This document shows, piece after piece, positions 1 to 64,000 of a stretch of 64,000 nt of DNA (its first letter is position 1; every line of letters begins with the position of its first letter). Origin of the DNA: Mobula birostris (lineage: Eukaryota); assembly GCF_030028105.1 (NCBI RefSeq), contig NC_092375.1, forward strand, positions 102,044,902-102,108,901. Reading direction: 5' to 3'. Below the pieces are notes generated by a model, which did no database searches, was not told where the DNA came from, and worked only from the letters and a program-made list of their open reading frames with translations. A program made the position numbers and the translations under genes.

Positions 1-81
1 AAAAATGGACTTTTTGTGTCCATTGTTGCACTAGTGCAGTGAAATGACTCAGAAGATTGTAATTCTTCATCACTAACTTTA

Positions 82-1030
82 TGTCACAGACCCCGTGAGG
101 GGGATAAAGAACCAACAGAGATGGAAAACACTTTGGAGTCTCGTATTGCTATAAACTAATAATATTTATTAGTAACTACGCAATACAGTAATATAAATGT
201 AAATAAATCAAACAGGTAAAAATAAGTGTGGAATATATATGTATGAAAAAACCAAGCTTCGTTAAGTCTAGGGGTAAAAAGGTACAGGTACGATGTTGAG
301 TAAAGTTCAGTTCAGTTCGTGGTATTTAGTTGAGTAGTGACGGGGAGAGAGAGAGTGAGTTGAGTCTTCAGGTGAGCTAATGCCGTTGATCTTCTCGTCA
401 TCCTCCGAAATCCTTTACAAGTCACCGACTGTGACTTTAACCAGGGGGACTGGTCTTCCTGTGGTGGAGCTATCACCCCGGCAAGGGTGGACACATAGAC
501 AACTCCCCACCAATCAACCCCTTCTTTACCGTTGGAATGGCAATTTGGATTGATCCGCCTGATTGATCCTCCAAAAACCCACTTTCTCTGTGGGCACAAC
601 AATGCTCATTCAATGTCCAGATCATGTGTCCTGAGGTCTGTATCATCTGACCTCCCATTTAATTCTCTGTGCTGAGCATCACCTGTCATTCAAAGAGTCC
701 CTCCCTCCTTTGTCTGTAAAGGAGTGCGCAAGCAGGCAACAAGTCCTTGGAAGAAATATCAACAATGTGTTGAAAATCATAGCATCGAGTGTCCATTAAT
801 TAACACTGCCTTCGGTCACCATAGCAACTTACGAGCTGCTCGGTGCTGTCTCCAACTCCAAACAGTAAAAATCTAAAGTTACTTCCAATGCCTTAAAGTG
901 ACAGTCCAACTGTTGATCTTCGTCTCTCTCTCTCTTTTCAAAAGCAACATATTGGTGGTAAATAACTGTCTCTCTCTCCTTTCCAAACAAACCATCAATG
1001 ATGAATGTCTCTCTCTGTCTCTCTTAAGTC
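82..1030 (-). mobile_element. LTR-like repeat (probable Gypsy-type LTR fragment), right boundary uncertain
   Basis: Starts with TGTCAC at 82. Minus-strand AATAAA at 165-170, CT-rich tracts internally, no ORF homology. No matching TGACA end with TSD was found. Confidence 0.4.
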
Positions 1031-1039
1031 AGTCGCGGC

Positions 1040-1455
1040 TCATCAGGGGAAATTGGGGGAGGTAATTTGGGAGGGAGAGGCTGACATCATGGCCCAAGTT
1101 AGGCGAGTCCATTCAATAATTGGAAAACGCACTTCATGCTCCTCATCAGCCTACCGTCCTTCCCTCCGTGCAATAGGGCACTCACCAATTATCAGCCTAA
1201 AGAACTCCCCTCCACTGTGCTCACCAAAAAGTGTTCAGCAATTATCAAGGGTTTATCACGCGTTTAAAAACTGAAAATGGACTCAAGCACGTAAAACACG
1301 GTCCTACTGCGCACTGCCATACTGGGATGAGAGTCCTTGAATGAGATTGCTAATGGGTCTTCTCGGTCATGTTGTGCAAAGTTCAAAAAACAATGTTTGT
1401 TTATTTTTTAATCGCGATCTCTTGCGGAACCCCTCAGGCTCCACCAAACCCTGGT
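1040..1455 (-). mobile_element. possible hAT (Charlie/Buster-like) DNA transposon subterminal region
   Basis: Ends in CGGAACCCCTCAGGCTCCACCAAACCCTGG, which resembles hAT-Charlie subterminal GGAACC repeats. Recognition only. Confidence 0.3.
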
Positions 1456-2194
1456 ACAGGGTTTGGAGATATGTTTGCTTGGAATTATAGTATTGAAGGC
1501 AGAGCTGTAATCATTAAACAGTAGTCTAATGTAGGTGTCTTTATTATGCAGGTGCTCCAGGGATGAGCATAGGCTAAGGTAGCCAAGGTTTCAGTGTAAG
1601 TCAAGTTACAGTGGGTGAAGATTGACTGGGATGCTGAAGTTGATGTGCATCATGACCAGCCAGAGCAATAAGTAATGGACAGGGTACTTGTGAGAATTCC
1701 CCTGCACTTTCTGTTAAGGTGGTTAATTTATTTAGTGCCATCAAATATTTAATTGGGTAATTTGACTTAATGATAGTGATAAAATAAGAAGCAGAGAAAA
1801 TGCTCTGTGGTTCAATCTGAGAACAGTAATTAGTCCAGATCTGCAATCTTACTGGTTGTGAAATAATTCTCATGTTTTAGGATGATGACAACTTTCTCAA
1901 ATAAGATCCCTGGAATATAGCAAAAGATGGGTTATAATTTTAGCTTTTATGTGTAGCTTTCATTGAACTGATATCTCTGAAACAGCATGTGGGATTTCTT
2001 TAGTATTTGGTCCATATTATTTAAACTACATTTGGCACATTTCTACAAAATGGATGAATACACTGAAGAGAATGTTGGTGCCACTTACCATTATATTTGC
2101 AATTCCAACTTATTATTGCTATTTACTGTAATATATTCTTCTCTTTATACTGTGCAATGTGCTTCCAGTTTTCACGTGAGTAATCAAGGATGCA

Positions 2195-2790
2195 AATTAA
2201 AGCAAAGATGTACTGCTGAGGCTTTATAAGGCATTGGTCAGAGTGTATCTGGAATACTGTGAGCAGTTTTGGGTCCTTATCTAAGAAAAGATGCGCTGGC
2301 ATAGGAGAGGATCCAGAGGAGGTTCATGAGGATGATCCCAGGAATTAAAAGGTTAATGTATGAGGAGCATTTGATGGCTCTGGGCCTGTACTCGATGGAG
2401 TTTAAAAAAATGAGTGGGGATCTCATTGAAACATATTGAAAGGCCTAAATAGAGTGGATGTGGTACACATATTTCCTATAGTGGGACAGTTTAGGACCAG
2501 AGGGCACAGACTCAGAATAGGTGGACATCCACTTAGAACAGAGATGAGGAATTTCTTTAGCTAGAGGTTGGTGAATCTGTGGAATTCATTGTCATAGACA
2601 GCTTTGGAGGCCAGGTCACTGGGTATATTTAAAGCAGAGGTTGGTAGGATCTTCAGTAGTCAGGGCATCAAAGGTCACAGGAAGAAGGGAAGAATGGGGT
2701 TGAGAGGGATTATAAATCAGCCGTGATGGGATAGCAGAGCAGACTCGATGGGCTGAATAGTCTAATTCTCTCCTATGTCTTATGGTCTTA
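2195..2790 (+). mobile_element. CR1-clade LINE (HER1-like), 3' fragment
   Basis: Degenerate LYKALVR..LEYC.QFW coding region, plus the 3' tail GCAGACTCGATGGGCTGAATAG...CCTATGTCTTATGGTCTT seen in other CR1 copies in the window. Confidence 0.85.
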
Positions 2791-3077
2791 ACAAAGGTGT
2801 TGGGTTTCTCCAAAAGCCCCAGTATAACACGTTTTGGTACATGATTGATCCCTCACAAACATCAATATTGCTAAAAATGAATCATGCATAGTAGTGCTTA
2901 TGCTATTTTACATGAGGGCATTTTAAAATTTGAAAATAATGTGTGATTAAATCAGTTAAAAGTTGTTTTATTCTCCTGTTTCTGCACAATCAAAGTAGCA
3001 AGGGGGTCCAGTTTTTGGCAATAGATTACTGGCTTGTGTTAGAGAACTAAGATATCTTTTGAAAACTCTTTATTTAG

Positions 3078-3197
3078 GTATCTCTGAATGGTAGACACAT
3101 TCTGGACTACCCGCATCGATTAGAAGATTGGAAGCCTGATACTGTTATGGTTTTTGGAGATATAGAAGTAGAAAGTATTGATGTTCTTAAACTTTGA
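3078..3197 (+). CDS. galectin-family carbohydrate-recognition domain, last coding exon (F4-type exon boundary)
   Basis: Acceptor ctctttatttag at 3066-3077. Phase-0 translation VSLNGRHILDYPHRLEDWKPDTVMVFGDIEVESIDVLKL* matches the galectin C-terminal pattern V.vNG.h...Y.HRl....d...v.GDi.v.si. A donor AAG|gtaaat follows at 3209/3210. No upstream CRD exons were found in the window. Confidence 0.75.
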   Translation, partial: VSLNGRHILDYPHRLEDWKPDTVMVFGDIEVESIDVLKL

Positions 3198-3286
3198 ATC
3201 TGAGACAAGGTAAATATGTTTAATTTCATGAATACAAAATTAAAGTAGTGAAGGGAAGATTATGTAAAGTAGTGCTGACAGCTTAA

Positions 3287-5255
3287 TATCAGAATCAGAT
3301 TCAGGTTTAATATCACCAGCATATGTTGTGAAATTTGTTAACTCTGCGGCAGCAGTACAGTGCAATACATAAGTAGTGCAAAAACAAAAATAAAGTAGTA
3401 GTGAAGTAGTGTTCATGGGTTCAATTTCCATTCAGAAATTGGATGGCAGAGGGAAAGAAGCTGTTCCTGAATCACTGAGTGTGTGCCTTCAGGCTTCTGT
3501 ACCTCCTCCTGATGGTAACAATGAGAGGAGGGCATGGGGCCTGTCCTGGGTAGTGGAAGCTGCTTATCTGAGGCATTTCCCCTTGGAGATGTCTTGGATA
3601 CTACAGAGGCTAGTACCCATGATTGAACTGACTAATTTTACAACTCTCTGTAGCTTACTTCGATCCTGTGCAATAGCCCCCCCCCCCCCAATTCCAGATG
3701 GTGATGCAGCCAGTCTGAATGCTTCTATGGTACATCTATAGAAGTTTTTGAGATTTTTAGGTGACAAGCCAAATCTCCTCAAACTCCTGATGAAATGCAG
3801 CTGCTATCTTGTCTTCTTCATAGCTGCATTGATATCTCTGGACCAGGTTAGATCCCCAGGAACTTGAAATTGCTCTCTCTCTCCACTTCTGATCCCTCTG
3901 AGGATTGGTTTGTGTTTCCTTCTCTTACCCTTTCCGAAGTTCACAATTAGCTCTTTGGTCTTACTGATGCTGAGTGTTGTTGCTGCGACCCTACTCAACT
4001 AGCTGGTATATCTTACTCCTGTACTCCCCCTCATCACCATTTGAGATCCTGGCAGCAATGGTTGTATCTCAGCAAATATATGGATGGCATTTGAGCTATA
4101 CCTAGCCACATAGTCACGGGTATAGAGAGAGCAGAGCAGTGGTCTAAGCACACACCCCTGAGGTGTTGCAGTGTTGATTATGAGCGAGGTAAAGATTTTA
4201 TTACCAATTTGCACAGATTGTGGTTTTCTGGTTAGGAAGTTGAGGATTCAGTTGCAGAGGGAGGTACAGAGTCCCAGGTTCTGTAGCTTTTTGATCAGGA
4301 CTGTAGGACTGATGATTTTAAACACTGAGCTATAGTTAATGAACAGCATCCTGACATAGGTATTTGTATTGTCCATGTGATCCAAGGCTGTGTGGAGAGC
4401 CATTGAGATTGCATCCATTGTAGACCGATTGTGGCGATAGGCAAACTGCAGTGGGTCTAGGTCCTTGCTGAGACAGGAGTTCATTTTAGCCATGACCAAC
4501 TTCTCAAAGCATTTCATCACCGTAGATATGAGTGCTACTGGCCGATAGTCATTAAGGCAGCTCACACTGCTCATGTTGAGCACTGGTATAATGATTGCCC
4601 TTTTGAAGGAGTTGGGTACTTCTGACCACAGCAGTGAGATTGAAAATATCTTTGAATACCCCCACTAATTAGTTGGCGCATTTTCAGAGCCTTACCAGGT
4701 ACTCCATCGGGGGTCTTTGCAAGCCTCACCCTACCGTCAGCCTCCGAGACGGAGATCACAGGGTTCAGGGATCTTACGGCTGTAGTTTTATCCTCCTTCT
4801 CAAAGCGAGCATGAAAGGCATTGAGCTCATCTGGTAGTGAAGCATCGCTGCCATTTATGATACTGGATTTTGCTTTGTAGGAAGTAATGGCCTGCAAACC
4901 CTGCCAGAGTTGAGATGTCGCCACCAGACTCACTCAGAGTTGTTTCTTAGCTCCTGATATAGGCATACAAGTCATACCTGGTTTTTCATACAGGCTTGGG
5001 TCACCAGACTTAAATGCCACAGATCTAGCCCTTAGCAGACTACAAACTTCCTGATTCATCCATGGCTTTTGGTCTGGGAATGTACAGCAAGTTTTCATAG
5101 GCACACACTCGTCCACACAGGTGTTAATGAAGTCAGTGACAACTGCAGCGTATTGATCCAGACTTCAAGATGAATGCCTGAATACAGTCCAGTCCACCAA
5201 TTCAAAGCAGTCCTTCAAGCGCTCTTGTGCTTCCCTTGTCCATACCTTGGTCCTC
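3287..5255 (-). mobile_element. Rex1/Babar-type non-LTR retrotransposon, 5'-truncated, frameshifted RT
   Basis: Collinear ORF pieces: QKPWMNQEV, LNDYRPVALISTVMKCFEKLV, DPLQFAYRHNRST, PQGCVLRPLL, SKTKELIVNF, NFYRCTIE. 3' tail of GATTCT-like repeats at ~3287-3305. Confidence 0.9.
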
Positions 5256-5984
5256 AATACTGGTCAGTCTCCTGTCTATACTATAAACAACCATGCATGC
5301 TATGTGAAATGATTGGACTATTTTCCAGTATTTTTCCAATACTCATAATATTTCTGAAATCTTAATTGCTGGTGTCATTTAGTATGCAGGAATATGCAGT
5401 CTGTGAAAGATATGTCCATGAACAGTTACAAATCAGCTTAGCTTTGAAGGAATGGTTAAAATATGGAAATAAATTTAAATCATCCTAAAAGTACAGACTG
5501 GACTTTCACTGCTCAGTTGGGTGTAGAAAGGATAACAAATGTAAAGCTACTCACTTTACATCGCAAACATTAAAATGCATTATTTTTTATATTCACAAAC
5601 TTAGATAAGTTGCCCTTGTAACAAGTTTTTCAAATATATAATTGATGTGATATAGAAAGAAAGAAATGCACTCCACATTTGGGCACCCATCACTCATACT
5701 ATATGTTCACACTGTTAAGATACTTGAGAAACATGAAATTAGCATCATCATTAGTTCCGGCTTGATTGCTGACCTGAGTATTACTGAGGAAATTAAGAGA
5801 AAGGCCGCTCCCATCTGGAAACACATGGGATTTCATGTAGAAGAACACAGCAGTTAAATGCAAAAGTTACCAGAATCATGGAATACAAGCTTAATATCAA
5901 GCATATCATCTGCAAGTTTTCTGATGGCACTCTGGTTTTCTGAGGGTCTGAATTATCAGCAGAAGTTGGGCAGATTGGGACTTA

Positions 5985-6506
5985 ATTGAGGGGTGGTCAT
6001 GTAGTGGTGTATAAAAGCAGGAGAGATAGAGACAGGATGAGTGCACATGGTCCTTTCCCTGGGGAGGAGGAACAAAACTTGGAGGGCATAGGATTAAGGT
6101 GAGAGGTGAAAGATTCAAAAGGGAATTGAAGAACAACTTCATGCAGAGGGTGATGCATATTTGGAATGAGCTACCAGAGGAATTGTTTAAGACAGGTACA
6201 ATAATAACATTTAAAAGACATTTATATTAGGAGGGACATGGGCAAATCCTGCTTCCGTCTGGCAAATGGTACCGCAGCATTGCAGCCAGAACCAACAGGA
6301 TATGGTACAGCTTCTTTCTACAGGCCACTAGACTTGTAAATCCACATGTCTGTATATTGTGACAGAGTCATTACGCAAATATGTTTATCATGTTCTGGGA
6401 TGGATGTGAGATTTAAATAAATTCCAAGTTCAAATTCAAATGAGACTAACTTCGTGGGCACTATGATCAACATGAACAAGTTGGGCCAAATGGCCCATTT
6501 CTATGC
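5985..6506 (+). mobile_element. old CR1 3' fragment interrupted by a Rex1-like 3' end (~6250-6440)
   Basis: CR1 3' motifs (GAGGGCATAGGATTAAGGTGAGAGG, TGGAATGAGCTACCAGAGG, GGGCCAAATGGCCCATTTCTATGC). The insert ends in AATAAATTCCAAGTTCAAATTCAAAT. Confidence 0.6.
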
Positions 6507-6591
6507 AAACACGAGAAAATCTGCAGATGCTGGAAATTCAAGCAACACATACAAAATGCTGGTGGAACACAGCAGCATTTTGTGTGTGTTG
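6507..6591. mobile_element. short Penelope pseudo-LTR-derived insertion with inverted repeat and 16-bp flanking duplication
   Basis: CTGCAGATGCTGGAAA...CAACACATACAAAATGCTG / CAGCATTTTGTGTGTGTTG hairpin (6543-6561 vs 6573-6591). TGGCCCATTTCTATGC occurs at 6491-6506 and 6590-6605. Confidence 0.75.
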
Positions 6592-8390
6592 GCCCATTTC
6601 TATGCTGACTCTGATCAAGCTGAGTGGAAATGAAAGTTTGGATGAAGGTGCAAAGTGACATCAAGAGGATACGGAAAAGTGAATGGCAATGTTGTGGCAG
6701 GTAGGCTATAATGTGGAAAAATGTGAAGTTATCTACTTCAGTATTTTTCTTCAGGTAGTGAGAGATTGAGAAATGCTGATATTCAAAGTATATGCTGTAC
6801 ATAAGTAAGTGAACGCTAAAATGCAGTTTCAGCAAGTAATTTGGGAGGCAATTGGTATGGTGGCATTTATTACAAGAGGATTTGAGTAAAAGCATAAAAT
6901 TGTACAATGGCAATTATTTAGCTCATTGGTGATATCATACCTGAAGTTTTTTTTTAAAATACAGTTTTGATTCTCTAATCTAAAGATGGATGTACCTGAG
7001 GAAAGGCAGTAATGATTCACTGGACTGGTTCCTGGTATTGTTGTTTTGTCATATTAGGAGGAATAGTTAAGGGCATTTTTCTCCAGAGTTTAGATGAATG
7101 ACAGGTGACCTCAGACATAACAAAATCTTAGAGGGCTTGATAGATAGATTTGGAGAGGATGTTTTATCCTGGCTGAGTAGCCACAGTTTAAAAAAGGAAG
7201 ATGTTGCAGTCAATTGTTAAGGATATGGTTTCGGGGTACTTGGAGGCACATGATAAAATAGGCATGGTTTCCTCAAAGGAAAAGCTAGGCTGACAAATCT
7301 GTTGGAATTGTTTGAGCAAGATAGACAAAGGAGAATTGGTGGATGTTATGTACTTGTATTTTCAGAAGGACTTTGACAAGGTGTCATGTGTGAGGCTGCT
7401 TAACAAGTTGCAAACCCATGGTATTACAAGAAAGATTCTAGCATGGATAAAGCAGTGGCTGATTGGCAGGAGGCAAAGACTGTGAATAAAGCCTTTTCTG
7501 GTTGGCTGCCTATGACTAGTGGTGTTCCACAGGGGTCTGTGTCCAAAGGGGAATATGTCAATGACTTAGGTGACAGAATTAATGGCTCTGTGGCAAAGCT
7601 TGCAGTTGATACAAAGATAGGTGAAGGGCAAGTGGTTTTGAGGAAGTAGAGTGGCTTCAGAAGGACTTAACACATTGGGAGAATGGGCAAAGAAGTGACA
7701 GATGAAATAGAGTGGTGAGAAGTGTATGGTCATGTACTTTGGTAGAAGAAATAAAAACAGACTATTTTCTAAATGGAGAGAAAATTCAAATATTTACGGC
7801 AAGAAGAGATTTTGGGAGTTTTGACATCGGTGGTTGGAAAGTTGTTGGAGTCGATTGTCAAGGATGATGTTACGGAGTACCTGGAGGCATATGACAAGAT
7901 AGGCAGAACTCAGCATGGTTTCCTTAAAGGAAAATCCTGCCTGACAAACCTGTTATAATTTTTTGAGGAAATTACAAGTAAGCTAAACAAGGGAGATGCA
8001 GTGGATGTTTTATATTTGGATTTTCAGAAGGCCTTTGACAAGGTGCCACACATGAGGCTACTTAACAAGATAAGAGCCCATGGAATTACGGGAAAGTTAC
8101 ATATGTGAATAGGGCATTGGCTGATTGGCAGGAAACAGAGAGTGGGAATAAAGGGATCCTATTCTGGTTGGCTGCTGGTTACCAGTGGTGTTCCACAGGG
8201 GTCCGTGTTGGGGCCGCTTCTTTTTATGTTGTACATCAACGATTTGGATTATGGAATAGATGGCTTTGTGGCTAAGTTTGCTGATGATACAAAGATAGGT
8301 GGAGGGGCCGGTAGTGCTGAGGAAACAGAGAGTCTGCAGAGAGACTTGGATGGATTGGAAGAATGGGCAAAGAAGTGGCAAATGAAATAT

Positions 8391-8900
8391 AAGCAACACA
8401 CATAAAAGTTGCTGGTGAACGCAGCAGGCCAGGCAGCATCTCTAGGAAGAGGTACAGTCGACGTTTCAGGCTGAGACCCTTCGTCAGAACTAACTGAAAG
8501 AAGAGCTAGTAAGAGATTTGAGAGGGGGAGGGGGAGATCCAAAATGATAGGAGAAGACAGAAGGGGGAGGGATGGAGCCAAGAGCTGGACAGTTGATTTG
8601 CAAAAGGGATATGAGAGGATCATGGGACAGGAGGCCCAGGAAGAAAGAAAAGGGGGAGGAGGGGCAGAGGATGGGCAAGGGGTATAGTGAGAGGGACAGA
8701 GAGAGAAAAAGGAGAGAGAGAAAAAGAATGTGTATATAAATAACAGATGGGATACAAGGGGGAGGTGGGGCATTAGCGGAAGTTTGAGAAGTCAAACCTC
8801 CTTAGGACACCCCACCTATGATCCCCACCTCCCCCTCGTACCCCATCCGTTATTTATTTATATACATGCATTCTTTTTCTCTCTCTCTCCTTTTTCTCCC
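8391..8900 (-). mobile_element. Penelope-like element pseudo-LTR with a terminal inverted segment
   Basis: 8391-8795 is near-identical to 51834-52245, which adjoins a GIY-YIG ORF. 8820-8900 is the reverse complement of ~8695-8772. Confidence 0.85.
8456..8491 (-). ncRNA. minimal type I hammerhead ribozyme motif (Penelope-associated)
   Basis: Minus strand reads AGUU-CUGACGA-AGGGUCUCAGCCU-GAAA-CG-UC-GACU. Core CUGANGA/GAAA/GUC is intact, stem I is AGUU:GACU (one GU pair), stem II is AGG:CCU, and stem III is the palindromic ACGU. Confidence 0.7.
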
Positions 8901-9008
8901 AATGGGACTTGGGAGTCCTCGTGCAGGATACCCTTAAGGTTAACCTCCAGGTTGAGTCGGTGGTGAACAAGGTGAATGCAATGTTGGTATTCATTTCTAG
9001 AGGAATAG

Positions 9009-9360
9009 TTTATACTTTATCGTTGCCAAACAATTGGTACTAGAACGTACAATCATCACAGCGATATTTGATTCTGCGCTTCCTACTCCCCGGATTAAAA
9101 ATATTAAATATTAAAAATAGTAAAAATTACTAAATATTAAAATTTTAAATTATAAATCATAAATAGAAAATAGAAAAGTGGAAAGTAAGGCGGTGCAAAA
9201 AAACCCAGAGGCAGGTCAGTATATTTGGAGGGTACAGCCCAGATCTGGGTCAGGATCTGTTCAGCAGTCTTATCACAGTTGGAAAGAAACTGTTCCCAAA
9301 TCTGGCCGTACGAGTCTTCAAGCCCCTGAACCTTCTCCCGGAGGGAAGAGGGACGAAAAG
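9009..9360 (-). mobile_element. Rex1/Babar-type LINE 3' end
   Basis: Encodes LPSGRRFRGLKTRTARFGNSFFPTVIRLLN. Its 3' UTR is the same family as 53527-54078. Confidence 0.8.
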
Positions 9361-11299
9361 TGTATAGGAGCAGGGATGTGATGTTGAGGCTCTATAAGGC
9401 GCTGGTGAGACCTCACTTGGAGTACCGTGGTCAGTTTTGGTCTCCTTATTTAAGAAAGGCTGTGCTGACATTGGAGAGGGTACAGAGAAGATTCACTAGA
9501 ATGATTCTGGGAATGAGACGGTTAACATATGAGGAAAACGTTTGTCCGCTCTTGGATTGTATTCCTTGGAGTTTAGAAGAATGATGGGGGACCTCATAGA
9601 AACATTTCAAATGTTGAAAGGCATGGACAGAGTGGATGTGGCAAAGTTGTTTCCCATGATGGGGGAGTCTAGTACGAGAGGCATGACTTAAGGATTGAAG
9701 GGCGCCCATTCAGAACACAGATGCAAAGAAATTTTTTTTAGCCAGAGGGTGGTGAATCTATGCAATTTGTTGCCACGGGCAGCAGTGGAGGCCAAGTCAT
9801 TGGATGTATTTAAGGCAGAGATTGATAGGTATCTGAGTAGCCAGGGCATCAAAGGTTATGGTGAGAAGGTGGGGGAGTGGGACTAAATGGATCAGCTCAT
9901 GATAAAATGGCGGAGCAGACTCAATAGGCCAAATGGCCGACTTCTGCTCCTTTGTCTTATGGTCTTGTCTTTTCTTATGGAGTTCTTGTGCAGGATTCCT
10001 TAAAGGTTGATTTGCAGGTTGAGTTGGTGAAAAGGAAGCTGAATGGAATGTTAGCATTCATTTCGAGAGGACTAGAATATAAAAGCAAGGATGTAATATT
10101 AAGGCTTTATAAAGCACTGGTGAGGCCTCACTTGGTGTTGTGAGCAGTTTTGGGCCCCTTATCTCAGAAAGGATGTGCTGACACAGAGAGGGTTCAGAAG
10201 AGGCTCATGAAAATGGTTATGGTATTGAAAGGTTTGTCATATGAAGATCGTTTGATGGCTCTGGTCCTGTGACTGGAATTCAGAAGAATGAGGGGTGACT
10301 TCATTGAAACCTATTGAATATTGAAAGGGTGGATGTGGAGAGCATGTTTCCTATGGTGGGGGAGTCCAAGACCAAAGGACACAGCCTCAAAATTGAGAGG
10401 TGTCCTTTTAGAATGGAGATGAGAAATTTCTTTAGCCAGAGAGTGGTAAATCTGTGGAATTTGTTGCCACAGCCAGCTGTGGAGGCCAACTCATTGAATA
10501 TATTTAAGGCAGAGGTTGATAGATTCTGGATTAATCAGGACATGAAAGGATTTGGGGAGAAGGCACGAGATTGGGGCTGAGAGGAAAAATGGATCAGCCA
10601 TGATGAAATGGCAGACAGAGCAGACTCGATGGGCCAAATAGCCTTAAATTCTGCTCCTATATCTTATGGTCTTATGAGATGTTTAGAACTGAAATAAAGA
10701 GGAATTCCAATACTTAAAGAATGGTAGATCTTTGGAATTCTCTAGCCTGTAAGGCTATGGGCATTGATTCCATTCAAAGTTGTGAGAAATTTCTTGTTAA
10801 TAGATGAATCGAGAAATATATGGGCTAGGTCAGAAAAAGAGAGCTGGGGTAGAAGGTTAGTTGTGATCTTGTTGAATGGCAGAGCATGCTTGAGGGACTG
10901 AATTACCTTTTCTTGCTCCTATTTTTTTATGGTAGTCCACCTCCATTAATCTCTATTGTAGTGCCATTTGCCTTGTACTGTATTTATCTCCAATTCATTA
11001 TAGTATAATTATAGACTTTATTTAATATCAATTAATTTATAATTTATTACATTGGAATTAAACAGTGCATTTATATTAATTTGCTATACTGCAATTAACA
11101 GTTCAGTTATAATATGTTATACTGCAATTAAATGTTACATTTGTATTCAGTTTGTAAATTCCTCGCCTTGTATACCCAAACCTTCCATAGTAGGGTTAAC
11201 ACATACAAACTGCTGGAAGAAATCAGCAAGGTTGAATTACACATCAGGTTTAAAGGGGAATAAACAGTCAACTTACAGAGCCTCTGCCACTTTCCTTTC

Positions 11300-11440
11300 A
11301 AATCCTGATGAGGGTCTCGGCTCAAAACGTCGACCACTTATTCCCCTCCATAGATGTTGTCTGACATACTGAGTTCCTCCAGCATTTATTTTGTGTGTAT
11401 TGCTCAAGATTTCCAGCATCTGCAGAATTTCATGTGTTTC
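11300..11440 (+). mobile_element. Penelope pseudo-LTR remnant with decayed hammerhead motif
   Basis: CTGATGAGGGTCTCGGCTCAAAACGTCGAC (GAAA changed to AAAA), followed by CTGAGTTCCTCCAGCA...CCAGCATCTGCAG. Confidence 0.75.
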
Positions 11441-13442
11441 TAGCAGTATTAAGTTTTGATTTAAAAAGAAATCCATTAAAATCTGCAACTGCTGCATTTC
11501 CAATGTGAGGTTGGAAATGAGGCCAGACACCTATGCATGCCAAAATTGCTGCAGGCTATTCATAAAAATCCTGGGCTCATTTAATTTAAATAATATTGCT
11601 AAGTATAAAGCCAGGAGCTGTCCAGCAAGAAATTTAATAGATCGGCACTTTAGTTGCTCACCAGAAGTTGTTGCCCTGTTAGTACGGGATTAATAAATAA
11701 TATTTTTTTTCTAATCCAGAATTTATGACCACTTTGCTACCCAATCTATTACACTGTTCATAACTTGCATGTTCCTAATTTTTCATACCACCTTTTATCC
11801 AATATGTGTGTATATTGTACCACAGTTCAGTTCCCCAGGTATATCCATTTTATTGCTTACCGGTAACCTCAAATTCTGTTTCTCAATTTATTACTTTTCC
11901 ATTTAAACTCTGCATTTATCACCACTCTAAATGTATATCCATTATGTTAAAACCATTAATCTCTTACAAGTATATTAATTGCATAATTATTTTTGCACCT
12001 AATTATCACATTGTGATTAGACATGGCACACATACCAATTATTTACAGTGCAATTAATCTTATGCATGTATACTCAGTTATCACGATCATTAAACTCCAC
12101 GTGTCCCTAATTTATTACTATTATTAATGTTACACATTCAATTAATTTCAAATTTAATGCACAAACATTAATCTAATGTGTTTCATTACAGTCATTAAAC
12201 TCTGCATTTATTTCCACTTCATGACAGTATCATTAACCATTATATTAATACTCAATTTATTACATTATCTTGCAATGGGTATTGCCATTAATGTCATGTT
12301 TACCTTCTCCCTTTCCCTCAATCTTCTAGAAAAGCAGCTGGATGAATCCTACAAAGCAAGGTTGAATTACACAACAAGAATCAAAGAACAAGAATTTCAT
12401 CCTTTTTATTTCGGGAAATGTTTATTTGTGTGACTTCCCTTCTGTTTATTACGAAGCAGATATTGGTTACTTTAAATATAAAGGAATGAAAGGGAGCTGT
12501 GTTGTGTTTGTTGAAGAGTTACTTCCATTTGGCTTCAGTATTTAATCTACACAATTTTCTGTTAGTTTGTTGAAATAAACTTTAACAAACTTACTGCATT
12601 CACTTTTGTCTTTATTTACAGGTTTTTTTGTTTAATTCAAAACAAGTATTACTTGAGAGAGAGAGATCCAAATTTAAAGAGGAAACAGACTGGCCTTAAA
12701 AAAATGCGGGTAAAATGGAATGGATTGTCTTCAAGATTTTAATTTCCAAAACAAAAAATAACAAAAAAAGGACAAATATTTTAACAAGTTAGTGGAGTGA
12801 ATTATCGAAGAACATGTGATATAGATTTTGAGATCAGCATCTGTAATGAGAGAAATGGTAGCCTGTAACAAAGAGTGCAATTCAAGCGATCTGGCAGAAG
12901 TGGAAGCAATAAATCTCAGCCAAAATGGGTTCATGAAAGGCAGGCTTAGTGGAATGCTCCGAGGTATAATAACTGATCCTCTTTGTATCTTGACTTTCAA
13001 AAAGTCTCTTACAAGAGACTTACAGTTAAAGTGAAAGTGCTGAAGATCAAGGAGTAAATCATAGATGATGAATTGACAAGATAATTTGAAACATACTGGA
13101 GTTAGCAAGTAAATTGTTCTAACTGGGCTAGTATAATTGATGGACTCTTCTACCATCAACACAGAGACTATCATCTCACATTTGCTTGTTAATTGTTTCA
13201 TTGTGGCTAATTGTGTGGCAAGGCAAAATTCCGGAGAATTTTGCTAATGAAAGATATCTAGCAGGTGCTTAACTGCAATCTTTAATTTTACCTTCTGAAG
13301 GACCAAATTGTTTCTCTCCATGACTCCCACTATTATCGCCAGGAGTTGAAACATTTTCTGCTAGCAATTGGTATCTTACTACTAAAGTAGAAAATTAGAT
13401 AAAGTGATGAGCAGGATTTGAATAGAAGATTATGCTCATATA

Positions 13443-13935
13443 CGAGGGGTGATTGATAAGTTCGTGGCCTAAGGTAGACGCAGTCAATTTTAGAAAACCT
13501 AGCACATTTATTTTTCCAACATAGTCCCCTCCTACATTTGCACACTTAGTCCAGCGGTCCTGGAGCATACGGATCCCTTCTTTGTAGAAGTTGGCGTCGT
13601 GGACCTCCAGAAAGTGGTCCACAGTAGCGGTGATTGATAAGTTTGTAGCCTAAGGTAGAAGGAGATGAGTTATACAGTCTCGGTACATGCACTTGCAGTT
13701 CAACTCCTTGAGTGATTATGCAGAAAGTTTGAAGTTAAAAACTCACCTCCTTGGTCCACAGACTTACCAATCACCCCTGCTGCGGACACTTTTGGAGGTC
13801 CAAGATCTGAATGCTCCACGACTGCTGGATTAAGTGCGTAAATGTAGGAGGGAACTATGTTGAAAAATAAATGTGCTAGGTTTTCTAAAATTGACTCCTT
13901 CTACCTTAGGCCACAAACTTATCAATCACCCCTCA
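13443..13935. mobile_element. palindromic non-autonomous mariner element (MITE)
   Basis: TA TSD at 13441-13442 and 13936-13937. Inverted repeat of >130 bp starting CGAGGGGTGATTGATAAG. The minus frame FYKEGIRMLQDRWTKCANVGGDYVGK is a mariner transposase C-terminus. Confidence 0.85.
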
Positions 13936-14174
13936 TACATTCAGCAGCCACTTTACTAGGTACAGGAGTGGAACCTGATGTGGTCTTCAGCTGTTGTAGT
14001 CCAACCATTTTATGTCACAAGGGCGGCTGGAAACAGACCCAAATGCAAGACACAGACACTGAAGTACAAGGAACAGGACTTGAACAGAGTAAGGACGTGT
14101 CAGGATTCAGGCAAGGAGCAGAGACAAGAGCGCAGACTAGAGCGAGGAAAAGCGGGACCAGGACTAGGAACCAT

Positions 14175-17100
14175 GGGCTTGGGGATCGGCCGGAGGCTGG
14201 GGGCTCGGGGATCGGCCGGAGGCTGGGGGCTCGGGGACTTGAGGTTCAGCCGGAAGCTGGGTGCTTGGGGCTCGGCCGGAGGCTGGGGTCTTGGGGCATG
14301 GCTGGAGGCCAACCGCTTGGGGCTTGGGGCTCGGCCGGAGGCTTGGCGCTTGGGGCTCGGCCTGAGGCTGGGGGCTTTGGTTTTGGGCTTGGCTGGAGAA
14401 TGGGCGCTTGGGGCTCAGCCGGGGGCTGGGCGCTTGGGGCTCGGCTGGAAGCTGCGGTCTTGGGGCTTGGGGCTCATCTGGGTGCTTGGGACTCGTCGAT
14501 CGGCCGGAGGCTGGGCGCTTGGGGCTTGGTGTTCGGCCCGAGGCTGGAGGCTGGGAGTTGAGGGCTCGGCCGGAGGCCGGGCGCTTGGGGCTTGGGGGTC
14601 AGCCGGAGGCCGGGTGCGTGGGACTTGGGGCTCGGCCGTAGTCTGCGGTCTTGGGGCTCGGCCGGAGGCTGGGAGCTTCGTGCTCGGCCGGAGGCTGGGA
14701 GCTTGGGGCATGGGGCTCGGCTGGGGACTTGAGGTTCAGCCGGAAGCCGGGTGCTTGGGGCTTTGGGCTCGGCTGGAGGCCGGGGTCTTGGGGCTTGGGG
14801 CTCGGCCGGGGGCCGGAGGCTGGGTGCTTGTCGCTCGCCCGGAGGCTCGGGTCTTGGGGCTCGGCCGGAGGCTGGGCGCTCGGGGCTTGGGGCTCGCCCG
14901 GGGGCTGGGCGCTCGGGGCTTGGGGCTTGGCCGGGGGCTGGCGTCTTAGGCCTTGGGGCTCGGCGGAGGCTGGGGGCTTGGGGCTTTACCGGAGGCTGGG
15001 CGCTTGGGCTTTGGGGCTCGGCGCTTGGGGCTTTGGGCTCAGCCAGAGGCTGGGCACTCGGGGCTTGGGGTTCGGCCGGAGGCTGGGCGCTCGGGGCTTG
15101 AGGCTCGGCCGGAGGCTGGGCGTTTGGGGTTCGGCTGGAGGCTGCGGTCTTGGGGCTTGGGGCTCGTCGATTGGCAGAAGGCTGGGTCTTGGGGCTCTGC
15201 CAGAGGCTGGGCGCTTGGGGCTTGGCCCGAGGCTGGGGGCTTGGGGATCGGCCGGAGGCTGGGGGCTCGGGGATCGGGGCTCGGCCGGAGGCTGGGGTCT
15301 TGTGGCTCGGCTGGAGGCTGGGCGCTTAGGGCTTGGGGCTTGGTCCGAGTCTGGGGACTGAGGGCTCGGCCGGAGGCCGGGCGCGTGTGGCTTGGGGCTC
15401 GGCTGGAGGTGGGCGCGTGGGGCTTGGGGCTCGGCCGGAGGCTGGGCGCTCAGGGCCTGGGGCTCGGCCAGAGGCTGGGGTCTTGGGGCCTGGGGCTTGG
15501 CTGGGGACTTGAGGTTCAGCCGGAAACTGGGTGCTTGGGGCTCGGCCGGAGGCTGGGGTCTTGGGGCTTGGGGCTTGGCCGGAGGCCGGGCACTTGAGGC
15601 TTGGGGCTCGGCTGGAGGCTGGGCGCTTGGCGCTCGGCCTGAGGCTGGGGGCTTTGGTTTTGGGCTCGGCTGGAGAATGGGCGCTTGGGGCTTGGGGCTC
15701 AGCCGGGGTCTGGGCGCTTGGGGCTCGGCTGGAGGCTGCGGTCTTGGGGCTTGGGGCTCATCTGGGTGCTTGGGGCTCGTCGATCGGCCAGAGGCTGGGC
15801 GCTTGGGGCTTGGTGTTCAGCCAGAGGCTGGAGGCTGGGGGCTGAGGGCTCGGCCGGAGGCCGGGCGCTTGGGGCTTGGGGCTCAGCCGGAGGCAGGGTG
15901 CGTGGGGCTTGAGGCTCGGCCGGAGTCTGCGGTCTTGGGGCTTGGCCGGAGGCTGGGAGCATGGTGCTTGGGGCTCGGCCGGGGGCTGGCGTCTTAGGCC
16001 TTGGGGCTCGGCGGAGGCTGGGGGCTTGGGGCTTTACCGGAGGCTGGGCGCTTGGGGCTTGAGGCTTTGGGCTCCCCAGAGGCTGGGCACTCGGGGCTTT
16101 GGGTTCGGCTGGAGGCTGGGCGCTCGGGGCTTGAGGCTCGGCCGGGGGCTGGGCGTTTGGGGTTCGGCTGGAGGCTGCGGTCTTGGGGCTTGGGGCTCGG
16201 CTGGGGGCCGGAGGCTGGGTGCTTGGCGCTCGGCCGGAGGCTGGGGTCTTGGGGCTCGGCCGGAGGCTGGGCGCTCGGGGCCTGGGGCTCGGCCGGTGGC
16301 CGGGCGCTCGGGGCTCGGCCGGAGGCCGGGTGCTCGGGGCTTGGGGCTCGGCCGGAGTCTGCGGTCTTGGGGCTCGGCCGAAGGCTGGGAGCTTGGGGCT
16401 CGGCCGGAGGCCGGGTGCGTGGGGCTTGGGGCTTGGCTGGAGGCTGGGCGCGTGGGGCTTGGGGCTCGGCCGGAGGCTGGGGTCTTAGGCCTTGGGGCTC
16501 GGTGGAGGATGGGGGCTTGGGGCTTTACTGGAGGCTGGGCGCTTGGGGCTTGGGGCTTTGGGCTCAGCCGGAAGCTGGGCGCTCGGGGCTTGGGGTTCGG
16601 CCGGAGGCTGGGCGCTCGGCCGGAGGCCGGGCTCTTGGGGCTTGGGGCTCGGCCGGGTGCTGGGCGTTTGGGGTTCGACTGGAGGCTGCGGTCTTGGGGC
16701 TTGGGGCTAGTCGATCGGCCGGAGGCTGGGTCTTGGGGCTCTGCCGGAGGCTGGGGGCTTGGGGCTCGGCCTGAGGCTGGGGGCTGAGGGCTCGGCCGGA
16801 GGCTGGGTCTTGGGGCTCTGCCGGAGGCTGGGGGCTTGGGGCTCGGCCTGAGGCTGGGGGCTTGGGGCTTTACCGGAGGCTGGGTGCTTGGGGCTTGGGG
16901 CTTGGGTCTCGGCCCGAGTCTCGGGGCTGAGGGCTCGGCCGGAGGCCGGGCGCGTGTGGCTTGGGGCTCGGCTGGAGGTGGGCGCGTGGGGCTTGGGGCT
17001 CGGCCGGAGGCTGGGCGCTCAGGGCCTGGGGCTCGGCCAGAGGCTGGGGTCTTGGGGCCTGGGGCTCGGCCGGAAGCTGGGTGCTTGGGGCTCGGCCGGA

Positions 17101-20100
17101 CGCTGGAGTCTTGGGGCTTGGCTGGAGGCCAACCGCTTGGGGCTTGGCCTGAGGCTGGGGGCTTTGGTTTTGGGCTCGGCTGGAGAATGGGCGCTTGGGG
17201 CTTGGGGCTCGGCTGGAGGCTGCGGTCTTGGGGCTTGGGGCTCATCTGGGTGCTTGGGGCTCGTCGATCGGCCGGAGGCTGGGCGCTTGGGGCTTGGTGT
17301 TCGGCCCGAGGCTGGAGGCTGGGGGCTGAGGGTTCGGCCGGAGGCCGGGGTCTTGGGGCTCGGCCGGGGGCCGGAGGCTGGGTGCTTGGCGCTCGGCCGG
17401 AGGGTCGGGGCCTGGGGCTCGGCCGGAGGCTGGGCACTCGGGGCCTGGGGCTCGGCCGGAGGCCGGGCGCTTTGGGCTTGGGGCTTGGGGCTCAGCCGGA
17501 GGCCGGGTGCGTGGGGCTTGAGGCTCGGCCGGAGTCTGCGGTCTTGGGGCTCGGCCGGAGGCTGGGAGCTTGGTGCTCGGCCGGAGGCTGGGAGCTTGGG
17601 GCATGGGGCTCGGCTGGGGACTTGAGGTTCGGCCGGAAGCTGGGCGCTTGGGGCTCGGCCGGAGGCTGGGGTCTTGGGGCTCGTCCGGAGGCCGGGGGCT
17701 TGGGGCTTGGGGCTCGGCCGGGGCCGGAGGCTGGGTGCTTGGCGCTCGGCCGGAGGCTCGGATCTTGGGGCTCGGCCGGAGGCTGGGCGCTCGGGGCCTG
17801 GGGCTCGGCCGGGGGCTGGGCGCTCGGGGCCTGGGGCTCGGCCGGGGGCTGGGCGCTCGGGGCCTGGGGCTCGGCCGGGGGCTGGGCGCTCGGGGCCTGG
17901 GGCTCGGCCGGGGGCTGGGCGCTCGGGGCCTGGGGCTCGGCCGGGGGCTGGGCGCTCGGGGCCTGGGGCTCGGCCGGGGTCTGGCGTCTTAGGCCTTCGG
18001 GCTCGGCGGAGGCTGGGGGCTTGGGGCTTTACCGGAGGCTGGGCGCTTGGGGCTCGGCGCTTGGGGCTCGGGGCTTTGGGCTCAGCCAGAGGCTGGGCAC
18101 TCGGGGCTTGGGGTTCGGCCGGAGGCTGGGCGCTCGGGGCTTGAGCCTCGGCCGGGGGCTGGGCGTTTGGGGTTCGGCTGGAGGCTGCGGTCTTGGGGCT
18201 CGTCGATCGGCAGAAGGCTGGGTCTTGGAGCTCTGCCGGAGGCTGGGCGCTCGGGGATCGGCCGGAGGCTGGGCGCTCGGGGATCGGCCGGAGGCTGGGC
18301 GCTCGGGGATCGGCCGGAGGCTGGGCGCTCGGGGATCGGCCGGAGGCTGGGCGCTCGGGGATCCGCCCGAGTCTGGGGGCTGAGGGCTCGGACGGAGGCC
18401 GGGCGCATGTGACTTGGGGCTCGGCTCGAGGCGGGCGCGTGGGGCTTGTGGCTCGGCCGGAGGCTGGGCGCTTGGGGCTTGGGGCTCGACTGGAGTTGGG
18501 CGCGTGGGGCTTGGGGCTCGGCCGGAGGCTGGGCGCTCAGGGCCTGGGGCTCGGCCAGAGGCTGGGGTCTTGGGGCCTGGGGCTCGGCTGGGGACTTGAG
18601 GTTCAGCCGGAAGCTGGGTGCTTGGGGTTCGGCCGGAGGCTGGGCGCTCGGGGCTTGAGCCTCGGCCGGGGGCTGGGCTTTTGGGGTTCGGCTGGAGGCT
18701 GCGGTCTTGGGGCTTGGGGCTCGGCTGGGTGCTTGGGGCTCGTCGATCGGCAGAAGGCTGGGTCTTGGAGCTCTGCCGGAGGCTGGGCGCTTGGGGATCG
18801 GCCGGAGGCTGGGGGCTCAGGGATCGGCCGGAGGCTGGGCGCTCGGGGATCGGCCGGAGGCTGGGCGCTCGGGGATCGGCCGGAGGCTGGGCGCTCGGGG
18901 ATCGGCCGGAGGCTGGGCGCTCGGGGATCGGCCGGAGGCTGGGCGCTCGGGGATCGGCCGGAGGCTGGGCGCTCGGGGATCGGCCGGAGGCTGGGCGCTC
19001 GGGGATCCGCCCGAGTCTGGGGGCTGAGGGCTCGGACGGAGGCCGGGCGCGTGTGACTTGGGGCTCGGCTCGAGGCGGGCGCGTGGGGCTTGTGGCTCGG
19101 CCGGAGGCTGGGCGCTTGGGGCTTGGGGCTCGACTGGAGTTGGGCGCGTGGGGCTTGGGGCTCGGCCGGAGGCTGGGCGCTCAGGGCCTGGGGCTCGGCC
19201 AGAGGCTGGGGTCTTGGGGCCTGGGGCTCGGCTGGGGACTTGAGGTTCAGCCGGAAGCTGGGTGCTTGGGGCTCGGCCGGAGGCTGGGGTCTTGGGGCTT
19301 GGCTGGAAGCCAACCGCTTGGGGCTTGGGGCTTGGCCGGAGGCCAACCGCTTGGGGCTTGGGGCTTGGCCGGAGGCCGGGCACTTGGGGCTTGGGGCTCG
19401 GCCTGAGGCTGGGGGCTTTGGTTTTGGGCTCGGCTGGAGAATGGGCGCTTGGGGCTTGGGGCTCTGCCGGGGGCTGGGCGCTTGGGGCTCGGCTGGAGGC
19501 TGCGGTCTTGGGGCTTGGGGCTCATCTGGGTGCTTGGGGCTCGTCGATCGGTCGGAGGCTGGGCGCTTGGGACTTGGTGTTCGGCCCGAGGCTGGGGGCT
19601 GAGGGCTCGGCCGGAGGCCGGGCGCTTGGGGCTTGGGGCTTGGGGCTCAGCCGGAGGCCGGGTGCGTGGGGCTTGGGGCTCGGCCGGAGTCTGCGGTCTT
19701 GGGGCTCGGCCGGAGGCTGGGCGCTTGGGGCTCGTCCGGAGGCTGGGGTCTTGGGGCTCGTCTGGAGGCCGGGCGCTTGGGGCTTTGGTCTCGGCTGGAG
19801 GCCGGGGTCTTGGGGCTTGGGGCTCGTCTGGAGGCCGGGCGCTTGGGGCTTTGGTCTCGGCTGGAGGCCGGGGTCTTGGGGCTTGGGGCTCGGCGGAGGC
19901 TGGGCGCTTGGGGCTTGGGGCTCGGCCGGCGGCTGGGCGCTTGGGGCTTGGGGCTCGGCCAGGGGCCCGAGGCTGGGGTCTTAGGGCTCGGCCGGTGGCT
20001 GGGCGCTCGGGGCTTGGGGCTCGGCCGGAGGCCGGGGTCTTAGGGCTTGGTGCTTGGGGCTCGGCGGAGGCCGGGGGCCGGAGGCTGGGTGCTTGGTGCT

Positions 20101-23100
20101 CGACCGGAGGCTGCGGTCTTGGGGCTTGGGGCTCAGCCGGAGGCTGGGCGCTTGGGGCTCGGCCGGAGGCCGGGGTCTTGGGTCTTGGGGCTCGGCGGAG
20201 GCTGGGGGCTTGGGGCTTTACCGGAGGCTGGGTGCTTGGGGCTTGGGGCTTAGGTCTCGGCCGGGGGCTGGTTGCATGGGGCTTGGGGCTCGCCGGAGGC
20301 CGGGCGTGTGGGGCTTGGGGCTCTGCCGGAGGCTGCGGTCTTGCGGCTCGGCCGGGTGCTTGGGGCTTGGCCCGAGGCTGGGGTCCTGGGGGCTTGAGGT
20401 TCAGCCGGAAGCTGGGCACTTGGGGCTTGGCCAGAGGCTAGGGTCTTGGGGCTTGGGGCTCGGCGGAGGCCGGGGGCCGGAGGCTGGGTGCTTGGTGCTC
20501 GGCCGGAGGCTGCGGTCTTGGTGCTTGGGGCTCGGCTGAGGGCTTGAGGTTCAGCCGGAAGCTGGGCGCTTTGGGCTCGGCCGGAGGCTGGGGTCTTGGG
20601 GCTCGTCCGGAGTCCGGGCGCTTGGGGCTTTGGGCTCGGCTGGAGGCCGGGGTCTTGGGGCTTGGGGCTCGGCGCTCGGCTGGGTGTTTGGGGCTCGTCT
20701 CTTGGCCGGAAGCCGGGCGTGTGGGGCTTGGCAGGAGGCCAGGCGCTTGGGGCGTGGGGCTCGGGGCTCGGCCGGAGGCTGGGGGCTTTGGGTTTGGGGC
20801 TGGGCTGGAGAATGGGCGCTTGGGGCTTGGGCCTCGGCCGGGGGCTGGGCGCTTGGGGCTCGGCTGGAGGCTGCGGTCTTGGGGCTTGGGGCTCGGCTGG
20901 GTGCTTGGGGCTCATCAATCAGCTGGAGGCTGGGTCTTGGGGCTCTGCCGGAGGCTGGTCGCTTGGGGCTTGGGGCTCGGCCAGAGGCCGGGCACGTGTG
21001 GCTTGGGGCTCGGCTGGAGGCGGGCGCGTGGGGCTTGTGGCTCGGCCGGAGGCTGGGCGCTTGGGGCTTGGGGCTCGACTGGAGTTGGGCGCGTGGGGCT
21101 TGGGGCTCGGCCGGAGGCTGGGCGCTCAGGGCCTGGGGCTCGGCCAGAGGCTGGGGTCTTGGGGCCTGGGGCTCGGCTGGGGACTTGAGGTTCAGCCGGA
21201 AGCTGGGTGCTTGGGGCTCGGCCGGAGGCTGGGGTCTTGGGGCTTGGCTGGAAGCCAACCGCTTGGGGCTTGGGGCTTGGCCGGAGGCCAACCGCTTGGG
21301 GCTTGGGGCTTGGCCGGAGGCCGGGCACTTGGGGCTTGGGGCTCGGCCTGAGGCTGGGGGCTTTGGTTTTGGGCTCGGCTGGAGAATGGGCGCTTGGGGC
21401 TTGGGGCTCAGCCGGGGGCTGGGCGCTTGGGGCTCGGCTGGCGGCTGCAGTCTTGGGGCTTGGGGCTCATCTGGGTGCTTGGGGCTCGTCGATCGGCCGG
21501 AGGCTGGGCGCTTGGGGCTTGGTGTTCGGCCCGAGGCTGGAGGCTGGGGGCTGAGGGCTCGGCCGGAGGCCGGGCGCTTGGGGCTTGGGGCTTGGGGCTC
21601 AGCCGGAGGCCGGGTGCGTGGGGCTTGGGGCTCGGCCGGAGTCTGCGGTCTTGGGGCTCGGCCGGAGGCTGGGAGCTTGGTGCTCGGCCGGAGGCTGGGA
21701 GCTTGGGGCATGGGGCTCGGCTGGGGACTTGAGGTTCAGCCGGAAGCTGGGCGCTTGGGGCTCGGCCGGAGGCTGGGGTCTTGGGGCTCGTCCGGAGTCC
21801 GGGCGCTTGGGGCTTTGGGCTCGGCTGGAGGCCGGGGTCTTGGGGCTTGGGGGTCGGCCGGCGGCTGGGCGCTTGGGGCTTGGGGCTCAGCCGGGGGCTG
21901 GGCGCTCGGCCGGAGGCTGGGAGCTTTGGGTTTGGGGCTGGGCTGGAGAATGGGCGCTTGGGGCTTGGGGCTCGGCCGGGGGCTGGGCACTTGGGGCTCG
22001 GCTGGAGGCTGCGATCTTGGGTCTTGGGGCTCGTCGCTCGGCCGGAGGCTGGGCCTTGGGGCTCGGCCAGAGGCTGGGCGCTCGGGGCCTGGGACTCAGC
22101 CGGAGGCTGGGGTCTTGGGGCTTGGGGCTCGGCTGAGGGCTTGAGGTTCAGCCGGAAGCTGGGCGCTTTGGGCTCAGCCGGAGGCTGGGGTCTTGGGGCT
22201 TGGGGCTCGGCGGAGGCCGGGGGCCGGAGGCTGGGTGCTTGGGGCTCGGCCGGAGGCTGGGAGCTTGGGGCATGGGGTTCGGTTGGGGGCTTGAGGTTCA
22301 GCCAGAAGCTGGGCGCTTGGGGCTCGGCCGGAGGCTGGGGTTTTGGGGCTTGGGGCTCGGCGGAGGCCGGGAGCTGGAGGCTCGGTGCTTGGTGCTCGGC
22401 CGGAGGCTGGGAGGTCGTGGCTTGGGGCTCGGCCGGAGGCTGGGCGCTCGGGGCTTGGGGCTCGGCTGGAGGCCGGGGTCTTGGGTCTTGGGGCTCGGCG
22501 GAGGCTGGGGGCTTGGGGCTTGGGTCTCGGCCGGGGGCTGGTTGCGTGGGGCTTGGGGCTCGCCGGAGGCCGGGCGTGTGGGGATTGAGGCTCGGCCGGA
22601 GGCTGCGGTCTTGGGGCTCGGCCGGGTGCTTGGGGCTTGGCCGGAGGCTGGGGTCCTGGGGGCTTGAGGTTCAGCCGGAAGCTGGGCACTTGGGGCTTGG
22701 CCAGAGGCTAGGGTCTTGGGGCTTGGGGCTCGGCGGAGGCCGGGGGCCGGAGGCTGGGTGCTTGGTGCTCGGCCGGAGGCTGCGGTCTTGGTGCTTGGGG
22801 CTCGGCTGAGGGCTTGAGGTTCAGCCGGAAGCTGGGCGCTTTGGGCTCGGCCGGAGGCTGGGGTCTTGGGGCTCGTCCGGAGGCCGGGGGCCGGAGGCTG
22901 GGTGCTTGGTGCTCGGCCGGAGGCTGCGGTCTTGGTGCTTGGGGCTCGGCTGAGGGCTTGAGGTTCAGCCGGAAGCTGGGCGCTTGGGGCTCGGCCGGAG
23001 GCTGGGAGCTTGGGGCATGGGGTTCGGCTGGGGGCTTGAGGTTCAGCCAGAAGCTGGGCACTTGGGGCTCGGCCGGAGGCTGGGCGCGTGGGGCTTGGGG

Positions 23101-26100
23101 CTCGGCCGGAGGCTGGGCGCGTGGGGCCTGGGGCTCAGCTGGAGTCTGCCGTCTTGGGGCTTGGCCGGAGGCTGGGAGCTTGGGGCTCGGCCAGAGGCTG
23201 GGGTCTTGGGGCTTGGCTGGAGGCCAACCGCTTGGGGCTTGGGGCGTGGGGCTCGGGGCTCGGCCGGAGGCTGGGGGCTTTGGGTTTGGGGCTGGGCTGG
23301 AGAATGGGCACTTGGGGCTTGGGCCTCGGCCAGGGGCTGGGCGCTTGGGGCTCGGCTGGAGGCTGCGGTCTTGTGGCTTGGGGCTCGGCTAGGTGCTTGG
23401 GCTCGGCTGGGTGCTTGGGGCTCGTCAATCGGCTGGAGGCTGGGTCTTGGGGCTCCGCTGGTCGCTTGGGGCTTGGGGCTCGACCGGAGGCCGGGCGCGT
23501 GTGGCTTGGGGTTCGGCTGGAGGCGGGCGCGTGGGGCTTGGAGCTCGGCCGGAGGCTGGGGTCTTGGGGCCTGGGGCTCGGCTGGGGACTTGAGGTTCAG
23601 CCGGAAGCTGGGTGCGTGGGGCTCGGCCGGAGGCTGGGGTCTTGGGGCTTGGCTGGAGGCCAACCGCTTGGGGCTTGGGGCTCGGCCTGAGGCTGGGGGC
23701 TTTGGTTTTGGGCTCGGCTGGAGAATGGGCGCTCGGGGCTTGGGGCTCAGCCGGGGGCTGGGCGCTTGGGGCTCGGCTGGAGGCTGCGGTCTTGGGGCTT
23801 GGGGCTCATCTGGGTGCTTGGGGCTCGTCGATCGGCCGGAGGCTGGGCGCTTGGGACTTGGTGTTCGGCCCGAGGCTGGAGGCTGGGGGCTGAGGGCTCG
23901 GCCGGAGGCCGGGCGCTTGGGGCTTGGGGCTCAGCCGGAGGCCGGGTGCGTGGGGCTTGGGGCTCGGCCGGAGTCTGCGGTCTTGGGGCTCGGCCGGAGG
24001 CTGGGAGCTTGGTGCTCGGCCGGAGGCTGGGAGCTTGGGGCATGGGGCTCGGCTGAGGGCTTGAGGTTCAGCCGGAAGCTGGGCGCTTTGGGCTCGGCCG
24101 GAGGCTGGGGTTTTGGGGCTCGTCCGGAGTCCGGGCGCTTGGGGCTTTGGGCTCGGCTGGAGGCCGGGGTCTTGGGGCTTGGGGGTCGGCGGAGGCTGGG
24201 CGCTTGGGGCTTGGGGGTTGGCCGGCGGCTGGGCGCTTGGGGCTTGGGGTTCAGCCGGGGGCTGGGCGCTCGGCCGGAGGCTGGGGGCTTTGGGTTTGGG
24301 GCTGGGCTGGAGAATGGGCGCTTGGGGCTTGGGGCTCGGCCGGGGGCTGGGCACTTGGGGCTCGGCTGGAGGCTGCGATCTTGGGTCTTGGGGCTCGTCG
24401 CTCGGCCGGAGGCTGGGCCTTGGGGCTCGGCCAGAGGCTGGGCGCTCGGGGCCTGGGGCTCAGCCGGAGGCTGTGGTCTTGGGGCTTGGCTGGAGGCCAA
24501 CTGCTTGGGGCTTCGCCGGAGGCCGGGTTCTTGGGGCTTGGGGCTCGGCTGAGGGCTTGAGGTTCAGCCGGAAGCTGGGCGCTTTGGGCTCGGCCGGAGG
24601 CTGGGGTCTTGGGGCTTGGGGCTCGGCGGAGGCCGGGGGCCGGAGGCTGGGTGCTTGGGGCTCGGCCGGAGTCTGGGAGCTTGGGGCATGGGGTTCGGTT
24701 GGGGGCTTGAGGTTCAGCCAGAAGCTGGGCGCTTGGGGCTCGGCCGGAGGCTGGGGTTTTGGGGCTTGGGGCTCGGCGGAGGCCGGGGGCTGGAGGCTCG
24801 GTGCTTGGTGCTCGGCCGGAGGCTGGGAGGTCGTGGCTTGGGGCTCGGCCGGAGGCTGGGCGCTCGGGGCTTGGGGCTCGGCTGGAGGCCGGGGTCTTGG
24901 GTCTTGGGGCTCGGCGGAGGCTGGGAGCTTGGTGCTCGGCCGGAGGCTGGGAGCTTGGGGCATGGGGCTCGGCTGGGGACTTGAGGTTCAGCCGGAAGCT
25001 GGGCGCTTGGGGCTCGTCTGGAGGCTGGGGTCTTGGGGCTCGTCTGGAGGCCGGGCGCTTGGGGCTTTGGTCTCCGCTGGAGGCCGGGGTCTTGGGGCTT
25101 GGGGGTCGGCGGAGGCTGGGCGCTTGGGGCTTGGGGCTCGTCCAGCGGCTGGGCGCTTGGGGCTTGGGGCTCGGGGCTCAGCCGGGGCCCGAGGCTGGGG
25201 TCTTAGGGCTCGGCCGGTGACTGGGCGCTCGGGGCTTGGGGCTCGGCCGGAGGCCGGGGTCTTGGGGCTTGGTGCTTGGGGCTCGGTGGAGGCCGGGGGC
25301 CGGAGGCTGGGTGCTTGGTGCTCGACCGGAGGCTGCGGTCTTGGGGCTTGGGGCTCAGCCGGAGGCTGGGCGCTTATGGCTTGGGGCTCGGCCGGAGGCC
25401 GGGGTCTTGGGTCTTGGGGCTCGGCGGAGGCTGGGTGTTTGGGGCTTGGGGCTTGGGGCTTGGGTCTCGGCTGGAGGCCGGGGTCTTGGGTCTTGGGGCT
25501 CGGCGGAGGCTGGGGGCTTGGGGCTTTACTGGAGGCTGGGTGCTTGGGGCTTGCGGCTCACCGGAGGCCGGGCGTGTGGGGCTTGGGGCTCTGCCGGAGG
25601 CTGCGGTCTTGCGGCTCGGCCGGGTGCTTGGGGCTCGGCCAGAGGCCAGGGGCTTGGGGCTCGGCGGAGGCCGGGGGCCGGAGGCTGGGCGCTTGGGGCT
25701 CGGCCTGAGGCTGGGGGCTTTGGTTTTGGGCTCGGCTGGAGAATGGGCGCTTGGGGCTTGGGGCTCTGCCGGGGGCTGGGCGCTTGGGGCTCGGCTGGAG
25801 GCTGCGGTCTTGGGGCTTGGGGCTCATCTGGGTGCTTGGGGCTCGTCGATCGGTCGGAGGCTGGGCGCTTGGGACTTGGTGTTCGGCCCGAGGCTGGGGG
25901 CTGAGGGCTCGGCCGGAGGCCGGGCGCTTGGGGCTTGGGGCTCAGCCGGAGGCCGGGTGCGTGGGGCTTGGGGCTCGGCCGGAGTCTGCGGTCTTGGGGC
26001 TCGGCCGGAGGCTGGGCGCTTGGGGCTCGTCCGGAGGCTGGGGTCTTGGGGCTCGTCTGGAGGCCGGGCGCTTGGGGCTTTGGTCTCGGCTGGAGGCCGG

Positions 26101-29100
26101 GGTCTTGGGGCTTGGGGCTCGTCTGGAGGCCGGGCGCTTGGGGCTTTGGTCTCGGCTGGAGGCCGGGGTCTTGGGGCTTGGGGCTCGGCGGAGGCTGGGC
26201 GCTTGGGGCTTGGGGCTCGGCCGGCGGCTGGGCGCTTGGGGCTTGGGGCTCGGCCAGGGGCCCGAGGCTGGGGTCTTAGGGCTCGGCCGGTGGCTGGGCG
26301 CTCGGGGCTTGGGGCTCGGCCGGAGGCCGGGGTCTTAGGGCTTGGTGCTTGGGGCTCGGCGGAGGCCGGGGGCCGGAGGCTGGGTGCTTGGTGCTCGACC
26401 GGAGGCTGCGGTCTTGGGGCTTGGGGCTCAGCCGGAGGCTGGGCGCTTGGGGCTCGGCCGGAGGCCGGGGTCTTGGGTCTTGGGGCTCGGCGGAGGCTGG
26501 GTGCTTGGGGCTTGGGGCTTAGGTCTCAGCCGGGGGCTGGTTGCATGGGGCTTGGGGCTCGCCGGAGGCCGGGCGTGTGGGGCTTGGGGCTCTGCCGGAG
26601 GCTGCGGTCTTGCGGCTCGGCCGGGTGCTTGGGGCTTGGCCCGAGGCTGGGGTCCTGGGGGCTTGAGGTTCAGCCGGAAGCTGGGCACTTGGGGCTTGGC
26701 CAGAGGCTAGGGTCTTGGGGCTTGGGGCTCGGCGGAGGCCGGGGGCCGGAGGCTGGGTGCTTGGTGCTCGGCCGGAGGCTGCGGTCTTGGTGCTTGGGGC
26801 TCGGCTGAGGGCTTGAGGTTCAGCCGGAAGCTGGGCGCTTTGGGCTCGGCCGGAGGCTGGGGTCTTGGGGCTCGTCCGGAGTCCGGGCGCTTGGGGCTTT
26901 GGGCTCGGCTGGAGGCCGGGGTCTTGGGGCTTGGGGCTCGGCGCTCGGCTGGGTGTTTGGGGCTCGTCTCTTGGCCGGAAGCCGGGCGTGTGGGGCTTGG
27001 CAGGAGGCCAGGCGCTTGGGGCGTGGGGCTCGGGGCTCGGCCGGAGGCTGGGGGCTTTGGGTTTGGGGCTGGGCTGGAGAATGGGCGCTTGGGGCTTGGG
27101 CCTCGGCCGGGGGCTGGGCGCTTGGGGCTCGGCTGGAGGCTGCGGTCTTGGGGCTTGGGGCTCGGCTGGGTGCTTGGGGCTCATCAATCAGCTGGAGGCT
27201 GGGTCTTGGGGCTCTGCCGGAGGCTGGTCGCTTGGGGCTTGGGGCTCGGCCAGAGGCCGGGCACGTGTGGCTTGGGGCTCGGCTGGAGGCGGGCGCGTGG
27301 GGCTTGTGGCTCGGCCGGAGGCTGGGCGCTTGGGGCTTGGGGCTCGACTGGAGTTGGGCGCGTGGGGCTTGGGGCTCGGCCGGAGGCTGGGCGCTCAGGG
27401 CCTGGGGCTCGGCCAGAGGCTGGGGTCTTGGGGCCTGGGGCTCGGCTGGGGACTTGAGGTTCAGCCGGAAGCTGGGTGCTTGGGGTTCGGCCGGAGGCTG
27501 GGCGCTCGGGGCTTGAGCCTCGGCCGGGGGCTGGGCTTTTGGGGTTCGGCTGGAGGCTGCGGTCTTGGGGCTTGGGGCTCGGCTGGGTGCTTGGGGCTCG
27601 TCGATCGGCAGAAGGCTGGGTCTTGGAGCTCTGCCGGAGGCTGGGCGCTTGGGGCTCGGCCGGAGGCCGGGGTCTTGGGTCTTGGGGCTCGGCGGAGGCT
27701 GGGGGCTTGGGGCTTTACCGGAGGCTGGGTGCTTGGGGCTTGGGGCTTAGGTCTCGGCCGGGGGCTGGTTGCATGGGGCTTGGGGCTCGCCGGAGGCCGG
27801 GCGTGTGGGGCTTGGGGCTCTGCCGGAGGCTGCGGTCTTGCGGCTCGGCCGGGTGCTTGGGGCTTGGCCCGAGGCTGGGGTCCTGGGGGCTTGAGGTTCA
27901 GCCGGAAGCTGGGCACTTAGGGCTTGGCCAGAGGCTAGGGTCTTGGGGCTTGGGGCTCGGCGGAGGCCGGGGGCCGGAGGCTGGGTGCTTGGTGCTCGGC
28001 CGGAGGCTGCGGTCTTGGTGCTTGGGGCTCGGCTGAGGGCTTGAGGTTCAGCCGGAAGCTGGGCGCTTTGGGCTCGGCCGGAGGCTGGGGTCTTGGGGCT
28101 CGTCCGGAGTCCGGGCGCTTGGGGCTTTGGGCTCGGCTGGAGGCCGGGGTCTTGGGGCTTGGGGCTCGGCGCTCGGCTGGGTGTTTGGGGCTCGTCTCTT
28201 GGCCGGAAGCCGGGCGTGTGGGGCTTGGCAGGAGGCCAGGCGCTTGGGGCGTGGGGCTCGGGGCTCGGCCGGAGGCTGGGGGCTTTGGGTTTGGGGCTGG
28301 GCTGGAGAATGGGCGCTTGGGGCTTGGGCCTCGGCCGGGGGCTGGGCGCTTGGGGCTCGGCTGGAGGCTGCGGTCTTGGGGCTTGGGGCTCGGCTGGGTG
28401 CTTGGGGCTCATCAATCAGCTGGAGGCTGGGTCTTGGGGCTCTGCCGGAGGCTGGTCGCTTGGGGCTTGGGGCTCGGCCAGAGGCCGGGCACGTGTGGCT
28501 TGGGGCTCGGCTGGAGGCGGGCGCGTGGGGCTTGTGGCTCGGCCGGAGGCTGGGCGCTTGGGGCTTGGGGCTCGACTGGAGTTGGGCGCGTGGGGCTTGG
28601 GGCTCGGCCGGAGGCTGGGCGCTCAGGGCCTGGGGCTCGGCCAGAGGCTGGGGTCTTGGGGCCTGGGGCTCGGCTGGGGACTTGAGGTTCAGCCGGAAGC
28701 TGGGTGCTTGGGGTTCGGCCGGAGGCTGGGCGCTCGGGGCTTGAGCCTCGGCCGGGGGCTGGGCTTTTGGGGTTCGGCTGGAGGCTGCGGTCTTGGGGCT
28801 TGGGGCTCGGCTGGGTGCTTGGGGCTCGTCGATCGGCAGAAGGCTGGGTCTTGGAGCTCTGCCGGAGGCTGGGCGCTTGGGGCTCGGCCGGAGGCCGGGG
28901 TCTTGGGTCTTGGGGCTCGGCGGAGGCCGGGAGCTGGAGGCTCGGTGCTTGGTGCTCGGCCGGAGGCTGGGAGGTCGTGGCTTGGGGCTCGGCCGGAGGC
29001 TGGGCGCTCGGGGCTTGGGGCTCGGCTGGAGGCCGGGGTCTTGGGTCTTGGGGCTCGGCGGAGGCTGGGGGCTTGGGGCTTGGGTCTCGGCCGGGGGCTG

Positions 29101-32100
29101 GTTGCGTGGGGCTTGGGGCTCGCCGGAGGCCGGGCGTGTGGGGATTGAGGCTCGGCCGGAGGCTGCGGTCTTGGGGCTCGGCCGGGTGCTTGGGGCTTGG
29201 CCGGAGGCTGGGGTCCTGGGGGCTTGAGGTTCAGCCGGAAGCTGGGCACTTGGGGCTTGGCCAGAGGCTAGGGTCTTGGGGCTTGGGGCTCGGCGGAGGC
29301 CGGGGGCCGGAGGCTGGGTGCTTGGTGCTCGGCCGGAGGCTGCGGTCTTGGTGCTTGGGGCTCGGCTGAGGGCTTGAGGTTCAGCCGGAAGCTGGGCGCT
29401 TTGGGCTCGGCCGGAGGCTGGGGTCTTGGGGCTCGTCCGGAGTCCGGGCGCTTGGGGCTTTGGGCTCGGCTGGAGGCCGGGGTCTTGGGGCTTGGGGCTC
29501 GGCGCTCGGCTGGGTGTTTGGGGCTCGTCTCTTGGCCGGAAGCCGGGCGTGTGGGGCTTGGCAGGAGGCCAGGCGCTTGGGGCGTGGGGCTCGGGGCTCG
29601 GCCGGAGGCTGGGGGCTTTGGGTTTGGGGCTGGGCTGGAGAATGGGCGCTTGGGGCTTGGGCCTCGGCCGGGGGCTGGGCGCTTGGGGCTCGGCTGGAGG
29701 CTGCGGTCTTGGGGCTTGGGGCTCGGCTGGGTGCTTGGGGCTCATCAATCAGCTGGAGGCTGGGTCTTGGGGCTCTGCCGGAGGCTGGTCGCTTGGGGCT
29801 TGGGGCTCGGCCGGAGGCCGGGCACGTGTGGCTTGGGGCTCGGCTGGAGGCGGGCGCGTGGGGCTTGGGGCTCGGCCGGAGGCTGGGCGCTCGGGGCCTG
29901 GGGCTCAGCCAGAGGCTGGGGTCTTGGGGCTTGGCTGGAGGCTGGGAGCTTGGTGCTCGGCTGGAGGCTGGGAGCTTGGGGCATGGGGCTTGGCTGGGGA
30001 CTTGAGGTTCAGCCGGAAGCTGGGCACTTGGGGCTCGGCCGGAGGCTGGGGTCTTGGGGCTCGTCCGGAGGCCGGGCGCTTGGGGCTTGGGGCTCGGCCG
30101 GAGGCTGGGCGCTCAGGGCTTGGGGCTCGGCCGGAGGCCGGGGTCTTGGGGCTTGGGGCTTGGGGCTCGGCGGAGGCCGGGGGCCGGAGGCTAGGTGCTT
30201 GGTGCTCGGCCGGAGGCTGCGGTCTTGGGGCTTGTGGCTCGGCCGGAGGCTGGGCGCTCAGGGCTTGGGGCTCGGCCGGAGGCCGTGGTCTTGGGTCTTG
30301 GGGCTCGGCGGAGGCTGGGGGCTTGGGGCTTTACCGGAGGCTGGGTGCTTGGGGCTTTTGGGCTTGGGTCTCGGCCGGGGGCTGGTTGCGTGGGGCTTGG
30401 GGCTCGCCAGAGGCCGGGCGTGTGGGTCTTGGGGCTCGGCCAGAGGCTAGGATCTTGGGGCTTGGTGCTCGGCCGGAGGCTGCGGTCTTGGTGCTTGGGG
30501 CTCGGCTGAGGGCTTGAGGTTCAGCCAGAAGCTGGGCGCTTGGGGCTCAGCCGGAGGCTGGGGTTTTGGGGCTTGGGGCTCGGCCGGAGGCCGGGCGCTT
30601 GGGGCTTGGGGCTCAGCTGGGTGTTTGGGGCTCGTCTCTCGGCCGGAGGCCGGGCGTGTGGGGCCTGGGGCTCAGCCGGAGGCCGGGCGCGTAGGGCTTG
30701 GGGCTCGGCCGGAGGCTGGGCGCGTGGGGCTTGGGGCTCGGCCGGAGGCTGGGCGCGTGGGGCTTGGGGCTCGGCCGGAGGCTGGGCGCGTGGGGCCTGG
30801 GGCTCAGCTGGAGTCTGCCGTCTTGGGGCTCGGCCGGAGGCTGGGAGCTTGGGGCTCGGCCGGAGGCTGGGGTTTTGGGGCTTGGCTGGAGGCCAACCGC
30901 TTGGGGCTTGGGGCTTGGCAGGAGGCCGGGCGCTTGGGGCGTGGGGCTCGGGGCTCGGCCGGAGGCTGGGGGCTTTGGGTTTGGGGCTGGGCTGGAGAAT
31001 GGGCGCTTGGGGCTTGGGGCTCGGCCGGGGGCTGGGCACTCGGGGCTTGGGGCTCGGCCGGGGGCTGGCATCTTAGGCCTTGGGGCTCGGCGCTTGGGGC
31101 TTTGGGCTCAGCCAGAGGCTGGGCACTCGGGGCTTGGGGTTTGGCCGGAGGCTGGGCGCTTGGGGCTTGGGGCTTGGCAGGAGGCCGGGCGCTTGGGGCG
31201 TGGGGCTCGGGGCTCGGCCGGAGGCTGGGGGCTTTGGGTTTGGGGCTGGGCTGGAGAATGGGCGCTTGGGGCTTGGGGCTCGGTGCTTGGGGCTCGGCCG
31301 GAGGCTGGGGTTTTGGGGCTTGGCTGGAGACCAACCGCTTGGGGCTTGGGGCTTGGCAGGAGGCGGGCGCTTGGGGCGTGGGGCTCGGGGCTCGGCCGGA
31401 GGCTGGGGGCTTTGGGTTTGGGGCTGGGCTGGGGGCTGGCATCTTAGGCCTTGGGGCTCAGCGCTTGGGGCTTTGGGCTCAGCCAGAGGCTGGGCACTCG
31501 GGGCTTGGGGTTTGGCCGGAGGCTGGGCGCTCGGGGCTTGAGGCTCGGCCGGGGGCTGGGTGTTTGGGGTTCGGCTGGAGGCTGCGGTCTTGGGGCTTGG
31601 GGCTCGGCTGGGTGCTTGGGGCTCGTCGATCGGCCGAAGGCTGGGTCTTGGGGCTCTGCCGGAGGCTGGGCGCTTGGGGCTTGGCCCGAGGCTGGGGGGT
31701 TGGGGATCGGCCGGAGGCTGGGGGCTCGGGGATCGGCCGGAGGCTGGGGGCTCGGGGATCGGCCGGAGGCTGGGGGCTCGAGGATCGGCCGGAGGCAGGG
31801 CGCTTGGGGCTTGGGTCTCGGCCCGAGTCTGGGGGCTGAGGGCTCGGCCGGAGGCCGGGCGCGTGTGGCTTGGGGCTCGGCTGGAGGTGGGCGCGTGGGG
31901 CTTGGGGCTCGGCCGGAGGTTGGGCGCTTGGGGCTCGGCCTGAGGCTGGGGGCTTTGGTTTTGGGCTCGGCTGGAGAATGGGCGCTTGGGGCTTGGGGCT
32001 CGGCTGGAGGCTGCGGTCTTGGGGCTCGTCGATCGGCCGGAGACTGGGCGCTTGGGGCTTGGGGCTCAGCCGGAGGCCGGGTGCGTGGGGCTTGAGGCTC

Positions 32101-35100
32101 GGTTGGAGTCTGCGGTCTTGGAGCTCGGCCGGAGGCTGGGAGCTTGGGGCATGGAGCTCGGCTGGGGACTTGAGGTTCAGCCGGAAGCTGGGCGCTTGGG
32201 GCTCGTCCGGAGGCCGGGTGCTTGGGGCTTTGGGCTCAGCTGGAGGCCGGGGTCTTAGGGCTTGGGGCTCGGCCGGGGGCCGCAGGCTGGGTGCTTGGCG
32301 CTCGGCCGGAGGCTCGGGGCCTGGGGCTCGGCTGGAGGCTGGGCGCTCGGGGCCTGGGGCTCGGCCTGAGGATGGGCACTCGGGGCCTGGGGCTCGGCCG
32401 GAGGCCGGGCGCTTGGGGCTTGGGGCATGGGGCTCAGCCGGAGGCCGGGTGCGTGGGGCTTGGGGCTCTGCCGGGGGCCGGAGGCTGGGTGCTTGGCGCT
32501 CGGCCAGAGGCTCGGATCTTGGGGCTCGGCCGGAGGCCGGGCGCTCGGGGCCTGGGGCTCGGCCGGGGGCCGGGCGCTCGGGGACTGGGGCTCGGCCGGG
32601 GGCCGGGCGCTCGGGGACTGGGGCTCGGCCGGGGGCCGGGCGCTCGGGGACTGGGGCTCGGCCGGGGGCCGGGCGCTCGGGGACTGGGGCTCGGCCGGGG
32701 GCCGGGCGCTCGGGGACTGGGGCTCGGCCGGGGGCCGGGCGCTCGGGGACTGGGGCTCGGCCGGGGACCGGGCGCTTGGGGCCTGGGGCTCGGCCGGGGG
32801 CTGGCATCTTAGGCCTTCGGGCTCGGCGGAGGCTGGAGGCTTGGGGCTTTACCGGAGGCTGGGCCCTTGGGGCTTGGGGCTTTGGGCTCAGCCAGAGGCT
32901 GGGCGCTCGGGGCCTGGGGCTCGGCCAGAGGCTGGGGTCTTGGGGCCTGGGGCTCGGCTGGGGACTTGAGGTTCAGCCAGAAGCTGGGTGCTTGGGGCTC
33001 GGCCGGAGGCTGGGGTCTTGGGGCTTGGCTGGAGGCTAACCGCTTGGGGCTTGGCCTGAGGCCGGGTTCTTGGGGCTTGGGGCTCGGCGGAGGCCGGGGG
33101 CTGGAGGCTCGGTGCTTGGTGCTCGGCCGGAGGCTGGGCAGTCGTGGCTTGGGGCTCGGCCGGAGGCTGGGCGCTCGGGGCTCGGCCGGAGGCCGGGGTC
33201 TTGGGTCTTGGGGCTCGGCGGAGGCTGGGGGCTTGGGGCTTTACCGGAGGCTGGGTGCTTGGGGCTTGGGGCTTGGGTCTCGGCCGGGGGCTGGTTGCGT
33301 GGGGCTTGGGGCTCGCCGGAGGACGGGGGCCGGAGGCCGGGTGAGTGGGGCTTGGGGCTCGGCCGGAGTCTGCGGTCTTGGGGCTCGGCCGGAGGCCGGA
33401 GGCTGGGAGCTTGGTGCTCGGCCGGAGGCTGGGAGCTTGGTGCTCGGCCGGAGGCTGGGAGCTTGGGGCATGGGGCTCGGCTGGGGACTTGAGGTTCAGC
33501 CGGAAGCTGGGCGCTTGGGGCTCGGCCGGAGGCTGGGGTCTTGGGGCTCGTCCGGAGGCCGGGCGCTTGGGGCTTTGGGCTCGGCTGGAGGCCGGGGTCT
33601 TGGGGCTTGGGGGTCGGCTGGAGGCTGGGCGCTTGGGGCTTGGGGGTCGGCCGGCGGCTGGGCGCTTGGGGCTTGGGGGTCGGCCGGGGGCTGGGCGCTC
33701 GGACGGAGGCTGGGGGCTTTGGGTTTGGGGCTGGGCTGGAGAATGGGCGCTTGGGGCTTGGGGCTTGGCCGGGGGCTGGGCGCTTGGGGCTCGGCTGGAG
33801 GCTGCGATCTTGGGTCTTGGGGCTCTGCTGGGTGCTTGGGGCTCGGCTGGGTGCTTGGGGCTCGTCAATCGGCTGGACGCTGGGTCTTGGGGCTCCTTGG
33901 GGCTCGGCTGGGTGCTTGGGGCTCGTCGCTCGGCCGGAGGCTGGGTCTTGGGGCTCTGCCGGAGGCTGGTCGCTTGGGGCTTGGGGCTCAGCCGGAGGCC
34001 GGGCGCGTGTGGCTTGGGGCTCGGCCGGAGGCTGGGCGCTCGGGGACTGGGGCTCGGCCAGAGGCTGGGGTCTTGGGGCATGGGGCTCGGCTGGGGGCTT
34101 GAGGTTCAGCCAGAAGCTGGGCGCTTGGGGCTCGGCCGGAGGCTGGGGTTTTGGGGCTTGGGGCTCGGCCGGAGGCCGGGCGCTTGGGGCTTGGGGCTCG
34201 GCTGGGTGTTTGGGGTTCATCTCTCGGCCGGAGGCTGGGCGTGTGGGGCCTGGGGCTCAGCCGGAGGCCGGGCGCGTGGGGCTTGGGGCTCGGCCGGAGG
34301 CTGGACGCGTGGGGCCTGGGGCTCAGCTGGAGTCTGCCGTCTTGGGGCTCGGCCGGAAGCTGGGTGCTTGGGGCTCGGCCAGAGGCTAGGGTCTTGGGGC
34401 TTGGGGCTCGGCGGAGGCCGGGTGCTTGGTGCTCAGCCGGAGGCTGCGGTCTTGGTGCTTGGGGCTCGGCTGGGGGCTTGAGGTTCAGCTGGAAGCTGGG
34501 CGCTTTGGGCTCGGCCGGAGGCTGGGGTCTTGGGGCTTGGAGCTCGGCGGAGGCTGGGAGCTTGGGGCATGGGGCTCGGCTGGGGGCTTGAGGTTCAGCC
34601 AGAAGCTGGGCGCTTGGGGCTCGGCCGGAGGCTAGGGTTTTGGGGCTTGGGGCTCGGCCGGAGGCCGGGCGCTTGGGGCTTGGGGCTCGGCTGGGTGTTT
34701 GGGGCTCGTCTCTCGGCCAGAGGCCGGGCGTGTGGGGCCTGGGGCTCAGCCGGAGGCCGGGCGCAAGGGGCTTGGGGCTCGGCCGGAGGCTGGGCGCGTG
34801 GGGCTTGGGGCTCGGCCGGAGGCTGGGCGCGTGGGGCTTGGGGCTCGGCCGGAGTCTGCCGTCTTGGGGCTCGGCCGGAGGCTGGGAGCTTGGGGCTCGG
34901 CCAGAGGCTGGGAGCTTGGGGCATGGGGCTTGGCAGGAGGCCGGGCGCTTGGGGCTTGGGGCTGGGGGCTCGGCCGGAGGCTAGGGGCTTTGGGTTTGGG
35001 GCTGGGCTGGAGAATGGGCGCTTGGGACTCGGGGCTCGGCCGGGGGCTGGGCGCTTGGGGCTCGGCTGGAGGCTGCGGTCTTTGGGCTTGGGGCTCGGCT

Positions 35101-38100
35101 GGGTGCTTGGGGCTCGTCAATCGGCTGGAGGCTGGGTCTTGGGGCTCCTTGGGGCTCGGCCGGGTGCTTGGGGCTCGTCGCTAGGCCGGAGGCTGGGTCT
35201 TGGGGCTCTGCCGGAGGCTGGTCGCTTGGGGCTTGGGGCTCGGCCGGGGTCTGGGCTCTCGGGGTTTGGGGCTCGGCCGGAGGCTGGGGTCTTAGGCGTT
35301 GGGGCTCGGCGGAGGCTGGGGGCTTGGGGCTTTACCGGAGGCTGGGGTCTTGGGGCTTGGCTGGAGGCCAACCGCTTGGGGCTTGGCCTGAGGCCGGGTT
35401 CTTGGGGCTTGGGGCTCGGCGGAGGCCGGGGGCTGGAGGCTCGGTGCTTGGTGCTCGGCCGGAGGCTGGGCAGTCGTGGCTTGGGGCTCGGCCGGAGGCT
35501 GGGCGCTCAGGGCTCGGCCGGAGGCCGGGGTCTTGGGTCTTGGGGCTCGGTGGAGGCTGGGGGCTTGGGGCTTTACCGGAGGCTGGGTGCTTGGGGCTTG
35601 GGGCTTGGGTCTCGGCCGGAGGCCGGGCGCGTGTGGCTTGGGGCTCGGCCGGAGGCTGGGCGCTCGGGGCCTGGGGCTCGGCCAGAGGCTGGGGCCTTGG
35701 GGCCTGGGGCTCGGTTGGGGACTTGAGGTTCAGCCAGAAGCTGGGCGCTTGGGGCTCGGCTGGAGGCTGGGCGCTCGGGGACTGGGGCTCGGCCAGAGGC
35801 TGGGGTCTTGGGGCATGGGGCTCGGCTGGGGGCTTGAGGTTCAGCCAGAAGCTGGGCGCTTGGGGCTCGGCCGGAGGCTGGGGTTTTGGGGCTTGGGGCT
35901 CGGCCGGAGGCCGGGCGCTTGGGGCTCGGCTGGGTGTTTGGGGCTCGTCTCTCGGCCGGAGGCTGGGCGTGTGGGGCCTGGGGCTCAGCCGGAGGCCGGG
36001 TGCGTGGGGCTTGGGGCTCGGCCGGAGGCTGGGCGCGTGGGGCCTGGGGCTCAGCTGGAGTCTGCCGTCTTGGGGCTCGGCCGGAGGCTGGGAGCTTGGG
36101 GCTCGGCCAGAGGCTGGGAGCTTGGGGCATGGGGCTCAGCTGGGGACTTGAGGTTCAGCCGGAAGCTGGGTGCTTGGGGCTCGGCCAGAGGCTAGGGTCT
36201 TGGGGCTTGGGGCTCGGCGGAGGCCGGGGGCCAGAGGCTGGGCGCTTGGGGCTCGGCCGGAGGCTGGGGTTTTGGGGCTTGGGGCTCGGCTGGGTGTTTG
36301 GGGCTCGTCTCTCGGCCGGAGGCTGGGCGTGTGGGGCCTGGGGCTCAGCCGGAGGCCGGGTGCGTGGGGCTTGGGGCTCGGCCGGAGGCTGGGCGCGTGG
36401 GGCCTGGGGCTCAGCTGGAGTCTGCCGTCTTGGGGCTCGGCCGGAGGCTGGGAGCTTGGGGCTCGGCCAGAGGCTGGGAGCTTGGGGCATGGGGCTCAGC
36501 TGGGGACTTGAGGTTCAGCCGGAAGCTGGGTGCTTGGGGCTCGGCCAGAGGCTAGGGTCTTGGGGCTTGGGGCTCGGCGGAGGCCGGGGGCCAGAGGCTG
36601 GGTGCTTGGTGCTCGGCCGGAGGCTGCGGTCTTGGTGCTTGGGGCTCGGCTGGGGGCTTGAGGTTCAGCTGGAAGCTGGGCGCTTTGGGCTCGGCCGGAG
36701 GCTGGGGTCTTGGGGCTTGGAGCTCGGCGGAGGCTGGGAGCTTGGGGCATGGGGCTCGGCTGGGGGCTTGAGGTTCAGCCAGAAGCTGGGCGCTTGGGGC
36801 TCGGCTGGAGGCTAGGGTTTTGGGGCTTGGGGCTCGGCTGGGTGTTTGGGGCTCATCTCTCGGCCGGAGGCCGGGCGTGTGGGGCCTGGGGCTCGGCTGG
36901 AGGCCGGGCGCGTGGGGCTTGGGGCTCGGCCGGAGGCTGGGCGCGTGGGGCTTGGGGCTCGGCCGGAGGCTGGGCGCGTGGGGCCTGGGGCTCAGCTGGA
37001 GTCTGCTGTCTTGGGGCTCGGCCGGAGGCTGGGAGCTTGGGGCTCAGCCAGAGGCTGGGAGCTTGGGGCATGGGGCTTGGCAGGAGGCCGGGCGCTTGGG
37101 GCTTGGGGCTTGGGGCTGGGGGCTTTGGGTTTGGGGCTGGGCTGGAGAATGGGCGCTTGGGACTCGGGGCTCGGCCGGGGGCTGGGCGCTTGGGGCTCGG
37201 CTGGAGGCTGCGGTCTTTGGGCTTGGGGCTCGGCTGGGTGCTTGGGGCTCGTCAATCGGCTGGAGGCTGGGTCTTGGAGCTCCTTGGGGCTCGGCCGGGT
37301 GCTTGGGGCTCGTCGCTAGGCCGGAGGCTGGGTCTTGGGGCTCTGCCGGAGGCTGGGCGCTTAGGGCTTGGGGCTTGGCCCAAGGCTGGGGGCTTGGGGT
37401 TCGGCCAGAGGCTGGGCGCTCGGGGCTTGGGGCTCGGCCGGAGGCTGGGGTCTTGTGGCTCGGCCGGAGGCTGGGCGTTTGGGGCTTGGGGCTCGGCCTG
37501 AGTCTGGGGGCTGAGGGCTCGGCCGGAGGCCGGGCGCGTGTGGCTTGGGGCTCAGCTGGAGGCGGGCGCGTGGGGCTTGGGGCTCGGCCGGAGGCTGGGC
37601 GCTTGGGGCTTGGGGCTCGGCCGGAGGCTGGGCGCTTTGGTTTTGGGCTCGGCTGGAGAATGGGCACTTGGGGCTTGGGGCTCGGCCGGGGGCTGGGCGC
37701 TTGGGGCTCGGCTGGAGGCTGCGGTCTTGGGACTCGTCCATCGGCCGGAGGCTGGGCGCTTGGGGCTTGGTGTTCGGCCCGAGGCTGGAGGCTGGGGGCT
37801 GAGGGCTCGGCCGGAGGCCGGGCGCTTGGGGCTTGGGGCTTGGGGCTCAGCCGGAGGACGGGCGCGTGGGGCTTGGGGCTCGGCCGGAGTCTGCGGTCTT
37901 GGGGTTCGGCCGGAGACTGGGAGCTTGGGGCATGGGGCTCGGCTGGGGACTTGAGGTTCAGCCGGTAGCTGGGCGCTTGGGGCTCGGCCGGAGGCTGGGG
38001 TCTTGGGGCTTGGGGCTCGGCCGGGGGCTGGGCGCTTGGGGCTTGGGGCTCGGCCGGGGTCCCGAGGCTGGGGTCTTAGGGCTCGGCCGGAGGCTGGTCG

Positions 38101-39885
38101 CTTGGGGCTTGGGGCTCGGCCGGAGGCTGGGCGCTTGGGGCTTGGGGCTCGGCTGGAGGCCGGGGTCTTGGGGCTTGGGGCTCGGCGGAGGCCGAGGGCT
38201 TGGTGCTCGGCCAGAGACTGCGGTCTTGGGTCTTGGGGCTCGGCCGGAGGCCGGGCGCTCGGGGGCTTGTTGCGTGGGGCTTGGGGCTCGCCGGAGGCCA
38301 GGTGTGTGGGGCTTGGGGCTCGGGGCTCGGCTGGGAGCTTGAGGCTCGGCTGGGAGCTTGAGGCTCGGCTGGGAGCTTGAGGCTCGGCCGGAAGCTGGGC
38401 GTTTGGGATTTGGGGCTCGGCCGGAGGCCGGGCGCTCGGGGCTCGGCCGGAGGCCGGGGTCTTGGGGCTTGAGGCTCGGCGGAGGCTCGGCCGGAGACTG
38501 GGGCCTTGGGGCTTGGCCAGGGGCTCGGCCAGAGGCTGGGCGCGTGGGGCTTGGGGCTCGGCGGAGGCCGGGGGCCGGAGGCTGGGTGCTTGGTGCTCGG
38601 CCGGAGGCTGTGGTCTTGGGGCTTGGGGCTCGGCTGGGGGCTTGAGGTTCAGCCGGAAGCTGGGCGCTTGGGGCTCGGCGCTCGGCTGGGTGTTTGGGGC
38701 TCGTCTCTCAGCCGGAAGCTGGGCGTGTGGGGCCTGGGGCTCAGCCGGATGCCGGGCGCGTGGGGCTTGGGGCTCGGCCGGAGGCTGGGCGCGTGGAGCC
38801 TGGGGCTCGGCTGGAGTCTGTGGTCTTGGGGCTCGGCTGGAGGCTGGGAGCTTGGGGCTCGGCCAGAGGCTGGGGTCTTGGGGCATGGGGCTCGTCTGGG
38901 GACTTGAGGTTCAGCCAGAAGCTGGGTGCTTGGGGCTTGGGGCTTGGCCGGAGGCTGGGTGCTTGGGGCTCGGCCGGAGGCTGGGGGCTTTGGTTTTGGG
39001 GCTTGGCTGGAGAATGGGCGCTTGGGGCTTGGGGCTCGGCCGGGGGCTGGGCGCTTGGGGCTCGGCTGGAGGCTGTGGTCTTGGGGATTGGGGCTCGTCT
39101 GGGTGCTTGGGGCTCGTCGATCGGCCGGAGGCTGGTCTTGGGACTCGGCTGGGTGCTTGGGGCTCGTCGCTCGGCTGGAGGCTGGGTCTTGGGGCTCTGC
39201 CGGAGGCTGGGCGCTTGGGGTTTGGGGCTCGGCCCGAGGCTGGGGGCTGAGGGCTCGGCCGGAGGCCGGGCGCGTGGGGCTTGGGGCTCAGCCGGAGGCC
39301 GGGCGCATTGGGCTTAGGGCTCGGCCGGAGTCTGCGGTCTTGGTGCTCGGCCGGAGGCTGGGAGCTTGGGGCATGGGGCTCGGCTGGGGATTTGAGGTTC
39401 AGCCGGAAGCTGGGCGCTTGGGGCTCGGCCGGAGGCCGGGGTCTTGGGGCTTGGGGCTCGGCGGAGGCTGGGCGCTTGGGGCTCAGGGATTGGGGCTTGG
39501 GGCTCGGCCGGAGGCTGGGCGCTTGGGGCTTGAGTCTCGGCCTGAGGCTGGGTGCTTGGGGCTCGGCCGGAGGCTAGGGTATTGGGGTATTGGGGTTTGG
39601 GGCTCGGCCGGAGGCTGGAGTCTTGGGACTTCAGGCTTGGCTGGAGGCTGGCGTCTTGGGACTTCAGGCTTGGCTTGAGGCTGGGGGCTTGGAACGAGTC
39701 TTGGCTTGAGGCTGGGGTCTTAGGGTTTGAGGTTGGGGCTTGGGACTTGAGGCTGGGGGCTTGGGACCCAAGGCTGGTGTCTTGAGACTTCAGGCTCGGC
39801 TTGAGGCTGGGGACTTGGGACTTGGGGCCGGGGGCTTGGGGTTGGAGCCTCGGCCGGAGGCCAGGGGCTTGGGGCTTGAGGCTTC
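14175..39885. repeat. giant G-rich/CpG-rich complex minisatellite (~25.7 kb)
   Basis: Built from CTTGGGG (7 bp), GGGGCTCGGCCGGAGGCTGGGCGCTT (26 bp) and 33-bp derivatives. Recurrent variant words include GAGGTTCAGCCGGAAGCTGGG, GGAGAATGGG, GGCCAACCGC, GGCTTTACCGG and TCGTCGATCGG. Confidence 0.98.
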
Positions 39886-39894
39886 AGGATTATC

Positions 39895-40189
39895 GAGCCT
39901 AGGGTTCTAGGAGCTTGGCTTCAGCATCCCCGAGGCTAGGGTTTTAGGTGCTTGGCTGCGGCATCCTTGAGGCTAGGGTTCTAGGAGCTTGGCTGCGGGA
40001 TCGTCAAGGCTGTGGTTCTAGGAGCTTGGCTGAGGGATCGTCGAGGCTGGGGTTCTAGAGCTTGGCTGCGGGATCGTCGAGGCTGGGGTTCTAGGAGCTT
40101 GGCTGCGGGATCGTTGAGGCTAGGGTTCTAGGAGCTTGGCTGCGGGATCGTCGAGGCTAGGGTTCTTAGAGTTTGGCTGCAGGATCTTC
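39895..40189. repeat. 37-bp minisatellite, ~8 copies
   Basis: Unit GAGGCTAGGGTTCTAGGAGCTTGGCTGCGGGATCGTC. Confidence 0.92.
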
Positions 40190-40409
40190 GTCTTGTAATG
40201 CAGAGGCTGATAACTCGGAGGCTGGAGCTGAGAGACCAACTGGGAACTGAACATTAACACAGAGCCAGGACTTGTCCTTCAAAAAGTGGGCTCATCGTTA
40301 ACACGACACTAACATGAGATAGGACAGAACATAGATATAGAGCCAGGACTTATCCTAAGACGTGCCGGGACTCATCTTCTCCACACCAAGGTGGGACAGG
40401 TCCACCTGT

Positions 40410-40580
40410 TGGGTAATGGCAGGATGGCCAGACTTACCCAACAGAGGCAAAGACATGTTCCCCCACAGGGCAACAGCAAGACAGCCTGACTTAGTCCACG
40501 GAGGTGAGGACAAGACATGACCCCCCCCCCGCGGGGCAATGGCAAGACGGCCTGACTTACCCCACGGAGGCGAGGGCAAG
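40410..40580. repeat. degenerate ~60-65-bp tandem repeat, ~3 copies, within the LTR
   Basis: Recurring GGCAATGGCAAGACGGCCTGACTTACCCCACGGAGG-like unit. Confidence 0.7.
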
Positions 40581-42264
40581 AAGAGACAAACACCAAAGAA
40601 CAACACAGTTCCATCTCTGCTCCGGGTTACCTCCAAGTCTCAGTTCAGCCAGCAACCTCAGCTGGCTACAGAAACAGCTGGATCCATACTACAAAGACTA
40701 CTCCAACAAGTGGCGACAAGGCTCCGTGAAGCAGTGGTCCTCCAACCAGGCCTAGTTTCACTAGCCTTCCAGCAGCAGGTTGCTCCATGAGGGACTGACA
40801 AGACAAACAAGCAGCCCACACGCAATCCCAAGGCTACTTATATTGTAAGGCCAAAGATGGGAATCAGGTGCCTTTGATTTAGTCAAACAAGGGACAGCTG
40901 GAAGACCCGGAGTCCTGAGTCCATGGACCAGACTGTGAACCGGAATGTGGACAAAACGGATCGGACCATGACATTTTAAGATTTGACACATACGTTCAGA
41001 GATGCTCTTCTGCATAACCACTGTTGCAGGAGAGCACCTTTGAGGTGTGAGATATCTGTATTTGAATTACTGTCACCTTCCTATCAACTTGAACCAGTCT
41101 AGCCATTCTTCTCTGACCTCTGTCATTAATGAGGGATTTTCACACATGGAACTGCTGCTCACTGGATTTTTTTTGTTTCTCGCAACATTCTCTGTAAACT
41201 CAAGAGATTGCTGTGCATGAAAATTCCAGGAGATTAACAGTTCCTGAGATATTCAAACCAGCCTGTCTGACATCAACTATCATTCCATGGTCAAATTCAC
41301 AAATTCATTTCTTCCCCATTCTGATGTTTGATCTGAACAACAACTGTATGATTTTATGCATTGAATTGCCACATGATTGACTGATTAAATATTTGCATTA
41401 ATGAGCAGGTGGACCTGTGTACCAAATCAAGTGACCACTAAATGGATTTACTGTAGATGATTTAGGAATATGTGTGTGAAGCACAAACAGCAGTATAAAT
41501 CGAACTGACTAAATGGACTTTTTTTGTTCCAAATATGTTTTGTTCTAAACAAAAATTAAGTTGAGTTTTTCTGTGAATACTGCTTATGTGATGCCATGAT
41601 GCTGCTGCACGTAAGTTTTACTTATACATATGACAATAGGCTTGAGTTTGATTAATTCAGCTGTCTGTCTATATCGTGTGTAAAGCAGAACAGCTCAGTA
41701 ATGGATTACATGGTTGAAGCTTTTTCTAATTGTAAACTGGAGGATAACTTCTGATTCTTTAACATATCTGATTTCACCTGCAAGACCCACTATTTTAAAC
41801 AAACTAAACTAAATGTACCAAAGTAAAGCATCAAATCTGGGCAATGAGAAAAACCACTGGAATATATCCATTGAAAAAAACAGTGCTACTTATGGCTCTG
41901 TTTGAAATGTATTGCAATAAATAACAATAGATTAAGGAGTTGTAGGTTAAACACAGCATTCTAAAATATTACAGTTACAAGCTGATTAAGTTGTTATTAC
42001 TTAGGTGGTGTGGTGTCAAAACATTGGGTCACATAAGTACCGGTGTGGACACAGACAAGCAGAAAATAATGTCAAGGATCACCGTTGTACATTTCCTAAC
42101 TAATAATTATAGAAAATAACATATGCAAAAGCAAGGGCATATAATAGAGCAAAAATTAGAGGGAAATTAGAGGATGGAAAGCTTTTAAAAATCAACAGAA
42201 GGCAACTGAAAAAACTGTAAGGAGGGAAAAGATGAAATATAAAGGTAAGCCAGCCAATAATATC

Positions 42265-43055
42265 AAAGACCATAAGGTATAGGAGCAGAATTAGGCCATT
42301 TGGCCTATTGAGTCTGCTCTGCCATTCCACCATGGCTGATCCATTTCCGTCTCAGCCCCAGTCTCCTGCCTTCATGCGCTGACTAATCAAGAACCTATCA
42401 ACTTATGCCTTAATATACTTAATGACTTAGCCTCCACAGCCACCTGGGGCAATGAATTCCACAGATTCACCACTCTCTGGTGAGGGAATTTCTGCTCATC
42501 TCCGTTCAAAATTGACATCCCTCTATTCTGAGGCTGTGTCCTCTGACTCCTCCACCATTGGAAACATCCTTTCCACACCCACTCTATTGAGGCCTTTGAA
42601 TATTCAAAAGGTTTCAGTGAGATCCCTTCTCATTCTTCTGAATTCCAGTGAGTACAAGCCCAGAACCATCATTGTTAAGCCTTTCAATCATGGAATTGTT
42701 TTTATGAACTTCCTTTGAACTCTTTTCAATGACAGCATATCATTTTGTAGATGAGAGGCCCAAAATTGCTCACAATACTCCAACTGAGGCCTTATCAGTG
42801 CCTTATAAAGCCTCAAAATTACATTCTTGCTTTTATATTCCAGTTTTCTTCCCAGCTTGAGTTAGCCTTCCCATCACCTAACCCAACCTGGAAATTAACC
42901 TTTAGGGAATCCTACACGAGGTCTCCCAAGACTCCTCGCATCTTAGATTTTTGAATTTTTTTTTCTCCATTTAGAAAATAGTCTGCACTTCCATTTCTTC
43001 TGCCAAAGTGCATGACCATACACTTCCCACCCAACGCTGTATTCCATCTGCTACT
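42265..43055 (-). mobile_element. CR1 LINE 3' fragment (resumes at ~43455-43480 and ~45127-45230)
   Basis: Reverse-complement CR1 tail at 42265-42330. QRVVNLWNSLPQVAVEAKSL motif. Confidence 0.8.
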
Positions 43056-43059
43056 TTTG

Positions 43060-43452
43060 TGTAGCACTGCCCGTCAGGGCAGCAATGAAGGTTCACCATC
43101 TCTGATGGTGTTCATGGCTTCCTTCATCAATTCAGTAGATGCCTCTTGGTTTTCAGTACTGTAAGTCATGCAAGTCCCAGGTGGAGACTCGGGAATACCA
43201 TCGCACTCAGATGCAGAAGAATTCTTCATTCCTGTTTCCATAACAATTTTGTTTAACCATTCAGGATTGTTAGCCCTGAGCTGATCCCCCGAACCCGGAG
43301 GACTGGTGGATCACTCTTAGTCTGGCCTCTACCCTTTGACCTGTTTAGCATGGGTGACCCTACCAAGAGCCAAAGCATACAGCCCCAACTCCAGCCAACC
43401 TAGCTCTCTGGGTCATTGAGGCACACAAGCTTCCAAACCACAAGGTTATGGC
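43060..43452 (-). mobile_element. short bipartite RTE-derived non-autonomous element (5' UTR fused to 3' end)
   Basis: Minus 5' part CCTTGTGGTTTGGAAGCTTGTGTGCCTCAATGACCCAGAGAGCTA...GGTAGGGTCACCCATGC...GGGCTAACAA resembles RTE 5' UTRs. The 3' part CAGAGATGGTGAACCTTCATTGCTGCCCTG resembles an RTE ORF end. Inserted in a CR1. Confidence 0.55.
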
Positions 43453-43489
43453 TGTCCGGCCACTTCTTTGACCATTTCTTTCCTTTTCT

Positions 43490-45127
43490 TCGGTATTCAC
43501 TAAGAAGGATATTGAATTGGGTAAGGTAAGAGAAACAGGTAGGGAAGTTATGGAAACTATGATGAAGAAGAGGAAGTACTGGAGCTTTTAAGGAATATAA
43601 AAGTGGATAAGTCTCCGGGTCCTGACAGGATATTGCCTAGGACCTTGAAGGAAGTTAGTGTGAAAATAGCAGGGGCTCTGACAGAAATATTTCAAATGTC
43701 ATTAGAAATGGGCATGGTGCTGGAGGATTGGCGTATTGCTCATGTTGTTTCATTGTTTAAAAAGGGTTCTAAGAGTAAACCTGGCAATTATCGGCCTGTG
43801 AGTTTGACATCAGTGGTGGGTAAATTGATGGAAAGTATTCTTAGGGATGGTATATATAATTATCTGGATAGACAGGGTCTGATTAGGAACAGTCAACATG
43901 GATTTGTGCGTGGAAAGTCATGTTTGACAAATCTTATTGAATTTTTTAATGAGGTTACTAGGAAAGTTGACGAGGGTAAAGCGGTGGATGTTGTCTATAT
44001 GGACTTCAGTAAGGCCTTTGACAAGGTCCCACACGGAAGGTTGGTTAGGAAGGTTCAATGGTTAGGTATTAATATAGACGCCAGAGAGTGGTGGTGGATA
44101 ACTGTTTGTCAGATTGGAGGTCGGTGACTAGTGGTGTGCCTCAGGGATCTGTACTGGGTCCAATGTTGTTTGTCATATACATTAATGATCTGGATGATGG
44201 GGTGGTAAATTGGATGAGTAAGTATGCAGATGATACTAAGAAAGGTGGAGTTGTTGTTAATGAAGTAGGTTTTCAAAGCTTGCAGAGATTCAGGCCAGTT
44301 AGAAGAGTGAGCTGAAAGATGGCAGATGGAGTTTAATGCTGATAAATGTGAGGTGTTATATTTTGGTAGGACTAATCAAAATAGGACATAAATGGTAACA
44401 GAGGGATCTAGGAATAATGGTGCATAGTTCCCTGAAGGTGGAATCTCATGTGGATAGGATGGTGAAGAAAGCTTTTGGTATGCTGGCCTTTATAAATCAA
44501 AGCATTGAGTATAGGAGTTGGGATGTAATGTTCAAATTGTAATGTAAATTGTAATGTTCAAATTGGTGAGGCCAAATTTGGAGTACTGTGTACTGTTTTG
44601 GTCACCGAATTATAGGAAAGATGTCATCAAAATAGAGAGAGTACAGAGAAGATTTACTAGAATGTTACCTGGGTTTCATCACCTAAGTTACAGAGAAAGG
44701 TTGAACAAGTTGGGTCTTTATTCTTTGGAACGTAGAAGGTTGAGGGGGGACTTGATAGAGGTATTTAAAATTATGAGGGGGATAGATAGAGTTGACGTGG
44801 ATAGGCTTTTTCCATTAAGAGTGGAGGAGATTCAAACAAGAGGACATGAGTTGAGAGTTAAAGGGCAAAAGTTTAGGGGTAACATGAGGGGAACGAACTT
44901 CCTTACTCAGAGAGTGGTAGCTGTGTGGAACGAGCTTCCAGCAAGAGTGGTTGAGGCAGGTTTGATGTTGTCATTTAAAGTTAAATTGGATAGATATATG
45001 GACAGGAAAGGAATGGAGGGTTATGGGCTGAGTGCAGGTCGGTGGGACTAGGTGAGAGTAAGAGTTTGGCACGGACTAGAAGGGCCCAGATGGCCTGTTT
45101 CCATGCTGTAGTTGTTATGTGGTTATA
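43490..45127 (+). mobile_element. CR1 LINE, 5'-truncated, with internal deletion and frameshifts
   Basis: [54 protein letters not shown] and LVRPNLEYC motifs in split ORFs. Confidence 0.92.
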
Positions 45128-45429
45128 TTCTCCTAATCTGTCCTCCTGTAGTCTCTTGGTTCCTGAGCAGTATCTGCCTCTCCACCTATCTTCATATCAT
45201 CTGCAAAATTGGCCACAAAGCCATCAATTGTCGTACTTTTGTTCCCCTGACATTGAACACCTAATGATCAAGGCTTCACAGATTAGGGCAAAAAAGGGGT
45301 GGTTATGGAAGGCAGAGGAGCAGCTTCGAGTCAGTGGACTGGGCCATGTTCAAGGACTCATCTGTGGTCTGAAAGAACACTGTGTTGTCACGGACGTTCT
45401 AAAAACAGTCGTAGAGTGTGTCCTCACAA

Positions 45430-45720
45430 ATTAGTGACTTGCTAGGCCACTTGTGAGGGCAGGTAGGGGAGTGGGTCCAGAATCACATATTGGCTACACT
45501 GAGTAATGATGGTAGCATTCCTTCCATTAGGTTGTTTGTTAGTGAATCCAATAGTTTGCTATTGTTACTTGTGGCCATTACTAGTGACGGCATTATTCAC
45601 AATTCATGTTATTCTGAATTTAAGTTCCATGGCTGCCATGATGAAATTTCAATTCAGATGTTTGGATTGTCAGTCAAAAACTCTGGATTACTAGCCAAGT
45701 ACATTAAACACTGCATTACC
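45430..45720 (-). mobile_element. old tRNA-derived SINE
   Basis: Minus head GCAGTGTTTAATGTACTTGGCTAGTAATCCAGAG and tail AAGTGGCCTAGCAAGTCACT resemble a common elasmobranch SINE. Confidence 0.5.
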
Positions 45721-46717
45721 AGCATAACCTGCACAGGTCCATTCTCTTGTGTGCCTCAGTGCTAGACTTTAGCCTCCACCTATGTGCATAGATAAGCATA
45801 GTCTGCATACTGTAGTGCAATAGCTAAAGTTGGACTGACCTTGGTTCCAGGGAAGAGACGACATAGGTTAAACAGGTCTCCATTTGTTCTTCAGATCAGC
45901 TCCATTCTAGCAAGATGCTTATGCATGAGGCACAGCAAGAAGGATTGAGATTAGTGTTGAGACGATGACATAACCTTACCTGTCACTGGTCTGTATTGAG
46001 GATGCATCAGTTGTGCACCTCTTTGTTAACATATAGCTTGACTGCCATCATGCACACTTGATCGGTTGAATTGCCTAATTCTGCTCCTATATCTATGGTT
46101 TTATTCAGCAAAAGTAAATTGTGACAGAATCTACTGACAGCTCACCCCAGTGTGAGGTTGATTGATTTACAGGCAGACTTTAATAAGATTATAGTAGTCG
46201 ATACTGCTGTTGTATTTCTTTTGGAGTTGACGTGTCTTTTCTGACTAAGGTTGGATGGGCTCGTCTTTGTAGTTGGGTCTCAGACCTTCAACTACTGTGA
46301 AGAAGTAGCTGGGAGCCCTGACAATTGGATTTGACTCCTTTCTTGAAAGTGGTTATGATTACAGCATCTCTGAGGACTCCTGTCATTTGTCTCACTGTGA
46401 TTCACATCCCTCTGCCTTTCCTATCCATGCACTTCTCAAAATCAACCTTCAAATGTTGTTAATGTACCACATCTCTGGCAGCTCGTTCCATATATGCACC
46501 ACCCTGTTTGAAAGTTGTCCCGTGGATTCCTATTAAATCTCTCCCCTCTTACTTTAAACTGATGCCCACTAGTCCTTGATTCTTCAAACCCTGAAAAAGG
46601 CTGGGTGCATTCATGATGTCTACGGTGTTCTTGATTTTATGTGTCTCTATAAATTGACACTCCAACACATAAAGTGAGTCCAAGCTTTCCCTATAATCCA
46701 GTACCTTGAATTGTGGT

Positions 46718-48423
46718 AACACTTTTTCTGCGTCTGTATTTACTAAGGAAGCTGGCATGAAATCTATGAAATTGAGGGAATCAAGTAGTGAGACCATGGA
46801 AACTGTACAGATTGAAAAGGAGGAGGTGCTTGCTGTCTTGAGGAAAATTAAAGTGGATAAATCCCCGGGACCTGACAGAGTGTTCCCTCGGACCTTGAAG
46901 GAGACTAGTGTTGAAATTGCGGGGGCTCTGGCAGAAATATTTAAAATGTCGCTGTCTACCGGTGAGGTGCCGGAGGTTTGGAGAGTAGCTCATGTTGTTC
47001 CGTTGTTTAAAAAAGGATCGAAAAGTAATCCGGGAAATTATAGGCCGGTGAGTTTAACGTCAGTAGTAGGTAAGTTATTGGAGGGAGTACTAAGAGACAG
47101 AATCTACAAGCATTTGGATAGACAGGGGCTTATTAGGGAGAGTCAACATGGCTTTGTGCGTGGTAGGTCATGTTTGACCAATCTGTTGGAGTTTTTCGAG
47201 GAGGTTACCAGGAAAGTGGATGAAGGGAAGGCAGTGGATATTGTCTACATGGACTTCAGTAAGGCCTTTGACAAGGTCCCGCATGGGAGGTTAGTTAGGA
47301 AAATTCAGTCGCTAGGTATACATGGAGAGGTGGGAAATTGGATTAGACATTGGCTCGATGGAAGAAGCCAGAGAGTGGTGGTAGAGAATTGCTTCTCTGA
47401 GTGGAGGCCTGTGACTAGTAGTGTGCCACAGGGATCAGTGCTGGGTCCATTGTTATTTGTCATCTATACCAATGATCTGGATGATAATGTGGTAAATTGG
47501 ATCAGCAAGTTTGCTGATGATACAAAGATTGGAGGTGTAGTAGACAGTGAGGAAGGTTTTCAGGGCCTGCAGAGGGACTTGGACCAGCTGGAAAAATGGG
47601 CTGAGAAATGGCAGATGGAGTTTAATACTGACAAGTGTGAGGTATTGCACGTTGGAAGGACAAACCAACGTAGAACATACAGGGTTAATGGTAAGGCACT
47701 GAGGAGTGCAGTGGAACAGAGGGATCTGGAAATACAGATACAAAATTCCCTAAAAGTGTCGTCACAGGTATATAGGGTCGTAAAGAGAGCTTTTGGTACA
47801 TCGGCCTTTATTAATCGAAGTATTGAGTATAAGAGCTGGAATGTTATGATGAGGTTGTATAAGGCATTGGTGAGGCCGAATCTGGAGTATTGTGTTCAGT
47901 TTTGGTCACCAAATTACAGGAAGGATATAAATAAGGTTGAAAGAGTGCAGAGAAGGTTTACAAGGATGTTGCCGGGACTTGAGAAACTCAGTTAAATAGG
48001 TTGAATCGGTTAGGACTTTATTCCCTGGAGCGTAGAAGAATGAGGGGAGATTTGATAGAGGTATATAAAATTATGATGGGTATAGATAGAGTGAATGCAA
48101 GCAGGCTTTTTCCACTGAGGCAAGGGGAGAAAAAAAACCAGAGGACATGGGTTAAGGGTGAGGGGGGAAAAGTTTAAAGGGAACATTGGGGGGGGGGCTT
48201 CTTCACACAGAGAGTGGTGGGAGTATGGAATGAGCTGCCAGAGGAGGTGGTAAATGTGGGTTCTTTTTTAACATTTAAGAATAAATTGGACAGATACATG
48301 GATGGGAGGTGTATGGAGGGATATGGTCCGTGTGCAGGTCAGTGGGACTAGGCAGAAAATGGTTCGGCACAGCCAAGAAGGGCCAAAGGGCCTGTTTCTG
48401 TGCTGTAGTTTCTATGGTTCTAT
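46718..48423 (+). mobile_element. young 5'-truncated CR1 LINE with uninterrupted RT domain (ORF 46706-47995)
   Basis: 429-aa frame with all RT motifs ([32 protein letters not shown]), a premature stop near 47995, and the 3' tail TTTCTATGGTTCTAT. Confidence 0.95.
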
Positions 48424-48589
48424 TTCCAGCTTAATGGCATCATTCCTATAAAATGGTCACCAAAGGTTTAAGTGCAGCCTGACCAGTGTCTTTTACAGCT
48501 TCAGTGTAACATCCCACAAGGAGAAAATGAAGATTCCACGTTTCTAACATTGAGATTAAACTGAGATGGCTGGAGCTGTGAAGCAATTG

Positions 48590-48868
48590 GGGTGGCACGG
48601 TAGCATAGTGACGAGCACAACACTTTACAGTCCAGGTGATCCAAGTTCAATTCCCGTCGCTGCCTGTACGTTCTCCCTGTGACAACATGGGTTTCCTCTG
48701 TGTGCTCTGGTTTCCTCCCACAGTCCAAAAAACATTAATGGTTGGTAGGTTAATTGTTCATTGTAAATTGTCGTGTGATTGGACTAGGATTAAATCAGGG
48801 GATTGCTGGGTGGTGGGGCTCGAAGGGCCGGAAGGGCTTATTCTGTGCTGTGTCTCAATAAATAAAAC
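48590..48868 (+). mobile_element. tRNA-derived V-SINE/HE1-like SINE with CR1-type tail
   Basis: A-box-like GGTGGCACGGTAG, B-box-like GTTCAATTCCC, V-domain-like GGTTTCCTCCCACAGTCCAAA, tail GAAGGGCCGGAAGGGC...AATAAATAAAA. Confidence 0.8.
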
Positions 48869-48960
48869 TGTTCTACTAATTCCACCACTGTACTGCCCCT
48901 ATGTGGCTTGGCATCATTTGCTACCTTTCTCCTGAAGTATCTTGGGATATTTTATCACAT

Positions 48961-49200
48961 TAAGTAAGGCATCCATTAGTCTTGCGAGACCATGGATCTG
49001 CGCCTGGGAAGTCTTCACTCTCCAGGCGCAGGCCTGGGCAAGGTTGTATGGAAGACCGGCAGTTGCCAATGCTGCAAGTCTCCCCTCTCCACGACACCGA
49101 AGTTGTCCAAGGGAAGGGCAAGGGCCGATACAGCTTGGCACCAGTGTCGTCTCAGAGCACTGTGTGGTTAAGTGCCTTGATCAAGGACACAACACACAAC
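48961..49200 (-). mobile_element. 5'-truncated CORE-type SINE with RTE-like tail
   Basis: Minus GTGTCCTTGATCAAGGCACTTAACC (CORE-like) ... CAGATCCATGGTCTCGCAAGACTAATGGATGCC. Confidence 0.55.
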
Positions 49201-49449
49201 ACATTAAAGGTACTATATAAATGCAGTTGTTGTTATTTCTATCCTTTGTTAGTTTTACCCTACCAATGTGTTGCTACAATAGTAATCCTGCAAGATATAC
49301 ATTTATGTAAATAGGATACAAGAGGAACCGCAGATTCAGACTTTTGCTGTGTGTATTTGGCTGAGGAATCATTGCTGTAAAGCTATCATCCTGAATTCCT
49401 CTAAGTCTGAATCCATCCTAAGGGTATCAAACATCTTGCATCTAAACAG

Positions 49450-49700
49450 TGGGGTGGTATAGTAGCGTAGTGGTTCGCATAATGTTATTACAGCACCAAC
49501 GACTCAGATTCAGTTCTGCCGTTGTCTGTAAGGAGTTTATATATTCTCCCTGTGACCCCATGGCTTTCCTCTGGGTGCTCTGGTTTCCAAAGACATTCAG
49601 GTTACTAGGCTAATTGGTCACATGGGTGTAATTGGGCAGCACAGGCTCACGGGCTGGAAGGTCCTGTTACCATGCTGTGTCTCTAAACAAAAGTAAAAAT
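49450..49700 (+). mobile_element. degenerate V-SINE/HE1-like SINE
   Basis: Collinear similarity to 48590-48868. Confidence 0.7.
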
Positions 49701-49771
49701 ATAGTACTGGTCATTCGTAAAAATCCCAGCAAATGATACATAAGACACATTGCAGTGAAGCAATATTTTTG

Positions 49772-49777
49772 TTTAAT
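49772..49777 (-). terminator. candidate poly(A) signal ATTAAA for the ADCY transcript
   Basis: Minus-strand ATTAAA at the end of a ~1-kb non-repetitive, UTR-like block, followed by TG-rich AATGTGTCTT. Confidence 0.3.
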
Positions 49778-51049
49778 ACAGTTTATAATAAATTATTGAA
49801 CACATTTCAATTTCCATGGGAAATTACCATAATGTCTGCAAGATGTGGATTAAAAAAGTGCATTTCCCTCTTTATAATTCACTGAAGTTTATCTTTCTGA
49901 TTACATTCCAGCTGTCACAGACCCATAACTGACCCTCTCTGTTGGCCAAATGTAGCTGATCCCTGCTCGCAGACTGCTCATACAGTGCGTGTAATGCTGC
50001 AGTTCATCGGCCCATGGAACCAGATAATTGTTTCAAGAACGCAGGGAAGGATACGGGAGGAAGGGAGGGATTGTGCGAAGCTGGGGAAGGGGACTTGGAG
50101 TGGTAGTGCGGATGGCACAGGAGAGGGTGAGGACCATCGTTGGGTTCAGCATGCAACAAAGCCTTATTGCAAATCAAGATGAGTGCGTTGCTGGAAGAGA
50201 CAGTGTATTACACAGAGAGGGTGCTGTAGTTGGTGCTTGTAATGGCATTAATACATCAGAATAATATACACTGGTGTACGCAGCACTCGCTGTTACCTTT
50301 ACAAAATATAGAATTCTAATTCTCTGCTAAACTTGCAGTAATATTACAAATTCTCTAAAAAAAAAGGTGGTAGATTTGAAAGTGTTTCATCCTCCCCCAC
50401 CAACACTCCCTTGCCCACACCCATATCCTCATCTACTACAGAGGGATGGTTTCACTTTACATGGTTATCGACCCGATGGACAGAACAGTCTCCTTACCTC
50501 TAGAGTCTGGGCTATACAGGGAGCAGCAATGGTTGGTCAAACAAATGCTGGCAAATGGACCAGCTTCACCTACACTGGGTGAAAATTTGGCTTACTTTAA
50601 CTGGGCAGGTGTGTAGTATTGTCACAGTGGTATAGACTGGGTCATCTGAGAGTGGTGTGTACATGTGCATGGGTGTGTGTGAATGTATGTTTGTATATAC
50701 GCATATGTGCATGGATATGTGTATGTATGTCTGTGTTTATGTACACGTATGCTTCTTCTGTCCATCACAAACTAGCCTTTGGCCCAACTAACTTCAATAA
50801 CTGACTGACAACTCTGGACACCAAGGGTATGGCACCAGCCAACATTTTGGCTGCAGGGCCCCATAATTAGACACACCTCCAGTCAATCTGTTCTGCCACA
50901 AACGTGTAATTTCACAAAGTGAAAACTTGTCCTGTAAGGCTGGTCTACATAAAAGTGGGACAAATACAACCCGGAAAATCCCTATGCCATTAATTTACTT
51001 TCAGTCATTGGCAGGATGACACCGGGTATCATCCACAGACTATTAAGTA

Positions 51050-51780
51050 GTTACCAAAGACCTGCTCACCATTGCCCAGTTTGGGGTCTACCAGCAATAC
51101 TTGGCTCCAAACCCCGTATCACTGCTTTGGTCTGCACATGGACAAGAGGCAGCATATGAATGTGCGAGGCACCCTGGTAAAACTGAACTGAATGAGCAGT
51201 GACTGGAGTCACACATCATGCAAAGGAAGATGATAGATCAAACATCCCAGCCCCAGGACCTGAGTGCAGCTGTTCCTTGGGGATATGCCTCGGTCCAACC
51301 AACTTCATCAGACGCATCAGTGATGAGAAACAGGGATCTCTGATGATGTACACTGCTATGGAACAGGTCAAATCTAAACGTATTGAGACCTGTGCAGGAA
51401 CAGTCTGATACTTGGCAAATAACATTTGTACCAGGATTCCCATCCCCATCTAACCACTTCCCTTGACAGTTAATGGGATCATTATTAAACCTGGGGGATT
51501 ACCACAGAACAAAGCTTAACTCGGACCAGCCACATAAATAACGACTGTCCAGAGGCTTAGTGAACAGAGGCAAAAGACACACCTCCCGACACTCCAAAGC
51601 CCTTCCACCATCTACAAGGCACAAGTCAGGAGCGTGATGGAATATTTCCCCATTCGCACAGACAGGTGCAAAGTCAACAGCACTTAAGAAACACAATACC
51701 GTCCAGTTCATAGCGGACCCTTTAATTGCCACCTAATCCACCATATATCTGCATTATGTACCATCAATAAAAGCACTAGT
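51050..51780 (+). mobile_element. highly degenerate LINE RT C-terminal fragment
   Basis: CTTCCACCATCTACAAGGCACAAGTCAGGAGCGTGATGGAATAT encodes STIYKAQVRSVMEY, a CR1/L2-group thumb-domain motif. Confidence 0.55.
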
Positions 51781-51833
51781 TACTTATGTAAACGTCAATA
51801 GCAACTCCCAAAGCCCACAGTCCCTACAATCAA

Positions 51834-52960
51834 CACACATCAAAGTTGCTGGTGGACGCAGCAGGCCAAGCAGCATCTGTAGGAAGAGGTGCAGTCGACG
51901 TTTCAGGCCGAGACCCTTCGTCAGGACTAACTGAAGGAAGAGTGAGTAAGAGATTTGAAAGTGGGAGGGGGAGGGGGAGATCCAAAATGATAGGAGAAGA
52001 CAGGAGGGGGAGGGATAGAGCCAAGAGCTGGACAGGTGATTGGCAAAAGGGGATACGAGAGGATCATGGGACAGGAGGTCCGGGAAGAAAGACAAGGGGG
52101 GGGGACCCAGAGGATGGGCAAGAGGTATATTCAGAAGGGACAGAGGGAGAAAATAGAGAGTGAGAGAAAGAATGTGTGCATAAAAATAAGTAACAGATGG
52201 GGTACGAGGGGGAGGTGGGGCCTTAGCGGAAGTTAGAGAAGTCTATGTTCATGCCATCAGGTTGGAGGCTACCCAGATAAGGTGTTGTTCCTCCAACCTG
52301 AGTGTGGCTTCATCTTTACAGTAGAGGAGACCGTGGATAGACATGTCAGAATGGGAATGAGATGTGGAATTAAAATGTGTGGCCACTGGGAGATCCTGCT
52401 TTCTCTGGCGGACAGAGCGTAGATGTTCAGCAAAGCGGTCTCCCAGTCTGCGTCGGGTCTCGCCAATATATAAAAGGCCACATTGGGAGCACCAGACACA
52501 GTATATCACCCCAGTCGACTCACAGGTGAAGTGTTGCCTCACCTGGAAGGACTGTTTGGGGCCCTGAATGGTGGTAAGGGAGGAAGTGTAAGGGCATGTG
52601 TAGCACTTGTTCCGCTTACACGGATAAGTGCCAGGAGGGAGATCAGTGGGGAGGGATGGGGGGGACGAATGGACAAGGGAGTTGTGTAGGGAGCGATCCC
52701 TGCGGAATGCAGAGAGAGGGAGGGAGGGAAAGATGTGCTTAGTGGTGGGATCCCGTTGGAGGTGGCGAAAGTTACGGAGAATAATATGTTGGACCCGGAG
52801 GCTGGTGGGGTGATAGGTGAGGACCAGGGGAACCCTATTCCTAGTGGGGTGGCGGGAGGATGGAGTGAGAGCAGATGTACGTGAAATGGGGGAGATGCGT
52901 TTAAGAGCAGAGTTGATAGTGGAGGAAGGGAAGCCCCTTTCTTTAAAAAAGGAAGACATC
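51834..52960 (-). mobile_element. Penelope-like element: GIY-YIG endonuclease 3' part plus pseudo-LTR, with 14-bp TSD
   Basis: ORF 52249-52959 contains CKRNKCYTC, VIYCVWC..C..LYIGET and RFAEH. GTCCCTACAATCAA occurs at 51820-51833 and 52970-52983. Confidence 0.93.
51893..51928 (-). ncRNA. minimal type I hammerhead ribozyme motif, intact
   Basis: Minus strand reads AGUC-CUGACGA-AGGGUCUCGGCCU-GAAA-CG-UC-GACU, with perfect stem I AGUC:GACU. Predicted cleavage after GUC, between 51897 and 51896. Confidence 0.78.
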
Positions 52961-53526
52961 TAATCAAATGTCCCTACAATCAAATAGAACAGAGTGATTG
53001 AAACAGTAACCAACTACTTTTCCCCCCTCCCAATATTTTCATTATGCACCCTCTATAAAAGCTCTCAAGTTACTTGCTCAGCATATGCCAATAGCACTCC
53101 CAACACCCACAGTCCCTATAAGGGGATTGAAACAGTAACCAGCTGTTCCCCCTCCACGTAGCAGTTCACCTTGAAGTGAAATAATATTTTAGCATCACTC
53201 GATCCAAATCCTGGAAATTCTGACAGCAGTAACGAGGGAGTCAGAGTTGACGGTTCAAGAAGGCAGTCGCTAGAGTGTAACAGTGGGGATAGGGCATTAA
53301 CAATTAAAGAGGGCTATGCCAACAACGCCTAGCCTATGTCTTGTGAGGGAATCATCTGTATTTGCGTATATGGATCTCTGCATCAGTGTGTGTCTGTGTG
53401 TGTGTGTATACATAGGTGCCAGTCAATCCTTGTGTGGGTATAACTATTATATACATTCCTACAATCTGAAGGAGCAATTCAGTGGGTTAAGCAGCATCTA
53501 TGGAGGAAGAACCCTAACCCTAACCC

Positions 53527-54078
53527 AACCAAGCACAGTCCACTGCCAAGAAGGCCCACCAACGCCTTTACTTCCTGAGAAAACTAAAGAAATTTGGCCT
53601 GTCCCCTAAAACCCTCACTAATTTTTATAGATGCACTGTAGAAAGCATTCTTCTAGGGTGCATCACAATCTGGTATGGAAGTTGGTATCCAAGACCGGAA
53701 GAAGCTGCAGAAGATCGTGAACACGGCGCAGCACATCACACAAACCAATCTTCCGTCCTTGGACTCACTTTACACCGCACGCTGTCGGAGCAGTGCTGCC
53801 AAGATAATCAAGGACACAATGCACCCATCCAACACACTTTTCGTTTCTCTTCCCTCCTGACCCGGATCTGGGTCGTACCCTCCAGATATCCAGACCTGCC
53901 TCTTGGTTTTTTTGCACTACCTTACTTTCCATTTTTCTATTTTCTATTTATGATTTATAATTTAAATTTTTAATATTTACTATCGATTTGTAATCCAAGG
54001 AGCCGGAAGTGCAGAATCAAATATCGCTGTGATGATTGTACGTTCTAGTATCAATTGTTTGGCGACAATAAGGTATAA
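53527..54078 (+). mobile_element. Rex1/Babar-type LINE 3' fragment inserted in a Penelope pLTR remnant
   Basis: NFYRCTVESILLGCIT.WYG and QDRKKLQKIVNTAQHIT motifs. 3' UTR matches 9009-9250. The flanks (53470-53510 and 54080-54120) join as a Penelope pLTR. Confidence 0.85.
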
Positions 54079-54812
54079 ATTGTCGACGTTTCAGTCAAAA
54101 CCTGCATCAAGACTGTGAGCAGAGTGGGCCACAGCATGTTGTAGATATTGATGTCAGTATTCTAATTAGATCCTGTAAACAGTGTGATTTATGTAGTCTA
54201 AATATTGTATATAGGTTTCTGTTGTGATATTGTTGTCATAGAGTGAATGCTACAGAAACAGGCCCTTCAGCCCATCTAGTTTGTGCTGAACTGTTATTCT
54301 GCCTAGTCTTTATCAATCCACACCTGGACCATAGCCCTCAATAGCCCAAACATTCAAACTTCTTTTTAATGTTGCAAACAAAAACGTATCCACCTTTCCA
54401 CTGGCAGCTTGCTCCATCCTCTGAGTGAAGATGTTCCCCCTCAGCTTCCCCTTTAATATTTCACCTTTCACTGAAAAAACTTGGTATGTAAATGACTTGG
54501 CGGAGAGATGAGCCCAGTGGTACAGAGAGGGGAGAGTTGAGACAAGAGTTCGAGGTGTTTGCTGGACTGAAGAGGAGGGTAAAATGACAGGCAGGTTGTG
54601 TCAGATTAGGTAGGGAGGGCTGGAGTTGGGAAAATGGCAAATGGAGGCAGAAAGAAAGAGAACATTTTATCAAGAGGTAGATTGAGCAAGAAGGGGAAGG
54701 TGAAGTTTGAAGACAGCTGATGGAGAGAGATAAGCAGGAACACAAAGGGCTATCAGAGCATGAAACTGACTGTAAAGTAGGAGATAATAACCATCTTCCC
54801 TCCCTACTCTCA

Positions 54813-55507
54813 GGCTACATCCACACTAGACCAGATAATTTTGAAGATGCTGGTTTCACGTAAAAACAATAGGCATCCACACCAGGCATTTATGAAAATA
54901 CCTCTGTCCACACTAAAACGGGTATTTGGGCGAATCTCCTCCCACTGGGCATGCACAGGACACATCTACAGAAAACAAGCGAAGAGGAAATGGTATACTA
55001 TTTCCATTTCTGCTGTGGCATTGCGCTATTTCTATTTGTCAAAAACTAGAATACCTACAACAACAAAAGAAAGAAAGTTTTCAACAATGTCTTCGAGGAA
55101 TACAAAGAAAACCTCCGCTGGAAAAAGCAGACCGGACTTCGTTTGGACAGATGATGAAGTCGAGCTGCTTCTGTGAGTTACAAACGACTACAAAGTCAGC
55201 AGAGCAGTGGAGAATGTGGACTGGGAGTCGTGTCAAACCAAATACGACGACATCCTCGACCGCTATAAAGAACGCTATATGCGTTCAAGAAAATAATGAA
55301 ATGCCGCACTGCCGCCACCCTGTCATGACAGCGTTTTTAAAAAGCTCCAGTTACCCCGTACACACTACAGATTTACACACTCTGGAGAGCATTTTGGAAA
55401 AGCTCTGTTTTTGTGGGAGGAAAACGCCGTTTCAGTGTGGACAGAGGGTCAAAACAAAGAGAAAAAGCTTCGGTCACGGATTTATCCGGTCTAGCGTGGA
55501 TGTAGCC
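54813..55507 (+). mobile_element. non-autonomous PIF/Harbinger element carrying a Myb/SANT-like ORF remnant
   Basis: TIRs GGCTACATCCACACTAGACC / GGTCTAGCGTGGATGTAGCC with 3-bp TSD TCA (54810-54812, 55508-55510). From 55087: MSSRNTKKTSAGKSRPDFVWTDDEVELLL*VTNDYK...VDWES. Confidence 0.85.
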
Positions 55508-55649
55508 TCAGTCTTGGTGCAGTTTTGACCTGTAACATCAACAACTTTTTCTCACAGCAGATAGAGTTCGGTGGTGGGGGTGATATCATTAAAATCTAAT
55601 GGATATTGAAAGTCCAGGTTAGAAAAGACGCGGAGAGGATTCATAGGAG

Positions 55650-55915
55650 GCACAGCCTCTTTTACGCAGAGATGAGGAGGAATTTCTTCAGACGGTGGTG
55701 AATCTGTGCATTTCATTATCAATGAGAGCTGTGGAGGCCAAGTCATTGGCTGTCTTTAAGGCAGAGATTGATAGGTTCCTGATTGGTAAGGGGATTAAGG
55801 GTTACGGGGAGAAGATGTGAGAATGCGGTTGAAGAAAAAGCCATGATTGATTGATTGAATGGTGGAGCAGACCCAATGGGCCGAATGTCCTAATTCTGCT
55901 CTTATGTCTTATGAT
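55650..55915 (+). mobile_element. CR1 3' end
   Basis: GAGATGAGGAGGAATTTCTT...CTAATTCTGCTCTTATGTCTTATG tail. Confidence 0.75.
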
Positions 55916-56039
55916 CTTCAAGCCTCTTTTAGTGTTAATGAGTGGTTAATGGTCAGCACTGACCCAATGGGCTGAAGGGCATCTTTCCTTGCTGTTTCTC
56001 TTTAAGATTCTTTGTCAAGCATTTAAAGCAAGCATTTAA

Positions 56040-58144
56040 AGATCGCATGAATGAACAATTGTTCATCCCAGTTTGGCAAAAGAATAAATCAAGGAAGGTA
56101 GTGCATCCGTGGCTGACAAGGGAAATTAGGGATAGTATCAATTCCAAAGAAGAAGCATACAAATTAGCCAGAAAAAGTGGCTCACCTGAGGACTGGGAGA
56201 AATTCAGAGTCCAGCAGAGGAGGACAAAGGGCTTAATTAGGAAGGGAAAAAAAAATTATGAGAGAAAACTGGCAGGGAACATAAAAACTGACTGTAAAAG
56301 CTTTTATAGATATGTGAAAAGAAAAAGATTGGTTAAGACAAATGTAGGTCCCCTACAGACAGAAACAAGTGAATTGATTATGGGGAGCAAGGACATGGCA
56401 GATCAATTGAATAACTACTTTGGTTCTGTCTTCACTAAGGAGGACATAAATAATCTTCCGGAAATAGTAGGGGATCGAGGGTCCAGTGAGATGGAGGAAC
56501 TGAGGGAAATACATGTTAGTAGGGAAGTGGTGTTAGGTAAATTGAAGGGATTAAAGGCAGATAAATCCCCAGGGCCAGATGGTCTGCATCCCAGAGTGCT
56601 TAAGGAAGTAGCCCAAGAAATATTGGATGCATTAGTGATAATTTTTCAAAACTCTTTAGATTCTGGACCAGTTCCTGAGGATTGGAGGGTGGCTAATGTA
56701 ACTCCACTTTTTAAAAAAGGAGGGAGAGAGAAACCGAGGAATTATAGACCAGTTAGCCTGACATCGGTGGTGGGGAAAATGCTAGAGTCAGTTATCAAAG
56801 ATGTGATAACAGCACATTTGGAAAGCAGTGAAATCATCGGACAAAGTCAGCATGGATTTGTGAAAGGAAAATCATGTCTGATGAATCTCATAGAATTTTT
56901 TGAGGATGTAACTAGTAGAGTGGATAGGGGAGAACCAGTGGATGTGGTATATTTGGATTTTCAAAAGGCTTTTGACAAGGTCCCACACAGGAGATTAGTG
57001 TACAAACTTAAAGCACACGGTATTGGGGGTAAGGTATTGATGTGGATAGAGAATTGGTTGGCAGACAGGAAGCAAAGAGTTGGGAATAAACAGGACCTTT
57101 TCAGAATGGAAGGCAGTGACTAGTGGGGTACCGCAAGGCTCAGTGCTGGGACCACAGTTGTTTACAATATATATTAATGACTTAGATGAGGGAATTAAAT
57201 GCAGCATCTCCAAGTTTGCGGATGACACGAAGCTGGGCGGCAGTGTTAGCTGTGAGGAGGATGCTAAGAGGATGTAGGGTGACTTGGATAGGTTAGGTGA
57301 GTGGGCAAATTCATGGCAGATGCAATTTAATGTGGATAAATGTGAGGTTATCCACTTTGGTGGCAAAAACAGGAAAACAGATTATTATCTGAATGGTGGC
57401 TGATTAGGAAAAGGGGAGGTGCAACGAGACCTGGGTGTCATTATACACCAGTCATTGAAAGTGGGCATGCAGGTACAGCAGGCGGTGAAAAAGGCGAATG
57501 GTATGCTGGCATTCATAGCAAGAGGATTCGAGTACAGGAGCAGGGAGGTACTACTGCAGTTGTACAAGGCCTTGGTGAGACCACACCTGGAGTACTGTGT
57601 GCAGTTTTGGTCCCCTAATCTGAAGAATGACATCCTTGCCATAGAGGGAGTACAAAGAAGGTTCACCAGATTGGTTCCTGGGATGACAGGACTTTCATAT
57701 GATGAAAGACTGGATCGACTAGGCTTATACTCGTTGGAATTTAGAATATTGAGGGGGGATCTTATTGAAACGTATAAAATCCTAAAGGGATTGGACAGGC
57801 TAGATGCAGGAAGATTGTTCCCGATGTCGGGGAAGTCCAGAACGAGGGGTCACAGTTTGAGGATAAAGGGGAAGCCTTTTAGGACCGAGATTAGGAAAAA
57901 CTTCTTCACACAGAGAGTGGTGAATCTGTGGAATTCTCTGCCACAGGAAACAGTTGAGGCCAGTTCATTGTCTATATTTAAGAGGGAGTTAGATATGGCC
58001 CTTGTGGCTAAAGGGATCGGGGGTTTGGGGGAAAGGTTGGTGCAGGGTTCTGAGTTGGATGATCAGCCATGATCATACTGAATGGCAGTGCAGGCTCAAA
58101 GGGCCGAATGGCCTACTCCTGCACCTATTTTCTATGTTTCTATG
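56040..58144 (+). mobile_element. young CR1 LINE ORF2 (RT), frameshifted, antisense to ADCY
   Basis: ORFs 56047-57123, 57080-57277 and 57419-58072 carry consecutive RT motifs. Tail TTTCTATGTTTCTATG. Confidence 0.95.
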
Positions 58145-58782
58145 TCCACCTTAGTGATGCCCTGATGCAGGTTTTAGACCGAAAACAGTGACAATTTCTC
58201 TCCCTCCACAGATGCTGCTCGGCTCACTGAGTTCCTCCAGCAGATTGTTGTTCCTGATTCCAGCATTAAGTATACAAATCTGTGTTGATGCCTCTGTGCG
58301 TGAGTGTAGATACGTGGGCTTGTGTCTGTGAGTATGTGTTGGTCTTGCCACATTAAGTTACCGGAATGCTTAGTATTCGGTGTACTTTTGCAGCTTATGT
58401 GACAGAAGGAGGGGAGTCTTCTCCAATGGGATTCCACCCTACCCAGAGTGGTCATGGACCTGTTTCCTTCATCATATGGAATCAAGCAGGGTGGTGAAGA
58501 TGATGATAAAGATCAGCAGTGAACTCACAATTAGAAACTCACACTTGCGGGGCAGCACGATCTCCACATCCCCTAGCTAATTTTGTGTATCTGTGTTGGT
58601 TGGGGAAGGGTGAGGGGTGTATTTGAGAAGTGCGCCACCTGGTGTCCTGTTGGGGTCGATAACATCGCTCAGCTGTTGTTTTAAAGCTGCAGGCCCTCAG
58701 TCCATCCCTCCTTATCACGAAAATGACAACGGCTTTCTGAGCATCTGATGACCAGAGTTCTTTATGACCATGCTTGTTGTCG

Positions 58783-58911
58783 CTAACTGCTGTCCGGACC
58801 CTCGTTCAGGAAATACGTGGACATCTCACCCTTGCCTTTGACCTTAACCAAGCCCCGGTACTCCAAGCGATAGCTTTCAGCTGACAGGACTTGGTACATA
58901 TCTGTAGTCAC
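58783..58911 (-). CDS. ADCY6: adenylyl cyclase type 5/6 (ADCY6-like or ADCY5-like), terminal coding exon of the C2 catalytic domain
   Basis: Acceptor tttttctag ending at 58912. Translation [42 protein letters not shown] matches the AC5/AC6 C-terminus (VTTD.YQVL....[24 protein letters not shown]). The ...SS* end favours ADCY6 but DMY is ADCY5-like, so the symbol is tentative. No penultimate exon was found in the window. Confidence 0.9.
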
Positions 58912-59039
58912 CTAGAAAAAGCAACAAACCAAAGGTTATACAAGTTGTTATAGGACAGATGCACACAGTTCAAAGTAATTTTGTTATCAATCTTTATGCT
59001 CAAAAGGGAACTGAACTGAGGGAAAGACAGGGGAATGAA

Positions 59040-61170
59040 TTGTTCAAATTTAAGTTCAAGTTTATTGTCATTTCAACCGTACATATGTGTTCCGCCAAAC
59101 CAAACAATGTTCCTCTGGACCAAGGTGCACAACACAATACATACTAACTCACACATAACACATAAAGTAATATTACCACAAATATATTAACAAATAATAA
59201 GATGCATTTGTGACACAAGTTAAAATGTAAACACTATAACACTGCTGGCTTCCTTGTGTGTTGGCAGGAAGTTCAGTAGTCTCACAGCCTGGGGGAAGAA
59301 TCAGCTTCCCATCTTAACAGCTCTTTGTTCAAAATTGTTCAGAATGTTCAAAGTTCAAATTAAATCTATTATCAAATTACATATACATATATACTATAGG
59401 TTTCCAAGTGCTACCTTGAGACGCATTTTCCTGTAAGCATTTACAGGGAAAAAGAAATACAAAACTGTACACAAAGACTGACAAACAAACAATTTACAGA
59501 AGAAGGGAAACTGCAAATAAAAATAACATAGTATGAACTGTAAAGGGATCTTGAAAGCAAATCTGTAGGTTGCAGAATCAGTTCAAAGTAGGGGTGAATG
59601 GAGGTGTTCACACTGGTTCAGGAGCCTGAAAGTTGTAGTGTAATAATTGTTCATGAAACTGGTGTGGGGCCCAAAGGCTTCTGTAACTCTTACCCAATGG
59701 TAGTAGTGAGAAAGTGGGCATGGCTTAAATGGTGGGGTCCTTGATAATAATACCCTATGGCAGGCTGCTGTTTATTGACTACAGCTCTCTGTTCAACACA
59801 ATCATACCCTTAGCTCTAATCAACAGGCTCCAAAACCTGTACCTGAGCCTTTGTACCTTTCTCTGCAACTGAATCCTTGACTTCCTCACCTGGAGTCCAC
59901 AGTCTGTGCGGATGGGAAATAGCATCTCCTCTTCGCTGACAGTCAACACTGGCATACCTCAAGGGTGCGTGCTTAGCCCACAGTTCAACTCACTCTACAT
60001 CTATAACCGTGTGGCTAGGCACAACTCAAACATCATCTATAAATTTGTCTATGACATAACTATTATTGGCAGAATTTCCAATAGTGAGGAGGAAGCATAC
60101 AGGATTGAGAGAGTTTGAGTAACAGCCTTGCACTCAATGTCAGTAAGACCCAGGAATTCATTGTAGACTTCTGGAAGGGGAGGTTTAGAGAAGACAAACC
60201 AGTCGTCATTGAGGCATCAGCGGTGAGCAGTTTCAAGTTCCTGGGTGTCAACATCGCTAAAGATCTATCCTGCCCAACATACTGATACAATTACGAAGGA
60301 GGCATGACAGCAGCTACATTTCATTAGGGGTTTGACGAGAATGTGTATGTTACCCATGACACTCACAAATTTCCACACATGTACTGTGGAGAGCATTAAA
60401 ACTGGTTGCTTTACCGTCTGGCATGGAGGGACCACTGCACAATCGGAAAAAGCTGCAGAAAATTGTAAAAGCTCCATCATAGGCACTAGCCTCCTTCAAA
60501 AGATGATGCCTCACCAAGGTGGCATCCGTCATTAAGGACCCCCATCATCTCTTCTCATTGCTAACATTAAGGAGGTGGTATAGGAGCCTGAAGAAACATA
60601 CTCAACAGCTTCTTCCCTTCTGTCATCAGACTTCTGAATGGACAGTGAACCCATGAACACCACCACAGTTTGCTCCCCCTCTCTTTTTGCACTACCTATA
60701 TTCAATTTAATTTTATATATGTGTGTGTGTGTGTGTGTGCACATGCGAGAGAGAGTATACACACACACACGCATAAATCAATATATAATTGTAATATATA
60801 GGTTTATTATTATGCATTTCAATGTCCTGCAATGTTCTACAGCATATGCCACTAATATTAAGCCTGATTCTGATTCTGATTTTGATGATGGATGCTGCTT
60901 TCCTGTGACAGTGCTCCATGTAAGTATGCTCAATGGTAGGGAGGGCTTTGCCTGTGATTGACTGGGCTGTATCCACCATTTTCTATAGACATTTCTGTTT
61001 TTGGCACAGCCTAGTAGTGCTATAGAATTATAGAAAAGCACAGCCACAGAAATAAAACCAAATTCATATTAATTTACTGTATGAATCTTATTTTTGCAAT
61101 GTACTGTGCTGCTGCTGCAAACAGTTCATTTTCATGGCATGAGTATGTATGATAATAACCTTGGACTGGA
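59040..61170. mobile_element. cluster of Rex1/Babar-type fragments in both orientations (main copy + 59750-60885), in the ADCY last intron
   Basis: [12 protein letters not shown] and NFHTCTVESIKTGCFTVWHG motifs. Tails CCTGATTCTGATTCTGAT and GTTCAAATTTAAGTTCAAG. Confidence 0.75.
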
Positions 61171-61374
61171 ACCTATTGATCCATCTTGTCTATGACAACC
61201 ATGAGGCCTGTCTACACTACATTAGTCCTACATTCCTTTCTGTCTTTCCTATCAAAACCAAGCACTTTTCAAACACTAACTGTATTCATCTCTCCTCTCT
61301 TCTGGCAGCTCATCTCAGAATTTCACCACTCTCTGTGCGAGAAACTTACCCCTTAGGTTTCCTTTCGCTGCAAC

Positions 61375-62460
61375 ATTACCTCTCAGCTCTTAAACTCAAT
61401 CCCACAATTGATGAAGGCCAATGCACCGTATGCTTTCTTAACCACAGAGTCAACCTGCGCAGTACCTTTGAGTGTCCCATGGACTTGGACCCCAAGATCC
61501 CTCTGATCCTCCACACTGTCAAGAGTCTTACCATTAATACTATATTCTGCCATCATATTTGACCTCACACTTATCTGGGTTGAACTCTTTCTGCCACTTC
61601 TTAGCCCAGGTTTGCATCCTATCAATGTCCCGCTGTAACCTCTGACAGCCCTCCACACTATTCACAACACCTCCAACCTCTGTGTCATCAGCAAATTTAC
61701 TAACCCATCCCTCCACTTCCTCATCCAGGTCATTTATAAAGATCATGAAGAGTAGGGGTCCTAGAACAGATCCCTGAGGCACACCATTGGTCACTGGCCA
61801 CCATGCAGAATATGACCTGTCTACAACCACTCTTTGCCTTCCGTGGGCAAGCCAGTTCTGGATCCACAAAGCAATGTCCCCTTGGATCCTATGCCTCCTT
61901 ACTTTCTCAATAAACCTTGTATGGGGTACTTTGTCAAGTGCCTTACTGAAATCCATATACACTACATCTACTGCTCTACCTTCATCAATGTGTTTAGTCA
62001 CATCCTCAAAAAATTCAATCAGGCTCGTAAGGTATGACCTGCCTTTGACAAGGCTATGCTGACTATTCCTAATCATATTATGCCTCTCCAAATGTTCATA
62101 AATCCTGCCCCTCAGTATCTTCTCCATCACCTTACAACCACTGAAGTTCGGCTCACTGGTCTATAATTTCCTGGGCTATCTCTACTCCCTTTCTTGAATA
62201 AGGGAACAACATCCACAACCCTCCGATCCTCCAGAGCCTCTCTCGTCCCCATTGATGATGCAAAGATCATCGCCAAAGGCTCAGCAATCTCCTCCCTTGC
62301 CTCCCACAGTAGCCTCAGGTACATCTGGTCCGGTTCCGATGACTTATCCAACTTGATGCTTTCCAAAAGGTCCAGCACATCCTCTTCCTTAATATTTACA
62401 TGCTTATGCTTTTCAGTCCATACAATCATCCCTACAATCGCCAAGATCCTTTTCTATAGT
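61375..62460 (-). mobile_element. CR1 LINE RT fragment
   Basis: ORFs 62127-62444, 61540-62130 and 61383-61658 with [31 protein letters not shown] and FADD. Confidence 0.9.
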
Positions 62461-62851
62461 GAAGCAATCTTTCTAATCCTTCCTAAACCAGAACTAGACA
62501 CAGTACTCAAAATGCAGTATTGCCAATGTGTTTACAACAATCCATCCCAATTCTTATACTCAATACAAGATTGTTTAATGTTATTTCCAGTGCACGTGTA
62601 AAGGAGAATGAAATACAGTGGATTCTGGTTAACTGGGACACTTTGAGACTAGTACATTTTGACCTAATTAAGTGACTGCCCCAATTAATGGAAATAGTTA
62701 AAAGGTATAAAAAAAAGACAATCCACATTTAATCTACATATTTAAATTGAATACAGAACTAGCCAGAACACAGAACGGCCTGGAACGTTGACTGTAGGTT
62801 TTTCCATAGATGCTGCCTGGCCTGCTGAGTTCTTCCAACATTTTGTGTGTG

Positions 62852-63510
62852 CTACAGATTTGTCAGGTAAGATATCCCTTTACAGAAAACATGCTGACTT
62901 TGACTTCTTTTATCATTAGCCTCCAAGTACCCCGAAACCTCATCCTTAATAATAGACTCCAACACTTTCCCAACCACTGAGCCTATAATTTTCTTTCTTT
63001 GCCTTCCTCCCTTCTTAAAGAGTGGAGTGACATTTGCAATCTTCTGGTTCTCCGGGACCATGCCAGAATCAAGCGATTCTTGAAAGATCATGACCAATGC
63101 ATCCGTTATCTCTTCAGCAACCTCTCGCAGGATTCTGGGATATAATCCATCTGGCCCAGGGGACTTATCCACCTGAAGACCTTTCAGTTTGCCTTGCACT
63201 TTTTCCTTTGTAATAGCAATAGCACTCACTCCTGCTCCCAGACACTCTGGCACACTGCTAGTGTCTTCCACAGTGATGACAGATTATCTATTAAGTTCAT
63301 CTGCCATTTCTTTGTCTCCCATTCCTACCTCACCAGCATCATTTTCCACTGGTCCAATATTCAACTCTCACCTCCCTTTTACTCTTTATATAACTGAAAG
63401 AACTTTTGGTAACCTGCTTTATATTATTGGCTTGTCTGCGTCCATATTAAATCTTTTCCCTTCTTATAGCTTTTTTAGTTGTCTTTTGTTGGATTTTAAA
63501 AGCTTCCCAA
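62852..63510 (-). mobile_element. CR1 LINE fragment, abutting a Penelope pLTR remnant (62775-62852)
   Basis: DKSPGPDGLYPRIL and ANVTPLFKKGGR motifs. Confidence 0.85.
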
Positions 63511-64000
63511 GTGTTAGTGTGTTGGTGCTGCAAGCATGGTGACCCAGTACATCTTTGTCGTTGGTCATTGACAGAAAACAACACATCTCACTGCATGTTT
63601 CGAATTTTCTTTGTATATATAACAAATAAGGCTAATCTTTAAACTTTACTAAGTTCCATGCTTTTTCAACTGCTGGCCATAAATTTTCCTTCCAACCTTG
63701 GAAGCTACAGAGGCGGGTACAATTACATTGTTCAAAAGACAGCTGAACAGGTACACAGACAGGAAAATTTTCGAGCAAAATGGGCCAAATGCTAGGTCTT
63801 GGTCAGATGATATGGGCCGAAGGCCCGGTTACCTATCTCCAATTCATGGTTGACTATTTGGCAATAAGTACCCAGTACTTTACATTGCTGGCATTGGAAA
63901 ACTAGTACTTCTGCTTTAAAGTCTTCAAATTGACTGTGACTACTTTTCTCTTGAGTGACGAGGCAGAGATACATTTGCAAGAAAAAGTCTCTGAACCCTT

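Follow-up and report, generated by a model that had tools for sequence, protein, structure and literature searches.

How does a single retroelement terminal repeat come to measure 27 kb, and is such a length real? The question is raised by positions 14013 to 40973 of the stretch analysed here (the window, 64,000 nucleotides at G000:C7:102,044,902-102,108,901 within the 4.0-Gb Mobula birostris assembly), which a sequence-only reading had described as a 27-kb solo long terminal repeat (LTR) whose satellite-scale array probably expanded in situ after insertion. The segment lies at C7:102,058,914-102,085,874, and there is zero N across the window. On the forward strand it runs from TGTCA at 14013 to TGACA ending at 40973, the TG...CA with short inverted ends of LTR termini; its sense was called as the minus strand from the placement of a primer-binding-like site and a polypurine tract in two-LTR copies of the family. 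The reported termini and the perfect TTTTA target-site duplication were confirmed, as was the claim that an interrupted element continues across the array. This host element is ~541 bp long with inverted ends of ~28 bp, is flanked by TA on the left and by a one-base variant of it on the right, and is presumably Tc1-type, a name used here as a label only. Its intact copies at L215, L217 and L219 (the three displayed of 11 non-self loci fetched) align to both flanks in register over a single TTTTA. Coordinates are collected in Table 1.

Table 1. Features of the giant LTR and its surroundings, in window coordinates.
Feature	Position	Strand	Basis or remark
Solo LTR, whole	14013..40973	-	26,961 bp; 5' TGTCA at 40973, 3' TGACA at 14013
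Target-site duplication, left copy TTTTA	14008..14012	+	Sequence
Target-site duplication, right copy TTTTA	40974..40978	+	Sequence; perfect match to left copy
Host element (short, DNA-transposon-like), left piece, inverted end after TA	13938..14012	+	Alignment to genomic copies
Host element, right piece with matching inverted end	40979..41444	+	Alignment; at least 5,973 first-look genome candidates
5' non-repetitive LTR part	40191..40973	-	At least 6,180 first-look genome candidates (query 40190-40973)
TATA-like box, LTR position 131	40834..40843	-	Sister copies have it at the identical position; predicted promoter role
Predicted transcript start and self-primer site, 31 nt past the TATA-like box	40801..40812	-	Complementary to internal-region start in sister copies
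Family-type 37-bp minisatellite, 8 copies, ~59% GC	39886..40190	-	Repeat analysis
Transitional zone of units of 33 bp or less, made up of 7-bp family modules, ~62% GC	39583..39884	-	
Private GC-rich array of ~800 variant units, 26-bp and 33-bp ones interleaved	14177..39582	-	74% GC
3' non-repetitive LTR part, joined directly to the array	14013..14176	-	At least 1,865 first-look genome candidates (query 14013-14170)

Searches of the genome with 14013-14170 and 40190-40973, in each of which the 40 best-scoring candidates were scored, showed that the two flanks do not belong to unrelated repeat families but form the opposite ends of a single abundant LTR family. From these searches 58 non-self loci were taken, of which 43 could be measured end to end (32 with both ends in view and 11 after extension); the other 15 were left out of the length set, two having neither a second end within 10 kb nor a long array, and 13 being truncated or nested copies, with the 5' part within 1.5 kb, that were not extended. 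The median LTR length among the 43 other copies is 1,355 bp: 41 measure 0.46-2.9 kb, one 4.5 kb and one, on C18, 149 kb. Neither outcome named as refuting the sequence-only reading was observed, the flanks being related and most copies far shorter than tens of kilobases. The locus is not unique, as there are at least three giants. A 5-bp target duplication is perfect in 16 of the 32 copies with both ends in view and carries one mismatch in 11 more, so that the TTTTA duplication in the window is not a chance match. The closest sampled copy is 85% identical to the 5' non-repetitive part when gaps are counted (at most 92.6% without gaps) and 92% identical to the 3' part, figures that apply to the 40 best-scoring copies per search, a sample in which younger subfamilies could be missed.

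Full-length members of the family clarify its structure. At L057 and L034 the LTR occurs in pairs flanking a short internal part, and a search with the LTR-internal junction gave 602 genome candidates; in 27 of the 30 loci examined, seven of which look like segmental duplicates of two loci, a second LTR begins 159-189 bp after the first with a purine run ahead of it. The typical layout is an LTR, ~162 bp and a second LTR, and it includes a polypurine tract as well as a site predicted to serve self-priming; most two-LTR copies have LTRs of 0.9-1.6 kb, and one has LTRs of 271 bp. The coding span of the internal region is only 48 codons, and no match to that region was found in the window or within 10 kb to either side of it. 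Since both flanks come from one family that also exists as paired LTRs around a short internal part, the analysis supports 14013-40973 as a solo LTR that is real in the assembly, as the sequence-only reading had proposed.

The family looks like a non-autonomous element that is probably self-priming. In five of eight scored copies the 12-nt stretch of the LTR that best complements the start of the internal region lies 31 nt past the TATA-like box, with 10-11 of 12 positions paired when G-U is included; the site there ranks second in one copy and falls outside the top two in the other two. The window copy of this predicted site differs by one base from the sister copies. Tf1/sushi elements (Ty3/gypsy) are reported to have a primer-binding site complementary to their own LTR and to be self-priming (PMC6317226 and PMC4600332, in excerpts), and the present family resembles them in having such a site just past a TATA-like box; a 5-bp target duplication is likewise shared with Tj1 (excerpts of PMC6317226, PMC4600332 and PMC3601003). 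The terminal motifs given for Tf1/sushi, TGTYANR...CNTNACA (Table 3 of PMC3601003, in excerpt), fit the 5' end of the window LTR and six of seven positions of its 3' end, and the rGmr1 motifs fit about equally well. Placement in Tf1/sushi is therefore a prediction from sequence signals. TRIMs (terminal-repeat retrotransposons in miniature) have been described as less than 1 kb in total, with terminal repeats of 100-250 bp, a tRNA primer site and common solo repeats (excerpts of PMC6934838). The family shares with them two direct repeats, a short non-coding internal part, a primer site and a polypurine tract, but its LTRs of 0.9-1.6 kb exceed the TRIM size definition and its predicted primer site matches the element's own LTR. 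Moreover, TRIM arrays multiply whole elements, whereas here a repeat inside one LTR has expanded. Overall, we regard the family as an abundant, non-coding and likely extinct retrotransposon family.

Within the giant LTR the array extends from ~14177 to 40190, ~26 kb, of which the main GC-rich part reaches ~39580. Family LTRs carry a native minisatellite of 32-43 bp units at one position, in a variant specific to each short copy, and the 37-bp units at 39886-40190 match these family units. From there GC content climbs stepwise from 0.59 to 0.74 over ~600 bp at the 5' end of the array, compared with ~41% outside it, and the private part has a CpG observed/expected ratio of 0.66. The 189 copies of a 12-bp core all share the same strand, with repeat motifs never more than 38 bp apart, which indicates that the array contains neither an inversion nor a foreign insert. 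At its other end, the ~100-bp spacer found ahead of the 3' part in L032 and on C20 is absent. The interior holds exact duplications of 1,008, 957 and 794 bp, and exact repeats of at least 200 bp make up 31% of the array. When 500-bp tiles were compared, matches of 97-100% fell mostly in mid-array (between 19 and 29 kb) and matches of 75-91% near both edges; the youngest, perfect duplications likewise lie in the middle, at ~18-30 kb.

Two further copies of the family have reached comparable or greater size. The C20 giant (69,133,752-69,201,893) is 68,142 bp long, has TTCTC on both sides and contains no N. The C18 giant (51,834,337-51,983,624) is 149,288 bp long with both LTR ends present, flanks that match at 4 bp (TTCT) and not 5, a 13-N gap, a 2-kb segment of its own array in inverted orientation and exact repeats of up to 5,957 bp. 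The latter was one of the 58 copies picked by their flanks, and the former was reached by a search with exact patterns, which gave 25, 132 (first 100 listed), 78 and 66 matches. Eight new loci came from the pattern with 25 matches, one of them the C20 giant; five further candidates proved to be either LTRs measuring 1.9-3.0 kb or a 2-kb array that lacks its 5' end, and no more giants were present among the matches listed or the loci fetched, most single-match loci not having been fetched. As the patterns also fail to match the window array, three giants is a lower bound. All three are head-to-tail arrays of tens of kilobases, as satellites are (~26 kb here, 67 and 148 kb in the sister copies). 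The units on C18 (32/42 bp) and C20 (37/42 bp) stay near the family type, with 58-60% GC. Neither array shares a 24-mer with that of the window, and between them they have 546 24-mers in common, of 28,345 on C18 and 15,297 on C20; a 96-mer of the C18 array has all of its 34 matches at the C18 locus. Independent growth in place is likely for the C20 and C18 copies as well. Along their contigs the C7 and C18 giants lie at 52% and the C20 giant at 85%, and three giants are too few for any firm statement on chromosomal position.

The alternative that survives best, although we consider it improbable, is that the array is real but its length was inflated by the assembler through false duplication or the joining of haplotypes. 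The perfect duplications, which reach 1,008 bp and include one nearly in tandem at an offset of 1,228, are of the kind that such an error would produce, part of the 31% of the array in exact repeats could include it, and the long exact repeats and the gap on C18 point the same way. No long read spanning any of the three arrays was seen, and the lengths given here are assembly lengths. Against this, removing every later exact copy of at least 200 bp still leaves 20,433 of the 25,705 bp in the window (17,216 bp at a 100-bp cut-off), and the same removal leaves 38.7 kb of the C20 array and 70.4 kb of the C18 array; the duplications form a mosaic of many offsets rather than one doubled half, and the window contains no N. 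An artefact could therefore trim the length without removing the finding, and it is the C18 length that is more exposed, with 70 of 148 kb remaining after the removal of exact repeats. Contig pieces from short-read runs of four organisms give a partial view of the same locus. The run from organism A, which may come from the source sample itself, is identical over 863 bp of the left flank and covers the start of the array, where it has a go-back joint; the left flank is also present in organism B (12 differences in 862 bp) and in organisms D and E (46-47 in ~755 bp), whose contigs, like those of B, leave 14224-14260 uncovered, a gap that should not be read as absence. Among the pieces listed from these four organisms none bridges an LTR junction, and no orthologous short or empty allele was observed. 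None of the data sets listed as carrying the sequence was RNA.

Very improbable, and in our assessment largely refuted, is the explanation that a satellite from elsewhere was inserted or converted into an ordinary copy of the LTR. It would account for a main unit unlike the family units (74% against 58-60% GC) and for the missing spacer ahead of the 3' part. Yet the assembly holds no donor or sibling array for the private unit, as judged from genome matches to its commonest, core 16-mer, all 152 of which in the 4.0-Gb assembly fall inside the window, and to a 24-mer, with 68 of 68. Furthermore, the array sits at the exact position of the family minisatellite and grades into the family type, and short modules are common to the array and other copies.

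What remains is growth from the built-in minisatellite, and its timing can be judged from the LTR pairs, because an element's two LTRs start out identical when it inserts. Paired LTRs, measurable at 16 of the 30 loci, are now 81.5-95.5% identical, and the LTR partners of small elements can also differ, by 270 bp (L205) or 133 bp (L180) of minisatellite. Set against these diverged pairs, inner blocks of 1 kb that are 100% identical argue that the array likely grew after insertion and continued to do so until recently. We consider it highly probable, from the pattern of repeats, that the minisatellite, at first a few hundred bases long, expanded in place to ~26 kb after insertion; the in-situ expansion put forward by the sequence-only reading is borne out by the private unit, the short family norm and the identical inner blocks within old LTRs. 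The reverse order, in which the element was already giant when reverse-transcribed and long LTRs were the mobile form, has in its favour that the array, being downstream of where transcription is predicted to begin, would be included in the RNA, and that short arrays would travel with the element in this way. We give this order very little credence, as no sibling carries the private unit, the three giants have different arrays, the LTR pairs are much older than the blocks inside the array, and a two-LTR parent would presumably need a transcript of more than 50 kb. That a rearrangement brought two separate insertions together, each supplying one end and the array lying in between, is an idea for which the thousands of family candidates would offer ends close together. 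It is scarcely credible given the perfect 5-bp duplication, the host element in register and the presence of exactly one 5' and one 3' LTR end in the window and of no others within 10 kb to either side.

Growth in place would have involved several steps, which we infer from the pattern. A two-LTR copy would have inserted into the short transposon, and recombination between its LTRs would have left one; slippage and point mutation may then have reshuffled the 7-bp modules into new units, and blocks of 0.3-2 kb may have been duplicated by repeated unequal exchange or conversion, with the central region the latest to be affected. No function is predicted for the array itself.

The growth of satellites from tandem repeats within LTR retrotransposons is an established process in plants and mouse. 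In Lathyrus sativus, nine of 11 satellites are reported to derive from the 3' arrays of Ogre elements, occasionally expanded (excerpts of PMC7004042), and the situation is similar in that short hypervariable arrays occur throughout a dispersed LTR retrotransposon family, most remaining short and a few reaching satellite length. Ogre arrays are described in the same excerpts as lying in the 3' untranslated internal region, with expanded ones mainly in primary constrictions (PMC7004042). In contrast, the present array lies inside the LTR and in an animal genome, LTR ends and target duplication still fence 27-149 kb, and each giant array has its own sequence. The unstable mouse repeats Ms6-hm and Hm-2 have units of 4-5 bp and arrays of kilobases. 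Both are reported to have arisen in MaLR LTRs (excerpts of PMC9659126 and PMC6947457), with germline mutation rates of a few percent (excerpt of PMC3419097), and they resemble the present case as single-locus repeats of a vertebrate that were born within LTRs of a single family; here, however, the units are variant mosaics of 26-43 bp with block duplications, and the arrays measure 27-149 kb. The present case thus differs from those known in its place inside the LTR, in its size of 27-149 kb with ends and duplication kept, and in its replication across paralogous copies with separate sequences. No giant solo LTR fenced by both ends and a target duplication was found described in the mainly open-access literature covered.

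Arguments about the passage from minisatellite to satellite usually concern arrays whose starting point has been lost, whereas the present arrays retain their starting point, their boundaries and an approximate age. Thousands of copies set out from one 1.4-kb start, and no fewer than three, each built of different units, now measure 27, 68 and 149 kb; if they grew in place, the giants on C7, C20 and C18 are replicated, cleanly fenced satellite births. What triggers runaway growth, whether unit sequence, G-quadruplex potential or chromosomal setting, is directly testable in this family, with the short copies as controls. On a practical level, repeat annotation that caps LTR length would split such elements. 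A broader and more speculative possibility, which we think rather unlikely as it stands, is that the family acts as a satellite nursery: an extinct LTR family would have scattered thousands of near-identical seeds across an animal genome, dozens of which ran away independently to tens or hundreds of kilobases with both LTR ends kept, preferring low-recombination or centromeric chromatin, so that the largest would be young centromeric satellites at birth.

Several other readings of the array were set aside. G-quadruplex motifs number 5.17 per kb in the window array and are near-absent in the two larger arrays (0.01 per kb on C18, 0 on C20); they are therefore not required for runaway growth and were rejected as its general cause. 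The idea that GC-biased conversion made the unit GC-rich is not supported, since among the sites private to the window in non-repetitive LTR sequence 20 changed towards A/T and 10 towards G/C. A coding role was also rejected: the dozens of long open frames, in all six frames, are expected from frame-shifting units of 26 and 33 bp that are poor in stops, and are a by-product of such sequence. Rfam gave 0 matches in 12000-43000. In the rest of the window, outside the array, 14 open frames were considered, of which seven had no match, five matched reverse transcriptase, one GIY-YIG and one ALKBH8_N; with no host gene seen among them, these frames are mobile-element debris.

Beyond the window, solo LTRs of the same family reach giant size on contigs C18 and C20 of the assembly, and smaller copies lie elsewhere in it (see the table below). 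The C20 giant is gap-free and is enclosed by a perfect TTCTC duplication; its array is a mosaic of 37- and 42-bp units, and its flanks, which we take to be LINE-like, read through. The C18 giant contains a single 13-N gap, and it is inserted in an element that resembles a SINE. Long block duplications recur within its array at offsets of about 8.1 and 29.3 kb, and a 2-kb piece of the array is inverted near the 5′ end. The CpG observed/expected ratio is 0.66 in the window array, 0.79 in that of C20 and 0.22 in that of C18, with flanks at about 0.3.

The C11 copy is an intermediate stage, in which 43-bp units form a 3.3-kb array with a block duplication inside it, and the two-LTR copy on C36 represents the family in truly miniature form.

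Members of the LTR family and other features, with coordinates in the assembly (G000) or the window
Feature	Location	Retrieved stretches
Solo LTR, 149 kb	G000:C18:51,834,337-51,983,624	L137-L146, L109-L112, L093
Solo LTR, 68 kb	G000:C20:69,133,752-69,201,893	L154, L156-L159, L166, L174-L178
LTR-family copy, 4.5 kb	G000:C11:65.06 Mb	L104:32-4573
Two-LTR copy, each LTR just 271 bp	G000:C36:6.12 Mb	L182
Two LTR starts	G000:C13:37.519-37.524 Mb	L221
Unrelated array	G000:C302:94,001-104,075	L114
Window array	window 14177-39880	
Second short element	window 13440-13937	
Reverse transcriptase fragments	window 43543-62160	
GIY-YIG match	window 52249-52959	

LTR pieces form a nested cluster, inverted in part, that is present four times, on C4542 and at three places on C17 (stretches L010, L012, L013 and L028), and likely lies inside segmental duplications; one copy (L108) is adjoined by an 84-bp repeat similar to zinc-finger coding repeats. 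On C13, two LTR starts spaced 3.2 kb apart are each preceded by the same six bases, and are likely a local tandem duplication rather than a long array. Separately, C302, a contig of 114 kb, carries an unrelated array of 42-bp units, at least 10 kb long, at a distance of 3 kb from a two-LTR copy.

Within the window, a second short element with inverted ends, present in very high copy, lies immediately left of the interrupted host element. The reverse transcriptase fragments are spread over four frames; they and the GIY-YIG match are remains of LINEs and possibly also of Penelope-like elements.
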